From a virus (taxonomy: Duplodnaviria; Heunggongvirae; Uroviricota; Caudoviricetes), in the IMG/VR virus record IMGVR_UViG_2713896904_000009: a DNA stretch of 29,612 nucleotides; one strand, given 5' to 3'. How positions within the stretch are numbered: position 1 is the first letter of the stretch; the number at the start of each line of letters is the position of its first letter. A program made the position numbers and the translations under genes. The notes below the pieces were generated by a model. The model did not search any database and was not told the origin of the DNA. It saw only the letters and a program-made list of their open reading frames with translations. This document shows, in pieces, positions 1 to 29,612 of the stretch.

Positions 1-483
1 ATGACGAAGAAAAAAGCACATAAACCTGGTTCAGCGACCATAGCGCTCAACAAGCGCGCCCGTCACGAATATTTTATTGAAGAAGAGTTTGAAGCGGGGC
101 TTGCCTTGCAAGGCTGGGAAGTTAAATCCTTACGCGCAGGAAAAGCCAATATCAGCGATAGCTATGTCCTTCTGCGCGACGGTGAAGCATTCCTGTTTGG
201 CGCTAACATTACGCCAATGGCTGTGGCTTCCACACATGTAGTGTGCGATCCAACTCGTACCCGCAAATTACTTCTCAACCAGCGTGAACTGGATTCTCTC
301 TATGGTCGCGTAAACCGCGAAGGCTATACCGTAGTGGCGCTCTCCTTGTACTGGAAAAATGCCTGGTGCAAAGTAAAAATCGGCGTCGCCAAAGGTAAGA
401 AACAACACGATAAACGTTCTGATATCAAAGAGCGCGAATGGCAGGTGGATAAAGCGCGTATCATGAAGAACGCCCATCGTTAA
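1..483 (+). CDS. smpB: SsrA-binding protein SmpB
   Basis: 160-aa ORF whose translation ([30 protein letters not shown]...) matches enterobacterial SmpB as I recall it; sits immediately upstream of the tmRNA gene as in E. coli. Confidence 0.95.
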
Positions 484-653
484 ATCTACATAAGTGGCAC
501 TAATCAAATTCTCACCGCGCCTCCCTATCCGGTGGCGCGAATGAGCATCTTGTCGACTATCAAATCTGACACAGATGTAGCCATCCCATTGCTTAATCGA
601 AGAAAAATCATACTATGCAGACGCTAATTCCCGGATGGTAACGCCTTTGGGGC

Positions 654-682
654 TAGTCATTGCGCTTAAAAATCTGATATAC
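654..682 (+). promoter_or_regulatory. putative sigma70 promoter of ssrA
   Basis: -10-like TATACT at 677-682 about 15 nt upstream of the mature tmRNA 5' end, with a weak -35-like TAGTCA at 654-659. Confidence 0.3.
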
Positions 683-697
683 TTAACATTACACATT

Positions 698-1060
698 GGG
701 GCTGATTCTGGATTCGACGGGATTTGCGAAACCCAAGGTGCATGCCGAGGGGCGGTTGGCCTCGTAAAAAGCCGCAAAAAATAGTCGCAAACGACGAAAA
801 CTACGCTTTAGCAGCTTAATAACCTGCTTAGAGCCCTCTCTCCCTAGCCTCCGCTCTTAGGACGGGGATCAAGAGAGGTCAAACCCAAAAGAGATCGCGT
901 GGAAGCCCTGCCTGGGGTTGAAGCGTTAAAACTTAATCAGGCTAGTTTGTTAGTGGCGTGTCCGTCCGCAGCTGGCAAGCGAATGTAAAGACTGACTAAG
1001 CATGTAGTGCCGAGGATGTAGGAATTTCGGACGCGGGTTCAACTCCCGCCAGCTCCACCA
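698..1060 (+). ncRNA. ssrA: tmRNA (transfer-messenger RNA, 10Sa RNA)
   Basis: Begins GGGGCTGATTCTGGATTCGACGGG and ends GGGTTCAACTCCCGCCAGCTCCACCA (tRNA-Ala-like acceptor/T-arm with CCA); about 363 nt, directly downstream of smpB. Confidence 0.95.
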
Positions 1061-1187
1061 ATCATGATTGGACGGTGTAAGGACAACACCAGCAAAAACA
1101 GGAAGTTAGAAGTCTCAGCAGGACACCGACCAGACGGTGAGGGGACAAAAAAGGATACGCAAAGGAGCCGCGGCTCCCGAGTGACAT

Positions 1188-1216
1188 AAAAGCCCGCTTA
1201 CGCGGGCTTTTTGTTT
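1188..1216 (+). terminator. rho-independent terminator-like hairpin
   Basis: Stem AGCCCGC / GCGGGCT with TTAC loop (1191-1208) followed by a T-rich tract TTTTTGTTT. Confidence 0.5.
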
Positions 1217-1483
1217 ATGCTCATTCTCCACACTCAATGCGACCACAAACAACAGCCCACTTTTCTTTCAGTATGGACTGTCACCGTCATGCCAGCCTTT
1301 TAGCCATAACTGATGTAAGCGTCTGCTATGAGCGAGATATAGTCATTCATTTCTTCGTTTCTTCAGAACACCTATATTGTTCTGAGGTGAACATATCACC
1401 TCCGTTCAAGCAACCAAATTCTGTGTGCCATTACAGAAGGATATAATGCCGGGAAACTGTGCGCCGAATGTCAGGTTAGTGCG

Positions 1484-2089
1484 TCATCCCTTCATTAGGG
1501 TTACTAGTTGCCTAAAGTCATCCATATATTCTTGTCCGAACGTTTTAAAATAAGGTTCAAAACGCGTGATAATGTCCGTGATTACTGGTCCCAGAATCGA
1601 CCTGAACTGAGCGATATCAATACGGTTATTTACAACGGAGAAACGGACCTGTTCAAAATAGTTTGAGACCAGAATAACCGACTGTTTGAGCTCCTCATCT
1701 GCTTTGATTCTTTCGACCAGAGCGTTATCACTTAATGATGACCTAGCTTCTTTTATTTCCCGAGTCAATTTCCTGGCCGAGAAAAGATGAGGGTCATCCC
1801 ATTTTTCAATCAGGCGAAACGTATTCTCAATTTTTTCTGCCATCCTGCTTTCCACTGCGTTTGTAGCATTGATATACAGTGGCAGTATGACACCGAGTCC
1901 ACCTAGACACAGGGAGACGGTTTTCGTGACCTCAATAAATACACTACTGCCTAAAGGGGGGGGACTATTATATGCAATCATGGCAAGCCCCCCAGTTCCA
2001 ATAACGCAAAGAATGATGATTACCCAGAATAAATGCCATTTGTATTTCAAGTGAGGCTCCTGCCAGAAATGATGTAACTTTACGGTCAC
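1484..2089 (-). CDS. hypothetical inner-membrane protein (two predicted N-terminal TM helices plus about 120-aa soluble domain); att-proximal moron
   Basis: 201-aa ORF with a GTG start at 2089 and no clear SD; an alternative ATG at 1981 is preceded by GGGGGG. Hydrophobic segments WHLFWVIIILCVIGTGGLAMIAY and VSLCLGGLGVILPLYI. No catalytic motif recognised. Confidence 0.55.
   Translation of the reverse strand: MTVKLHHFWQEPHLKYKWHLFWVIIILCVIGTGGLAMIAYNSPPPLGSSVFIEVTKTVSLCLGGLGVILPLYINATNAVESRMAEKIENTFRLIEKWDDPHLFSARKLTREIKEARSSLSDNALVERIKADEELKQSVILVSNYFEQVRFSVVNNRIDIAQFRSILGPVITDIITRFEPYFKTFGQEYMDDFRQLVTLMKG
1956..1963. repeat. G8/C8 homopolymeric tract inside the membrane-protein ORF
   Basis: Eight consecutive G on the plus strand, read as CCC CCC CC (Pro-Pro-Pro) in the minus-strand ORF. 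Confidence 0.9.
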
Positions 2090-2402
2090 GCCGGGGATAT
2101 TGTCATTTCAGTTTGTCAGACTGGTGTGCCGGCCTATTATTATTGTCGGGAAGATCATGAGATGGCAAGAGATGAATATCAGTGATGGGAGACATTAAAA
2201 ACAGTTATGTAGGGCGAAACTGAGCCAGTACTGGGAAACTGGAAACGTCTTTCAAACTCCTTACGGCGAGATCTGGCGTTACTGCTAGATCATTATGAAT
2301 GTGTCAGTAATCCATCAAAATCTTTGCGAATGTATCCATTTCTTTCAACTTGAGCAGATAGCACGATGCCTTAAGGCTGTTTATTTATACAGTTTAAAAT
2401 AA

Positions 2403-2422
2403 TACTGTATATAAAAATAGTA
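2403..2422. promoter_or_regulatory. putative LexA (SOS) box upstream of the dinI-like gene
   Basis: TACTGTATATAAAAATAGTA fits the CTGT-N8-ACAG consensus with one mismatch (ATAG for ACAG); lies 12 nt upstream of the dinI-like start and overlaps an AT-rich -10-like region. Confidence 0.45.
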
Positions 2423-2434
2423 TAGGGTGTTTTT

Positions 2435-2683
2435 ATGCGTATTGAGATCTGCATAGCCAAAGAGAAAATGACTAAACTGCCAAACAGTGCTGTGGATGCG
2501 TTAAAGGGAGAATTAACCCGACGCATCAGTAAGCGTTATGACGATGTAGAAGTGATCGTAAAAGCCACCAGCAATGATGGGCTTTCTATTACACGCACCG
2601 CAGATAAGGATTCTGCAAAAACTTTTGTTCAGGAGACTCTGAAAGATACCTGGGAGTCTGCTGACGAGTGGTTTGTTCACTAA
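2435..2683 (+). CDS. DinI-like damage-inducible protein
   Basis: 82-aa ORF starting [11 protein letters not shown]... and ending ...[11 protein letters not shown], matching the DinI family signature (MRIEV.IAK ... ETWESADDWF) as I recall it; typical prophage cargo. Confidence 0.85.
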
Positions 2684-2751
2684 TTAGCACGTAAAATCTG
2701 TAACGGCTGGAAATCATTCAATACTCGCACTATCGGAAGTTCACCAGCCAG

Positions 2752-2966
2752 CCGCAGCACGTTATTGCGTACAACGTGTCTGCGGCATACCACAAAACGA
2801 TTACTCCATAACAGGGACTGCAGGCCACTCAATATCCGGTGCTACTGATATATCAACTCGGTTCAGCAACACCCGATATGTCTTCCATGCCGCCAGTAAC
2901 GATGTCTCCTCCTCCGTCGCAATATCCAAATCTACGGCATCCTGAAGTGGCGCAATATGCTCACTG
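2752..2966. repeat. direct repeat copy 1 (tail-fibre-assembly 3' end plus downstream hairpin)
   Basis: About 215 bp roughly 85 percent identical by eye to 3803-4016; includes inverted repeat CCGCAGCACGTT-N9-AACGTGtCTGCGG (2752-2785). Confidence 0.7.
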
Positions 2967-3070
2967 AATTCCTGGATGAAGAACTGTGTGGTGACGGTCT
3001 TCCAACCATTCGGCTCCTGCTGTATCGAAGAATACCAGACTATTTCAATATCGCTATGCCGTGGCATCAT
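2801..3070 (-). CDS. short tail-fibre-assembly-like protein (conserved C-terminal domain only; possible remnant or alternative chaperone)
   Basis: 89-aa ORF; last about 54 aa ([45 protein letters not shown]) closely parallel the C-terminus of the full Tfa at 3850-4434; N-terminal 35 aa are unique. Confidence 0.55.
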
Positions 3071-3126
3071 TTAACCCCTTGTAATTCATCGCAATAATTG
3101 ATTTAATTCACAAATAAAACTATAAC

Positions 3127-3795
3127 ATGGTGAAATTAATGAAAAAAAACACAGATGATGGGGCTAAAATTTACACACCACTTACCCTAAAGCTTTATGA
3201 CTGGTGGGTTTTGAGAGTATCAAATCGGCTTGCATGGGGATGTCCTACAAAGGAACACCTTCTTCCACACTTTCTGGAACATTTAGGTAACAACCATCTG
3301 GATATTGGTGTTGGAACTGGGTTTTACCTTACTCACGTACCTGAGAGTAGTCTGATATCTTTAATGGATTTGAACGAAGCTAGCCTGAACGCGGCATCTA
3401 CAAGGGCAGGGAAATCAAAAATTAAACATAAAATTAGCCATGATGTTTTTGAACCTTATCCCGCGGCGTTACATGGTCAATTTGATTCCATTTCCATGTT
3501 TTACCTTCTTCACTGCCTGCCTGGAAATATATCTACAAAAAGCAGTGTAATACGCAATGCGGCGCAGGCCTTAACTGACGATGGAACTCTATACGGAGCC
3601 ACAATTCTTGGCGATGGAGTTGTGCACAATAGCTTCGGTCAAAAACTGATGCGCATTTACAATCAGAAAGGCATCTTTTCAAACACAAAAGATTCCGAAG
3701 AAGGCTTAACACATATACTCTCAGAGCATTTCGAGAATGTTAAAACCAAGGTTCAAGGTACTGTAGTAATGTTTTCCGCTTCAGGAAAAAAATAG
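3127..3795 (+). CDS. class I SAM-dependent methyltransferase (substrate unknown); moron
   Basis: 222-aa ORF with a Rossmann motif-I-like LDIGVGTGFY; AT-rich relative to the flanking tail genes; opposite strand to the late operon. Confidence 0.65.
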   Translation: MVKLMKKNTDDGAKIYTPLTLKLYDWWVLRVSNRLAWGCPTKEHLLPHFLEHLGNNHLDIGVGTGFYLTHVPESSLISLMDLNEASLNAASTRAGKSKIKHKISHDVFEPYPAALHGQFDSISMFYLLHCLPGNISTKSSVIRNAAQALTDDGTLYGATILGDGVVHNSFGQKLMRIYNQKGIFSNTKDSEEGLTHILSEHFENVKTKVQGTVVMFSASGKK

Positions 3796-3802
3796 CATTC
3801 AA

Positions 3803-4016
3803 CCGCAGCACGTTCTTGCTTAAGACTTGCTGCGGCATAATCCCAATGATTACTCCCTGACAGGGTTCGTAGGCCACTCAATATCAGGTGCAGTTGATGT
3901 ATCAACACGGTTCAGCAACACCCGATACTTTTTCCAGGCTTCCAGTAACGATGTCTCCTCCTCCGTCGCAATATTCAAATCTACGGCATCCTGAAGTGGC
4001 GCAATATTCTCACTGG
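3803..4016. repeat. direct repeat copy 2 (tail-fibre-assembly 3' end plus downstream hairpin)
   Basis: Homologous to 2752-2966; includes inverted repeat CCGCAGCA-N17-TGCTGCGG (3803-3835) between the convergent methyltransferase and tfa genes. Confidence 0.7.
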
Positions 4017-4434
4017 CTACCCGCATTAGGCTGTTTTTTGTTTCTTCCGCCTCCCGTATCCGAAACAGTTTTTCTGCTTCTGCATCTTTCACCCAAATTA
4101 TGCCGTTCCACTTCTGATATTCCCCATCCGGCGACAACCAGGTGACATTTTCCGGTAACGGGCCGAGTTCAGAAATAAATAACGCGTCCCCTGATGCCAC
4201 GTCATAGACCGTTTTTTCCCTGTGGTCTTCAACGAGATGCCATGATGTATCCTCACTGTTAAAAACAGCCACGAAGCCAGCCGGAATATCTGGCGGTGCA
4301 ATATCGGTACTATTTGCAGGCAGACCTGTATGAGGGGGAATGTATGCATCACCTTCACCAATAAATTCATTGGTTCCGGCCAGCAGATTATAAATTTTTA
4401 TAGTCCGTGGTTGTTCACTCATTCTGAATGCCAT
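3850..4434 (-). CDS. tail fibre assembly protein (Tfa chaperone)
   Basis: 194-aa ORF starting [17 protein letters not shown] with conserved Tfa C-terminus; start ATG overlaps the stop of the upstream fibre gene (TAATG). Confidence 0.85.
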
Positions 4435-6122
4435 TATGCAAGCCTCACAATATAGTTAAATGCGATGTTTTTGACGGTGTTTTCCGCGTTACCAGCAGCG
4501 TTAACGGTGATGGTGTGTCCATGTGCACCCAGCGCCACAGTGTGTGCATGGGCACCAATACCTACGGTGTGGTTATGCTGACCAATATCGACTGTATGGG
4601 CGTGTGCTCCGTCAGAGCTTGACACCTGGTTGGTTCCTGACACCTGAACACGTTGTTTACCCCCAATGGAGTCACCACCGTAACGACCACCGACAGTGTG
4701 CGTATGCGCTCCTGTATTGTTTGTCGTTTTTGTGCCGTGGTTAAACGTGCTGACTGTTTTTGTCCCGTAATCAAACGAACTGGTTGTTTTCGTACCCAAA
4801 TCCGTACTGGATGCACTGGCACTGTGGGTATGCGATTTAATGCCGTCCTGTTCCTGAGACAATACAGCGCGACCACTGGCGGGTTTGCCCTTAATTGTCC
4901 AGCCACGCATATCAGGGATCACACCAGATGGGTAAGCTGCTGCAAGCAGGGGATAGGCAGCCTTGTCAAAAGTCTGCCCCTGCATAATCGCATAACCTTC
5001 CGGAACTATGTCCGAAGGCCAGGCTATTGGTGCCCCCACAGGAAAAGCATTAACAGGTTCAAATCCCCGTTCAAATCCATACCCATCACGGGATGAGCGG
5101 TAATAAAGCCCTCTGTTTTTATAATCCGCACGTAGCTGAAATGACCGGCAACTCCCTACACCACTAAAAAAATGAGCAACGATATATGAAGCGCCGCCGT
5201 CCATGACATTGTAAAGACCGCTTTTTGCGTTCCATGGCACCCCACCATCTGAACTCGGATACTGACCTGTACACCCAAGAGAAAAAGCATTTACATCTTC
5301 AGGTGATAACTTAATGTCAGATGACAGCGCGTGACCATTAACCTTACGTCCTGAGGGCACACGCCCGTTTGCATTGTCATTAGCAGCTTTCACTGCTTTC
5401 GGAGTCGCGGCAAGCGTTTCAGAGTCACTGTTAGTGGCGCTGCTTAACTGAACAATCCCTTTTCGTGCCGTGGTGGCGTCCTGTGCAGTGTATTTGCCAT
5501 CAGCAAGGTCATATGCTGTCTTAACCGCCTTTGATGTCGCTGCCTGTGTCTCACTGGTGCTGTTCACCGCACTGTTCAGTTGCACCAGACCTTTTTGCTT
5601 AGTCGTGGCATCCAGAACACCAAGAGACTCGCGGGATTCTTTTTGCGCGCCAGCTCCGCGCGCTTTTATTTCCTTCAGGTTCTGGTCAATGCGCAGAAAA
5701 AGTCCGTCTCCCGTTGCCACATTTAACGTGATGTTTGAGGTGTCAGATACAGCAAGCCGGAACTGCATATTGACACTGACACCGCCAACCGGTTTGTCAA
5801 TCGCCGGGCAGTTCGCCACGGCATACAATTCCCCTCCATCAGTCATCAGTCCCACTTCGCGGACTTTAAAACCTCCCGTTCCCGTTGGTAGCACAATTCT
5901 GGCCATGAGCTGTGTCGGCAGTTCCGGTGATACCACCAGCTCTGCAATATCTCCACGGTAGGTTTCATTAACAAGCTGCGTTTGTGCCGGATCGGGTTTC
6001 AGCGGTTTGCCATTACTGTCGCCAACCACAAACTGTGTCAGAATAATCTGGCTACCACTGGCAAGCGCTTCCGCCTCCAGTTCTTTTCCCCGGTTAGTAA
6101 TAATTGAATAATATTCAGCCAT
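4434..6122 (-). CDS. tail fibre protein (P2 gpH / Mu S-like N-terminus, His-rich C-terminal receptor-binding repeats)
   Basis: ATG at 6122 ([23 protein letters not shown]...), 2 nt after the gpI-like stop. Internal repeats ([31 protein letters not shown] / [31 protein letters not shown]) and C-terminal [21 protein letters not shown] repeats. Confidence 0.85.
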
Positions 6123-6678
6123 GAGACTCCCCGGCAAAAATATCCACATCGATATGTGCTGTCGTCGCACCTGAAATATAAAAAGCGCCATCCATCCCGA
6201 TATTCGCCAGAACATCTATTTTGCTCAGATGACTGCGCAGGTTTTTAGCCCGGTCAGTAAGCTGACGAATCTGGTGATACAGTGCATCGCTGACGCCCTG
6301 ACTGCTGTGAACTTCAATCCGGAATGTGTAGGGTGCAGCCTGCGGTGAATCCTGCCACCACTCCACGACAGTGGTCGGCAGGTTTACCGCCCCCAGAGAA
6401 CGCCTGACCGCACCCGCCGTTCCCCGGTGCTGGTGCACGTAAGCGGCGTCCTTAATCACCTGGCGCTTTTGTGTCTCTGTCCAGCTGTCATCCCAAAAAT
6501 CGACGGCATGTTCCCACGCAAGCCACGGTAAAAGATGTGCCGGGCAGCTGGCCGCATCTTTCACCTTACGCACCATGTTGGTATCCAGTGCGATGATGTG
6601 TTCTGTCGTCGCCTGCTCCTGCGCCCGTTCTTCATGAAATGCGCCCGGCGGCAGCAGGGAGCGAAATTTATCCGTCAT
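6115..6678 (-). CDS. baseplate/tail protein, P2 gpI-like
   Basis: 187 aa; motif [18 protein letters not shown]...KRQVIKDA...[10 protein letters not shown] parallels P2 gpI (LLPWLAW..VD.WD..W...KR.VI.DA..H.KGT.GA.RR) as I recall it. Confidence 0.85.
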
Positions 6679-7588
6679 GGCTACTTACCTCCCTGCGGGT
6701 GACGTTGATGGCAGTACACCACGGTGCTTTTCCGGCTTCGGCTTCCAGATCAGCCACGGGGGAGATCAGTCTGACGCGAACCACACCGGATTGCTGTAAA
6801 GCGGCATAGATGGCAGATAACGGCACCACGGTGTTAATCCGGTGAGACAGCATGGTGTAGGACTGCAAGGCTTCAATGGCATTGTTCAGAACTGTCGTGG
6901 CGTCCGGGCCGTCCGGGATCTCCAGTTCAGCCGTGATGGCATAATTTGTGATGGTGGCGCTCTTCACCGTCACGTAGTCTGTCAATGGACGGATTTCATC
7001 GGCATTCAGTGTGCTGTTAACTTTATCCAGCAGTGTTGCAGCTGCTGTTCCGTCTCCCGTACGGGAAAGCACATACACATCAACACACCCCGGGCGGCTG
7101 TGTGTTTCGGGGCCATAAGCTTCAGCATCCAGCACATCGGTATCCGCCGATTTCGCATGGAAGCGGTAAGCGTTGCGGGCACCCGCCGTATTTAGCTGTG
7201 CCCAGGACAACTGAATACGTTCACGAAATGCGCCGTCATCTTCCAGTTCCACTTCGACGGGGGGAACGGCATCCGGATCACCCGGTCTGATAACCTGGCG
7301 TTTAACATTGAAGGCAGCGCCAATCTGATCAAGGTCTGCGCCTCTGGCGCTGGCAAGAAATACTGCCCGCACTGCATCATTGACACGCTGAAAGGCCAGC
7401 GTCAGCTGATATGCATTCACCTCTCCCTGTTTAAACGCCGGATCGGACTCTACCAGCGCATCAAACTGCGGATCCAGCTCCTGCAGACGTGCCAGCCATC
7501 GGGAGAAAATCTCTGCGGCATCCGGCACTACAAGCGCATCAGGAACAGCGAGTTCCGACAGATTGATCACATCATAACTGTTGGGCAT
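6668..7588 (-). CDS. baseplate assembly protein, P2 gpJ-like
   Basis: 306-aa ORF between the gpW-like and gpI-like genes with overlapping start/stop coupling; size and position match the baseplate J family. Confidence 0.75.
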   Translation of the reverse strand: MPNSYDVINLSELAVPDALVVPDAAEIFSRWLARLQELDPQFDALVESDPAFKQGEVNAYQLTLAFQRVNDAVRAVFLASARGADLDQIGAAFNVKRQVIRPGDPDAVPPVEVELEDDGAFRERIQLSWAQLNTAGARNAYRFHAKSADTDVLDAEAYGPETHSRPGCVDVYVLSRTGDGTAAATLLDKVNSTLNADEIRPLTDYVTVKSATITNYAITAELEIPDGPDATTVLNNAIEALQSYTMLSHRINTVVPLSAIYAALQQSGVVRVRLISPVADLEAEAGKAPWCTAINVTRREVSSHDG

Positions 7589-7925
7589 TTAGCGTTATTT
7601 CTCCTGTTCTGACGGGTAAGCCGTCTTCTTTGTTGATCCCTTCGATATCCAGAACACAACCGGATTCGCCCGCCGGGAAGGTGACCATCACCCGCGTCAC
7701 CTTTAAACGCGGCTCCCAGCGAGCCAGTGCAGTCGCTGAAGCGGCGATTATCCGCAGACGCGTCAGGTCATCCCGTGGGTTATCCAGCAACGAAAACAGT
7801 TCACTGCCATAGTCACGGATCAGCACACGACTCCCGACGGGCGTGGTCAGAATGTCCCGGACAGACTGGCGCAAATGCGCCACGCCAGACAGACGTTTGC
7901 CTGTCCGGCTGTTTACACCGTTCAT
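7572..7925 (-). CDS. baseplate wedge protein, P2 gpW / T4 gp25-like
   Basis: 117 aa; ILTTPVGSRVLIRDYGSELFSLLDNP parallels P2 gpW ILRTPVGSRVMRRDYGSLLASMIDQP as I recall it. Confidence 0.85.
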   Translation of the reverse strand: MNGVNSRTGKRLSGVAHLRQSVRDILTTPVGSRVLIRDYGSELFSLLDNPRDDLTRLRIIAASATALARWEPRLKVTRVMVTFPAGESGCVLDIEGINKEDGLPVRTGEITLNAQQL

Positions 7926-7965
7926 GATGATTTTCCGTTACAAAAGCGCCGGATGGCGCGATGGA

Positions 7966-9084
7966 TTAACCGAAGTAAGCCGGACCAGTTTTATCCTGTT
8001 GCTTCGATTTTTTTGCTGATTTTTGTGGTTTGTGAATATCCACCACCAGATTGCAGGTATAACTGAATCCGGCAGCGGTCAGTGAAAAGACCAGCGACTC
8101 AACCACCCAGGCTCTGTCTTCCCGGGTACCAAATCCTGAGGTTGCCCCCCCTGCTTCTGCCGTCAGGGGAATATGCTGTGGTCGGCAGGGGCCGGTGAGC
8201 GTCATTTTCTGCTCATTCCGTCTTGCCTGTGTTTTTCGTGCTTTCGCCTGCTTCTCTGCCGTATCCTTTTCTGACTGGGTATACGGGTTGGTCATTGCCG
8301 GTCCGTCATGTTCGACCGCTGCGGTTTTTGTCCTGCCATCCACTTCATCGTAATAGCGAACCCCGATTTTCTCTTTTGCTTTACCCCCGCTTTCCGTGAC
8401 TTTACCCGTGGAACTCCCCCGCTCACCTTCACTGTATGACCACGTTGTCACGTCTGCAGGCGTAATGGTGATACTGTCAATCTGTTTACCGGAAACTGTC
8501 GCTGTCGCCCCCTGCGGCAGAAAAAGCCAGTAACCACCGGAAGGTTTACTCACCGCGTTGTAGATGCGGGCAAGCCGGGACAGCAGGTTAGCATCAGATT
8601 CAGCCACCTGGTCGATGTGGTTAATGTGAATATCTTTCAGCGCGGCAGCGACTCTGGGGATCAGGCCATTATCGGTGGCCACGGTTTTCACCACATCCTC
8701 CAGACGAATGTTATCCCAGCTTCGTGTTTTCTGACTGGTGACGTCACCGGGTTGCTTGCGTGCATTCATGGGCGCTGCGGTGGCATAAATTTCAATGCGC
8801 CTCGGTGGCCCACTGCTGGCAACTCCGCTGACAACAAACCAGCCTTTATCGACAAGCTGCTCATTAAATCCCAGCGCAACCTGTAGTCGCGCCCCTCTGG
8901 GCGGAAGTGTCAGCGTTTCAGAAAGCAGGGTAATTTTCAGTTCATCGGCTCTGGCGGTCGCGCCACCGTAATCTGTCAGCGTCAGTTCAGAAAGGCATTG
9001 CTCAAGTATGCGGGTAATATCTTTCCCTTCTGCCTTTATGCGGAATGCTGGCGCATATTCAGGAGTCATCGTCTGAGAAACCAT
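7966..9084 (-). CDS. tail protein, P2 gpD-like (late control D family)
   Basis: About 372 aa from ATG 9084 (1 nt after the gpX-like stop); position after U and X-like genes and size fit the gpD family. Confidence 0.75.
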   Translation of the reverse strand: MVSQTMTPEYAPAFRIKAEGKDITRILEQCLSELTLTDYGGATARADELKITLLSETLTLPPRGARLQVALGFNEQLVDKGWFVVSGVASSGPPRRIEIYATAAPMNARKQPGDVTSQKTRSWDNIRLEDVVKTVATDNGLIPRVAAALKDIHINHIDQVAESDANLLSRLARIYNAVSKPSGGYWLFLPQGATATVSGKQIDSITITPADVTTWSYSEGERGSSTGKVTESGGKAKEKIGVRYYDEVDGRTKTAAVEHDGPAMTNPYTQSEKDTAEKQAKARKTQARRNEQKMTLTGPCRPQHIPLTAEAGGATSGFGTREDRAWVVESLVFSLTAAGFSYTCNLVVDIHKPQKSAKKSKQQDKTGPAYFG

Positions 9085-9085
9085 A

Positions 9086-9301
9086 TTAATCCCATAAGCT
9101 GAAAGCAGACTCCACAACCGGGATCACCCGTTCCGGCAGAATAACAGACAGACCGGAGGGATATACCGCGCCACGATCAGCCAGCCCGGGATTTGCCTCC
9201 AGAACCTGGATTATCGTGTCAGCGAGATTTTCGCTGCCATAGTGCGCGGCGCAAATCGCATCCAGCACATCACCGTCACGGGTTTGATATATCGTCGGCA
9301 T
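9086..9301 (-). CDS. tail protein X (P2 gpX-like)
   Basis: 71 aa; DGDVLDAICAAHYGS...LEANPGLADRGAVYPSGLSVILPE parallels P2 gpX (GDTLDAIC..YYG...VLAANPGLAELGAVLPHGTAVELPD) as I recall it. Confidence 0.85.
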   Translation of the reverse strand: MPTIYQTRDGDVLDAICAAHYGSENLADTIIQVLEANPGLADRGAVYPSGLSVILPERVIPVVESAFSLWD

Positions 9302-9746
9302 AGTGTTTCAGTGTCATTGTCCAGTTTTTATTACGGTGACCACCTCCCGGCAGGAACCGGTTAGTGGTGTCAGTAAAGTCAGTTACCACCCACCATCCCA
9401 GAACATCCCCTTCTCCACTGACCAGCTGCAGTGGCTTCGCCTGGTCGGCAAGAGCAAACAGGTCATTGACGGGGCCAACACCTTTTCGAAAAAAGGCATG
9501 GGATTCGCCTTCAAGTCTGACGGTACGCCCCGGCTTTCCGGTGTACTGGAGAAGATCCTGCTTACCAATGCGCTCCTGTTCGCTCCAGCGCCAGGTTGCT
9601 TCGCGGGTCAGCTGGTTATAGGCTGTCGTATCAATCGAAAAAGCAAAATCTCCCAGCATCATCATCACGCGGGTGGTTACTGCCGAACGCAGGTTTTCAG
9701 CCTGTTGCTGACCAAATTCATCAATAAAAGACATGAAATTACTCAC
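9276..9746 (-). CDS. tail protein U (P2 gpU-like)
   Basis: 156 aa; MMMLGDFAFSIDT near the N-terminus and TLKHYADD near the C-terminus match P2 gpU hallmarks; start overlaps the tape-measure stop (ATGA). Confidence 0.8.
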   Translation of the reverse strand: MSNFMSFIDEFGQQQAENLRSAVTTRVMMMLGDFAFSIDTTAYNQLTREATWRWSEQERIGKQDLLQYTGKPGRTVRLEGESHAFFRKGVGPVNDLFALADQAKPLQLVSGEGDVLGWWVVTDFTDTTNRFLPGGGHRNKNWTMTLKHYADDISNP

Positions 9747-11653
9747 CAGACCAGTCCTCCATCCGTCAGACGGTTGTCCCCGTTAAAAGCCGGATGATTT
9801 CGGGTGACCGTGGTCAGTTCATCGGCAATGGCTTTTTCATCCTGCCCGGGAGCTGCATTAATTTCGAAGTGATAATCAAACTTCCGGTTATCGATAACCT
9901 GCCTGGATGGCGGCTGTTTATCCAGTGCGTCCATTTTCTGCAGCAGGTTTTCCCAGTAGTCCCCTGTTTTGTCCTCCTGCTCTCTGGCAGAACGCGGATC
10001 CGGGGCTTGTTGTTGTCGTGAAGAAAATGTGAATTCCGGTAGAACAGCAGGAAAGACGGGAGGTAACACATCTTTATTCCAGGCTTCGGTATTGTTCTCC
10101 GTCATTGCCGGAACGTAATGCATAAATGTGTTGTTTTCTGTCGTCGTCGGAGTGGTATGAATAACTGTGTTATTTTCCGTTGTTACCGGGGGCAACGATG
10201 CAGACTCCCGCTGGTTACGCTGTAAAGCGGTATTCCAGTTTAATAAGGATTCGTGGCTTTCCGGGGTCAGATAGTGATCAACAGACTGGTTAAATGCCTC
10301 ATCATCCGAATCAAAACCAAAATAACCACGTGTCGATGTCCAGGACTGTTTCACCTTTTCCGGTAAGTCCGGATGCGCTGTTAACTGCTGTTCAAACCAT
10401 TCCCCCTGTCCACTTCGCTGCGCGGTCAGTCTGGCAAGGTCAACGGAACCACTTCTGGCGAGCGCCTTCAGCACATCACGCTGATCTTCACGCTCATCCG
10501 GTAACAGCCAGGCCAGTTTTTTAGCCAGCGCATAGACAATTTTGCCAACAAAAACCACGCCCTGACCAAAGCTCAACACCCCGGGATAAAGATCGTTACG
10601 CAGGAAAGTGACAATACGCCTGACGCCGCCCCCTTTAAACCAGTCTGCCAAATCGTCCGTTAATCGCCGGATATCAGGTGCCAGCTCATTACCCAGTTGC
10701 CCGGAAATCTCCGCCACCGCCGAAGAGAACACCGTGCGCAGATTACTGATAGCCTGATTACCGGCAATCGCACCTTCTGCCCCCTCCCGGGTCACCAGGT
10801 TATAACGACGCTGCTCGTCCATCAGCTCCCGGTAGCTTCTGCCCGACTGTTTGATCAGCATCAGCAGCTTACTGGCCTCCCCGCCAAAAAGAGAGTCCAG
10901 CGCAAAAGATGCTTTTGCCTCATCCTGGAGACTGAGCGCCCGCTCAACAATTTTATCGAACTGCGCCATATCACTGAGCCCGGCAAAATCGCCCTCTTTA
11001 AACCCCAGCGTTTCAAAGGCATCCTGAAGAGAGCCCTGTTTCCCGTTTTGCTTATACTCACCCGCTTTGTGCAGATACTCCTCAAAAAGGTCACCAATAT
11101 TTTCGGCATTCATATCGTACTGCCGGGCCAGGGAGTCCCACGCACTGAAGGTGGCGACATCCACACCGTAGCTTTTCGCCACACTGGCGCGGGTGGCAGT
11201 TTCAGCATTCGTTGCTGCCGGGGCGATAAGCGTGCCGAGCGCTGAGGCCACCACACCACCGCCACCAAATGCCAGTCCGGTACCGAACATACCTCCGACC
11301 TGACCGGCAATCCCCAGACCACGCCGGAACAATCCCTTCCCGGCACCTTTGAATGCCTCAATCCGCTGTGCTTTTTGCATCTGGACATTCAGTTTCTGCT
11401 GCTCTGCCTCTGCCTTGCGGATCTCTCTGGAAACTTCGCTATAACGGCGTTTCAAATTTCCCAGACTTTCACCTGCCAGTTTCGCGCGTTTAATTTCAGC
11501 AGCCAGTTTTGTCTGCTCCTTTGTCAGACGTTCTGAACGTTTCCCGACATCATTCAGGCTCTTTTGTAAACCGTCAGCCGATCGCTTCCATGAACTGTCC
11601 AGGTTACCGCCAAACGTGATAACGGCTTTAAGATTCTGGCTTATTCCGCCCAC
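9743..11653 (-). CDS. tail tape measure protein
   Basis: 636 aa; N-terminal coiled-coil-rich, Gly-rich segment GLGIAGQVGGMFGTGLAFGGGGVVASALGTLIAPAA, located between tail chaperone and gpU-like genes. Confidence 0.8.
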   Translation of the reverse strand: MGGISQNLKAVITFGGNLDSSWKRSADGLQKSLNDVGKRSERLTKEQTKLAAEIKRAKLAGESLGNLKRRYSEVSREIRKAEAEQQKLNVQMQKAQRIEAFKGAGKGLFRRGLGIAGQVGGMFGTGLAFGGGGVVASALGTLIAPAATNAETATRASVAKSYGVDVATFSAWDSLARQYDMNAENIGDLFEEYLHKAGEYKQNGKQGSLQDAFETLGFKEGDFAGLSDMAQFDKIVERALSLQDEAKASFALDSLFGGEASKLLMLIKQSGRSYRELMDEQRRYNLVTREGAEGAIAGNQAISNLRTVFSSAVAEISGQLGNELAPDIRRLTDDLADWFKGGGVRRIVTFLRNDLYPGVLSFGQGVVFVGKIVYALAKKLAWLLPDEREDQRDVLKALARSGSVDLARLTAQRSGQGEWFEQQLTAHPDLPEKVKQSWTSTRGYFGFDSDDEAFNQSVDHYLTPESHESLLNWNTALQRNQRESASLPPVTTENNTVIHTTPTTTENNTFMHYVPAMTENNTEAWNKDVLPPVFPAVLPEFTFSSRQQQAPDPRSAREQEDKTGDYWENLLQKMDALDKQPPSRQVIDNRKFDYHFEINAAPGQDEKAIADELTTVTRNHPAFNGDNRLTDGGLVW

Positions 11654-11755
11654 GGTTCATCGTCTCCAGTTCATCAGTAAGAAAATCAGAGAAAGTGCTG
11701 AACGGCATATCCAGATAGTCCGACATAGGAAAATGCAGTCGCCGTCCAAGGAGTT

Positions 11756-12067
11756 TTATCGCCCGGAGGAGGTGTCTTTCGGACGCTTCGCGGGCGGTAG
11801 CATAAAAACATTGAAGGCATCCAGCAGTTGCGCATAGTCTGCAGCCGTCAGTTGCCAGATGTCCTTTTCACTGAGGTTGCACAACAGCGCAATCATCCGG
11901 GCTTCTTTTTCTTCTTCATTACCGCGATCTTTGGCATGAGCAATACGATCGCGCACCAGCGGTTCACGCATCGTCACTTCCTCAAGGATCACGCCACCCT
12001 CCAGAGTGACAGGGGAAAACAATCGGATAACGCGGGTTTCACCGGGAAAAGGCATAATCACCTCCAT
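11756..12067 (-). CDS. tail assembly chaperone (P2 gpE-like; possible frameshift partner downstream)
   Basis: 103-aa acidic ORF immediately upstream of the tape measure gene, a conserved position; about 100 nt with open alternative frames separate it from the tape-measure start. Confidence 0.6.
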   Translation of the reverse strand: MEVIMPFPGETRVIRLFSPVTLEGGVILEEVTMREPLVRDRIAHAKDRGNEEEKEARMIALLCNLSEKDIWQLTAADYAQLLDAFNVFMLPPAKRPKDTSSGR

Positions 12068-12068
12068 T

Positions 12069-12089
12069 AAAAAACGGCCCGCAGGCCGT
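12069..12089 (-). terminator. rho-independent terminator-like hairpin after the tail tube gene
   Basis: Minus-strand ACGGCC-TGCG-GGCCGT stem-loop followed by TTTTT, between the tube stop (12114) and chaperone start (12067). Confidence 0.5.
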
Positions 12090-12113
12090 CAGGTAGTTAA
12101 AGAACGGGAATAA

Positions 12114-12620
12114 TCAGAGACGAACTTTTGCCGCCAGACCCGATAACATATCGACACCATTCACCCGGCGGGAAAAGCGCTCGGTATCAATGGCAAACAG
12201 TTCACGACCATCCAGCGTCTGTCGGTAATAACTGACCGCAATATCGACCGTGATGGCATTTTCAGAAAGATTATCCTTACCCCGCGCATCCGGCGTGACA
12301 GCCTGAATAAACCCTTCAATTTCCTCAACAGTACCGCGAGCAGTACCGTTGCCGAGATACCCCTGGTAGGCCGTAAAGCGGGAACGACTGCCACTGACAA
12401 ATCCAAAGCTGGCCAGCATATCCGTGTCCAGACCGTAAAATTTCACCTGACAGGTCAGTGCTTCCATCCCGTCATCCACGGGCGTGGGTGCATCCTGGGC
12501 ACCAGTTCGCAGGTCAGTTTTCACGATTGTCAGCGATGGCGGCGTAAACTCATGCGCCCCCTGAATACGGATCCCCTGCCGGAAGAAAGTCCAGGCACGT
12601 AGTGTATTTTTATCGCTCAT
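12114..12620 (-). CDS. contractile tail tube protein (P2 FII-like)
   Basis: 168 aa starting MSDKNTLRAW, directly downstream of the sheath gene with ATGA-type coupling. Confidence 0.75.
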   Translation of the reverse strand: MSDKNTLRAWTFFRQGIRIQGAHEFTPPSLTIVKTDLRTGAQDAPTPVDDGMEALTCQVKFYGLDTDMLASFGFVSGSRSRFTAYQGYLGNGTARGTVEEIEGFIQAVTPDARGKDNLSENAITVDIAVSYYRQTLDGRELFAIDTERFSRRVNGVDMLSGLAAKVRL

Positions 12621-14086
12621 GCTGCCAGCATCTCCTCAAGCGCATAGTTATTATTCACCCGGACGCGCAGACTGATAAGTTCAGTCGGCGATTTCGGTCC
12701 AAAGTCATAGTTGATATACAGGACACCTGCCGCCATGCTCTCTGCGGTATTAAGTTCTTCATCCAGCCAGGCCCGACCGCCGAAGATGGCGCCCAGTCCG
12801 ACCAGTTGTCGCATATAGGCATTAATGGTGCCGATAATGTCATCGGCATTTTCGCGATCCAGCGGACGGTCAACATACTCCAGCATGGTTTCCTGAATGC
12901 TGTCCTCGATAACATCTGCTGTACGTCGTACGGATTCAAAACGCCACTGCGGATCGGTTGCGCACAGACGGTTTCCCCAGTGTTTAAAGCCCGCACGACG
13001 GATAATGGTGGATACGTTCTGCATGTTGAGCAGGTTCGCATCGCAGTTTTCATCCCCGAGAATAAATTCGTCGATCTGCTCCACTCCGAGGATATTGTTG
13101 ATGTCCTGGTTCGATTTGCTCCACCACCAGCCCTTTTCGTAGTCGATACGGGCACGTAATCCGGCGGCAAAAGCAGAGTAAGGGCGATACACTAACTGGC
13201 CATCCGCATCGGCAGCCTGAACACGCGGTCGCAACAGTTCAGTACGGGCACCATAGGACTGACGGCGCTGTACCACCTCCTGCAACGTTGCTCCGGAAGC
13301 ACAGTCAACATAGGCCACCGCACGTAATTTTCCGGCCACCGTTTCCAGGGCTTTCCCGACCGCATCGTCCTCACTGAATCCCGGCGCAATCACAATACGT
13401 GGCTGATACGTGGTAATGGATTTTGCTGATGACAGAAGCCCAATCCCTTTCAGTATGGCTGCCCGTTTTTTTGCCCCGTCAGTTTCATCAGCCACCCGCA
13501 CCACCACTGTCAGCGCATTACGCTGATCATTAATCTCTGTCAGCGCCTGTTTGAGAGTCCCCTTGTCTCCCAGACGATTAATGAGCGCGGTGCCCGCCAC
13601 AGCCACAGGCGTATTTAACGGAAAAGGCTCATCTTCGCCCCCTTCCAGCTTTACACTGAACGTTGCCAACAGCCCCTCGCCACTGCCTTCGGCCTGAACT
13701 TTGACGCCATCCAGCGCATTGACCACACTGACCACATCAGCAGGTCGCGCCGTGATCACCCCCTGCTCATCACAGCCCAGTGTCACCGTCAGTTTATGCG
13801 TAACGTCATCCCAGGATGCCGATGTGTTAACAGCCTGCGGGCTTTCCGTATCTGGTACCGCCGCCACCGCGTCCACCTGGATAACATTGCCAGCCCGGCC
13901 CCTCTCCTTTGCTGTGAAGTTCAGAACGTTATCCAGAATCGGCGTCCCGGTGGTGACCGCTGCCGCACTCCCGGCAGACGACTCCGGTGCCGTGCCCACC
14001 AGACCGATAATAGCCGTCTGGATAGTGGTCACCGCCACAGTTCCCGAGGTCAGTTCAATTGTTTCAACACCATGTAACTGAGACAT
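12617..14086 (-). CDS. contractile tail sheath protein (P2 FI / Mu L-like)
   Basis: About 489 aa from ATG 14086 (RBS GGAG 8 nt upstream; MSQLHGVETIELTSG...), directly followed by the tube gene. Confidence 0.8.
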   Translation of the reverse strand: MSQLHGVETIELTSGTVAVTTIQTAIIGLVGTAPESSAGSAAAVTTGTPILDNVLNFTAKERGRAGNVIQVDAVAAVPDTESPQAVNTSASWDDVTHKLTVTLGCDEQGVITARPADVVSVVNALDGVKVQAEGSGEGLLATFSVKLEGGEDEPFPLNTPVAVAGTALINRLGDKGTLKQALTEINDQRNALTVVVRVADETDGAKKRAAILKGIGLLSSAKSITTYQPRIVIAPGFSEDDAVGKALETVAGKLRAVAYVDCASGATLQEVVQRRQSYGARTELLRPRVQAADADGQLVYRPYSAFAAGLRARIDYEKGWWWSKSNQDINNILGVEQIDEFILGDENCDANLLNMQNVSTIIRRAGFKHWGNRLCATDPQWRFESVRRTADVIEDSIQETMLEYVDRPLDRENADDIIGTINAYMRQLVGLGAIFGGRAWLDEELNTAESMAAGVLYINYDFGPKSPTELISLRVRVNNNYALEEMLAA

Positions 14087-14100
14087 GTCTTTCTCCAGCC

Positions 14101-14123
14101 ATAAAAAAACCTGCCGCAGCAGG
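14101..14123 (-). terminator. terminator-like hairpin between the gpV-like and sheath genes
   Basis: Minus-strand CCTGC-TGCG-GCAGG followed by TTTTTTT, immediately upstream of the sheath RBS. Confidence 0.4.
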
Positions 14124-14741
14124 TCACATTTTCTGATTAGGTTTATCCGTACTCCCGCCACTGTCGCCGGGGTGGTTGTGCTCGTTAAAGATGTTGCGGA
14201 TCCCGCTCATACTGCCGGTTTTGTCGGTAATTTCTGCAGAGGCACCAATATTACCCTTCACCGTCGTATCGGCGTTAATCTGCGTTTTCCCCTGTACAGT
14301 CAGGGTATCGGTGATTTCAACCGGACCATCAAGCGTACCCTTACCGGTGATTTTGTAAGTGCCTCCTTCGGTCAGGGTGATCGTCAGGGCATGAGCTGCC
14401 CGGTCATACCGGATCTCTGTGCCGTCGCTGTAACGGGTAATATGTTCGCTGTCGCTGCCCTCCGGCACGGGTAATTTCCCGGTGTTCCAGCCAGGAAACA
14501 CCCGCCCGTTGTTTAACTCTCCGGCCTCCGACAACACTGTCACCGCATCACCGACGGCATAAGGATTCGAATCAGCCCGGTTTGCGCCAGAAAAACCCTG
14601 ACACAGCGGCAGCCAGGTCGTGATGATATCGCCCAGATCAACCCGGCATTTGGGGATACCATCATGCCGGACAGAATGAATCACACCGCGTCGTACCAGA
14701 TTTGCCAGTCTGCGTTGCAAATCCCCTGTAATGTCACTCAT
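14124..14741 (-). CDS. baseplate spike / assembly protein V (P2 gpV-like)
   Basis: 205 aa from ATG 14741; N-terminal OB-like pattern (GVIHSV..DGIPKCRVDLGDIITTWLP...AVGDAVTVL...GRVFPG) and C-terminal beta-helix-like repeats ending in HNHPGDSGG, which I take to be an apical HxH metal-binding motif. Confidence 0.65.
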   Translation of the reverse strand: MSDITGDLQRRLANLVRRGVIHSVRHDGIPKCRVDLGDIITTWLPLCQGFSGANRADSNPYAVGDAVTVLSEAGELNNGRVFPGWNTGKLPVPEGSDSEHITRYSDGTEIRYDRAAHALTITLTEGGTYKITGKGTLDGPVEITDTLTVQGKTQINADTTVKGNIGASAEITDKTGSMSGIRNIFNEHNHPGDSGGSTDKPNQKM

Positions 14742-15285
14742 CAGCTCCCGCCTCCAGGATAAGGTAATAGTCGTCCACATGCTGCCGCCCTGTATCCGGT
14801 GCTACTCCCAGCCAGACCTGACTCAGTGGCATAGCGGTGCGGGCGAACGGATCCACGCCAAAAGCCGCCTCCTGGGTAAACGACACACGCCACACCAGGT
14901 AGTCATCCATGCGAGGATCAAATTCGTCACGCTCTGCAGCAGTGAATACGGCGGGTGAAATGTGAGTCAGACCAAACTGTTGCCCGTCAATCCACTGCGT
15001 AATATCTGCTGCCGCTGTTCGCAGGAAGATTTCCGGACAACTGAGACCAGACGCGGCATCAACCACCACATAAAGATCGCACGAGAGTTCAACATTGAGT
15101 TGCCCCTCATTGCCGCCGCTCTGCTCCCAGCTGTTAATCGTGAAATACACGGCAGGTGTCACCAGCCCGGTGAAACGGGGAATATTTTTTTCAGGATAAG
15201 CTCCGGCATCACTTACCCACGTTATCTGCTTTAGCGCACTGATAACCGCATCGTGGTATCGGGCCAGAGATAAAGGTTCAGCCAT
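14734..15285 (-). CDS. hypothetical phage structural protein (head-tail joining or tail completion region)
   Basis: 183-aa ORF with tight coupling to neighbours in the structural operon; no motif recognised. Confidence 0.5.
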   Translation of the reverse strand: MAEPLSLARYHDAVISALKQITWVSDAGAYPEKNIPRFTGLVTPAVYFTINSWEQSGGNEGQLNVELSCDLYVVVDAASGLSCPEIFLRTAAADITQWIDGQQFGLTHISPAVFTAAERDEFDPRMDDYLVWRVSFTQEAAFGVDPFARTAMPLSQVWLGVAPDTGRQHVDDYYLILEAGADE

Positions 15286-15295
15286 TGTGATGACC

Positions 15296-15952
15296 TCATA
15301 CAGATATCCTGGCTTTCACCCGCCCACGGATATCTGTTTCAAAATGGTGCATGAAAATGTCCATTGCTTCGGCAAAGGCGTTATCTTCAATGTAATTGAG
15401 CATCGGTTCGTAAATATCCACCTCCGCTTCCCGGGTACGCCGGGTTTGCGGATCACGAATAACCACCGTTCGTCGGTTCTCTCGTTTTGAGCGGGCGACT
15501 TCGCCATTTTCGAAGGTCAGTGTCGAAAGCAGACTGCCTTTAGGCGTAAACCCGGCATTTTTTACCTGCCGACGAGCTTTGATAAAACGCCCCGTGGATT
15601 TATCCCGCAGGGTATGGCGTGGGCGTAGCCGCCCGTTAATTCGCCCTTTCAGGTCTTTAACCTTAATGGCGTTGAGACCAAACCAGAGCCTGAAATTATC
15701 CAGCCGGGAGCCTCTGTCGAGGCGAAAAGAGAGCAGACGGCGGCGTACCAGCCCGATACTGCGCGGCGCCAGCCCGTCTTTCAGATCAGCCAGCGCTTTT
15801 TTGCGCAGGGTGGCAGCAGTTCGTCTGAGCGCCCGGGAGTAGGCTGCCCGAAACTGTTTTTGTGTGGCACCGATACTGTCCGCAATCTGCCAGATAGCAT
15901 CCACATCAATATCGACCGGTAAATCCCGTCGCAGTCTGGATCCTCGCGCCAT
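15296..15952 (-). CDS. hypothetical phage structural/morphogenesis protein (Arg-rich)
   Basis: About 219 aa from ATG 15952 (MARGSRLRRD...), 2 nt after the preceding stop; highly basic. Confidence 0.5.
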   Translation of the reverse strand: MARGSRLRRDLPVDIDVDAIWQIADSIGATQKQFRAAYSRALRRTAATLRKKALADLKDGLAPRSIGLVRRRLLSFRLDRGSRLDNFRLWFGLNAIKVKDLKGRINGRLRPRHTLRDKSTGRFIKARRQVKNAGFTPKGSLLSTLTFENGEVARSKRENRRTVVIRDPQTRRTREAEVDIYEPMLNYIEDNAFAEAMDIFMHHFETDIRGRVKARISV

Positions 15953-15953
15953 A

Positions 15954-16310
15954 TCAGCTCCATTGTTCAATCGGTGGCTGAACGTTTCCCGGTGCGCCAT
16001 ACGCCAGCGTGACACGGGTGCGCCCGGCTTCGTTCGCACCGACATGCGTTACCCGGTAGCGAATATTGTTCACCAGCACCTCATCATGCCTGGACAGTCC
16101 GACAATATCCGCCGTCATCGCACTGAATGCCGGGGCGTGATTGCTGATTTCTCCGCCGCCCGGAACACTGACCGGAGCATCCGGCGTTTCAAAAATCACA
16201 TTCACCTGACGACATTCATTACCGATGTACAACACTGCGGGGTATGGTTGCGCAAAAAGTCGCGTTATGCGGGCCTCTGCCCGCATCAGCCGTTCATGGA
16301 AATTGCCCAT
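15954..16310 (-). CDS. hypothetical head-tail connector/adaptor protein
   Basis: About 117 aa from ATG 16310 (MGNFHERLMRAEARITRLF...), ATGA overlap with the upstream gene. Confidence 0.5.
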   Translation of the reverse strand: MGNFHERLMRAEARITRLFAQPYPAVLYIGNECRQVNVIFETPDAPVSVPGGGEISNHAPAFSAMTADIVGLSRHDEVLVNNIRYRVTHVGANEAGRTRVTLAYGAPGNVQPPIEQWS

Positions 16311-16639
16311 CAGTAACCGAGACGCACACACACGGTAGCATCGCTGGTTTCTGCCGCTGCCCATACGGTTCCCACCAGCGCATTGCCCGATTCTGTTGCT
16401 GTCAGCGTGGCAGTATCAGACCTGAGATATACCCGTTTTCCCTGTGTCAGTTCCTCTGCTTCTTTGGGTAATGCAAAAATCCCCGTGGTATGCAAAACAC
16501 CTGTTCCATCCTGCGGAATATCCGCATGCGCCACCCCGATCAGATTTTCTTTAACGACCAGTTCACCGGATAAAACGGTTTTACCGCTATCGTTCACCCA
16601 TTCAACGGTTGTACCGTCCTGAACGTAATTTTTTGACAT
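16310..16639 (-). CDS. hypothetical capsid-associated protein
   Basis: 109 aa from ATG 16639 with RBS GGAGG (MSKNYVQDGTTVEWVNDSGKTV...), immediately after the capsid gene and its terminator. Confidence 0.55.
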   Translation of the reverse strand: MSKNYVQDGTTVEWVNDSGKTVLSGELVVKENLIGVAHADIPQDGTGVLHTTGIFALPKEAEELTQGKRVYLRSDTATLTATESGNALVGTVWAAAETSDATVCVRLGY

Positions 16640-16680
16640 TTTTACCTCCGTATAAGCGGCTCCCGACGGTGCCGCCTGAG

Positions 16681-16705
16681 TAAAAAAAACCGCCTGACGC
16701 GGCGG
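16681..16705 (-). terminator. rho-independent terminator-like hairpin after the major capsid gene
   Basis: Minus-strand CCGCC-GCGTCA-GGCGG followed by TTTTTTTT, 5 nt after the capsid stop codon. Confidence 0.5.
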
Positions 16706-16709
16706 TGTA

Positions 16710-18788
16710 TTACTGTTTTTTGACTTTAACCATGCCCCGCCAGTCAAGCGGTGCGACCCCGGCATCAATGCGCACTTTGAATGCGGCCCCGTCAACGGTA
16801 AAGCCGTGCTGCTGTTCCAGATACGGAGTATCGATACCGTCAAGATAGGCCACTTCAATTGTGTCACGCCCCTGTGCCGCCACCAGGTAATAATCGGTCG
16901 GGCTGCTGTCATCCAGACGGGCTTCTGACAGAACGGTGGCAAAGTTCTGGATCGGGTTAACAATGCCGCTGTTGGCATCTGCCCCCGGTACACTGGCAGA
17001 TTTAATTAACTGACTTGCCCGAGATTCAATGGCAACAGGTGTCAGCATAAAGGCCGGACGAATATTCAGGCGGCGGCTACCGGACTTTTGCAGCAACATG
17101 GCTTTACGCCCCGCATCCAGTCCTTCAATGGACAGATCCGCAGTCACCAGGTTGCCGTGATCGGCATGGAACAACGGTTTACCATCAGACATTTTCGGGT
17201 TGCTGGTCAGTACGGCCCAGACAAGATCGCCCACCGTGGTACGCGCTGCTGCTCCCATTGCCATCGGAATACGGGTCAGCATATCCAGGTCATCGTTAAT
17301 GATGGTCTGGCGATCAATGCTGAAGAGTTCGCCATACGTAGCCAGCGCAATGGGCTCACCGCGATCTTTAAGGGTTACATACTTATATTCAGCGCCCGGC
17401 TGAACCTGTCGCAGGGTCGGGAAAGCCTCCAGCCCCACACGGTGGGCAGTTTTAAAATCTGAGAGGGTGCCCTTGCGGGTCCACTGGTCAAACGTTTCAC
17501 TGGCGCTGTCCCAGCCCTGCAGTGCCGCTTTGTGAGCAACATCCATCAGGATATTGCCAAAGTCACTGCCACTGTGGGTGAATGCCAGCCCCACCATTGC
17601 CATCGGTGCGGCATGTCCGGAAATTCCGATGCCGCGATCCACCAGTGAGGCACGCGCCAGTTCGCGTAGCGTAAAGCCGTTATAGGCATTGTCTTTTTCG
17701 GCTTCGCTGTACCCTGCGCGAGCCATCACTGCTGCACGGATGGAATCACCCACCAGATTGCCGTTGCCTGCGTAAATGTGTGCTGCTCCCGGCCCGGCAC
17801 AGGGCGTGGTACCCGCCGCCAGCGCCTGCAGCAGTCGTTCACGGGCTTTTTCAGCCGAGCAGGTGAAATCGCTCAGGCATTCCGCTTTCAGCGAGGCAAA
17901 TGCCGGAAATGCGTCGAACACGGCAGAGACAGCGTTCACACGTTCCGCATTGGCAGCCTGCATCTGCTGCTGAAGCTGAGTGGCCAGCGCGGCAATATCT
18001 ACGGCGCCTGGCTGCTGCGTGTCCTGAGATACCTGTGGTGCCGGAGGCTGGCTGGCCTGCGGTGGGGTAACCTGAGTTTCCGCACGCGGAGCAAAAAGAG
18101 CATTAACCTGTTCTGGCATATTCTGATAATCCTTCAGTTTATTTTGGTTCACACAGGCCGCAGCCTGTAATTCGGGTTCGAGGGAGTCTGCAAAGCCCTT
18201 TTCCACAGCTTCAGCGCCGCTGAGCCAGGTTTCCGCTTTCAGCATGGCCTCCAGCTCCTCCTGCCCCAGTCCGGTTTTATTCATGTAGGCAGACAGCATC
18301 AGCGCCTCGTTGCGATCCAGCCAGTCGGCATAATCACGCATATCATCGGAATCACCGGCGATCCCGCCCCAGGGCTTATGCACCATAATCCAGGCGTTTT
18401 CAGGCATATGTACTGTGGCTCCGGGAAGGCAGACGATCATCGATGCCATACTGGCAGCGACACCATCCACCCAGATATCCACCTTCGCTTTCAGGCGTGA
18501 CAGCGTGTTAAAGATGGCAAAGCCCTGCATCACATCACCGCCCGGGCTGTGGATATGCAGATCAATGGCGCTGGCCTCAAACACCCCCGCATCTTTACAG
18601 TCAGTGATAAACTGCTGCGCGGTGATGCCCCATCCACCAATCACGTCATAGAGGAAAATTTCCACCCGTCCGGTTGCCTGTGCACGGATTTCGTACCAGC
18701 ACTGACCGTTTGCGGCATCGACACCTGCAAGGCTGGCGCGGGGATTAATCGTCATCCCGCGACAGGGCGGGCTTATCATTTGCTGCAT
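16710..18788 (-). CDS. prohead protease (ClpP/S49-like) - scaffold - major capsid fusion protein
   Basis: About 692 aa from ATG 18788 (RBS GGAG; MQQMISPP...). N-terminal ClpP-like region, Pro/Gln-rich linker (QVTPPQASQPPAPQVSQDTQQPG), helical scaffold-like segment, C-terminal capsid-like domain. Confidence 0.8.
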   Translation of the reverse strand: MQQMISPPCRGMTINPRASLAGVDAANGQCWYEIRAQATGRVEIFLYDVIGGWGITAQQFITDCKDAGVFEASAIDLHIHSPGGDVMQGFAIFNTLSRLKAKVDIWVDGVAASMASMIVCLPGATVHMPENAWIMVHKPWGGIAGDSDDMRDYADWLDRNEALMLSAYMNKTGLGQEELEAMLKAETWLSGAEAVEKGFADSLEPELQAAACVNQNKLKDYQNMPEQVNALFAPRAETQVTPPQASQPPAPQVSQDTQQPGAVDIAALATQLQQQMQAANAERVNAVSAVFDAFPAFASLKAECLSDFTCSAEKARERLLQALAAGTTPCAGPGAAHIYAGNGNLVGDSIRAAVMARAGYSEAEKDNAYNGFTLRELARASLVDRGIGISGHAAPMAMVGLAFTHSGSDFGNILMDVAHKAALQGWDSASETFDQWTRKGTLSDFKTAHRVGLEAFPTLRQVQPGAEYKYVTLKDRGEPIALATYGELFSIDRQTIINDDLDMLTRIPMAMGAAARTTVGDLVWAVLTSNPKMSDGKPLFHADHGNLVTADLSIEGLDAGRKAMLLQKSGSRRLNIRPAFMLTPVAIESRASQLIKSASVPGADANSGIVNPIQNFATVLSEARLDDSSPTDYYLVAAQGRDTIEVAYLDGIDTPYLEQQHGFTVDGAAFKVRIDAGVAPLDWRGMVKVKKQ

Positions 18789-20256
18789 CAGGGAGCACTC
18801 CTTTATCGTTGGCGGCGTCAGAATCGAACACCAGCCCGTTTTGTCGGTTAAATTCGGTTTCACGCATTCGCTGGCGTTTGACCTCCTGCGGTGACTGCCC
18901 TCTGGCACGGATCCACTCGGCTTCCGTTCCTGCTCCACCACGAAGAATGGCCCGCCATGCTGCAGCCTCTTTGACGGGATCAATCCACGGCATCACCGGA
19001 CCAAGATAGGTCGCGTTAAAGAGCGTGGTTTTGTCGATATCAGGCGGGATATCCATGTCAAGCAGCGCCATTGCCAGCCATGCGCGGTACACCGGACGGC
19101 TGAACTGCCCCACAAACCATTGCTGCAGGACGTTATAACCTTCGTAACTTTCCACCAGTTCCTGACGTTGTGCGCTGTAGGTGCCGTTGTAGTCACGGGC
19201 AATACTGGAATAGCTGCCGCGACTCCCGGCGGCAACCGCCCGCAGTTGCCCGTTACGAAACTCATGGAGGTGGACGTTCGGACGGTTTGACTCAACCATG
19301 CCCAGATCTTCCCCCGGCGCAAGGTCGTCAAAAATCATGCCTGGCGCAATATCAAAGTGGCGGTACTTTTGTCCTGAGGGTTTCCAGTCTTCATCCGCCG
19401 GAAAGCTGGCGGCATCACCACGCTTGATGTAGAAGCCCAGCGCGGCAGCAATGCGGGCAGCCACACGTTCGCTCTCTTCGTAGTCCTTAATGTCACCCAG
19501 ACGGCGGATCACCCCATGAAGCAGACTTATGCCACGTAACTGGTGAAGGCGTTTACGCTGGGCAAGGTGCAGCATGTTCTCTGCCGCAATGGTTTTCAGT
19601 TCAGCGCTGAAGCGCGTCATACTGGCCGGGTGATATTTGTAAACCCGGTAACCAACAGGACGCCCCCAGTCGTTAACGATAATGCCCTGGCGGATCTGCT
19701 GCCCCGATGTGCTGTTAAGACTGAACGGGACAAAATCAGCTTCCAGCAGTTCCAGTGAAAACGGCACTCGGGTTGCGTGCGTCAGTCCAGCAACCGGGCC
19801 CCGCACCAGCTGCGTGAACATCTCACCATCACGCAGTGCTGAACGCAGCGCCAGTCGCTCGGCTTCCGGACGGGTAAACACCCCCGTCACCTCCGGACGC
19901 ACCGACCATTCCGACCAGAGTGCAGATATCTGTGCTGCAAATTCTTCATGCAGCTTACCGTCCAGACTGAGCGGTTGCGGCTCCACCTGGATCCCCTGCG
20001 CACCAATAACACGTTCTTCCAGCTTATCCAGCAGACCAATCACTATGTCATGGTCTTCATCCAGTGCCCGTGCCTGCTCACGCAGAGATACGCCAGCCAC
20101 ACCCACCGCAGTATCTGCCGCCCGACTCTCACGTTTTGTTTTGTTCACTCTGGAGGGGTGCGCCGCCTCGTAGGCGCGAAGAAGCATTCTGTTTCTGGCG
20201 CGCGAAACAGCCCACCCTGGCGCAATCGCGCCAAGTGCCCTGTCAAAAATGCCCAT
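18745..20256 (-). CDS. portal protein (lambda gpB-like)
   Basis: 503-aa ORF directly downstream of the gpW-like and terminase genes; size and position typical of a lambda-family portal. Confidence 0.85.
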   Translation of the reverse strand: MGIFDRALGAIAPGWAVSRARNRMLLRAYEAAHPSRVNKTKRESRAADTAVGVAGVSLREQARALDEDHDIVIGLLDKLEERVIGAQGIQVEPQPLSLDGKLHEEFAAQISALWSEWSVRPEVTGVFTRPEAERLALRSALRDGEMFTQLVRGPVAGLTHATRVPFSLELLEADFVPFSLNSTSGQQIRQGIIVNDWGRPVGYRVYKYHPASMTRFSAELKTIAAENMLHLAQRKRLHQLRGISLLHGVIRRLGDIKDYEESERVAARIAAALGFYIKRGDAASFPADEDWKPSGQKYRHFDIAPGMIFDDLAPGEDLGMVESNRPNVHLHEFRNGQLRAVAAGSRGSYSSIARDYNGTYSAQRQELVESYEGYNVLQQWFVGQFSRPVYRAWLAMALLDMDIPPDIDKTTLFNATYLGPVMPWIDPVKEAAAWRAILRGGAGTEAEWIRARGQSPQEVKRQRMRETEFNRQNGLVFDSDAANDKGVLPDAANDKPALSRDDD

Positions 20257-20264
20257 GAATGACC

Positions 20265-20480
20265 TTACAGAAAGTTAGCGAGTTTGAAGTTGGTGCCGCG
20301 ACCGTTGACGGCCTGCCAGCGTTTTTCCCAGTATTCAAGCTCTTTACGAAGTGCGACGGGATCATGGTTGGTAATGGCGCGCCCATTCACGCCAGTAAAA
20401 GACACGCTTTTCCCGTCCAGAGAATCACGATACGCCTGGCGTACCGTGACCAGCATCTGCTGGATTTCAGATTTCGTCAT
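20265..20480 (-). CDS. head-tail joining protein (lambda gpW-like)
   Basis: 71-aa ORF between terminase large subunit and portal, the lambda gpW position; start overlaps the terminase stop. Confidence 0.6.
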   Translation of the reverse strand: MTKSEIQQMLVTVRQAYRDSLDGKSVSFTGVNGRAITNHDPVALRKELEYWEKRWQAVNGRGTNFKLANFL

Positions 20481-22594
20481 AGCCAGCCTCCGTTACCACT
20501 GACCCCCAGCCAGCCGCCAGACAGTGGGCTGGCCTGTTCGGTGACGGCAACCGGAGATGAACGAGCGGATATCGCTTTTTTCACTCCCCTCTCCCCGGGG
20601 CGTTCCCCGTCAATAATGTCCGGATTTGTGTCCTGAGATGCCGCCCAGGCAGGCGGCTGCTCCCAGTCTCGGATTTTTTCGTAACCACGCAGAATAGCGA
20701 CGGCATGGGCATAGCAGAACAGGTCGAATGCTTCGTTGTTCCCTTTACCTGGCTTGCGCCATTTTCCGTCGCTGCCCCGCTCCTCATAAGTCAGCTCCTC
20801 ATAAAACCACTCACCGAGCCAGTCGGGAAAATGGATATACCCGGCCCCCGGGGTTTCACGCTCCAGATTATTGCTGAGTTGATCTTTGAGCAGATCGGTC
20901 TGCAACAGATATACCGGTACTTCGCCGCGGGCATCAGCCCGGCGATCGCTTCGTCCGGTATTATCAGGGTGTGTTCGGGTGATCACTTTCTGGCGACGGG
21001 TACTGTCACCTTTTATCAGGTATACCCGTTTTCCCAGACCATCACGGCGGCATGTGCGCCAGAACTTATACGCATTATCCGTCACACCATCCTCACCCCC
21101 ACTGTCCACAGCCATAGCCAGCACGGGCATACGGCGGGAAGGATTTGACTGGAGAGGGTATGTTTTCTCCAGCACATCCGTGATCAGCAACTGCCAGTCC
21201 TCAGGGTAAGAGCCCGGATGAATCGTCAGTGCCTCGCCGTTTTCATCACAGCGCAGGGACTGACGAATGTTATAGCGATCCACCAGCCAGCGTTCGCCGT
21301 TCTCACCGTAACCGATAATCTGCACCACAAAACGACGTTTCTTCCCGCCCTGTACATCCACCGATGCCAGCAGAAAACGCACCTTCGGTGGTACCAGACG
21401 TTTACCGTAGTCCTCCGCCCGCTGCATCAGTACATCAGCCCTGCGCTGTTCGGTCGCCGCGCGTGGCAGATAAGGTAAGCCCCAGTCAGTGTTGATCACC
21501 GTTTTCAGTGTTTCTTCACTGCCTGTGGTTTCATAGTCCTGCTCTGCCGTCAGTAATTTGTAAACCAGCTGTGCCCAGGTCTGGTAAGCCGCGGCGGGAC
21601 CTTCCATCCAGAAGGACGCGATGCGGGAACGACGGGCATCACCCGATATATTCCCGGCTTTATCAATGCTCTGACCTTCCCTGAGCCAGACGCCACGTCC
21701 GTTAAGCTCCCGCTTTTTATCAGCTGTGATCACCCCGTTACAGTGCGGGCAGACGATATGTGCCGCTTCACTGGCTTTTACCGGATCGGCAATATCCCGG
21801 TAACCGGTCATCGCCTCCATAGCAGGCTGAAAGTACCCACCACAGTGCGGACAGGGCCAGTACCATCGACGGCGATCACCGCGATTATATAAAGCCAGAA
21901 TACCGGTAGTGGGTGGCGCTTCATGGGGTGATTTTCGTCGCCATTTGGTATTGGTGATTTCCCGCCCTGGCGAGCTCTCCACCAGGGTCATGCCCGCCGA
22001 CATAAATGTGGTGGTTCGTTTTGAGGCCAGCGAAAAACCATCGCCTTCCCCGTCGATATCCTCCGGAAAACGGTCGTAATCCGTCAGTGCAACGCATTTA
22101 AAATCCGAGGATGACATGATGTTGACGGAGGGCCAGCCAATCTTGAGGTAGTTTCCGGCAAGAAACGTGCGGTCATGAACGTTGTTATCGTTACGCGACG
22201 GACTCAGCCTGCATGCCACTTCCGGGCTGACGCGAAATGTTCTGGCCAGACGTTTTTTGGAGTGTTCACGCGCTTTTTCTTCCGTCATCTGGACGATAAG
22301 CATATCCGACGGGTCACACACCACGTTGTACACCACCCAGCCGTCAATCAGCCCAATTGTTTTACCTGTTCGGGCCGGACCAACAAAAATAACAGCATCA
22401 TACTCACGTGATGCCAGGCAGTTCATCGGCTCCACGACATAGGGGGCGAGTTGCGGATCCCATTCGACGGAGTTTCCGACGCCCACGGGAACCCGCATGT
22501 ACTTATGAACGGCCTCGGCAACAGGCATCCGACGCGGTGCCTTTATGATCCCGGCGGTATTCTTTCTGACTTCCGCCGCCGTGGCCTGTCGCAT
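20477..22594 (-). CDS. terminase large subunit (lambda GpA family)
   Basis: 705 aa; paired Cys motifs (WPCPHCGGYF ... VCPHCNG) characteristic of GpA-type terminases as I recall; follows the small-subunit gene. Confidence 0.9.
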   Translation of the reverse strand: MRQATAAEVRKNTAGIIKAPRRMPVAEAVHKYMRVPVGVGNSVEWDPQLAPYVVEPMNCLASREYDAVIFVGPARTGKTIGLIDGWVVYNVVCDPSDMLIVQMTEEKAREHSKKRLARTFRVSPEVACRLSPSRNDNNVHDRTFLAGNYLKIGWPSVNIMSSSDFKCVALTDYDRFPEDIDGEGDGFSLASKRTTTFMSAGMTLVESSPGREITNTKWRRKSPHEAPPTTGILALYNRGDRRRWYWPCPHCGGYFQPAMEAMTGYRDIADPVKASEAAHIVCPHCNGVITADKKRELNGRGVWLREGQSIDKAGNISGDARRSRIASFWMEGPAAAYQTWAQLVYKLLTAEQDYETTGSEETLKTVINTDWGLPYLPRAATEQRRADVLMQRAEDYGKRLVPPKVRFLLASVDVQGGKKRRFVVQIIGYGENGERWLVDRYNIRQSLRCDENGEALTIHPGSYPEDWQLLITDVLEKTYPLQSNPSRRMPVLAMAVDSGGEDGVTDNAYKFWRTCRRDGLGKRVYLIKGDSTRRQKVITRTHPDNTGRSDRRADARGEVPVYLLQTDLLKDQLSNNLERETPGAGYIHFPDWLGEWFYEELTYEERGSDGKWRKPGKGNNEAFDLFCYAHAVAILRGYEKIRDWEQPPAWAASQDTNPDIIDGERPGERGVKKAISARSSPVAVTEQASPLSGGWLGVSGNGGWL

Positions 22595-22597
22595 GGC

Positions 22598-23116
22598 TTA
22601 CTCCTCTTGTGACAAACTGTCCTCCTGTTCCGGCGACTCTGCCAGCTCAACCTTCATGGCAATCTGATCCCGCAGGTCATCTATGACTTTTTGCACCCTG
22701 ACGACGGCTGACGGTGTCATTGCACAGTCACGCTCGAGAATATCCGGTAGCGTTTCCAGTACCTGAACGACAGCTTTTGCCATTGAGGCAAACTCCCGGC
22801 TGACTTCTGAGGCCGGGATAAGCTCTCCGGTCTCCTGCTGAAACTTGAGGCGCTCCCGCTCAGACTGAAACCACGCCTTTCGATCCGGCGGTGTCATTTT
22901 GTCAACAGCAACCAGCTCCGGCGTCGTAGTCCTGCCCAGTAATTCCCTGAGAATATCCAGAACTGAATACAGCTTGAGGCGGGAGTTACTTCCGGGGGCA
23001 GGCTCAACATTGCTCAGTCTACTTGCGACGGTCTGACGATGCAGATTAGTCAGCGCCGCCAGCTGGTTAATATTGAGGCGAAGATTTTTCAGTTCGTTAT
23101 CCATGATGGTGAACAA
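22598..23116 (-). CDS. terminase small subunit (HTH DNA-binding)
   Basis: 172 aa; N-terminal HTH-like LNINQLAALTNLHRQTVASRL, acidic C-terminus; stop 3 nt before the large-subunit start. Confidence 0.7.
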   Translation of the reverse strand: MFTIMDNELKNLRLNINQLAALTNLHRQTVASRLSNVEPAPGSNSRLKLYSVLDILRELLGRTTTPELVAVDKMTPPDRKAWFQSERERLKFQQETGELIPASEVSREFASMAKAVVQVLETLPDILERDCAMTPSAVVRVQKVIDDLRDQIAMKVELAESPEQEDSLSQEE

Positions 23117-23283
23117 TATTTAAGCGAATCGACATCGTGAATAATTTCACAACTGAAATATCAACAGGTTAGATAAAAGATGATGATGCCGATAAAATGC
23201 AAAAAACCAGCCGTTTTCCGCGTGTCCACAGCCCCCCGGTGTTTCAAATCGCCAGGAGGACCCGCTAAAAATAACAAGTAAAA

Positions 23284-23300
23284 GGCCGCTCATTGCGGCC
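23284..23300 (-). terminator. terminator-like hairpin downstream of the lipoprotein gene
   Basis: Minus-strand GGCCGC-AATGA-GCGGCC followed by TTTT; weak U-tract. Confidence 0.35.
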
Positions 23301-23305
23301 ATTTA

Positions 23306-23668
23306 TCACTTTTTGTGCAGATATTGTTGAATAAGTTTTTCTTTTTTCTCCCGATAAGTAGCAGCTTCGGAAATAACCTGATCAGCCGTTTTTCCATTGA
23401 ACACTACCAGACTCATTTTCTTCGAAGAGTAACTTTTATCGTTGCTTAACTCTGCCTGAGTATCGTAGTACCCCAAAGTATCGACAATCGCCGTTTTCAA
23501 TTCGGCCTTCTTCTCTTCAGATAATGACTCAAAGACTTTTTCTGCTGAATATCGGAGCGATTCCTGGCTGGTACCATCAAATTTAGGTGCGTTGTCACAA
23601 CCACTCACTAATAGTGATATCACTAACAAAATTGAATTTTTTATATTCATATCGTTAACCTCATCCAT
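23306..23668 (-). CDS. putative lipoprotein (moron between lysis genes and terminase)
   Basis: 120-aa ORF (start may be the internal MNIKNS at 23650); signal peptide with lipobox LLVSGC; AT-rich. Confidence 0.6.
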   Translation of the reverse strand: MDEVNDMNIKNSILLVISLLVSGCDNAPKFDGTSQESLRYSAEKVFESLSEEKKAELKTAIVDTLGYYDTQAELSNDKSYSSKKMSLVVFNGKTADQVISEAATYREKKEKLIQQYLHKK

Positions 23669-23720
23669 AACTCATGGAAAAGTCTAACGAAAAAATAAAA
23701 TCAATACAGTATTGTTAATA

Positions 23721-23990
23721 CTATTTATATTGATCGGCGTTATTACGCAGCTGCTCAATTATTCGGATTTCTTTTTTGTCCTGATTGCACTGCCCTAATG
23801 CTGACAACAAATCAACACTCAGGTCGAGGCTTGCGCCATATGTGAGCGGTTTTGGTATTAGCGGTACAGGAGTTTCAGACGTCAGGCTGGGTGGCAGTGG
23901 TGTCACCGGAACGCTCACGTAAACTGTCCGCGTACTTCCGCAACCGGTCAGCAGCGGCAGCAGGCACAGGACGTGAAGCACAATCATCAT
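23721..23990 (-). CDS. o-spanin Rz1-like lipoprotein (overlapping Rz in another frame)
   Basis: Alternative-frame ORF starting MMIVLHVLCLLPLLTGC (lipobox), Pro-rich mature region; begins inside Rz and extends past its stop. Confidence 0.6.
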   Translation of the reverse strand: MMIVLHVLCLLPLLTGCGSTRTVYVSVPVTPLPPSLTSETPVPLIPKPLTYGASLDLSVDLLSALGQCNQDKKEIRIIEQLRNNADQYK

Positions 23991-24267
23991 CCGCAACAGC
24001 CATTTTGATATCTTCCTGGGTTCTCTGTGACTCCAGTGCGATCTGCTGTTTTGCATGCTGGTTAGCCTCCAGTACTGTATTGACGATTTGCAGTGATTGC
24101 AGGACGTTATTGGTAATGGCAGTTGCCGATTTGGCATTTTGTACAGCCTCATCAGCACGTCTCTTTTCGTGCTGATATTTGCTGTAGTAGTGGTTGGCTG
24201 ACCAGATGAAAGAACTGACGACAGTTAAAAGGAATGCAGCGATAACCAGCTTATAGCTCAACTTCAT
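23875..24267 (-). CDS. i-spanin Rz-like protein
   Basis: 130 aa with N-terminal TM helix (LVIAAFLLTVVSSFIWSANHYY) and coiled-coil periplasmic domain; directly downstream of the endolysin. Confidence 0.8.
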   Translation of the reverse strand: MKLSYKLVIAAFLLTVVSSFIWSANHYYSKYQHEKRRADEAVQNAKSATAITNNVLQSLQIVNTVLEANQHAKQQIALESQRTQEDIKMAVADDDCASRPVPAAAADRLRKYADSLRERSGDTTATQPDV

Positions 24268-24727
24268 TTACCACCCCACCAGCCTCTTTAAATCGGGCAA
24301 TCAGGTCACCGATTTTATGTTCATACTGACCGTAACCTGCACCGGGTAATGAAGCCCATATATTGCTGCAACGGTCGATTGCCTGACGAATATCGCCGCG
24401 ATCAATCATCGGCAAAGCGCCACGCTCTTTAATCTGTTGCAGTGCCACAGCGTCCTGGTTTTTTGGAGAGAAGTCTTTCAGGCCAAGCTGTTTACAGTAA
24501 GCATCCCACCAGCGTGAAAGAATCTGATAACGACCAGCTGCTGTTGATTTAAGTTTCGGGTTTAGTGTGACAAGTTTGCGAGGATGATCGGAGTAATCAG
24601 TGAATAGTTCGCCTCCAACAATAACGTCATAACCGTGGTTACATGTCGGTTGCCGTCCATTATCCGTTCCTTCTGACCATGCCACCATATCGAGGAAAGC
24701 TTTACGCTGGGAATTTAGTACCTGCAT
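24251..24727 (-). CDS. endolysin, lambda R-like lytic transglycosylase
   Basis: 158 aa; NQRKAFLDMVAWSEGTDNGRQ...HGYDVIVGGELFTDYSDHPRKLVTLNPKLKST...RYQ is near-identical to lambda R as I recall it. Confidence 0.95.
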   Translation of the reverse strand: MQVLNSQRKAFLDMVAWSEGTDNGRQPTCNHGYDVIVGGELFTDYSDHPRKLVTLNPKLKSTAAGRYQILSRWWDAYCKQLGLKDFSPKNQDAVALQQIKERGALPMIDRGDIRQAIDRCSNIWASLPGAGYGQYEHKIGDLIARFKEAGGVVNEVEL

Positions 24728-24730
24728 AAA

Positions 24731-25090
24731 TTACTCCTTAGAGCCACCAAACTTGTTACCGATTACTCTCATTGCAGCCCCACGAATTGCATCGACCCCG
24801 ATCAGCCCCACCCCACCACCAATGGCAACAGAAAGCGATTTAGGCCATCCGACATACTCAAGCGCGGATGCAAATGTCAGCGTCAGAGCGCCACAGAGCA
24901 AAATTTCGAGTGTTTTTCGTTTCCAGCCGCCACCACCACCAAAATAGGCAATACGCAAACCAGCCATAACAATCGACATAATCACTGCGCCCAGCGGCGT
25001 ATCTCCACGCCACCAGCTCTGGAACAACTCCAGCCAGTCCGGCCAGGTATTTGGGTTATGAGGCATTTCGTCATCTCTCACCTCGCACAT
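24731..25090 (-). CDS. holin, lambda S family (class I, three TM)
   Basis: 119-aa ORF upstream of the endolysin; LGAVIMSIVMAGLRIAYFGGGGG parallels lambda S [20 protein letters not shown]; two in-frame Met (M1, M9) could give a dual start. Confidence 0.75.
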   Translation of the reverse strand: MCEVRDDEMPHNPNTWPDWLELFQSWWRGDTPLGAVIMSIVMAGLRIAYFGGGGGWKRKTLEILLCGALTLTFASALEYVGWPKSLSVAIGGGVGLIGVDAIRGAAMRVIGNKFGGSKE

Positions 25091-25295
25091 ATCGCGGGTG
25101 CAAATTGAGGGAATAAAAAATCCCCGAATATTCCAGGAGCGGAAACGGGGAAAGGCGTCGCACTAAATGGACCTGTCAGCGGCCTTAAATAAAAAAAACC
25201 GGCACATACTAGGGTCAGATGAAGTGTCAGATTAAGCATCTGGCGATATAAATTCTCGTTTGATATCGTTACATCGCCAAAAGTAACAACTATCA

Positions 25296-25820
25296 ATGGA
25301 GAAATTAATGAAACTATTTATGGTTGATCGCCGAGGAATATACTCAACAGGCGATATCGTTACACCAAAGCAATTCTCCGATATAACTCCTGTTGAAATG
25401 TCATCTCTGGTAGACAAACTTTTTCCGCGCGGGCTTGCTCCACAAGGCGAAGGATACCTCATTAATAATGCGGCAAAAATTTATAATAAAAACGAACTCA
25501 TCGACTGGGGACTTGAGTTTTACCGAAGAGGAGTTTGCCCGCAAAAACCTTCTCGCTATACGTCACTCTTCGCCTGGGGTAACCTGGAGGAGGCTAAACA
25601 TTTTCGACTTACAGACGGAAAACCATCAGATAAAATTTTCATAATACAAACAGATAGTTATCATCGCGGAGATATGTCATTATTAAGAAATGATACATCG
25701 GTATTGGAATTCACCTACAGAATGGAGCTTTACTGGTCAGGAAAAACTTTTAACCCTGATCCAGTCTGGGAATACATTTGTCCGTTACCAGTAACTATCG
25801 GTGAACAAGTCCTTGCTTAA
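25296..25820 (+). CDS. hypothetical protein (antisense moron within the late region)
   Basis: 174-aa ORF; likely start is the second ATG at 25308 (GGAG 8 nt upstream). AT-rich; an imperfect inverted repeat TGGCGATAT...ATATCGCCA-like lies upstream. No motif recognised. Confidence 0.5.
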   Translation: MEKLMKLFMVDRRGIYSTGDIVTPKQFSDITPVEMSSLVDKLFPRGLAPQGEGYLINNAAKIYNKNELIDWGLEFYRRGVCPQKPSRYTSLFAWGNLEEAKHFRLTDGKPSDKIFIIQTDSYHRGDMSLLRNDTSVLEFTYRMELYWSGKTFNPDPVWEYICPLPVTIGEQVLA

Positions 25821-26074
25821 TCCCCTTCATCCCAATAAAGACCTTTCGCGGCACAATGAGGACGGTAAGGATAGCAATAACTTGCTCTGACGTTACCAAC
25901 CAGCGTGCCACTTTCTTTGAATGCCTTATCTCCGTTCTTGAGCTGTGATAAGGCATTTTCAAGCTCAGCTATAGCGACAGCCATGTCTTCGCTTTCTACA
26001 TACAGTGAAAAACCTTTAATGGGTGAACTCATGGTAAGTGGGATCATAGATATTTGATGATGGTGTGAATGCAT
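25817..26074 (-). CDS. hypothetical small protein (His-rich N-terminus), downstream of the DNA methyltransferase
   Basis: About 85 aa from ATG 26074 (strong SD GGGAGG 6 nt upstream; MHSHHHQISMIPL...); stop overlaps the stop of the convergent plus-strand gene. Confidence 0.45.
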   Translation of the reverse strand: MHSHHHQISMIPLTMSSPIKGFSLYVESEDMAVAIAELENALSQLKNGDKAFKESGTLVGNVRASYCYPYRPHCAAKGLYWDEGD

Positions 26075-26124
26075 AAATAGCCTCCCAGTGAAAAAATTAG
26101 CGAATAAAAGCTCTGACACCAGAA

Positions 26125-27177
26125 TTATTTCCCCACCAGTTCACTTACCTCTTTCACCGTCTGGTTAAACCGATCTGACTCAAGCTCAACACCTAACGCC
26201 CGACGCCCCATCGCCATTGCTGCTTTTATTGTGGAACCGGATCCCATAAAGAAATCAGCAACCAGATCGCCTGGTCGACTACTGGCATTGATTATTTGCC
26301 GGAGCATATCCGCAGGCTTCTCACACGGATGTTTACCCGGGTAGAACTGAACGGGTTTATGCGTCCAGACGTCGGTATAAGGCACGGAAACTGATACGGA
26401 GAAATAGCGCCGGAGAGTTTTAAACTCATCCAGCAATTCAGAATATTTGCGATTCAGTGAATCATAAGATGCCACCAGCTGGTGGTGTGGTTGTTCCAGT
26501 TGTTGTTCCTGAAACTTCTCTGCCGCTATACGGGAAAACAGTGCCTGCAACTTCCGGTAGTCAGCCTCATTCGGCAACTGCCACTGACTGGCACCAAACC
26601 AGTGGGAAACCATGTTTTTCTTACCAGTGGCTTCGGCAATCTGTTTTGCCGTTATACCCAGTTCGGCACGAGCATCCCTGAAATACGAAATCAGCGGTGC
26701 CATTATGTGCTGTTTGAGTTGACTTTCTTTTGCCGCATAGCCGTCACTTTTGCCGCGATATGGCCCCTGGTAATGTTCAGCAAACAGAACGCGTTCTGTT
26801 GCGGGAAAATATGCGCGCAGACTTTCTTTATTACACCCGTTCCATCGTCCGGACGGCTTCGCCCAGATAATATGGTTAAGAACGTTGAAACGTTCACGCA
26901 TCATGATCTCGATATCAGATGCGAGGCGATGTCCACAGAACAGGTAAAGGCTTCCGGCAGGTTTCAGCACCCGCCAGAACTGAGCCAGACAGTGGTCCAG
27001 CCACTTCAGGTAATCTTCGTCCCCTTTCCACTGATTGTCCCAGCCGTTGGGTTTCACCTTGAAGTACGGCGGATCGGTAACAATCAGGTCAATGGAATCA
27101 TCAGGCAGGGACTGAATAAAATGCAGGCAATCAGCGTTGATTAAATCAACACTGTTTATTTTTACAGTATTTTTCAT
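26125..27177 (-). CDS. orphan DNA methyltransferase (beta-class N6-adenine or N4-cytosine)
   Basis: 350 aa; motif IV DPPY near the N-terminus (LIVTDPPYF) and motif I FxGSGST near the C-terminus (DFFMGSGSTIKAA). No adjacent restriction endonuclease gene. Confidence 0.85.
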   Translation of the reverse strand: MKNTVKINSVDLINADCLHFIQSLPDDSIDLIVTDPPYFKVKPNGWDNQWKGDEDYLKWLDHCLAQFWRVLKPAGSLYLFCGHRLASDIEIMMRERFNVLNHIIWAKPSGRWNGCNKESLRAYFPATERVLFAEHYQGPYRGKSDGYAAKESQLKQHIMAPLISYFRDARAELGITAKQIAEATGKKNMVSHWFGASQWQLPNEADYRKLQALFSRIAAEKFQEQQLEQPHHQLVASYDSLNRKYSELLDEFKTLRRYFSVSVSVPYTDVWTHKPVQFYPGKHPCEKPADMLRQIINASSRPGDLVADFFMGSGSTIKAAMAMGRRALGVELESDRFNQTVKEVSELVGK

Positions 27178-27225
27178 GGATCAGTAAGCGTAACTCTGGT
27201 AGGCTCACTCTGCTTTTGCGCTAAA

Positions 27226-27245
27226 GCAGTGGGCCGCAGTGGGCC
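27226..27245. repeat. tandem direct repeat 2 x GCAGTGGGCC upstream of the DNA methyltransferase
   Basis: Perfect 10-bp tandem duplication; adjacent hairpin TGCTTT-N6-AAAGCA (27211-27228). Confidence 0.6.
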
Positions 27246-27337
27246 GAGGTTCGCTTGTGACCAGTAAGCATGAGCGAATGGCTGGCAGGTGCTACCAACA
27301 CCCACCAGCCGCCCATTTTCACAGCAGGAAACCGCCA

Positions 27338-27565
27338 TTACTGGCAGCGTCTGAATTTATTCCCGTACCCGCCGTTATCCTTCGCCAGACCCGCCATAAC
27401 TAACTGAGTCAGTATTAACTGGCACCGGGCTTCGCTTACTCCGGTAGTTCTCGTCATCATGCGTGGCGTTACCCACTTGTCAGCAGGTAAGAAATGAAGG
27501 ACTGCAGCGGCGGTTTCTGTCATATCTTGCTGTTTTAGCATGTCTTTTTCCCTTCTGGTTAACAT
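27338..27565 (-). CDS. small putative winged-helix DNA-binding protein
   Basis: 75-aa ORF (alternative start 27541 with SD AAGGG); central segment AVLHFLPADKWVTPRMMTRTTGVSEARCQLILTQLVMAGLA resembles small wHTH regulators of about 70 aa. Confidence 0.4.
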   Translation of the reverse strand: MLTRREKDMLKQQDMTETAAAVLHFLPADKWVTPRMMTRTTGVSEARCQLILTQLVMAGLAKDNGGYGNKFRRCQ

Positions 27566-27661
27566 GACATACCAATAACTCTTGTCTAAAAAGCCAGCAA
27601 GATAAAAAGTCAGTATTCACGACCACCAGCGTGTTTACTGTACTGCACCAGGTTTACAGGT

Positions 27662-27683
27662 ACAAAAAACCGCTCAGCGGCGG
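27662..27683 (-). terminator. terminator-like hairpin (minus strand)
   Basis: Minus-strand CCGC-CGCTGA-GCGG followed by TTTTTTG; short stem. Confidence 0.35.
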
Positions 27684-27805
27684 ATTTAAGTTGTGTGGCG
27701 AAGTAACCACTCTTAACACGATATAATACTTTTTGCGTACGCGTTAGGATTTTTATAAACTATGCGTCCCCATTCTCGCTATCTTTAGTCGGTCCTGGAA
27801 TACAC

Positions 27806-28732
27806 ATGAAAGTTAGAAGCATAGGATTTACAATAAATAACAATAACAAAAACATTAATACCGTTGACGTAATGAATGCTTTTATCAACGCATCAAACAG
27901 AGAACACAGTCGCACAGACTATACTCGTAAAATTCTCATTTCGGATGTGAATGATTTCTATTATGGATTAGTTGTCACATTCAGAAACCAAAAAAAGAAC
28001 TGTAAGTCGCAATTTGTTGATGGTAAATTCCAGCTTAAAATTGAAGATCTTAAAGGAAGTGACAAACTTGCTAATTTCAACTTTTTCTTAATTAAAAAAT
28101 CTAATCTTTCTGGTCTCTATATGTATCACCACGGTTCATGCAGTCTGAACACTCTCTTTTCTCATTTAGAAACAATAAGTAATGAATTTATCAGAAATCA
28201 AAATAAAGAAGAAATAAAAAAACTTGGTGATAAACCAAAACAAAAAGAAGTAACTGCAATAAATAAAAAATACAAAGAAAGACTGACTTTCAGCCTTATG
28301 ACAAATAAAAACAACATTCAGAGTGTTTTATGTCAATTCAAAGAGATTAAAAGGACAAGCTTTAAATTTAATTATATAGATTTTAAAGGTGGACCAATGA
28401 CTGCGCTTGAACAATTTGTTAACACCACCACAATAGATATGAATTTTAATTCTAGCGACAGAACAAAAGTGCAACAACTATCTCAGAATCTTTCAAATAT
28501 TTATAATTCTATGAGTGGAGTTGATAAAGCACAGGTTATTGCAGTAAACCATGCAGGGATAGAAAAAACCATTGATTTTATGAACTGCCCTGTTTTTTTT
28601 GAAACATACGATTTCGATGTAATTGCCGATAAAGTCAATGGATTGACAAACGATAATTATACAACAAACCCTGTTTTTGATATGATAAAAGAAGAAATGC
28701 TGAACGGGACGAATAAAAATGCCTTTATATGA
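27806..28732 (+). CDS. hypothetical soluble protein, component A of a two-gene AT-rich cassette (candidate defence/abortive-infection sensor)
   Basis: 308-aa ORF, very AT-rich and Asn/Lys-rich; preceded by TATAAT at 27722-27727; no Walker A, DxD nucleotidyltransferase or HEPN-like motif seen by eye. Confidence 0.6.
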   Translation: MKVRSIGFTINNNNKNINTVDVMNAFINASNREHSRTDYTRKILISDVNDFYYGLVVTFRNQKKNCKSQFVDGKFQLKIEDLKGSDKLANFNFFLIKKSNLSGLYMYHHGSCSLNTLFSHLETISNEFIRNQNKEEIKKLGDKPKQKEVTAINKKYKERLTFSLMTNKNNIQSVLCQFKEIKRTSFKFNYIDFKGGPMTALEQFVNTTTIDMNFNSSDRTKVQQLSQNLSNIYNSMSGVDKAQVIAVNHAGIEKTIDFMNCPVFFETYDFDVIADKVNGLTNDNYTTNPVFDMIKEEMLNGTNKNAFI

Positions 28733-29267
28733 ATGGCTAATAAATAAAAGATTGAGGTATCAGTACCTTACACTGCTTGCATTCTCGATCCTGGCATTGC
28801 TTGCACTTTACCTATTGTACAGAAACACACCTAAAGTAAGTGTTAACTTTTTTGATTTTTATCATAAAAACTTACGAGGCTATCTCTTCTCCGGTTTTAT
28901 TTCCGTGGGCTCATTTTTATTGAGCCTACATACCTTTGTCATAATAAATTTACGCGATAAGGTTTTTGCAACTCAGGAATATAAGGAAATTTATAGCATT
29001 GCCACTGGTATATCTATTGACAAAATCAATGATAGTGTATTTTATAAACCTTTAGACAATTTATCCTCATTTATTAATACATCAATATTATGTTCTATCA
29101 CAACAGCAATTGCACAGTTCACTATTGGACTTTCAACTAATTTATATGCATGCTTATTTTGCGTATGGCTTGCAATACTAACGGTATTTCTTTTATTACA
29201 TTGCCTCATCATAATCAGACAAAATATTAAAATTTTATTAAAGCAACAGAGAAAAAAAGGGGGGTAA
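28719..29267 (+). CDS. hypothetical four-helix membrane protein, component B of the cassette (candidate membrane effector)
   Basis: 182-aa ORF whose start overlaps the end of component A by 14 nt; four hydrophobic helices (about residues 17-35, 55-78, 124-140, 144-168); basic C-terminus. Confidence 0.6.
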   Translation: MPLYEWLINKRLRYQYLTLLAFSILALLALYLLYRNTPKVSVNFFDFYHKNLRGYLFSGFISVGSFLLSLHTFVIINLRDKVFATQEYKEIYSIATGISIDKINDSVFYKPLDNLSSFINTSILCSITTAIAQFTIGLSTNLYACLFCVWLAILTVFLLLHCLIIIRQNIKILLKQQRKKGG

Positions 29268-29275
29268 TTCCCCCT
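29252..29275. terminator. bidirectional terminator hairpin between the convergent cassette and Q gene
   Basis: AAAAAAA-GGGGG-TAATT-CCCCC; read on the minus strand the hairpin is followed by TTTTTTT, i.e. a strong terminator just downstream of Q. Confidence 0.5.
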
Positions 29276-29279
29276 AATA

Positions 29280-29612
29280 TTACAACATTGAAAGCACACC
29301 ATCCAGAAAACCAAGAGCTGTTTGCAACTCTTTTCTTATTGTCCCATCAGAACACTTCTGCTTCTTTGCAATAGTTCTTAGTGAGATGCCGATAACAAAA
29401 TGAGCAATAACCAACTCATACTCTTCGGGCTTATATTTCCGCAATCGCGCAACACAGCTGTCAATCATGATTCCTTCATCATCATCGCATTGTTGGCGTG
29501 TTTTCTTTCCATGAGGTAGTAAACCTTTAAACCCTGCAGCAACAAGCTGCCAGTCCACACCACTGTTATCTGCTGCAGCCCATGCTCCCCAGCGGTCCAA
29601 TACTTCATACAT
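29280..29612 (-). CDS. late-gene antiterminator Q, phage 21 type (may be truncated at the window edge)
   Basis: 110-aa ORF starting at the window edge; motifs DRWGAWAA, AAGFKGL, QCDDDEG, ARL and CSDG match the Q21-family pattern as I recall it. Confidence 0.7.
   Translation of the reverse strand: MYEVLDRWGAWAAADNSGVDWQLVAAGFKGLLPHGKKTRQQCDDDEGIMIDSCVARLRKYKPEEYELVIAHFVIGISLRTIAKKQKCSDGTIRKELQTALGFLDGVLSML

Follow-up and report, generated by a model that had tools for sequence, protein, structure and literature searches.

The late half of a lambdoid temperate myovirus with a P2-type tail adjoins the tmRNA gene in an arrangement shared with described phages

Overview of the Element

The 29,612-nucleotide stretch analyzed here (IMGVR_UViG_2713896904_000009; hereafter the window) carries the late half of a temperate phage (tail, head, packaging, lysis, and Q), whose insertion point is the final 25 bases of the tmRNA gene. 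The right edge of the window is a contig end (position 53045 of BBVR01000026.1) that falls inside Q. In agreement with a preliminary description made from the sequence, the phage DNA (~28.5 kb) lies downstream of smpB and ssrA, and the core at 1036-1060 fixes the left prophage boundary. The best explanation, for which we estimate a probability of roughly 0.8, is that the window spans the junction nearest to ssrA (attL, taking the direction of ssrA) and the entire late half of a temperate lambdoid myovirus, put there by an integrase of the phiNP/LLS type. The element is ordinary, in that its module mix and its orientation both agree with phages already described, and its importance beyond annotation is small.

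Gene Content of the Late Region

As had been described, the late genes are all on the minus strand and run toward ssrA, and Pfam, PHROG, NCBIfam, and PDB assignments now identify them (Table 1). The lambdoid layout is present: a Q of the PF06530 family lies upstream of a holin-endolysin-spanin cassette, followed by a cos-type GpA terminase. S, R, Rz/Rz1, and the terminase are of lambda type, as proposed earlier, with Q being assigned to PF06530. The head had been called HK97-type, but it is not specifically so: it belongs to the lambda/Stx-phage type, its protease and capsid being fused in one protein that scores 932 bits with NF045540 (cut-off, 475). Of the "P2/Mu-like" contractile tail, the P2 part stands, with proteins in P2 families and a sheath that shares 84% identity with that of Citrobacter phage Chris1 and, over 71% of its length, 36% with P2 FI. 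The open alternative frame over 11654-11755 may extend tail chaperone E into an E' frameshift product. Judging by the loci in Erwinia and Cedecea, the boundary between head and tail modules lies between FII and Neck1.

Five accessory genes are on the plus strand (DinI, SAM methyltransferase, DUF2441, and two low-GC genes). The genes of the accessory region near ssrA are also annotated in Escherichia coli SW071611, and an IS3/IS911-like fragment is found at 1349-1450. The products of the low-GC cassette are a 308-aa phrog_2802 protein and a 182-aa hydrophobic, apparently membrane protein; the cassette (27806-29267) had no match in Pfam, NCBIfam, PADLOC, or PDB.

Table 1. Features of the window, with positions counted from its first letter.
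Feature	Position	Strand	Evidence or remark
smpB (host flank)	1-483	+	PF01668, E 1.5e-57
ssrA (tmRNA gene)	698-1060	+	ARAGORN, tag ANDENYALAA; last 25 nt form the attachment core
attL core GGTTCAACTCCCGCCAGCTCCACCA	1036-1060	+	Exact match, reverse complement of 25-bp phiNP attP/attB (PMC6456863)
ssrA trailer, intrinsic terminator hairpin 1188-1211	1061-1216	+	Terminator scan; LLS/phiNP homology
Accessory (moron) region	1217-3795	mixed	Pfam, PHROG
DUF4760 gene	1484-2089	-	Pfam, PHROG
DinI gene	2435-2683	+	Pfam, PHROG
Truncated fibre-assembly fragment	2801-3070	-	Pfam, PHROG
SAM methyltransferase	3127-3795	+	Pfam, PHROG
Tail-fibre assembly protein; tail fibre	3850-4434; 4434-6122	-	PF02413, PF12571, PF03406, PF07484
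Baseplate/tail-end genes I, J, W, D, X, U	6115-9746	-	Tail_P2_I, Baseplate_J, GPW_gp25, Phage_GPD (below cut-off), Phage_tail_X, Phage_P2_GpU
Tape measure	9743-11653	-	PHROG tape-measure families
Tail chaperone E	11756-12067	-	PF10109
Tail tube	12114-12620	-	Phage_tube
Sheath	12617-14116/14161	-	Phage_sheath_1/1C
V-like baseplate spike	14124-14780	-	Phage_base_V
phrog_1072 protein, head-tail joining region (14734-16364)	14734-15285	-	PHROG
Tail-completion/Neck1 protein	15296-15952	-	PHROG
FII-like connector	15954-about 16313	-	PF05354
Cement protein	16310-about 16650	-	PF09956
ClpP-protease/major-capsid fusion	16710-18788	-	PF25209, PF00574
Lambda-family portal	18745-20256	-	PF05136
gpW-like adaptor	20265-20480	-	phrog_118
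GpA-type large terminase subunit	20477-22594	-	PF05876, PF20454
DUF1441 small terminase subunit	22598-23104	-	PF07278
DUF6694 gene	23306-23668	-	Pfam, PHROG
Rz1/LysC spanin	23721-23990	-	Pfam, PHROG
Rz spanin	23875-24267	-	Pfam, PHROG
R	24251-24727	-	Lambda lysozyme PDB 1AM7, E 5.6e-94
S-family (lambda) holin	24731-25066	-	PF05106
Q-to-lysis region	25308-29267	mixed	Includes DUF2441 gene (+), 85-aa ORF (-), 67-aa ORF (-)
N6/N4 DNA methyltransferase	26125-27177	-	Between Q and lysis
Low-GC two-gene cassette	27806-28732; 28719-29267	+	Region GC 0.31-0.34
Antiterminator Q, 5' end lost at contig end	29280-29612	-	PF06530, E 2e-42, profile positions 4-113 of 118

Conservation of the Structural Block

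From the small terminase to gene I, all 22 genes are full-length and collinear with those of Chris1 and of the prophage in E. coli SC476, at 63-93% amino-acid identity (76-88% for I, J, W, D, X, and U against Chris1). The exception in identity is the cement protein (56% to Chris1 over about half of its ORF; 48% to SC476 over the full length). The same head-plus-tail block is found in seven further Enterobacterales genomes. At the nucleotide level, the block is ~79% identical to its best phage match. As judged from these alignments, it belongs to a long-established lineage common to Chris1, with lambda-type packaging and head genes joined to a distant P2-type tail. The head-tail junction, earlier singled out as a mosaic, is an old block that is conserved and collinear across several genera.

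The Q-lysis module has a different pattern. At ~22.6-23 kb the GC content drops from ~0.55 to 0.43-0.49, and there the similarity shifts from Chris1 to the Q-lysis modules of E. coli lambdoid prophages, many of which match at ~96% nucleotide identity. These comparisons place the cassette with the exchangeable E. coli lambdoid type and support a history for it that differs from that of the structural block (best matches of ~96% vs. ~79%).

The intactness of these genes bears on the strongest competing explanation, namely that the element is a defective remnant whose late region is intact but whose early region or integrase was deleted or disrupted past the contig end, so that it neither excises nor grows. 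We regard this as somewhat unlikely. Such decay did occur in E. coli SW071611, where an otherwise identical copy is cut by an IS1 in the tube gene and has a deletion reaching gabP; the IS3/IS911-like fragment in the window is in line with it, the truncated fibre-assembly fragment records a past rearrangement, and the contig break hides everything beyond Q. However, every gene from the small terminase to gene I is full length compared with a functional phage (Chris1 is a published transmissible phage, according to a reference cited in PMC10284793), the lysis genes and the Q frame are open, and a break at a Q gene ~96% identical to many prophages resembles an assembly break induced by repeats. 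In the reading that we prefer, the element would be a viable temperate phage.

Between the window and SW071611, mismatches are dense up to position 688, occur singly at 1009, and are zero across 1010-12343. This 100% identity over 11.3 kb with the E. coli remnant, beside flanks diverged by 7% (smpB flank, ~93-94% nucleotide identity vs. E. coli), suggests recent phage movement between Escherichia lineages.

The Junction at ssrA

The preliminary description had placed the att core either near the 3' end of ssrA or within 1061-1483, and the first of these holds. The last 25 nt of ssrA are identical to the core of the Citrobacter rodentium phage phiNP, at which integration has been mapped experimentally (PMC6456863). 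The window has one exact copy, where none is expected by chance. The phiNP record (OR565852) starts at the core and aligns with window positions 1036-1177. Furthermore, the ~155 nt after the core are homologous to the attP arms of both LLS and phiNP: window positions 1022-1212 are 90.6% identical to the annotated attP/tmRNA-pseudogene region of LLS, and the trailer is 88% identical to the start of phiNP.

The trailer at 1061-1216 is most likely a phage-borne P' arm, an assignment that we make because two hosts with flanks 7% apart have it at 100% identity. Specifically, it is identical in E. coli EC2/SW0716, both of which share the prophage, next to a smpB flank that is 7% diverged; all other E. 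coli have at most ~96% identity. In the proposed mechanism, a tyrosine integrase of the phiNP/LLS type would act on the attP of the phage and the final 25 nt of ssrA, recombining the two. Because such an attP would have, after the 25-nt core, its own version of the ssrA trailer and terminator, it is now this phage version that would complete the tmRNA gene and terminate it at 1188-1211.

It is improbable that the phage instead inserted downstream of the ssrA terminator, at an att site within 1217-1483, with 1061-1216 being host chromosome. The 156-nt trailer is indeed native host sequence after ssrA in 4204 of 5426 E. coli genomes, its 90-95% identity to the window is at the level expected between species, and our comparison found no positions that separate phage from host copies. 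Yet the identity pattern described above, the attP sequences of LLS and phiNP, which hold core plus trailer, and the experimental integration of phiNP at the core all argue for insertion in the last 25 bases of ssrA.

A further proposal would give these sequences new functions: that the phage copy of the ssrA 3' end and 156-nt trailer/terminator is a selected functional mimic changing tmRNA 3' processing or expression in lysogens, and that the cassette at 27806-29267 is an undescribed prophage defence or exclusion system. We consider this combined proposal unlikely, and neither half of it bears on the module mix or the orientation stressed in the preliminary description.

Integrase and Orientation

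No ORF in the window has an integrase domain, and tblastn searches of the window with six integrases and two excisionases of related phages gave nothing better than an E-value of 0.019, so the earlier statement that the 28.5 kb lack an integrase is confirmed. The contig ends inside Q, which puts both the early region and the integrase out of reach. Synteny with phiNP, LLS, Nord8, Chris1, and SC476 predicts the integrase beyond the right edge, where a second copy of the core would also be expected.

The integrases of phiNP, Nord8, and LLS are 85-93% identical to one another, and all three (Nord8 being an E. coli prophage) have the integrase gene upstream of the core when read along ssrA. The order in LLS is xis, int, and core, then accessory genes, invertase, and fibres. 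With the integrase upstream of the core in attP, integration therefore always leaves ssrA flanked by the tail-fibre end, with the integrase ~40 kb away. E. coli Nord8 exemplifies this: its ssrA prophage, a complete lambdoid one, has the fibre end next to that gene and the integrase 42 kb off, and the ssrA 3' end and trailer recur as a direct repeat at the far end. In the window, as in phiNP and Nord8 and as the LLS attP predicts, the tail-fibre and accessory end adjoins ssrA and the late genes point to it. The layout noted earlier, with the late rather than the integrase end at ssrA, is thus correct, but the oddity that it implied is not: the orientation follows from the attP of this known integrase family and is the same in every relative examined.

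In the integrated state, ssrA would be followed by the core, trailer, and accessory genes; the fibres, contractile tail, and head would come next, then the terminase, lysis genes, and Q; and the early genes, xis, and int would lead to the second core and the original host trailer. Based on knowledge of the family, late transcription dependent on Q would read leftward toward ssrA, beginning immediately downstream of Q and crossing the lysis, packaging, head, and tail genes.

In another reading, resident lambdoid prophages with a common Q region underwent recombination or inversion that moved the late region to ssrA, so that the element beyond Q, with any integrase there, would belong to a different phage. 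This could account for the repeats implied by the ~96% identical Q-lysis module and the assembly break there, as well as for the structural block at another site with another integrase in SC476 and Chris1, but it is also improbable, given that the ssrA-proximal end has the right core and trailer and runs unbroken into the fibre end as in phiNP, with DinI near the junction, and module exchange is normal in lambdoid evolution and leaves the nature of the element unchanged.

Comparison with Known Phages

A close parallel in overall arrangement is phiNP, likewise a temperate myovirus with a lambdoid genome order, the same 25-bp ssrA 3' core, and a homologous trailer arm. The phiNP prophage has the order of the window (core, DinI/accessory, fibres, tail, head, terminase, lysis, methyltransferase, and Q), continuing into early genes, xis, and int; amino-acid identities are 81% for the methyltransferase and 55% for DinI. 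However, the phiNP tail is of Mu type (DNA circularisation protein and others), its portal and large terminase are only 25-28% identical to those of the window, and its protease and capsid are separate genes rather than a fusion. The preliminary description had suggested comparison with lambdoid phages bearing Mu-like tails; when run on phiNP, with all window tail proteins in tblastn, it gave matches only at the fibre C-terminus and the fibre-assembly protein. The absence of tail similarity to phiNP, together with the P2 Pfam families, argues against an SfV/phiNP-type phage with a Mu-like tail.

In Citrobacter phage Chris1 (ON041214), the Hafnia phage yong2, and the SC476 prophage, every gene of the structural block has its counterpart from the small terminase through the tail fibre, at ~79% nucleotide identity, and the early region is lambdoid, with the integrase beyond the fibre/accessory end. 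Their integrase has no similarity to the phiNP family, and their integration site, lysis/Q region, and cargo differ from those of the window; Chris1 has an ars operon and keeps a fibre invertase.

Escherichia phage LLS (PQ299149) and Nord8 have att arms 90.6-92% identical to the window over core and trailer, in the same orientation to ssrA. Between Q and lysis, Nord8 encodes a methyltransferase and a 67-aa protein that match those of the window at 98% amino-acid identity; for the fibre-assembly protein, the figure is 91%. The Nord8 tail is lambda-type and non-contractile, with head proteins 52-75% identical to those of the window. One attP/integrase system therefore serves lambdoid phages with three kinds of tail, namely, non-contractile (Nord8), Mu-type (phiNP), and P2-type (window), which illustrates modular exchange.

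The tail proteins belong to the Pfam families of P2 (Peduovirus) FI, FII, E, U, X, D, V, W, J, and I. The P2 tail genes are ordered V-W-J-I-H-G, then FI-FII-E-T-U-D; unlike this, the window has sheath-tube-E-T-U-X-D-W-J-I-H-G with V ahead of the sheath. Its head and packaging genes are lambda-type rather than P2 Q/P/O/N/M/L, and regulation is by Q antitermination. Membership in the P2-like phages (Peduoviridae) is ruled out by the lambda-family head and terminase and the different gene order.

With the lambda/Stx-type lambdoids, the window shares an R near-identical to 1AM7, an S-family holin, GpA terminase, lambda-family portal, and gpW/FII-type connectors. VT1-Sakai, mEp460, and cdtI phages have the same kind of head with a ClpP-capsid fusion, at ~66-68% nucleotide identity. 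The window differs from this group in its contractile tail, DUF1441 small terminase, PF06530 Q, and LysC-family Rz1.

Gene content of the window

The window probably (about 0.8 by our estimate) contains attL and the late half of a lambdoid temperate myovirus, which a phiNP/LLS-type integrase encoded past the contig end would have joined to a 25-bp core in ssrA. phiNP is a phage of Citrobacter rodentium and LLS is an Escherichia phage. Every substantial ORF was scanned against Pfam, with PHROGs, NCBIfam, PADLOC, and PDB added where needed. Phage-derived DNA extends from 1061 to the window end, and five of the accessory genes in the window are on the plus strand.

Features of the window, listed from its right end to its left end
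Feature	Position	Strand	Remark
Q antiterminator	29280-29612	-	PF06530
182-aa protein gene	28719-29267	+	overlaps 308-aa gene
Two-gene cassette (308-aa and 182-aa proteins)	27806-29267	+	between Q and late genes; GC 0.31-0.34
67-aa ORF		-	between Q and methyltransferase
N6/N4 DNA methyltransferase	26125-27177	-	
DUF2441/phrog_5663 gene	25308-25820	+	between holin and methyltransferase
S-family holin	24731-25066	-	
R	24251-24727	-	matches lambda lysozyme 1AM7, E 5.6e-94
Rz and Rz1/LysC spanins	23721-24267	-	overlapping
DUF6694 protein		-	between spanins and small terminase
DUF1441 small terminase		-	ahead of large terminase
GpA large terminase	20477-22594	-	
gpW-like adaptor, then lambda-family portal		-	after large terminase
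ClpP-protease/major-capsid fusion		-	NF045540, 932 bits (cut-off 475)
Cement protein, then FII-like connector		-	after capsid fusion
Neck1/tail-completion protein, then phrog_1072 protein		-	after FII-like connector
V, sheath, tube, chaperone E, tape measure, U, X, D, W, J, I		-	tail, order right to left
Tail fibre, then fibre-assembly protein		-	after gene I
SAM methyltransferase, truncated fibre-assembly fragment, DinI, DUF4760 protein			accessory genes between fibres and ssrA
Possible IS remnant	1349-1450		between trailer and DUF4760 gene
ssrA trailer	1061-1216		
Intrinsic terminator hairpin	1188-1211		end of trailer
Attachment core	1036-1060		GGTTCAACTCCCGCCAGCTCCACCA
tmRNA gene (ssrA)	698-1060	+	ARAGORN, tag ANDENYALAA
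smpB	1-483		precedes tmRNA gene

No ORF in the window has an integrase domain, and a tblastn search of the window with six integrases and two excisionases from related phages gave a best E of 0.019. The scan and the search thus confirm the observation, made in a preliminary description of this DNA, that the late genes lie on the minus strand towards ssrA without an integrase. Late transcription would be Q-dependent and run in the same direction. The head, described there as HK97-type, has a protease-capsid fusion and is of the lambda/Stx-phage type, not specifically HK97-type. An E′ extension of the chaperone may be produced by frameshifting; the alternative frame is open across 11654-11755, and no canonical slippery heptamer was found. 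A defective remnant, compatible with the main reading, would have lost early genes or the integrase. The late genes present are full-length and syntenic with those of functional phages; we presume that the phage is viable and consider a remnant rather unlikely.

The Asn/Lys-rich 308-aa product of the low-GC cassette, which is encoded opposite to the late genes, matched only phrog_2802 (unknown function), and the 182-aa product is hydrophobic and membrane-protein-like. Neither had a match in Pfam, NCBIfam, PADLOC, or PDB, and an exact-sequence look-up found the 182-aa protein in three contigs only. The cassette could be a moron, as yet uncharacterised, that serves in exclusion or defence. The DUF2441 gene, to which these families assign no function, is missing from some E. 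coli Q-lysis modules that are otherwise 96% identical. About 100 nt of the window may be an IS remnant, with 76-82% identity to IS911/IS3-family-annotated regions of the phages Sf6, SfII, and SEN22.

Attachment site and trailer

In E. coli and E. albertii, lambdoid prophages frequently occupy ssrA, a well-documented site (PMC10673567). The last 25 nt of this gene in the window are the reverse complement of the phiNP attP/attB, a 25-bp sequence mapped experimentally to the ssrA 3′ end in the C. rodentium phage (PMC6456863). This core is present in a single copy, with none expected by chance. The annotated attP/tmRNA pseudogene of LLS aligns to window 1022-1212 with 90.6% identity, and the phiNP record, whose first bases are the core, matches 1036-1177 at 88% identity. 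Against E. coli SW071611, mismatches are dense up to 688, a single one falls at 1009 within the near-invariant ssrA, and none occurs from 1010 to 12343. Species-level divergence therefore gives way to identity in the ssrA 3′ end. Together, the core match, the attP alignments, and this mismatch pattern bear out the earlier proposal of an att core near the ssrA 3′ end and place it in the final 25 nt.

The segment that is 100% identical (window 1010-12343, SW071611 35810-47143) lies in a prophage remnant at ssrA of the E. coli SW0716 strains, and the adjoining smpB has diverged by 7%, which indicates recent phage transfer between Escherichia lineages. The identity ends at 12343, where an IS1 interrupts the tube gene of the SW071611 copy, and a deletion there extends to gabP. 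EC2 is 98.5% identical overall in a comparison over window 1-6000.

The trailer could belong to either the phage or the host. This 156-nt sequence is native after ssrA in 4204 of 5426 complete E. coli genomes (90-95% identity), and in K-12 it was displaced by CP4-57 to the far end of that element. A search for positions diagnostic of phage and host copies found none that separates them. Both points would suit an insertion just beyond the terminator, instead of inside ssrA. However, the trailer is 100% identical in two hosts that have this prophage but show 7% divergence in their flanks, and LLS and phiNP demonstrably carry such an arm. From these comparisons we assign the window's trailer to the phage, and we regard insertion beyond the terminator, though compatible with the main reading, as improbable.

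Conservation of the trailer and terminator extends to host copies and to the attP of several phages, and homology stops at the same terminator in either case. Further copies are found at L019 2501-2651 and at about 1444-1628 of the locus from E. coli Nord8 (L004), and ~600 E. coli genomes seem to contain two or more. In phage Ayreon the trailer is retained but the ssrA core is missing, and the integrase is an unrelated one.

Orientation of the prophage

In the ssrA direction, the LLS attP region contains xis, int, a small ORF, the core and trailer, accessory genes, a fibre invertase, and opposite-strand tail fibres. The integrated order must therefore be ssrA, core, trailer, accessory genes, and fibres, through Q, to early genes, xis, int, core, and host trailer. 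The phiNP record has the prophage order of core, DinI, accessory genes, fibres, tail, head, terminase, lysis genes, methyltransferase, Q, early genes, xis, int, and AAA ATPase. In E. coli Nord8, a complete lambdoid prophage occupies the ssrA site; its fibre end is next to ssrA, and its integrase is at a distance of 42 kb. The ssrA 3′ end and trailer of Nord8 are directly repeated 45.7 kb downstream, beside glaH; a k-mer scan located this repeat, and a prior repeat search with regions treated separately gave chance matches only. The integrases of phiNP, Nord8, and LLS are 85-93% identical to one another. Having the late end at ssrA, the layout flagged in the preliminary description, is thus normal in this family, as the LLS attP layout dictates it and phiNP and Nord8 show it. 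A second copy of the core would follow the integrase. Citrobacter phage Chris1 and the prophage of E. coli SC476 have an unrelated integrase and another site; the integrase still lies beyond the fibre/accessory end, in a lambda-style layout.

In Nord8 (L004 2680-4413) and phiNP (L008 42059-43846), the integrase is separated from the far att repeat by an AAA-family ATPase gene, which looks like conserved cargo near attP. A Dam-type methylase is also found in this interval in Nord8.

At the fibre end, 2801-3795 contains a C-terminal fibre-assembly fragment (2801-3070) and the plus-strand SAM methyltransferase, a position that in the relatives Chris1, LLS, 2H10, and Kati is taken up by a fibre invertase or an alternative fibre segment. 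Phages 2G7b and PhiR49_1 share this arrangement of the methyltransferase (~96%). An invertible fibre segment was ruled out, as no invertase is present and the fragment shares the strand of the intact gene.

Mosaicism and the contig end

The element has the modularity usual for lambdoid phages. From Q to lysis (about 23.8-29.6 kb), identity to many E. coli prophages is ~96%. The block that extends from the small terminase to the fibre has ~79% identity to its best phage match, Chris1, and GC falls from ~0.55 to 0.43-0.49 where similarity switches between modules. The source contig BBVR01000026.1 (assembly GCA_001514825.1; 53,045 bp) stops exactly at the last base of the window, inside Q, and a second contig with the 182-aa protein (a 4.8-kb Logan contig, run DRR017194) likewise stops inside Q. 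Given the many prophages with such a Q-lysis segment, the break is most simply a repeat-induced assembly break. Recombination at the Q repeat of lambdoid prophages already resident could also have produced the juxtaposition; this reading would be compatible with integration of a myovirus at ssrA and has little probability. The smpB gene and the smpB-ssrA spacer are 93-94% identical to E. coli, so the host is probably a non-coli Escherichia, for which E. albertii would be a candidate.

All 22 genes that run from the small terminase through gene I have their full length and are collinear with those of Chris1 and of the prophage in SC476, with 63-93% amino-acid identity except for the cement protein (Chris1, 56% over about half its ORF; SC476, 48% over full length). 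The same order of 21 genes is present in seven of the nine species-representative genomes that the Neck1 protein retrieved (three from Citrobacter, one each from Enterobacter, Scandinavium, and Pantoea, and an Enterobacteriaceae MAG), of which Citrobacter sp. FP75 is the closest (91-97% for the head and first tail genes). The join of a lambda-type head and a contractile tail is not recent. Two further loci, from Erwinia and Cedecea, have the same tail with other heads, which puts the border of the modules between the FII-like connector and Neck1. In E. coli the block is rare, with one of 5426 complete genomes covering at least 80% of the junction.

The heads joined to this tail in Erwinia endophytica (L016) and Cedecea sp. 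(L017) are unrelated to that of the window. The Cedecea tail genes follow the order of P2 (V-W-J-I-fibre, then sheath-tube-E-T-U-X-D), and those of the window begin with the sheath; both orders thus occur within one protein lineage.

Comparison with known phages

The tail had been described as P2/Mu-like. A Mu/SfV-like tail was ruled out by comparison with the Mu-type tail of phiNP, to which the window tail has no similarity. The tail is P2-type by family yet distant in sequence, with a sheath 36% identical to P2 FI. The heads of Stx-phage, mEp460, and cdtI have about 66-68% nucleotide identity to the window head, and head genes of the Nord8 prophage, which is non-contractile, are 52-75% identical. 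A lambdoid myovirus at exactly the same site and in the same orientation is already documented by phiNP, and the same structural module on a lambdoid backbone by Chris1. The window combines the site and orientation of the phiNP type with the structural module of the Chris1 type.

Follow-up and report, generated by a model that had tools for sequence, protein, structure and literature searches.

Direct tfa-derived repeats bracket the methyltransferase gene ybcY in a probable moron cassette of an SfV-like Escherichia coli prophage

Analysis of a 29,612-nucleotide stretch of viral DNA (the window) revealed a methyltransferase gene and a short open reading frame (ORF) enclosed by two direct repeats, and we consider it probable (roughly 0.8) that this segment is a ybcY-tfaX moron cassette residing in the classic cargo slot that separates the tail fibre assembly gene tfa from the prophage end. 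The two genes are ybcY and tfaX of the DLP12 prophage of E. coli K-12. In this interpretation, direct repeats of ~218 bp lie beside the resident tfa because the cassette brings along a second sequence for the Tfa C-terminal domain together with a terminator hairpin. Comparison of loci showed that the repeat ranks among the most conserved stretches common to otherwise unrelated temperate coliphages and that it acts as a homology arm. As this arm is so widely conserved, ordinary homologous recombination can insert the cassette into unrelated phage types or remove it from them, which makes the cassette a concrete case of a cargo gene that carries its own homology arm, taken from highly conserved temperate-coliphage sequence. 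Both ybcY and tfaX are already catalogued genes, their gain and loss at this position is ordinary phage mosaicism brought about by a standard mechanism, and current ideas are not overturned.

Setting of the segment, the direct repeats and the chimeric tfaX gene

The window starts with smpB (1-483), followed by the tmRNA gene ssrA (698-1060, plus strand; found by ARAGORN and by Rfam RF00023 with 294 bits, and present in the annotation of strain EC2), which is the chromosomal site adjoining the prophage end. The prophage combines lambdoid Q and lysis genes with SfV/Chris1-like head and contractile-tail genes, and its region 2400-4500 is 100% identical in the E. coli urinary isolate EC2 and in three wastewater isolates. 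On the ssrA side of the segment lies a dinI-like gene (2435-2683, plus strand; Pfam PF06183, E = 9e-19) that borders the cargo slot on its left side in many lambdoid prophages, whether the site is empty or filled. Alignments revealed that a conserved junction sequence of ~65 bp (2684-2748), leading from dinI to the first hairpin of the segment, recurs in phage lambda upstream of ea47. On the other side, the full-length tfa gene (3850-4434, minus strand; 194 aa; phrog_105) matches positions 1-130 of the Pfam profile PF02413 (E = 2e-43), and its start codon overlaps the stop codon of the tail fibre gene at 4434, with the full-length domain located directly downstream of the fibre gene. The latter (4434-6215, minus strand; Pfam Phage_tail_fib, Phage_fiber_2 and Collar, as well as annotation) is given here as the longest ORF, the RefSeq start in the identical strain EC2 being ~93 nt further in, and is followed by baseplate genes when reading away from ssrA. 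The prophage end also carries a gene for a DUF4760 membrane protein (1484-2089, minus strand; Pfam PF15956, phrog_26526), a further AT-rich cargo gene at this end.

Comparison of the window to itself by blastn revealed direct repeats at 2749-2966 and 3800-4015 that share 84.9% identity over 218 columns (31 mismatches, 2 gaps, E = 1e-66), and these are the only two copies across the 29.6 kb. A reading made from the sequence alone had proposed direct repeats of ~215 bp and ~85 percent identity, and both copies map within 3 bp of where it had placed them. Each repeat begins with a stable hairpin, located at 2751-2786 in the left copy (-21.5 kcal/mol, z-score -3.9) and at 3803-3835 in the right copy (-17.2 kcal/mol, z-score -3.6), and both hairpins are stable on either strand with z-scores of about -3 to -4. 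Past the hairpin, each repeat consists of the last ~54 codons of a minus-strand ORF of the Caudo_TAP (PF02413) family: the left repeat holds the part of tfaX that encodes a Tfa C-terminal domain and the right repeat the 3' end of the resident tfa. The stretch enclosed by the repeats consists of the methyltransferase gene, 38 codons unique to the short ORF and, between these two, a spacer of 57 bp. Pfam matches and folding energies thus agree with the earlier proposal that the repeats comprise the C-terminal coding part of a tfa-like gene plus a hairpin, just as ORFs, Pfam and GC content bear out the unique N-terminal part of the short ORF and the AT-rich methyltransferase gene on the opposite strand that it had placed between them. 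Synonymous changes are somewhat over-represented among the differences that separate the two copies (pN/pS of 0.375).

The short ORF, tfaX (2801-3070, minus strand), encodes 89 residues, matches only positions 73-130 of the 131 Caudo_TAP profile positions and belongs over its full length to phrog_2341 (E = 1e-51), a family of constant length. Residues 1-37 are homologous to the N-terminus of phrog_3893 (match at 2-37) and residues ~38-89 make up the Tfa C-terminal domain. Moreover, a full-length phrog_3893 member, a 79-residue ORF of Klebsiella phage Kp4882-3, shares the N-terminus of tfaX and ends in an unrelated C-terminus. From these alignments, tfaX is a chimera in which a phrog_3893-like N-terminus is fused to a Tfa C-terminal domain. 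(The ORF that follows the phrog_3893 gene in the Klebsiella phage was considered as UmuD-like, which Pfam did not confirm.) Tfa proteins are built from a variable fibre-binding N-terminal domain and a conserved C-terminal helical trimerisation domain (PMC9608196), and of this two-domain architecture tfaX retains the C-terminal domain alone, the fibre-binding domain being absent.

Composition of the cassette and its gain and loss

We surveyed 90 cassette loci from IMG/VR, GTDB genomes and GenBank phages, the IMG/VR loci being non-independent samples, such that the percentages derived from the survey are rough. In nearly all of these loci the start of tfaX is located exactly 57 bp from that of ybcY, and the two genes travel as a fixed pair joined by a divergent spacer (3071-3126 in the window). 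The right-hand neighbour of ybcY is variable: about 40% of the loci feature a full 194-residue tfa at this position, and others feature tfa remnants of 39-58 codons, a 97-residue phrog_1443 membrane protein (as in phage ev243) or an IpaH-type NEL effector. On the basis that the tfaX-ybcY spacing is constant while the right-hand neighbour varies, the left repeat belongs to the cassette, and the right one represents the resident tfa or its remains.

The spacer contains promoter-like hexamers (TTAACC-16-AATAAT at 3071-3098 and TTGATT-17-TATAAC at 3098-3126) that are not enriched over shuffled sequences. Genomic SELEX with K-12 components in vitro located an RpoD-holoenzyme site and H-NS binding in the ybcY/tfaX spacer (PMC3946193). 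Judging from the consensus matches and this K-12 in vitro study, on which our promoter and terminator assignments are based, ybcY probably has its own sigma-70 promoter within the 57 bp. Its stop codon is followed by a stable hairpin that is devoid of a U-run on the plus strand, and ybcY would end at this hairpin, sharing it with the convergent tfa.

The sequence-only reading had inferred that the methyltransferase arrived, or can leave, through homologous recombination of tfa-like sequences. Alignment of related prophages supports this view, as the junction segment is polymorphic among lambdoid prophages at yecD, with the cassette present in two of them (L109 and L110) and absent from two others (L111 and L112). 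L109 and the empty L112 occupy the same site and encode the same DinI protein, with an identity of 98.8% across 3.6 kb to the left and of 99.73% across 3.7 kb to the right. Both alignments extend over the single repeat copy of L112 (231 bp), and the two prophages therefore differ by exactly one repeat plus the unique segment. In the empty alleles the single copy is of the right-hand type and switches to left-flank sequence within its first ~20 bp, a pattern that is compatible both with an originally empty site and with a deletion. In L110, left-type and right-type sites alternate as a mosaic within the left copy, which indicates exchange between the copies.

We also searched complete E. coli genomes with a synthetic "excised" junction in which window positions 2300-2966 were joined to 4017-4700. 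In many lambdoid prophages, this search uncovered an uninterrupted run of dinI, junction sequence, hairpin and full tfa that matches the query at 88-90% identity, and empty dinI-tfa sites were found at dusA and prfC as well. The same search of complete E. coli genomes returned no empty relative of the ssrA prophage at 95% identity or more. Near-identical prophages at ssrA occur in only four genomes, all with the cassette, and excision in this very strain is therefore an extrapolation. At locus L021 the slot is taken by a different small cargo that is flanked by its own degenerate tfa 3' remnant.

The positions at which homology between loci ends pointed in the same direction. Over 3141-3940 the window is 98-100% identical to other cassettes, and this identity falls to ~80% at 2841-2940 and to ~78% at 3941-3990, inside both repeats, with sharp drops at about 2940 and about 3940. 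Across the 90 loci the homology ends cluster at 2823-2832, 2728, 3835, 3944, 3974 and 4562, and this clustering of breakpoints inside both repeats likewise speaks for the recombination that had been claimed. On the left side, no fewer than six distinct contexts are joined in the final codons of tfaX or immediately beyond them, and the C-terminal alleles found at these joins are those of full-length tfa genes (for example, the ending EEPDTM occurs in the tfa of L020 and in many tfaX alleles). Together, these alignments support gain or loss of the segment by homologous recombination at the conserved tfa end.

We propose that the repeat goes back to an old illegitimate join to which a small, unrelated phage gene contributed the 5' end and a tfa gene the 3' part. 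Thereafter, in-register crossovers might move the cassette between lambdoid siphoviruses and SfV-like myoviruses, and out-of-register crossovers might add or delete it, a single unequal crossover between co-resident phage genomes being enough to gain or drop the cassette. An in-register crossover into a new background could thus explain why the cassette is present in lambdoid siphoviruses and in this SfV-like myovirus. Transfer of a comparable element, the sopE cassette, between phage families was reportedly described by Mirold et al. in 2001.

Related slots and alternative accounts of the duplicated tfa sequence

The closest known counterpart is the DLP12 remnant of K-12, with the gene order tfaD'-ybcY'-tfaX'-appY-ompT, which carries the same cassette (98.8% nucleotide identity in ybcY) and, like the window, has the 57-bp divergent spacer with tfaX on the left and tfa on the right. 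By contrast, the DLP12 copies are all pseudogenes (through a frameshift in ybcY, an internal stop in tfaX and truncation of tfaD), whereas the ORFs of the window are intact, and DLP12 is a lambdoid remnant at argU, whereas the window element is an SfV-like myovirus prophage at ssrA. The slot in the b-region of phage lambda is similar in that ea47, like ybcY, is the next gene after tfa and lies on the opposite strand. The same terminator-like hairpin stands on either side of ea47, in direct orientation, and the distal copy is followed by the junction sequence found at 2684-2748 of the window. Lambda differs in that only the hairpin is duplicated, the tfa coding end being single, and in that the cargo is ea47 and not a methyltransferase. 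More generally, the position after a tail fibre assembly gene is a recognised site for morons, which run against the tail genes (PMC3573123). Morons that follow tfa in P2-like and lambdoid phages, such as neaT in phi-b0847 of CFT073, Z/fun of P2 and the sopE cassette, occupy the same slot and resemble ybcY in being single AT-rich accessory genes that run counter to the tail genes, vary from one related phage to the next and are shared by unrelated phage types (PMC3573123). The cassette is present or absent at the same position among close relatives, and the base composition of ybcY is unlike that of the neighbouring phage genes (GC of 0.39-0.41 versus 0.50-0.59 in the tail genes, for which a value of about 50% is also given). 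Unlike the other morons after tfa, the ybcY cassette possesses its own copy of the Tfa C-terminal domain sequence, such that the homology arm travels with the cargo.

We weighed the possibility that the duplicated sequence is itself of use to the tail, with tfaX acting as a functional second tail fibre chaperone, or as a modulator that uses the C-terminal domain common to both proteins to co-oligomerise with Tfa, in a two-chaperone module. This reading draws on the constant-length family to which tfaX belongs (phrog_2341), on the fact that its conserved part is the trimerisation domain (PMC9608196), and on the finding that tfaX is intact (86-110 residues) in about three quarters of the sampled loci with a summed pairwise dN/dS of 0.16 in its Tfa-like part, for which residual function could be the reason instead of imported variation. 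Against it, the Pfam match restricted to positions 73-130 leaves out the fibre-binding N-terminal domain, for which the N-terminus of the unrelated phrog_3893 is substituted, and the 38 unique codons exhibit a dN/dS of 0.69. Furthermore, nonsense mutations or frameshifts have reduced tfaX to forms of 33-68 residues in about a quarter of the loci, including the K-12 pseudogene, the RefSeq annotation lists it as a partial pseudogene, and it occurs where the fibre has no lambda-type Tfa partner, as in ev243. Variation that recombination brought in from functional tfa genes can account for the low dN/dS of the Tfa-like part. We therefore regard a second chaperone as unlikely, and the suggestion of the sequence-only reading that the short ORF belongs to an "alternative tfa module" is not supported, given that this ORF lacks the fibre-binding domain, is a chimera involving a small phage gene of unrelated origin and occurs in disrupted form in about a quarter of the loci. 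Because it is broken this often, tfaX is more plausibly a fossil of the illegitimate join, probably non-functional and retained as a homology arm.

Two further accounts place the repeats outside of the protein-coding remnants or outside of homologous recombination. It is very improbable that the repeats are copies of a small-RNA gene, the Rfam family IS009 (RF02111), and thus an RNA element. IS009 is linked to prophage sequences (bioRxiv 10.64898/2026.05.13.724894), and its model scores 201.8 bits in the right region (3893-4091, minus strand; gathering score 117) and 103.1 bits in the left region (2844-3073). The strong match nevertheless lies wholly within the intact 194-residue tfa ORF and on its coding strand, while the left match is below threshold, aligns well over the Tfa-homologous part only and has a 38-nt stretch in place of 12 model positions. 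Along with the few base pairs in the model and the skew towards synonymous changes, seen between the copies (pN/pS) and across the Tfa-like part of tfaX alleles (dN/dS), this argues that the IS009 family most likely models tfa coding or pseudogene sequence. Duplicated tfa sequences beside tail fibre genes are typical of invertible host-range segments (Mu, P1, e14). The window shares with the Mu G, P1 C and e14 P segments the presence of such duplicated sequences next to a tail fibre gene, and IS elements are found near some cassette copies (for example in L023 and EC2), so that a site-specific invertible or shufflon-like fibre-switching region, a descendant of one, or a transposable-element insertion had to be considered. 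Unlike those segments, however, the window has repeats in direct orientation and neither an invertase nor a second fibre tip: no recombinase or invertase ORF is present within 1061-6215, where besides the segment and tfa only the DUF4760 and dinI-like genes lie between ssrA and the fibre gene, and no alternative fibre C-terminus was detected there. Nor did scanning of 2700-4100 reveal terminal inverted repeats, a transposase or a short target duplication around 2967-3799, the sole inverted pair being one of 21 nt with a 76% match, and repeats of 218 bp at 85% identity are far too long and too diverged for a target-site duplication. As inverted repeats, recombinase and target duplication are all missing, inversion and transposition were ruled out as exceedingly improbable, in favour of the ybcY-tfaX cassette.

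The YbcY methyltransferase

The ybcY ORF (3127-3795, plus strand; 222 residues as listed) matches the Pfam families Methyltransf_12, 23, 25 and 11 and, over residues 5-222, phrog_2132. Since the PHROG and homologue alignments begin at residue 5, a methionine that is invariant among the homologues, the true start is probably the ATG at 3139 and not the listed position 3127, which would yield a protein of 218 residues. The annotation of phage PhiR26_1 names the gene YbcY, and intact copies are found in lambdoid phages such as PhiR26_1, 2G7b and ev243. At a nucleotide identity of at least 95%, ybcY is present in 3825 of 5426 complete E. coli genomes (~70%), with a median of one and a maximum of four copies per genome, a prevalence that is probably due in part to the widely retained DLP12 remnant. 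In K-12 and several phages its neighbour is ompT, and it lies at the end of the prophage, beside either the integrase gene or the junction with the chromosome. With such a distribution and its annotation in DLP12, the methyltransferase is not the unusual cargo that it had been taken for. The summed pairwise dN/dS of ybcY is 0.19, and YbcY has been shown to be an intact enzyme under purifying selection, so that the cassette draws attention to a maintained methyltransferase in about 70% of complete E. coli genomes.

YbcY displays the hallmarks of class I SAM-dependent methyltransferases, namely a Rossmann-like fold, a glycine-rich motif I and an acidic residue that ends strand 2. The AlphaFold model is a confident Rossmann-type structure (pLDDT 89.6, pTM 0.86), and the SAM-motif residues D59, G61, G63, G65 and D81 are invariant across 40 YbcY homologues, which also share the family-specific motifs YDWWVL...SN...W.C.T near the N-terminus and YNxKGIFSN near the C-terminus. 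Sequence searches yielded only weak matches to JHAMT and UbiG, and no curated NCBIfam equivalog model reached its cut-off. At the level of the fold, the model resembles PmtA, a bacterial phosphatidylethanolamine (PE) N-methyltransferase (8ys9), juvenile hormone acid methyltransferase (7ec0), UbiG (4kdc), RebM (3bus) and MM_2633 (3dtn), with a sequence identity to these structures of only 12-21%. The sequence-only reading had suggested that the enzyme could modify a host surface or a small-molecule target; fold classification goes as far as putting YbcY among small-molecule and lipid methyltransferases, and we infer from the predicted structure that it may act on a small molecule or a lipid. 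Here, we treat ybcY as a typical moron that is probably silenced by H-NS and probably encodes a cytoplasmic methyltransferase of this kind.

We tentatively entertain, as a possibility well short of probable, a joint reading in which YbcY brings about lysogenic conversion by methylating a lipid or small molecule of the host, and the Tfa fragment is kept specifically as a portable homology arm. If so, candidate substrates would include a phospholipid head group, as for PmtA, or a toxic heterocycle or thiol, as for Rv0560c or TmtA, and a selectable phenotype of the lysogen would explain why ybcY is kept intact, under purifying selection and in most E. coli. The portable Tfa C-terminal-domain fragment would then allow the cassette to hop among unrelated tailed-phage types.

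Our literature searches on ybcY and tfaX retrieved no functional study and no reported function or phenotype, and in one Hha-toxicity screen a K-12 ybcY mutant behaved like wild type. No conserved neighbour or operon partner that would hint at a pathway was seen in the phage contexts or around distant homologues (from Enterobacter, Salmonella, plasmid and IS-flanked copies and a MAG). Stand-alone genes for YbcY homologues of 55-70% identity are widespread across Enterobacterales, on chromosomes, on plasmids and in IS-flanked settings.

Start codon of ybcY and mobility of its homologues

The open reading frame listed for the methyltransferase gene ybcY starts at ATG 3127 (window 3127-3795, +), and its homologues and the PHROG profile start at residue 5 of the encoded protein. 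On this basis, ATG 3139, which has GGTGA upstream, is the more likely methyltransferase start of the two; the TTGATT-17-TATAAC promoter, a prediction for K-12, would lie directly against ATG 3127. In Salmonella enterica (comparison loci L105/L106, 5001-5663), a YbcY homologue with 56% identity is encoded by a stand-alone chromosomal gene whose neighbours are a PMT_2 glycosyltransferase gene and a Ni_hydr_CYTB-family (cytochrome b) gene. Another homologue, with 88% identity (L103/L104), was found in IS-flanked and in CcdAB/integrase contexts, so that more than one type of mobile element carries members of the YbcY family.

Relatives of the cassette and of its borders

Searches with Rfam matched the IS009 model (RF02111, classified by Rfam as type gene) to the coding strand of the full-length tail fibre assembly gene tfa at window 3893-4091 (-), with 201.8 bits and thus above the gathering score, and to the copy in the chimeric short ORF tfaX at 2844-3073 (-), with 103 bits. 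IS009 seems to be a model of the 3' half of a tail-fibre-assembly gene or pseudogene rather than of a separate RNA.

Phage Ayreon (MF807953, 2739-3087 of its locus) carries a ybcY-tfaX cassette that has lost 659 bp, corresponding to window 3101-3759, and with them nearly all of ybcY. What is left is the last 36 nt of this gene, the hairpin, a remnant of the tfa 3' end and a tfaX whose 5' end is truncated. Two direct copies of a hairpin of about 35 bp, the same as that found after tfa, lie on either side of ea47 in lambda (NC_001416, about 22557-22690 and 24200-24300), and a sequence of about 65 bp past the distal copy matches the one that separates dinI from the hairpin in the window, where this sequence and the hairpin together take up 2684-2786. 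Klebsiella phage Kp4882-3 harbours (region 3004-3571) a full-length 79-aa gene of the family phrog_3893, whose N-terminus is shared with tfaX; this gene overlaps a 130-aa ORF that contains the sequence GFPSPAADYIE. The latter resembles UmuD, but the ORF had no match in Pfam.

Other inserts near dinI and tfa

The position between dinI and tfa is occupied in E. coli WWCOL-256 (L021, 2808-3690) by a different insert of about 760 bp that encodes a 65-aa hypothetical ORF and is preceded by a degenerate tfa 3' remnant belonging to the insert, while the resident tfa has a different hairpin as terminator. In a prophage of E. coli GPEC389 that adjoins prfC, a gene for a macro-domain protein (L022, 3517-4419) is inserted so that it separates tfa from the side tail fibre gene. 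An IpaH-type type III effector gene, encoding LRR and a NEL E3 ligase domain (Pfam E 6e-77), directly adjoins ybcY in IMG/VR 2872152978 (L023, 5985-7628), with an IS element (transposase ORFs 3311-4515) on the far side of tfaX.

Prophage ends and the tail fibre gene

Between ssrA and dinI lies an AT-rich gene (window 1484-2089, -) for a DUF4760 protein (phrog_26526), a further uncharacterised cargo gene of the prophage end; judged by eye, the N-terminus of the protein looks hydrophobic. The longest tail-fibre ORF (window 4434-6215, -) shares about 100 nt with the gene upstream of it (6115-6678), and RefSeq places the start in the identical strain about 93 nt further in, giving a gene of 1689 bp. 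E. coli EC2 (NZ_CP058571) matches window 2400-4500 with 100% identity. In this strain (L001, 23716-24738), an IS1 cuts off the prophage just past the tail fibre gene and truncates a gene for a GABA permease as well, and dgcN nearby is interrupted by a second IS1.

Follow-up and report, generated by a model that had tools for sequence, protein, structure and literature searches.

The interval between the DNA methyltransferase gene and the holin gene of the virus IMGVR_UViG_2713896904_000009, which we have analysed within a single window of 29,612 nucleotides, contains two convergent genes that together form a mobile two-gene prophage cassette (moron) and are cargo rather than part of the phage core. 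The gene on the plus strand encodes a 170 amino acid (aa) protein that is an uncharacterised candidate enzyme with the fold of the ADP-ribosylating toxins, and the smaller gene on the minus strand encodes an 85 aa partner protein. We tentatively propose, with somewhat less than even confidence, that the 170 aa protein is a lysogen-expressed, NAD-using effector in defence or exclusion, which would be shut off at induction, both by the late-expressed partner and through antisense transcription. A preliminary description of the sequence had placed a convergent pair with overlapping stop codons between the holin and the methyltransferase, and its features are found at the positions stated there. 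The parts of the region are as follows:

24731–25090, minus strand: holin S, the first lysis gene (Pfam Phage_holin_3_1, 3e-27; PHROG 126)
25102–26116, no strand: insertion relative to phage SfV (moron, entire cassette; blastn breakpoints)
25122–25138, minus strand: terminator-like hairpin and T-run in the cassette–holin interval (consensus scan, pattern match only)
25227–25243, plus strand: inverted repeat (T)CAGAT-N5-ATCTG(G), just upstream of and overlapping the putative -35 of the ART gene
25241–25279, plus strand: imperfect inverted repeat TGGCGATATAA / TTACATCGCCA (arms 25241–25251 and 25269–25279)
25261–25269, plus strand: putative extended -10 of the ART gene, TGaTATCGT (alignment of lineages, read by eye)
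25298–25301, plus strand: Shine-Dalgarno sequence GGAG of the ART gene (6-nt spacer to ATG 25308)
25308–25820, plus strand: gene for the 170 aa DUF2441/BC2332-like ART-fold protein (homologues, profile, fold)
25817–25820, no strand: 4-nt overlap of both genes, TTAA (sequence)
25817–26074, minus strand: gene for the 85 aa partner protein (homologues, alignment, dN/dS)
26081–26086, minus strand: strong Shine-Dalgarno sequence GGGAGG of the small gene (6-nt spacer to ATG 26074)
26125–27177, minus strand: N6_N4 DNA methyltransferase (PF01555, 9e-42; PADLOC MTase_II; 95% identical to SfV orf48)
27669–27681, minus strand: tR'-like terminator downstream of Q (scan; homologous to the annotated terminator after Q in SfV)

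Comparison of the window with SfV by blastn shows similarity at positions 24500–25101 and 26117–26700, and these two regions flank an insertion of 1015 bp (~1 kb) whose GC content is 41.3% vs. 50.3% for the window. At the insertion site SfV has only 33 bp, corresponding to the annotated terminator of its methyltransferase–holin junction, and the methyltransferase directly adjoins the holin in SfV, mEp460_4F5, and vB_EcoM-720R4. The absence of this 1015-bp, 41% GC insertion from all three bears out the earlier suggestion that the plus-strand gene is cargo. The cassette is rare in E. coli (7 of 5426 complete genomes), and a scan of species-representative genomes with the ART profile recovered a single locus, in Izhakiella, where the ART gene carries a nonsense codon. 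The slot that the cassette occupies is that between Q and the lysis genes, in which sister prophages carry other antisense cargo (e.g., HicAB). Salmonella prophages possess the cassette and have no methyltransferase at that place, and in an Arsenophonus prophage the methyltransferase lies on the opposite side. An obligatory link to the methyltransferase was therefore rejected, since the cassette is found without one or on either side of one. The preliminary description had expected the small gene to be co-transcribed with the methyltransferase, and this is plausible because the small gene begins 50 nt past the methyltransferase stop codon with no terminator between them; however, the gene to which it is tied is the ART gene instead.

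The plus-strand open reading frame can be read from ATG 25296 (25296–25820; 174 aa) or from ATG 25308 (25308–25820; 170 aa), in both cases to the TAA stop codon at 25818–25820. The true start is ATG 25308, and the PGAP annotation likewise gives a gene of 513 nt; ATG 25296 was rejected, as the copies in Salmonella and E. coli PCP06235 have it out of frame. The Shine-Dalgarno sequence of the ART gene, which had been noted previously, is kept in E. coli, Salmonella, and Arsenophonus, and in Izhakiella the GGAG is shifted. Pairwise dN/dS values are 0.13–0.21 for the ART gene and 0.09–0.42 for the small gene (dS up to about 1–2 in each case), indicative of purifying selection, and both open reading frames are thus more than chance.

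As it moves, the cassette takes with it a conserved stretch of about 50–120 bp that precedes the ART gene. The core CAGAT-N5-ATCTG (25228–25242) is kept in four of the five lineages, the form CCAGAT...(A/G)TCTGG is common to E. coli, Salmonella, and Izhakiella, with TCTGGCG unchanged in every one of the five; this repeat is possibly an operator. The imperfect inverted repeat reported in the preliminary description is also present, with arms of 11 nt that are 91% complementary and lie 17 nt apart, and other lineages keep it only in part. The block that holds the putative extended -10 is almost invariant from E. coli to Arsenophonus, and a two-hexamer promoter scan called no promoter ahead of the ART gene. 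As had been stated earlier, this gene lies antisense to the phage late operon, and from its sequence context it fits a self-promoted, lysogen-expressed moron.

Neither protein had been thought to contain a recognisable motif, a view that must be revised for the 170 aa protein: the homology and structure searches that had been recommended identify it as a DUF2441/BC2332-like protein with an ART fold, and leave the 85 aa protein in an orphan family. The window protein itself has no match in Pfam even at E ≤ 10 and none in NCBIfam and PADLOC scans, and it is assigned to DUF2441 through its homologues, the profile of the family, and the fold. The Pfam family PF10386 is matched by 11 of 12 close homologues (best 4.6e-8), and precomputed annotation places PF10386 on all homologues. 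The clade profile recovers 152 proteins at E ≤ 0.001, and among the 120 matches listed all but one carry PF10386, the lone exception being the truncated Izhakiella product (P0010). The same profile matches BC2332 of Bacillus cereus (PDB 2aua) at E 3.6e-7, with an identity of only 18%, and the window protein lies below the reach of the Pfam HMM. The motifs common to the 170 aa protein and 2aua are R73, P81-S82-R83, G121-D122, Y142-W143-x-G145, and E155, and all of the residues that are invariant in 68 diverse family members (viz. D7, G42, E70, R73, P81, R83, M123, Y142, W143, and E155) are present here.

The 170 aa protein has the same three-dimensional fold as BC2332, with the split beta-sheet of the NAD+-binding ART fold, and the structural neighbours found in a fold search of its model include LT, pertussis toxin, ArtA, OspC3, and SopF. 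DUF2441 is a member of the Pfam ART clan, and BC2332-like proteins are placed in SCOP d.166.1 (PMC7955679, PMC3000352, PMC3024214). The first beta-strand begins at residue 2 and ends with the invariant Asp D7, not with His or Arg (R9 is kept only in the close clade); S82-R83/T85-S86 lie ahead of the second strand, and the invariant Glu E155 is on the predicted fifth strand. The conserved residues map imperfectly onto the canonical H-Y-E or R-S-E triads, in a comparison made without residue-level structural superposition. Membership of DUF2441 therefore indicates fold rather than function, BC2332 being a structural-genomics protein of unknown function, and in the literature searched we found no functional study of any DUF2441 member. 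The family is spread over Bacillus, Gordonia phages, Planctomycetes, and Paraburkholderia, and other prophage DUF2441 genes are in lysogeny orientation, either within the operon of an Xre or CI repressor or, in antisense, between lysis and terminase genes. For one DUF2441 gene, detectable and regulated expression has been recorded in uninduced S. Typhimurium (PMC9867438). The Gifsy-encoded defence protein GiPD474 was considered as a possible identity and rejected, as it is an unrelated ATPase-domain protein.

The minus-strand open reading frame runs to a stop codon at the reverse complement of 25817–25819, either from ATG 26074 (85 aa, beginning MHSHHHQ) or from GTG 26119 (100 aa). Homologues keep the 85 aa length, and ATG 26074 is the start of the gene; GTG 26119 was rejected on comparative grounds. 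Annotation pipelines treat this gene inconsistently, as 100 aa, as 76 aa, or as absent. Its product combines the His-rich N-terminus that had been recognised earlier, together with the strong Shine-Dalgarno sequence of the gene, with a core of predicted beta-alpha-beta-beta structure and, at the C-terminus, the conserved tail YxYPxRPHCAAKGLYWDE. The 85 aa protein belongs to a very small orphan family without known relatives: HMMER found only 10 matches to it among 1.84 billion representative proteins, and searches of Pfam, PHROG, PADLOC, NCBIfam, and the PDB gave no match. One of the 10, a 411-aa repeat protein (P0144), looks like a spurious helix-motif match. No HTH or aca-like regulator is present, the 85 aa protein has no DNA-binding signature, and its AF2 model is of low confidence (pLDDT 60). 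A HicB-like/UPF0150 identity was rejected, since the hhalign probability was below 1% against two HicB-like proteins of sister prophages. The PADLOC-DB v2 defence models yielded no family for either the 170 aa or the 85 aa protein at E ≤ 1.

With the ART stop codon at 25818–25820 and that of the small gene at 25817–25819, the two genes share 4 nt and their stop codons 2 nt, in agreement with the overlap (cTTAa) given in the preliminary description, and no room is left between them for a terminator. E. coli, Salmonella, and Izhakiella all have this geometry (513 nt, 258 nt, and a 4-nt overlap), as does Arsenophonus with a small gene of 270 nt; the overlap itself is thus also found in Salmonella and Arsenophonus. 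The small gene is present in all 10 IMG/VR contigs that have ART at ≥71% identity. Moreover, in BcepMu-like prophages of Salmonella, Yersinia, and Klebsiella, a homologue of the small gene is convergent with, and adjoins, DUF2441 genes that are only 34–38% identical, the homology of the lambdoid and BcepMu-like small proteins being supported by BLASTP (6e-9), hhalign (90.7%), and hmmsearch (2e-7). The stop-to-stop distance is -4 nt in the lambdoid and +8, +15, or -80 nt in the BcepMu-like copies, with no terminator in between. Because the homologue accompanies such distant DUF2441 genes, the pairing is conserved and not accidental. In the 52 loci searched, no intact small gene occurs without a neighbouring DUF2441 coding sequence, and the lone copies are truncated remnants; at locus L046 a single deletion has taken the ends of both genes, and in Izhakiella the small gene is intact beside the ART sequence with the nonsense codon. 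Many DUF2441 genes, including an ART clade of 45% identity, are without the small partner, and the enzyme therefore does not always need it.

The two genes differ in what lies upstream of them. Homology of the PCP06235-type cassette stops at 26096, about 22 nt upstream of the small-gene ATG, and no promoter therefore travels with the small gene; upstream of it only the Shine-Dalgarno sequence is common, the regions beyond being unrelated between contexts. Having only its own Shine-Dalgarno sequence, the small gene would depend on phage late (Q-dependent) transcription. The Q-dependent late unit that includes the small gene begins at the tR'-like terminator, the methyltransferase is the gene upstream of the small gene within this unit, and in the window no terminator intervenes after the tR' homologue and the methyltransferase. 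A terminator hairpin downstream of Q directly precedes the small gene in Salmonella. Late transcription reaches holin S only after crossing the cassette. The hairpin at 25122–25138 occupies the position of the annotated terminator of SfV, and a minus-strand terminator is likewise found at the corresponding place in the Salmonella copies (locus L004, 5910–5887). In BcepMu-like prophages the small gene is outside the late operon and divergent from the holin gene, hence its drive from the late operon is not universal.

We infer the timing of expression, the enzymatic activity, the target, and the inhibition by the 85 aa protein that make up our proposal. In a lysogen, the ART gene, which has its own conserved control region and points against late transcription, would produce an ART-fold enzyme that acts as an NAD+-using effector (by ADP-ribosylation or NAD+ breakdown) and that may exclude or abort infecting phages or otherwise modify the cell. 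After induction, the small gene would be read from the late Q-antiterminated transcript, which would run on antisense through the ART gene to the lysis genes; the 85 aa protein made at this stage would bind and inhibit the ART enzyme, and late transcription would also silence the ART gene by convergent/antisense transcription, so that the prophage's own lytic growth would be unharmed. An effector that is on in the lysogen and an inhibitor that is on after induction are suggested by the orientation of the genes, the asymmetry of their promoters, and the position of the small gene behind Q and tR'. The more general reading, that DUF2441/BC2332-like proteins are prophage-borne NAD+-dependent anti-phage effectors, that the 85 aa protein represents a new family of cognate inhibitors, and that late transcription disarms the defence, we regard as rather doubtful at present.

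If the proposal is correct, it would provide a first function for DUF2441/BC2332, a Pfam family with a crystal structure since 2005 and no biology, whose ART fold points towards NAD+ chemistry. It would also extend the few self-immune prophage defences (BstA/aba and Tha/Ith) by one that is ART-based, a Gram-negative equivalent of the Tha/Ith autoimmunity switch, and would mean that Q-dependent late transcription can act as an off-switch. The cassette is compact, about 0.85 kb, and is suited to cloning and assay.

The most serious alternative is a type II toxin-antitoxin addiction pair, in which the ART protein is constitutively toxic, the 85 aa protein is a labile antitoxin, and the prophage is stabilised. 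The strict pairing within the clade is in accordance with it, HicAB toxin-antitoxin modules fill the equivalent slot in related prophages, and the nonsense codon in the Izhakiella ART gene beside an intact small gene is the usual direction of toxin-antitoxin decay. However, the genes are convergent, with a 4-nt overlap, and do not form an operon co-transcribed from one autoregulated promoter; the small gene has no travelling promoter, and in Salmonella it lies behind a terminator downstream of Q, so that lysogens, which need an antitoxin, would not express it. As many DUF2441 genes also lack this partner or any conserved neighbour, we consider an addiction pair unlikely.

Somewhat less likely again is a lysogenic-conversion or counter-defence enzyme that modifies a bacterial target, possibly a host defence complex (cf. 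the ART AcrIF11) or a physiological regulator, with the 85 aa protein serving as a regulator or specificity factor and not as an inhibitor. The orientation and position of the ART gene are typical of lysogen-expressed morons, and the regulated expression of a DUF2441 gene in uninduced S. Typhimurium (PMC9867438) is also compatible with such an enzyme. However, an HTH or aca-like regulator is absent, the 85 aa protein lacks a DNA-binding signature, the Acr families are similar in fold only, and the tight convergence with an externally driven small gene is better explained by the on/off relationship that we propose. It is highly improbable that the two genes are functionally unrelated and merely share one mobile fragment: the absence of a recognisable domain in the 85 aa protein and the many DUF2441 genes without the small gene, the 45%-identity clade among them, would allow for this, but an equivalent, convergent, abutting homologue stands beside the distant DUF2441 genes of the BcepMu-like prophages, a phage type different from the lambdoid, and the intact small gene was never away from a DUF2441 sequence in the loci searched. 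The stx genes of Stx phages occupy the slot between Q and S, and a toxin for eukaryotic cells placed there like Shiga toxin would also suit the structural neighbours of the 170 aa protein; this reading is scarcely credible, as the gene is antisense to late transcription, so that lysis-coupled release is inapplicable, the protein has 170 aa only and no signal peptide, B subunit, or translocation domain, its first beta-strand at residue 2 leaves no region for a secretion signal, and the family extends to Bacillus, Gordonia phages, Planctomycetes, and Paraburkholderia.

Among the known systems, BC2332 (2aua; PF10386; SCOP d.166.1.6) is linked to the 170 aa protein by the profile match, the common motifs, and a similar single-domain size, and no partner gene has been described for the BC2332/DUF2441 family. 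The known ART pairs (viz. DarT-DarG, ParT-ParS, RES-Xre/MbcTA, Tre1-Tri1, and TreX-TriX) are co-directional operons, whereas the present cassette is convergent; as antitoxins they employ macrodomains, Xre/DUF2384 proteins, or dedicated immunity folds, none of which is matched by the 85 aa protein, and their toxins (DarT etc.) have nil sequence similarity to the 170 aa protein, which has no PADLOC match. With the classical lambdoid morons that lie between Q and the lysis genes or surround the lysis cassette (stx, bor, and HicAB-type cargo) the cassette shares the Q–lysis hot-spot, a low GC content, exchangeability in sister prophages, and the style of a self-contained promoter-gene-terminator unit; it differs from them in that the 3' end of the first gene harbours a second one in antisense, whose expression would come only from outside the unit. 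BstA, which has the self-immunity element aba, is a prophage defence that carries its own self-immunity device (PMC8585504); that device, aba, is made of DNA rather than protein, and BstA is unrelated to the ART protein in sequence and fold. In the Tha/Ith system of S. aureus prophages, a presumed lysogen-on effector is accompanied by a small opposite-strand gene, the product of which inhibits the effector once induction has occurred, and the two form a noncontiguous antisense operon in which overlapping transcripts make the two states mutually exclusive (PMC11087260). The present cassette likewise has a small opposite-strand gene whose transcript must overlap that of the effector, here through abutting or overlapping 3' ends. 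Tha is a HEPN RNase, in contrast to the ART fold found here, and neither partner is related in sequence or fold; no HEPN-type match was found in Pfam scans of both proteins or in the fold search of the 170 aa model. Further, the ith gene is transcribed from a constitutive promoter of its own within the cI operon, whereas the small gene of the cassette lacks one and is part of the Q-dependent late unit. As proposed here, the cassette would be analogous to Tha/Ith of S. aureus prophages in functional class, and not by homology.

The E. coli lambdoid prophage in the window is of the SfV/mEp460 type, and its late region lies on the minus strand in the following order:

29280 onwards, minus strand: the late antiterminator gene Q, start of the late-region order
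27681-27669, minus strand: tR'-like terminator after Q, start of the Q-dependent late unit
minus strand, between the tR'-like terminator and the methyltransferase: 75-aa gene
27177-26125, minus strand: N6_N4 DNA methyltransferase gene, upstream of the cassette region
25090-24731, minus strand: holin S gene, after the cassette region and followed by endolysin, Rz and terminase

The cassette consists of a plus-strand gene for a protein of the ADP-ribosyltransferase (ART) fold (25308-25820) and a convergent small gene on the minus strand (26074-25817). Comparison of copies places the ART gene start at ATG 25308, 6 nt after GGAG; of the 170-174 aa proposed in the preliminary description, 170 aa is retained, while the start giving 174 aa was discarded because that ATG is not in frame in sister copies. 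The small gene starts at ATG 26074, 6 nt after GGGAGG, and its 85-aa product is the conserved form in other copies. The stop-codon overlap described earlier is borne out (TAA 25818-25820 on the plus strand and TAA 25819-25817 on the minus strand), which gives the two genes an overlap of 4 nt. Purifying selection acts on both frames (dN/dS 0.13-0.21 for the ART gene and 0.09-0.42 for the small gene). RefSeq annotation of the E. coli small gene is not uniform (100 aa in some records, 76 aa in others), and in two more records a single hypothetical protein is all that lies beneath the match.

The region is an inserted, mobile cassette. The methyltransferase directly adjoins the holin in SfV, mEp460_4F5 and vB_EcoM-720R4, and the window holds 1015 additional bases (25102-26116; GC 41% vs. 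50% for the window) where SfV has a 33-bp terminator. The cassette is rare in E. coli, being carried by only 7 of 5426 complete genomes, and neither gene was found at the DNA level in any isolated phage genome in a collection of 50,697 records. It also occurs in E. coli prophages with another holin (class II) and in Izhakiella; Salmonella prophages carry it between the holin and a Q of the DUF1133 type, and an Arsenophonus prophage has it on the opposite side of a methyltransferase. The Q-to-holin slot is a cargo-exchange hot-spot, filled in sister prophages by other late-antisense cargo (HicAB, a glycosyltransferase) beside truncated cassette remnants. The HicA/HicB toxin-antitoxin genes (L045 3713-4746, L046 4197-4571) are late-antisense between Q and holin, with small-gene remnants adjoining. 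In one further locus (L014 6517-7844; IMGVR_UViG_2657244961_000008), an IS4-family element (ISVsa5/IS10-like; identity with plasmid copies 99.5%) sits exactly at the stop-codon overlap; about 9-10 bp are duplicated around it (window 25814-25823), so that both ORFs keep their stop codons, though now 1.3 kb apart.

An adenine methyltransferase (N6_N4 or Dam-like D12 class) adjoins the cassette in several loci (window 26125-27177, L008 4781-5806, L047 1986-2756, L052 2400-3170), in some cases by the small gene, in others divergent from the ART gene, and in unrelated contexts; the Salmonella lambdoid and Llandoff contexts are without this neighbour. Its recurrence may reflect a coincidence of two cargo kinds or be a functional hint. 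A second antisense cargo block (27806-29267, plus strand; GC 30.6%) lies between Q and the tR'-like terminator. Its two overlapping genes encode a 308-aa protein (PHROG 2802, function-unknown) and a 182-aa protein with hydrophobic segments, neither with significant Pfam, NCBIfam, PADLOC or PDB matches; the block resembles a further moron and may be an abortive-infection or exclusion pair.

The 170-aa protein belongs to PHROG 5663, a function-unknown group, and precomputed annotation places Pfam DUF2441 (PF10386) on all of its homologues. The window protein itself (25308-25817, plus strand) has no hmmscan match to Pfam even at E <= 10, whereas 11 of 12 relatives match DUF2441 (best 4.6e-8), among them proteins 71-86% identical to it. 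Its divergence puts it beyond the reach of the Pfam HMM, and a single negative hmmscan can thus hide family membership. The clade profile matches BC2332 (PDB 2aua, a structural-genomics protein) at 3.6e-7, with R, PSR, GD, YWxG and E motifs in common. DUF2441 belongs to the Pfam ART clan, BC2332-like proteins form part of the SCOP ADP-ribosylation superfamily, and 2aua matched diphtheria-toxin active-site templates in ProFunc (PMC7955679, PMC3000352, PMC3024214). Ten residues do not vary among 68 diverse members, one of them being E155, which lies on the predicted fifth strand; neither an H-Y-E nor an R-S-E canonical triad could be assigned with confidence. No function for the family is reported in the literature searched.

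Searches of Pfam, PHROGs, PADLOC, NCBIfam and PDB with the 85-aa protein gave no match, nor did a fold comparison, and only 10 relatives emerged when 1.84 billion representatives were scanned in full with HMMER. In this protein a beta-strand (FSLYVESED), a helix (AIxxLExALxxL), a beta-hairpin and a C-terminal tail (YxYPxRPHCAAKGLYWDE) are conserved, and the close clade adds an N-terminal HHH run.

The key result of our analyses is that the pairing of the two genes is conserved. The small gene is present in all IMG/VR contigs whose ART is at least 71% identical. In BcepMu-like prophages (Salmonella Llandoff, Yersinia enterocolitica, Klebsiella phage KP12), distant DUF2441 genes with no more than 34-38% identity carry directly 3' a convergent homologue of the 85-aa protein (BLASTP 6e-9, hhalign 90.7%, hmmsearch 2e-7). 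Stop-to-stop spacing is -4, +8, +15 or -80 nt, so that at each of these loci the transcripts are bound to overlap. The KP12 homologue (OM835952.1; L052 3901-4284, minus strand) is unannotated in the deposited record, and its frame overlaps the DUF2441 3' end by ~80 nt. Decay likewise affects both genes: one deletion covers both 3' ends in L046, and in L045 the ART gene is gone and a truncated small gene is left. In Izhakiella australiensis (L013 1352-1864) one in-frame nonsense codon, at residue 118, interrupts the ART gene, beside an intact convergent small gene. Other DUF2441 genes are without this partner, yet lie in prophages in lysogeny orientation, some within operons of an Xre/CI repressor, others between the lysis and terminase genes on the antisense strand. 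In temperate Gordonia phages (Guacamole gp33/gp34; L051 3492-4222), a DUF2441-like gene near the integrase and immunity repressor is followed 6 nt after its stop by a small convergent gene, whose product is not obviously similar to the partner found in enterobacteria.

The regulatory surroundings of the two genes are asymmetric. About 50-120 bp 5' of the ART gene moves with the cassette, almost invariant from E. coli to Arsenophonus, and holds TCTGGCG, an inverted repeat and TGaTATCGT, which we read as a putative extended -10. Upstream of the small gene, copies share only the Shine-Dalgarno. In Salmonella the small gene begins 22 nt past a strong hairpin terminator, itself downstream of Q; the hairpin scanned as a terminator on the ART strand, where it probably also ends the ART transcript after antisense crossing of the small gene. 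In the window, the small gene lies inside the unit starting at the tR' homologue, 50 nt past the methyltransferase, and our scan found no terminator between the two. Late transcription must traverse the entire cassette, antisense to the ART gene, before reaching the holin; a terminator-like hairpin (25138-25122) lies beyond the cassette on the late strand.

The best-supported reading, which we hold tentatively, is that an ART-fold effector would be produced in the lysogen, that Q-dependent late transcription would yield the partner as its inhibitor, and that convergent transcription would make the two states mutually exclusive. The anti-phage role, the NAD+ chemistry and the inhibition are all three inferred. 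A conventional toxin-antitoxin pair is unlikely, being weakened by the convergent layout and by a small gene that has no promoter and stands behind a terminator. Somewhat less probable again is an ART that modifies the host or counters defence, its partner acting as a regulator. That the genes are unrelated neighbours is contradicted by their conserved pairing and is very improbable, and a eukaryote-directed toxin is the most improbable of all.

ART effectors and prophage self-immunity are both established concepts. The fold family is already on record with no function attached to it; the partner family is undescribed, and so is a convergent architecture wired to late transcription. The effector/inhibitor logic which we propose for this pair is the same as that demonstrated experimentally for Tha/Ith of Staphylococcus aureus prophages (PMC11087260), and the proposed self-immunity bears a conceptual likeness to BstA/aba (PMC8585504).

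Follow-up and report, generated by a model that had tools for sequence, protein, structure and literature searches.

A conserved structured RNA leader in a late-operon cassette of lambdoid prophages and its probable part in silencing an M.EcoGII-type DNA methyltransferase

The enzyme M.EcoGII is in wide use and is a textbook case of a promiscuous phage anti-restriction methylase, and to our knowledge the means by which phages keep it silent have so far not been described. It methylates adenine in any context, goes unexpressed in the lysogen and has deleterious effects once it is made (PMC5778455, PMC12707154), and term searches of the text of the M.EcoGII paper gave no mention of an upstream gene or a leader RNA (PMC5778455). 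Phage Mu also keeps a promiscuous, toxic DNA-modification enzyme silent in its lysogens and produces it late; there, a gene for a small nucleic-acid-binding protein lies just upstream and a structured mRNA precedes the start codon (PMC6483171, PMC12707154); Mu Com activates translation of mom by melting a stem that occludes the mom start (PMC6483171, PMC3299994). The alpha-class non-specific adenine methyltransferases Hin1523, Hia5 and Nma1821 of Mu-like prophages are encoded behind com homologues (PMC3299994). Restriction-modification systems with a C protein likewise have a small protein with a DNA-binding fold encoded beside the methyltransferase. Finally, lambdoid phages make short pR'-tR' transcripts, such as the lambda 6S RNA and StxS, with a terminator soon after the Q region and before the first late genes (PMC7547250).

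Here we compare these systems with a locus in the genome of a Caudoviricetes phage (IMG/VR record IMGVR_UViG_2713896904_000009), of which a stretch of 29,612 nucleotides was analysed (the window; all coordinates refer to it). On its minus strand the order is Q, a terminator, a small winged-helix gene, a hairpin over the stop codon of that gene, an RNA leader, the methyltransferase gene and the lysis genes. The reading which we favour, with moderate confidence, is that this is a mobile lambdoid late-operon cassette in which terminators and leader-controlled translation silence a toxic M.EcoGII-type methyltransferase until late in the phage cycle.

The methyltransferase gene and its late-operon position

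The methyltransferase ORF (26125..27177, minus strand) is intact and encodes 350 aa, with a match to PF01555 N6_N4_Mtase over residues 29-341 (E=9e-42). Alignment with M.EcoGII puts the DPPY motif at residues 35-38 and FFMGSGST at residues 309-316, which means that motif IV precedes motif I, and both this motif order and the family profile are those of the beta-class PF01555 enzymes, with RsrI, MboIIA and CcrM among the relatives in the PDB. Of the 349 aligned residues 281 are identical to M.EcoGII (81%, 2 gaps, end to end), counted against a reference sequence which was machine-read from the supplement of PMC11551740 and may contain small errors, and PADLOC returned MTase_II (E=3.5e-152). On these three lines of evidence the product is a beta-class N6-adenine DNA methyltransferase of the M.EcoGII/M.EcoGI family. 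It shares with M.EcoGII and M.EcoGI, both from prophages of E. coli O104:H4, the beta-class motif order and almost exactly the length (350 aa vs 349 aa), as well as a prophage location without a partner endonuclease (PMC5778455). There was no restriction partner among the neighbouring ORFs, as none of these had a nuclease match or any match in Pfam or PADLOC, and searches against defence systems and Pfam gave no function for the flanking ORFs; in relatives, the methyltransferase gene adjoins holin or tRNA/stx genes. An earlier sequence-only reading of this locus had proposed an orphan beta-class amino-methyltransferase with its motifs in IV-then-I order and no restriction partner nearby, both of which are confirmed by the profile match, the motif positions and the neighbour searches, and had assigned to it the anti-restriction role of prophage orphan methyltransferases, which is consistent with what has been reported for the M.EcoGII family (PMC5778455, PMC12707154).

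The gene lies between Q and the lysis genes, and hence is a late-operon gene. The antiterminator Q gene, with which the late region begins, occupies 29280..29612 (minus strand) with its 5' end beyond the window, and was recognised by PF06530 Phage_antitermQ (E=2e-42) and by the annotation of its RefSeq homologue as an antiterminator Q family protein. Downstream on the same strand is the lysis cassette (23721..25090), comprising a holin (24731-25090), a lysozyme (24251-24727) and two spanin genes (23875-24267 and 23721-24158), assigned through PF05106 holin, DUF2570, LysC Rz1-like and RefSeq homologues. Among 80 species loci, a Q homologue lies upstream in at least 44 and lysis genes lie downstream in at least 53, both lower bounds since few query proteins were used, and the position of the cassette between Q and the lysis genes, seen in the window and in annotated relatives, is near-universal. 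In some Stx2a phages the cassette sits between Q and stx2, and about half of the complete E. coli genomes contain matches to the cassette region. In the window, a stretch of 1.5 kb of foreign DNA lies between Q and the terminator segment.

The cassette is flanked by terminators. Upstream of the small gene, a terminator scan located an intrinsic terminator at 27663..27681 (minus strand; stem 27669-27681 plus U tract), which is also annotated in phage Ayreon, and in the Stx2a phage Stx2_95 a sequence homologous to the block 27690-27740 plus this terminator follows directly on Q. This makes it a candidate late-promoter-proximal, tR'-like terminator, comparable to that of the lambdoid pR'-tR' transcripts. 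An identity with StxS was considered and rejected, as the Sakai StxS precursor measures 258 nt while the promoter-to-terminator segment in the window is much shorter and apparently of different sequence, and only the analogy is kept. The scan for sigma-70 promoters gave no excess over shuffled sequences and no convincing site either in the leader or ahead of the small gene, and the putative pR' is assigned by homology and position; an extended -10 reading of TGTGAAAAT was discarded since spacing and sequence vary among relatives. A scan of the leader set identified a second hairpin, GCUGCCA-GUAA-UGGCGGU (27331..27348, minus strand), which spans the small gene's stop codon and runs into a tract rich in U and C. 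Of 59 leaders, 41 have a hairpin at this position, and in 22 of these the next 8 nt include five or more U; in many relatives it is a strong intrinsic terminator, whereas the hairpin in the window itself has a poor U tract.

The structured RNA leader and its private duplication

The methyltransferase gene is preceded by a conserved structured RNA leader of about 145 nt (27175..27328, minus strand), which ends at the methyltransferase ATG and is conserved among prophages of hosts ranging from Escherichia to Vibrio. Searches with nhmmer gave one sense-strand match per locus, ending at the start codon (543 kb searched), and a covariance model found 48 matches in 338 kb, on the sense strand only and just upstream of the methyltransferase gene. 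The start codon at the 3' end belongs to the methyltransferase gene, except in a Vibrio clade, where a small zinc-finger gene comes just before the methyltransferase gene and the leader ends at its start. The leader holds both the tandem repeat and the neighbouring hairpin noticed in the sequence-only reading; the latter is helix P1 (27299-27310 with 27280-27291), and is conserved with compensatory changes. The other helices are P0 (27311-27315 with 27240-27244 or 27230-27234), P2 (27273-27278 with 27250-27255), P3 (27223-27229 with 27210-27216) and a possible P5 (27203-27209 with 27183-27189). In the leader alignment, 91-92% of the cells are paired vs 30-45% in slid controls, there are double changes in 16-17 pairs, and where 92% are paired the slid controls give 30-40% and 0/500 shuffles reach the observed value; in a broader set, compensatory changes are found in 34 of 36 pairs, and P0 is 99% paired and covaries in divergent members, with the qualification that a covariance-model alignment is biased towards the modelled structure. 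The 3' part is ambiguous, as pairing in the broad alignment reaches only 63% for P5 and the alternative of P3-outer plus P4 fits about equally well, and the fold may consequently either block or enable initiation. A Shine-Dalgarno core at -16 to -4 is present in only three of the 67 leader-bearing loci and is lacking from the methyltransferase gene in the window, while all six loci of a leaderless Vibrio-type subclade have AGGAG. Judged from these comparative data, the conserved feature at 27178-27337 is a sense-strand RNA secondary structure and not a DNA operator.

The 10-bp tandem repeat (27226..27245, no strand assigned; RNA sense GGCCCACUGC x2) consists of two copies of GCAGTGGGCC that are 100% identical according to TRF. 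It is the sole perfect tandem 10-mer in the window and exceeds chance expectation, with any such repeat occurring in 5/300 dinucleotide shuffles, and the repeat described in the sequence-only reading is therefore real. The unit (GGCCCACTGC) is present as a single copy in the spacer of relatives, and two copies were found in none of the 1,051 matching complete E. coli genomes, in none of more than 100 aligned loci, and in neither the viral nor the metagenome scans; the 20-mer has 15 exact matches in the viral and metagenome collections, each of them in an unrelated context. As far as these genome comparisons indicate, the repeat is a private duplication and no operator, which would have arisen by replication slippage within the leader and may alter regulation rather than define it. 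The duplicated segment provides the strand common to helices P0 (as its 3' arm) and P3 (as its 5' arm), and the minimum free energy fold retains P0 in a single-copy relative and loses it in the window. A leader peptide or translational coupling via a 54-aa ORF (27174..27338) with TAATG/ATGA overlaps was rejected as an artefact of the duplication: the ORF exists due to the +10 frameshift, and its frame stops after about 37 codons in relatives. There was also no conserved uORF ending at an in-frame UGA before the methyltransferase start.

The small winged-helix gene and the zinc-finger ORF of the Vibrio clade

The first gene past the terminator (27338..27541, minus strand) encodes a 67-aa protein of PHROG 331. 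Its start is the ATG at 27541, since the upstream ATG is not conserved while the ribosome-binding context GGGAAAAAGACATG is, and this replaces the bound at 27565 given in the sequence-only reading. The proposal of a small wHTH gene at this position did stand, with a dN/dS of 0.24-0.35 indicating purifying selection, 233 homologues in the Enterobacterales with the conserved blocks MLKQQDMTETA and RCQLILTQL, and an AlphaFold2 model (pLDDT 87.6) predicting an H-b-H-H-wing topology. The best Foldseek matches were Zalpha, TrmBL2, IclR and Rrf2, with SelB also matched; most are DNA-binding regulators, with weak E-values of about 3e-3. The top match, Zalpha 1qbj, had a TM score of 0.85 and an rmsd of 1.1 at 16% identity (E=3e-3). 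The Zalpha signature consists of Asn and Tyr in helix 3 and Pro-Pro-x-Trp in the wing, and by inspection these residues are lacking from helix 3 (EARCQLILTQLVMAGL) and the wing (GGYGNKFRR) of the small protein. There was no match to the Xre-type families HTH_3 and HTH_31, the matches to the winged-helix families TrmB, MarR and DprA_WH were below threshold, and a PDB sequence search with the winged-helix profile gave nothing significant. Some databases call the homologues TrmB-family or 'predicted transcriptional regulator' (PMC8456039).

The small gene is missing from 26 of 78 informative related loci, of which 24 retain the spacer and the methyltransferase gene, with leaders that look the same. 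Its sole position in every locus inspected is just ahead of the leader and methyltransferase gene. The winged-helix protein thus appears to be a frequent but dispensable accessory, which may modulate the methyltransferase step. In the Vibrio clade of the same methyltransferase family, the place between leader and methyltransferase gene is taken by an ORF of 36-38 aa with a four-Cys zinc finger, which has weak matches to PHROG 6417 'translational regulator' (E=6e-4) and to Mu Com (E=1e-3). As the Pfam Com match was just E=0.28, we call this ORF Com-like rather than Com. A 63-aa ORF upstream of the leaderless Vibrio-subclade methyltransferases was considered as a winged-helix relative, and hhalign gave no relationship.

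Control of the methyltransferase and alternative explanations

In the cassette model that we favour, transcripts in the lysogen would stop at the terminator(s), and any read-through RNA would be poorly translated, with the leader and not a Shine-Dalgarno sequence governing initiation; by these two steps the toxic methyltransferase would stay off. After induction, Q-modified RNA polymerase would read through and the methyltransferase would be made late, and would then methylate adenines in the progeny DNA and so shield it against many of the restriction systems met in the next host. By analogy, we infer that this silencing scheme is closer to Mu com-mom than to the controller protein of a restriction-modification system. 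The window has a structured leader running to the start codon and lacks a Shine-Dalgarno sequence, although the P4 and P5 pairings, which would occlude the start, are weakly supported. It differs from Mu in that the small protein is a winged helix, dispensable in many loci and without CxxC pairs, whereas Com is a zinc finger, with a Com-like ORF found in the Vibrio clade only; in that the RNA is a 145-nt multi-helix element instead of one stem-loop; and in that transcription apparently depends on Q antitermination instead of on Mu C and Dam/OxyR. Hin1523, Hia5 and Nma1821 resemble the window locus in relaxed specificity, a small regulator gene ahead and a late position (PMC3299994), and the Com-sized four-Cys ORF of the Vibrio clade adds to this likeness, but they are of the alpha rather than the beta class, reside in another phage type and have no common leader sequence. 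A wider proposal, which we put forward tentatively and consider somewhat unlikely as a whole, is that the leader represents a new class of structured regulatory RNA, confined to genes for M.EcoGII-type methyltransferases in temperate phages of gamma-proteobacteria, which would switch between P0/P5 and an extended P3/P4 state and be read by the winged-helix protein in Enterobacterales or the Com-like zinc finger in Vibrio in a Com/mom-like translational activation.

That the winged-helix protein itself binds the leader RNA and activates translation of the methyltransferase, as Com does for mom, we regard as fairly unlikely. The order of a small nucleic-acid-binding protein, a structured RNA and a toxic DNA-modifying enzyme matches that of com-mom (PMC6483171, PMC3299994), and the Vibrio ORF and the confinement of the winged-helix gene to the position ahead of the leader point in the same direction, as does the binding of RNA hairpins by some winged-helix domains, given that SelB is among the fold matches. 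Against this, the leaders look alike in the 24 loci that have leader and methyltransferase but no winged-helix gene, the small protein has no sequence similarity to Com, and its fold matches are mainly DNA-binding regulators.

A leader acting not as a passive translation gate but as a ligand- or signal-sensing RNA (riboswitch-like with two states), a ribozyme or a processed stable sRNA seems quite unlikely. Around the covarying helices there are invariant single-stranded or junction motifs (AAAUGGGCG, GGCCCA and GAGCCUAYCA), the core resembles a three-way junction, and P0 plus P5 and P3-outer plus P4 are mutually exclusive pairing sets with some covariation in each. However, the alternative pairings are weakly evidenced, no Rfam 15 covariance model matched the leader of the window or of eight related loci at E<=1, and it is not obvious why a late gene of a phage should respond to a ligand. 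A role in cis is favoured by the 3' end of the element, which invariably falls at a start codon, either of the methyltransferase or of the Vibrio small ORF.

Orphan methyltransferases often regulate genes, and the 19% of residues that differ from M.EcoGII, some of them in the central region, would leave room for a site-specific enzyme or an epigenetic regulator expressed in the lysogen instead of a late anti-restriction enzyme. We consider this very unlikely, since homologues with 92-94% amino acid similarity to M.EcoGI and M.EcoGII are listed as predicted non-specific and no additional methylated motif was detected in their lysogens (PMC6602927), and the position in the late operon, behind terminators, is conserved. 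The window enzyme is probably sequence-non-specific, like M.EcoGII.

The small protein and repeats were read from the sequence as a possible controller-like unit, in which a C-protein-like wHTH protein would bind the tandem GCAGTGGGCC repeats and time the methyltransferase; a small DNA-binding-type fold encoded immediately upstream and the regulator names given to its homologues (PMC8456039) agree with this, but the comparative data largely refute it and leave it hardly credible, as the repeat is single-copy in every relative, there is neither an Xre-type HTH, a conserved C-box nor an endonuclease gene whose expression would need delaying, the winged-helix gene is absent from about a third of loci, nearly all of which keep spacer and methyltransferase, and the spacer is conserved in the manner of an RNA, with compensatory changes and numerous G-U pairs.

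The leader, strongly covarying and present in more than 100 related loci, is a candidate new family for the catalogue of cis-regulatory RNAs, of which the private duplication in the window provides a natural mutant, and together with its optional winged-helix partner it offers a concrete and testable control mechanism. With the cassette located between Q and stx2 in some Stx2a phages, the element would be part of the Shiga-toxin late transcript there, and the leader could affect the processing or yield of the toxin.

Methyltransferase and late-operon cassette

The 350-aa methyltransferase ORF (26125..27177, minus strand) matches PF01555 (N6_N4_Mtase, E=9e-42, residues 29-341) and has DPPY ahead of FFMGSGST, the beta-class order, bearing out the class given to it by the sequence-only reading. 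Both PADLOC and PHROGs make it a type II-like DNA methyltransferase, and the closest solved structures are ordinary beta-class enzymes. It is a new copy of an already known family, identical to M.EcoGII at 281/349 positions (81%, 2 gaps, full length; reference sequence from the supplement of PMC11551740). M.EcoGII is a non-specific adenine methyltransferase from an E. coli O104:H4 prophage (PMC5778455), and other STEC homologues of ~93% similarity are also listed as non-specific, with no extra methylated motif detected in lysogens carrying them (PMC6602927). From the family we infer that the window enzyme is likewise a non-specific adenine methyltransferase.

Phages mEp460, cdtI and Ayreon and many E. 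coli prophages share 96-97% identity with the region 26117-27686, for which 2,733 of the 5,426 complete genomes of E. coli have matches. In the window this region lies between antiterminator Q (29280-29612, PF06530) and a lambda-type holin (PF05106), lysozyme and Rz/Rz1-type spanins (23721-25090), all on the minus strand. Annotated relatives show a constant order of Q, small hypothetical gene, DNA methylase and further late genes; in most of them the lysis genes come next, and in the Stx2a phage Stx2_95 the next genes are three tRNAs and stx2AB. With one genome per species, the search yielded 80 loci, ranging from Escherichia to Providencia, Photorhabdus and Yersinia; a Q homologue lies upstream in at least 44 and lysis genes downstream in at least 53, both counts being lower bounds because few query proteins were used. 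In the small-protein family, distant members again occupy a place between Q and methyltransferase-holin-lysin, with other Q, holin and lysin families, and the distant methyltransferase relatives from Vibrio and Aeromonas phages likewise have lysis genes as neighbours. Because of this recurring placement, the cassette is a mobile module heading lambdoid late operons.

Between the methyltransferase and holin, 25296-26119 (GC ~41%) holds convergent ORFs of 174 aa (plus strand, PHROG 5663, function not known) and at most 100 aa (minus strand), which gave no family matches and are missing in relatives with the methyltransferase abutting the holin (locus L002). Rfam matches were obtained for a SIB RNA (type I antitoxin) just 3' of the methyltransferase in a Hafnia prophage (L066, 3782-3928), and for STnc100 downstream of stx2B in the Stx2a phage (L007, 5757-5971).

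Ahead of the small gene, a terminator scan placed an intrinsic terminator with stem and U tract (stem 27669-27681, minus strand), also annotated in phage Ayreon. Together with the 27690-27740 block it is homologous to sequence directly after Q in Stx2_95; in the window this block is parted from Q by 1.5 kb of 28-33% GC DNA with two plus-strand ORFs. By comparison with the pR'-tR' arrangement of lambdoid phages (PMC7547250), the terminator may be tR'-like; a scan of the window located no late promoter. A strong terminator-like hairpin (29258-29275, minus strand, AGGGGG..CCCCCU plus U run) lies 5 nt past the stop codon of Q, so the late promoter cannot be immediately downstream of Q in this phage. 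The hairpin overlaps the end of the convergent 182-aa ORF, the hydrophobic member of two overlapping ORFs (27806-29267, plus strand) which run opposite to the late operon within the low-GC island between Q and terminator. The other encodes 308 aa (PHROG 2802, function not known) and is the only one of the two in mEp460_4F5. The pair, for which Pfam and PADLOC gave no matches, looks like a moron and is possibly an exclusion or defence gene pair.

A structured leader RNA upstream of the methyltransferase

The spacer between the small gene and the methyltransferase (27175..27328, minus strand) is, by comparative evidence, a conserved structured RNA, here called the leader. Helix P0 pairs an invariant UGGGC with GCCCA (27311-27315 with 27240-27244 or 27230-27234), P2 pairs UUCGCU with AGCGAA (27273-27278 with 27250-27255) and P3 pairs CUGCUUU with AAAGCAG (27223-27229 with 27210-27216), and P1 is the 12-bp hairpin noticed earlier, recovered by a repeat finder as an inverted repeat (27280-27291/27299-27310); all four were defined on a MAFFT alignment of leaders (A5). 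The 3' part has two possible completions, P5 or an extended P3 plus P4 pseudoknot, with similar figures. Under either one, 91-92% of cells in A5 are paired, vs 30-45% with partners slid by 1-3 columns; both sides have changed in 16-17 pairs, and there are 81-86 compensatory cells vs 16-19 in shuffles, the observed values being reached by 0/500 shuffles. P1 is the main source of this signal, with compensatory changes in 9 of its 12 pairs.

A covariance model of the A5 structure, run against 338 kb, gave 48 sense-strand matches, every one just upstream of the methyltransferase gene or of a small ORF preceding it. The resulting alignment has compensatory change in 34/36 pairs. It is biased towards the model; independent support lies in the MAFFT-based counts and slid controls. 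In this alignment the paired share is 99% for P0, 91% for P3, 85% for P1, 78% for P2 and only 63% for P5, and divergent members have the P0 variants GGAGC/GCUCC and UGGGG/CCCCA. The MFE fold of a single-copy leader reproduces P0, P1, P2, P3 and P5 (z = -3.0). P0 and the extended P3 are rivals for GCCCA(C), as are P5 and P4 for the bases that precede the start codon; covariation is limited for each, and the leader is therefore possibly a two-state element. A GATC (Dam site) at 27179-27182, -7..-4 of the methyltransferase start and inside CUGAUCYAUG, is conserved in most full-length leaders of A5; its possible partner is the conserved GGUCA at 27258-27262 (P4), with no covariation beyond G-U to A-U changes.

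With window positions 27175-27345 as query, the region just upstream of the methyltransferase start was detected in >60 species loci. A profile of 59 distinct leaders gave 74 matches in 543 kb searched on both strands, all on the sense strand and normally one per locus, with full-length matches ending at the methyltransferase ATG. An exception is the Vibrio phage, with the order leader, 38-aa ORF, methyltransferase; the element was present in 51/80 IMG/VR loci seeded from the Vibrio enzyme. In Photorhabdus the match is confined to the 5' part, through P1; the Photorhabdus/Xenorhabdus loci L062-L087 have shortened leaders ~90 nt before the methyltransferase start which keep P1 but neither GCCCA/P3 nor the UGGGC motif, a joint loss consistent with P0 pairing. 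A Trabulsiella prophage (L014, 1524-1583) has an extra partial leader (P0/P1 part) ~800 nt upstream of the full copy. Searches of Rfam 15 with the leaders of the window and eight other loci gave no match at E<=1, and the full-text matches listed for EcoGII included no relevant riboswitch, cis-regulatory or leader report.

The perfect tandem repeat described earlier (GCAGTGGGCC twice, 27226-27245) was found again by both TRF and the repeat finder; it is the sole tandem 10-mer of the window, only 5/300 dinucleotide shuffles hold any, and it is a real duplication, not noise. It is also a private mutation of the window: Ayreon, mEp460_4F5 and an E. coli prophage align with a single GGCCCACTGC vs two in the window, the other 58 leaders of the species alignment are all single-copy, and a 60-nt spanning query had a contiguous match in none of the 1,051 E. 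coli genomes matched, the lone '100%' row being two overlapping pieces over 50 bases. Exact copies of the 20-mer number one in the viral collection and 14 in the metagenome collection, none of them in leader context. The duplication copies exactly the GGCCCACUGC segment common to P0 and P3, and the MFE fold of the window leader loses P0, which the single-copy leader keeps. A 54-aa ORF with TAATG and ATGA overlaps was rejected, as it exists only because of the +10 shift.

An optional winged-helix gene

The small ORF proposed upstream stands (27338..27541, minus strand, 67 aa), with its conserved start at ATG 27541 rather than 27565; the latter is not conserved among relatives, whereas the GGGAAAAAGACATG context is. 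All 233 homologues are from Enterobacterales, with invariant MLKQQDMTETA and RCQLILTQL blocks flanking a hypervariable segment. Compared with three diverged homologues, the conserved blocks differ only synonymously and dN/dS comes to 0.24-0.35 (dS saturated), so the gene is translated. AlphaFold2 with the family alignment predicted an H1-strand-H2-H3-wing topology (pLDDT 87.6), agreeing with the suggested winged-helix protein. Foldseek returned generic winged-helix matches only (E ~3e-3; Zalpha with TM 0.85, TrmBL2, IclR, Rrf2, MarR, SelB), Pfam matches were sub-threshold (TrmB, MarR_2, DprA_WH), and a profile search of PDB gave no match; the protein belongs to PHROG 331 (function not known), as does ORF60 of Yersinia phage P840. 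Present in 52 of 78 informative loci, ending ~150 nt before the methyltransferase, and missing in 26, the gene is real and conserved, yet an optional winged-helix partner. Two loci without it (L018 and L023, 2058-2297) have a 79-aa cysteine-rich CxxC-type ORF (PHROG 7682) just upstream of the leader, and in a Mangrovibacter prophage (L036, 2147-2347) it has an in-frame stop at codon 23 and is possibly a pseudogene, with leader and methyltransferase intact.

Translation and proposed silencing

The controller-like unit of small protein and repeats earlier suggested falls away, as the window has none of the features defining R-M controller systems, i.e. an Xre-type HTH, an endonuclease and conserved operator repeats. 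Mu com-mom is the closer analogue: its DNA-modifying enzyme is toxic and promiscuous and stays silent in lysogens (PMC12707154), and mom translation needs the small Com protein bound to structured mRNA upstream of the start (PMC6483171). Com homologues in Mu-like prophages precede alpha-class non-specific adenine methyltransferases, with ComHia having 39 aa and Cys at 9, 12, 29 and 32 (PMC3299994). The Vibrio clade has a 36-38 aa ORF with Cys at 9, 12, 27 and 30 between leader and methyltransferase, Com-like in size and cysteine spacing, which matches PHROG 6417 'translational regulator' weakly (E=6e-4) and Pfam Com only at E=0.28. It also weakly matches Mu Com (E=1e-3). This four-Cys zinc-finger ORF (L005, 2862-2978; also L088, L100, L124 and L160) is labelled 'RNA polymerase subunit P' in GenBank. 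That the methyltransferase family works like com-mom is a reasonable hypothesis; the case is weaker for the winged-helix protein itself, since its gene is missing from 24 loci that keep the leader.

A Shine-Dalgarno core (GGAG, GAGG or AGGA at -16..-4 of the methyltransferase start) is seen in only 3 of 67 distinct loci with a leader, and a canonical AGGAG is found in 6/6 loci of the leaderless Vibrio-type subclade; no conserved uORF was found. Immediately upstream of the leader there is a hairpin in 41/59 loci, with a strong U tract in 22 of those. In loci that have the small gene, the loop or 3' arm of this hairpin contains the stop codon of that gene, so that a terminating ribosome would oppose hairpin formation. 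The best-supported reading is a layered silencing of a toxic late enzyme, in which terminators would be combined with leader-governed, SD-independent translation, and what deserves follow-up is the leader RNA, conserved, covarying and without an Rfam match.

Follow-up and report, generated by a model that had tools for sequence, protein, structure and literature searches.

The window, that is, the whole stretch of 29,612 nt of viral DNA (IMG/VR record IMGVR_UViG_2713896904_000009) analysed here, terminates within the gene of the late antiterminator Q (29280-29612, minus strand), which was assigned to PF06530 with E = 2e-42. The first 9 nt of the gene lie past the window end, and the full-length protein in mEp460_4F5 comprises 113 aa. 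The Q stop codon (29280-29282, minus strand) borders an AT-rich cassette of 1.46 kb (27806-29267), which harbors two overlapping genes, termed gene A (27806-28732) and gene B (28719-29267). Both are encoded on the plus strand, antisense to Q and the lysis genes on the minus strand, as had been stated by an earlier sequence-only reading of this DNA. On the other side of the cassette lies the start of the late operon served by the late promoter pR' (24251-27565, minus strand), whose gene order is that annotated in mEp460_4F5, cdtI and Ayreon. A 75-aa ORF (27338-27565) stands first in this operon, which also contains a DNA methylase (26125-27177), a holin (24731-25090) and, at the place of the lysin gene R, a 158-aa ORF (24251-24727) that has no Pfam match and occupies the position at which a lysin is annotated in mEp460_4F5 and SfII.

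At the junction between Q and the cassette, an intrinsic terminator facing the transcripts that exit Q was recognized at 29252-29275 on the minus strand by sequence, hairpin scan and folding, in agreement with the sequence-only reading, which had placed a terminator directly past the Q stop. The hairpin begins 4 nt past the stop codon and is constructed from the stem AGGGGG/CCCCCT (29275-29258) and a T-run of about T7 (29257-29252), sitting within the last codons of gene B and overlapping its stop codon (29265-29267). Its folding energy amounts to -11.4 to -13 kcal/mol (z = -2.2), and nine terminator-like sites were counted in 26500-29612 versus 2.5 +/- 1.6 in shuffled sequences. GC-rich hairpins of a different sequence are present at the Q/cassette junction of the cassette homologues in Salmonella, Yersinia and Klebsiella, and a hairpin is also found at the junction of Q with many other cargo types; such conservation is a stronger argument than the shuffle counts for the hairpins of this region being real.

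The sequence-only reading had found no convincing sigma-70 promoter immediately downstream of Q, and this absence is borne out, since the consensus scan of 29200-29280 returned no sigma-70-like site on the minus strand and the profile of a conserved late-promoter block matched nothing near Q. The block occurs once in the window, on the minus strand at 27663-27757 (profile search, E = 8.6e-28), which puts the pR' module 1,534 nt beyond the Q stop. The module is homologous to the annotated pR'-qut-terminator of 933W, aligning with its -35, -10, qut and terminator. The consensus sigma-70 scan of 26500-29612 gave promoter-like sites at chance level only and missed pR' because its -35 is weak: the window type offers CTAACG, which matches the consensus at 3/6 positions and leaves a spacer of 18 nt, or alternatively TAACGC, which matches at 1/6 and leaves 17 nt. 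An Rfam search at gathering thresholds gave nothing in the region, the hits being a tmRNA and IS009 elsewhere in the window. An assignment of the block as a 3' fragment of the StxS sRNA was dropped, as the 933W annotation shows that the block is the promoter-proximal part, and HnrS, a multicopy prophage sRNA whose stated location is unspecific, was considered as well (PMC13502914). Taken together, the late regulatory module, consisting of pR', a Q-loading region and the terminator tR' within about 85 bp (27664-27746, minus strand), appears to be intact but displaced, a reading to which we assign a probability of roughly 0.78. The cassette would thus lie between Q and its promoter, as had been suggested earlier, in a gap that corresponds to a slot filled in related phages with many genes, mostly anti-phage.

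The upstream part of the module (27730-27746, minus strand) is formed by the -35 TAACGC (27746-27741) and the invariant core TAACGCGTACGCAAAAA. This 16-nt core between -35 and -10 matches the Q subfamily of its phage in 49/49, 62/62 and 21/22 distinct sequences with zero cross-matches, the core of the cdtI-type subfamily being CGCGGTCCGCA. Since the core changes in step with the Q subfamily, it is a candidate Q-binding element specific for the cognate Q, and its position within the -35/-10 spacer is the same as that of the Q-binding element (QBE) of phage 21 (PMC6606751 and the phage 21 annotation). The -10 TATCGT (27723-27718) has its homologue in the TATCAT annotated in 933W, and the pattern TAnnnT is kept in all 133 distinct sequences (49/49, 62/62 and 22/22); together with the predicted late start, an A at about 27711, it occupies 27711-27723 on the minus strand. 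In Sakai the published distance from PR' to tR' is 258 nt (PMC7547250), and in the identical Sp5 sequence this distance puts the start 7 nt past the -10 hexamer. A second TAnnnT occurs 5 nt upstream of the -10 in 41 of the 49 window-type loci and would give a geometry like that of phage 21, with TAAGAG as pause element, so that the start of pR' is uncertain by about 5 nt. The hexamer at -11 was considered as the -10 of pR' and is disfavoured, as it is absent from 933W, QuuD and most cdtI-type loci.

The discriminator and initial transcribed region GTTAAGAGTGGTTACTTCGCCACAC (27693-27717, minus strand) is near-invariant across all four Q subfamilies, and 933W annotates its qut within the equivalent stretch. 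No convincing sigma-dependent pause element was found in the initial transcribed region; the conserved GTTAAGAGTGGTTAC holds TAAGAG and TACTTC, neither of which clearly resembles a -10 hexamer at the spacing that the favoured start would require. Further downstream follows tR' (27664-27683, minus strand), the putative intrinsic terminator of a short pR' transcript of about 47 nt, which is indicated by the hairpin scan, folding, annotation and conservation. It is formed by CCGC..GCGG (27683-27670), with a stem of only 4-5 pairs, and the T6 at 27669-27664, and corresponds to the second minus-strand hairpin that had been recorded before at 27662-27683. Among 133 distinct relatives, 108 have a hairpin with a T-run at this position, for which more than 40 different stems are used, and the equivalent is annotated as a terminator in Ayreon and as a possible rho-independent terminator in 933W. 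PMC7547250 reports Sp5 RNA ends 258 nt downstream of PR', which implies that the equivalent first hairpin is at least partly read through there. The description of the cassette as insulated holds on one side only: the hairpin at 29252-29275 can shield it from transcripts exiting Q, while that at 27664-27683 is tR', which would be overridden by Q and is no insulator of the cassette. Leading from the -35 over the candidate Q-binding element and the -10 to the start, with a terminator inside 50 nt, this compact arrangement agrees with the annotated record of phage 21, from whose GenBank annotation the phage 21 pR' elements were taken.

The displacement was further traced in IMG/VR loci of three Q subfamilies, 80 each, in which the block was found in 73/80, 76/80 and 78/80 cases. 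In all of these 227 viral loci, 600-4,600 bp separate the block from Q and in none are the two adjacent, which indicates that the close neighbourhood of Q and promoter seen in phage 21 and 933W does not hold for the family as a whole. The promoter had previously been regarded as missing from the usual place of a Q21-type phage. Compared with phage 21, where the -35 starts 7 nt past Q, it is indeed displaced; within the Q subfamily of the window, such displacement is the rule (73/80 loci, always at least 600 bp off Q) and not an unusual position. The label Q21-type is likewise apt only in part: PF06530 is shared, but the window Q matches the solved Q21 only weakly (E = 3.6e-4 across 80 residues), and it is 45% identical to both QuuD and Q933W.

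In the stretch that separates the Q stop from the block, at least 35 architectures of cargo and 64 protein clusters were distinguished. Two of the sets contain 193 larger ORFs, of which 187 run antisense. Searches with PADLOC and Pfam identified Kiwa (KwaA 1.7e-82, KwaB 2.3e-126), PD-Lambda-5 (PD-Lambda-5_A 3.5e-74), an NsnA/PD-T4-2-like protein (NsnA 1.1e-45), a ThsB-like TIR with a caspase, PDC-S42, PDC-M53 and RelA_SpoT among the cargoes, and the slot of the QuuD type holds a porin gene. Among the cargoes that could be identified, known or candidate defence systems prevail, as judged from these matches. In the Shiga-toxin phages Stx1_14040 and Stx2a_1447, such cargo stands between Q and the pR' upstream of stx. 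Two apparent empty sites from a pattern search, with the block 248 bp and -1 bp from Q, were revealed as spurious by the profile search. No description of the slot was found in the searched literature, which is not proof of absence.

The cassette itself is probably transcribed from a promoter that overlaps pR' and is shared among cargoes. The proposed elements on the plus strand (27733-27768) comprise the -35 TTGCGT (27733-27738), a 17-nt spacer, the -10 TAAACT (27756-27761) and a start at about 27768, and would be divergent from and interdigitated with pR'. This assignment is derived from motif conservation: TTGCGT is invariant, and of the 39 distinct sequences next to cargo, 28 have TAnnnT after a spacer of 17 nt and another 4 after 18 nt, in contrast to at most 4 at any other offset. 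The peak spans unrelated cargoes, and in the cdtI-type subfamily it is located at a different offset, 32 nt. A more daring and rather unlikely proposal is that the flank acts as a regulatory socket, in which the Q-binding core doubles as the -35 (TTGCGT) of the shared divergent promoter, so that the cargo would be on in the lysogen and switched off when Q occupies the site. If true, the socket would provide a built-in self-immunity at the commitment to late expression, whatever the cargo.

With regard to the cassette genes, the structure model of gene A (308 aa, phrog_2802, unknown function) matches the lambda RexA / RdgC-like fold over 145 of 308 residues, the C-terminal half of the model having a pLDDT of about 60, and gene B encodes 182 aa with 3-4 membrane helices predicted by hydropathy and no family match. 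Neither gene matched PADLOC, Pfam, NCBIfam or the PDB sequence profile, and at the sequence level the cassette showed no link with Rex or with a PADLOC model. Compared as a profile, gene A is unrelated to every other cargo family, and BLASTP and hhalign gave no relation to other cargo proteins, including KwaB and the NA37-like ones. A partner gene of 176-182 aa directly follows gene A in all four contexts read (Salmonella, Yersinia, Klebsiella); the cassette family converges on this kind of Q in four genera with 49-70% protein identity. Among 5,426 complete E. coli genomes, 219 carry the particular cassette of the window. The two genes are probably anti-phage, and judging from the modelled fold the cassette is most likely a RexAB-like abortive-infection pair of a RexA-fold sensor and a small membrane effector.

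The following working of the locus may be proposed. In the lysogen, pR' would fire and yield a 47-nt RNA ending at tR', as suggested by the homology to 933W/Sp5, where the promoter is constitutive. The cassette would be transcribed in the opposite direction from its own promoter (TTGCGT, 17 nt, TAAACT), the -35 of which lies inside the pR' spacer, as motif conservation suggests. After induction, the Q-producing transcripts would meet the hairpin at 29252-29275, by which antisense read-through into the cassette would be lowered. Following the mechanism of Q21, Q would then bind the subfamily-specific 16-nt core and load onto the RNA polymerase paused just past the start, and the Q-loaded polymerase would pass tR' into the methylase, lysis and structural genes, leaving the cassette untouched. 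The sequence-only reading had offered, as one option, silencing of the cassette by late transcription that crosses it in antisense; this option is not supported, since the predicted late start at about 27711 lies on the far side of the cassette and transcription heads away from it.

Several alternatives have to be weighed against this reading. The block might be merely a small-RNA gene or terminator common to lambdoid phages, the true late promoter being located elsewhere, for instance on the minus strand within the cassette or shortly before the 75-aa ORF, which we regard as very improbable. Phages with an unrelated Q (Ayreon, mEp460, Stx2c phages) do share the hairpin and all sequence downstream, and in Stx phages the short RNA made from pR' acts as a regulatory sRNA in its own right (PMC7547250); however, homology to these other-Q-type phages ends at the hairpin (27686), and the -35, -10 and core are common only to PF06530-type Q phages and co-vary with the Q subfamily. 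The weak -35 of pR' and the minus-strand promoter-like sites listed by the consensus scan within the cassette would also suit a promoter elsewhere, but these sites occur at chance frequency (8 versus 9.0 +/- 3.0 expected), and no other conserved non-coding element is found between Q and the lysis genes. Moreover, the counterpart of the block in 933W is annotated as pR', with which the published Sakai PR'-to-tR' distance agrees.

It is also improbable, if slightly less so, that antiterminated early transcription is the main route to the late genes, passing Q and the hairpin at 29252-29275 and then crossing the entire cassette in antisense, which would silence the cassette in lytic growth. In lambda, N-modified polymerase from pR reads through Q and beyond, a textbook precedent for read-through past Q, and a terminator directly after Q is useful only if Q-exiting transcripts exist. 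In phi80, furthermore, expression of Q lowered the level of the defence protein TaiEcA, and the authors of that study suggest that the late-operon transcript somehow influences TaiEcA expression (PMC11364771). Against this stands the intact Q-type promoter module downstream of the cassette, which is under strong purifying selection and argues that Q-dependent late transcription starts past the cassette; early read-through may supplement transcription from pR' but cannot take its place. The early region, with any N-like system, lies outside the window. A larger share of doubt attaches to the function of the cassette, which could, although less probably than defence, be another lysogenic-conversion or fitness module, for instance one that acts at the surface or membrane, as the nmpC/lc porin in the DLP12-type slot does. 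The porin cargo of QuuD-type phages and the lack of PADLOC, Pfam or NCBIfam matches for genes A and B are in line with this, as is the finding that RexA acts on the lysis-lysogeny switch of lambda independently of exclusion (PMC11077077). Defence is favoured by the prevalence of known or candidate defence systems among the identifiable cargoes and by the combination of a modelled RexA-like fold, a predicted small membrane partner, low GC and a two-gene overlap, which is typical of abortive-infection pairs.

On the preferred reading, the late promoter lies 1.5 kb beyond Q because an opposite-strand cassette occupies the slot between them; the late switch is intact and the cassette, upstream and outside the late transcript, is predicted to be expressed in lysogens and not co-induced with the lysis genes. 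The slot, sharply bounded by the Q stop and the 16-nt core and filled in at least 35 layouts, most of unknown function, would be a practical mining site for new anti-phage systems in Enterobacterales. The co-variation of core and Q yields testable Q-binding sites for three unstudied Q subfamilies, and the cargo in Stx1_14040 and Stx2a_1447 bears on the comparison of Q alleles and toxin expression.

Among known systems, the Stx2a phages 933W and Sakai Sp5 resemble the window in nucleotide homology over the -10, discriminator, initial transcribed region and first hairpin, and the Q of 933W belongs to the same protein family. In these phages, however, the promoter overlaps the Q stop codon, in 933W without any cargo, the -35 TTTACG and the spacer core ATCGTAAAAA of 933W both differ from those of the window, and the 3' end reported for Sp5 (PMC7547250) lies at a second terminator. 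Phage 21 shares the Pfam family of Q and the compact layout, in which the spacer between -35 and -10 holds the Q-binding element and a terminator comes within about 50 nt of the start, spanning about +3 to +50 in phage 21. Its QBE consists of two TGAGCA subsites 8 bp apart, whereas the window holds ACGC-GT-ACGC; its promoter is close to Q, and no pause element of the TAAGCT type was confirmed in the window.

An antisense accessory gene between a PF06530 Q and the same block, as in the window, is also found in DLP12, PA-2 and 434B (quuD, antisense nmpC/lc porin, lysis genes), which differ in having a single porin cargo with its own distant promoter and another Q subfamily and spacer core. The defence hotspots of P2-like phages and P4-like satellites (Rousset et al. 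2022, PMC9122126) are comparable to the slot as a fixed site between conserved flanks that accommodates many unrelated anti-phage systems including Kiwa. They belong to another phage group and site, whereas the slot of the window parts a regulator from its promoter and one flank apparently supplies the cargo promoter. Lambda RexA/RexB, finally, may parallel the cassette, whose gene A is modelled with a RexA/RdgC-like fold and is followed, in the same order and likewise in a lambdoid prophage, by a predicted small polytopic membrane protein. RexB comprises 144 aa, and gene B with its 182 aa is longer; the lambda pair has no sequence similarity to the cassette and is located in the immunity region, where it is transcribed with cI.

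The Q gene (PF06530 late antiterminator, E = 2e-42) runs on the minus strand from 29280 to the window end, and beyond a gap it is followed on the same strand by a 75-aa ORF (27338-27565), a DNA methylase gene (26125-27177), a holin gene (24731-25090) and, in the position of the lysin, a 158-aa ORF (24251-24727). The gap harbors two overlapping plus-strand genes, A (27806-28732, 308 aa) and B (28719-29267, 182 aa), which constitute a cassette with a GC content of 30.6% as compared with 50% for the window. The whole region is 99% identical to phages mEp460_4F5 and vB_EcoS-569R4. An insert of about 1 kb between methylase and holin (25091-26124), absent from the near-identical mEp460_4F5, encodes a plus-strand 174-aa ORF (25296-25820; phrog_5663) that, unlike the cassette, sits within the late transcript and would be crossed by late transcription. 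At 698-1060 and 3893-4091 the window also holds a complete tmRNA gene (294 bits), which sits at one of its ends, and a match to the IS009 RNA family (202 bits).

The late promoter pR' was located by homology. Downstream of the 91%-identical Q of SfII come another antisense pair of genes, unlike the present cassette, and after it a block of about 95 bp aligning to window 27662-27760; the same block lies downstream of other, differing antisense cargoes in Stx2a_1447, Stx1_14040, cdtI and 434B/DLP12. The SfII Q protein (L001 2941-3252) also lacks 13 residues found in all other aligned clade members. The homologous sequence of phage 933W is annotated as pR' (-35 TTTACG, -10 TATCAT), qut and a possible rho-independent terminator; the promoter there overlaps the Q stop codon. 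According to Sy et al. (PMC7547250), the PR' start of Sakai Sp5, determined by dRNA-seq, and the tR' 3' end, determined by Term-seq, are 258 nt apart, and counting 258 nt back from the U-tract in the identical Sakai sequence leads to an A positioned 7 nt past TATCAT. Transfer of that start to the window places the minus-strand pR' at -35 TAACGC (27746-27741) and -10 TATCGT (27723-27718), separated by a 17-nt spacer, with a predicted start near 27711 and a predicted 47-nt RNA that would terminate at the 27664-27683 hairpin, which is tR'. A profile of this pR'-qut-tR' block hit the window once, on the minus strand at 27663-27757 (E = 8.6e-28), and gave no hit adjoining Q.

The sequence-only reading had described two minus-strand hairpins, and both exist: a stem AGGGGG/CCCCCT (29275-29258) with a T-run, starting 4 nt past the Q stop and overlapping the gene B stop codon, and a second stem at 27683-27670 followed by T6. 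Its failure to find a promoter directly downstream of Q was borne out by a minus-strand promoter scan, which likewise returned none. Of its two explanations, the one that puts the cassette between Q and pR' is upheld, while silencing by antisense late transcription does not fit, since that transcription starts past the cassette and heads in the direction away from it. The proposed insulation by two hairpins holds in part: the Q-adjacent hairpin can keep early transcripts out of the cassette, but the other is tR'. A GC-rich hairpin and T-run mark most Q/cargo junctions, on one or both strands, and at the Q junction of the cassette family the hairpin is retained with differing sequence in Salmonella, Yersinia and Klebsiella.

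The suspected misplacement of pR' was correct as to its displacement from Q, but the layout is the norm for this Q subfamily and no exception. Among 240 IMG/VR loci whose Q belongs to one of three subfamilies of the window's Q clade (window-type, QuuD-type and cdtI-type), the block was located in 73/80, 76/80 and 78/80, always 600-4,600 bp past the Q stop and adjacent to it in none. The genes of the intervening slot fall into 64 protein clusters and no fewer than 35 architectures, and 187 of the 193 ORFs that reach 100 aa (two of the three locus sets) lie antisense to Q. Its cargoes include Kiwa (KwaA, KwaB), PD-Lambda-5 plus a methylase, a DUF262 protein resembling NsnA/PD-T4-2 together with a cytosine methylase, a ThsB-like TIR protein accompanied by a caspase, PDC-S42, PDC-M53, RelA_SpoT and NA37-like proteins, and, in every QuuD-type locus, the nmpC/lc porin; many have no match at all. 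In the Shiga-toxin phages Stx2a_1447 (L005 902-2465) and Stx1_14040 (L006 340-2447), antisense cargoes of two or three genes sit between Q and the block, which is upstream of stx. Several frequent cargoes, seen in L025, L049, L051 and IMG/VR loci related to them, consist of an NA37-like protein, of the nucleoid-associated protein family, and a partner of 330-404 aa, in one case a RelA_SpoT-domain protein; these pairs matched no PADLOC model and are candidate new defence systems.

Conservation within the block points to selection on it as a promoter. A TAnnnT hexamer with variable inner bases lies directly 5' of GTTAAGAG in 49/49, 62/62 and 22/22 distinct sequences across the three subfamilies. 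The -35/-10 interval holds a core that is constant inside each subfamily and differs among them, namely CGCGTACGCAAA (49/49), CGCGGTCCGCA (62/62) and TACGTACGTAAA (21/22), with zero cross-matches. This is what a Q-binding element (QBE) should look like, and the core is a candidate for one; phage 21 has its QBE at the equivalent position (PMC6606751). A hairpin with a T-run follows the promoter in 108 of 133 distinct sequences, built from more than 40 different stems and giving RNAs of 46-61 nt. The annotated phage 21 record displays the same compact order, in which the -35, starting 7 nt past Q, precedes the QBE, -10 and start, with the pause element positioned at +2 and the terminator at about +3 to +50.

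The window-type -35 is weak, and no sigma-dependent pause element was identified in the block. In 41/49 distinct window-type sequences an extra TAnnnT (within 27718-27728) occurs 5 nt upstream of the pR' -10; if used as the -10, it would make TAAGAG the pause element, in a geometry like that of phage 21. The downstream hexamer is favoured because it is the sole one present in 933W, QuuD-type and most cdtI-type loci. The extra hexamer, which reads as a perfect TATAAT on the plus strand (27722-27727), may serve as an alternative -10 or belong to a promoter on the opposite strand. As the Sp5 RNA ends are reported to lie 258 nt downstream, the equivalent first hairpin is no complete stop there.

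Read on the cargo strand, the invariant core is TTGCGT, and TAnnnT lies exactly 17 nt past it in 28/39 distinct cargo-proximal sequences and 18 nt past it in 4 more, every other offset occurring in at most 4; the pattern spans unrelated cargoes. It suggests a shared cargo promoter in the slot flank, in the window a putative plus-strand TTGCGT (27733-27738) and TAAACT (27756-27761) whose start would fall close to 27768, 38 nt ahead of the gene A ATG. This promoter and pR' would diverge from starts separated by about 57 bp, so that each -35 lies inside the other promoter, a geometry that raises the idea that Q binding might shut the cargo promoter. In cdtI-type loci (L176-L255) the -10-like hexamer peaks at 32 nt from the core rather than 17 (34/53 sequences), which implies that the conserved flank reaches further; the design there may be a different one, or shared ancestry of the flank may account for part of the peak.

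Gene A, with a RexA/RdgC-like fold match, belongs to a small family (36 clusters, phrog_2802) limited to Enterobacterales among named sources, and it had no match in Pfam, PADLOC or NCBIfam. In the Salmonella, Yersinia and Klebsiella loci a partner of 176-179 aa comes after it, and gene A converges on a PF06530 Q gene. Gene B encodes 3-4 hydrophobic helices, and RexB is a membrane protein in the classical model. RexA is a DNA-binding protein of RdgC-like structure that works with RexB in phage exclusion (PMC11077077). Owing to these features the cassette is likened to RexAB, and an abortive-infection pair of that kind is our best guess, held with moderate confidence. The cassette and its flanks occur in 219 of 5,426 complete E. 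coli genomes, where they are annotated as hypothetical proteins only; in NZ_CP022730.1 (strain SA186) the match falls in two pieces around an ISApl1-family insertion sequence.

No description of the Q-pR' slot was found in the literature searched. Its interest lies in its size, its clean boundaries and a possible link between Q and cargo expression. The nearest precedent is the P2/P4 hotspots (PMC9122126). The late module and prophage defence hotspots are known kinds, of which the slot and the cassette are new members.
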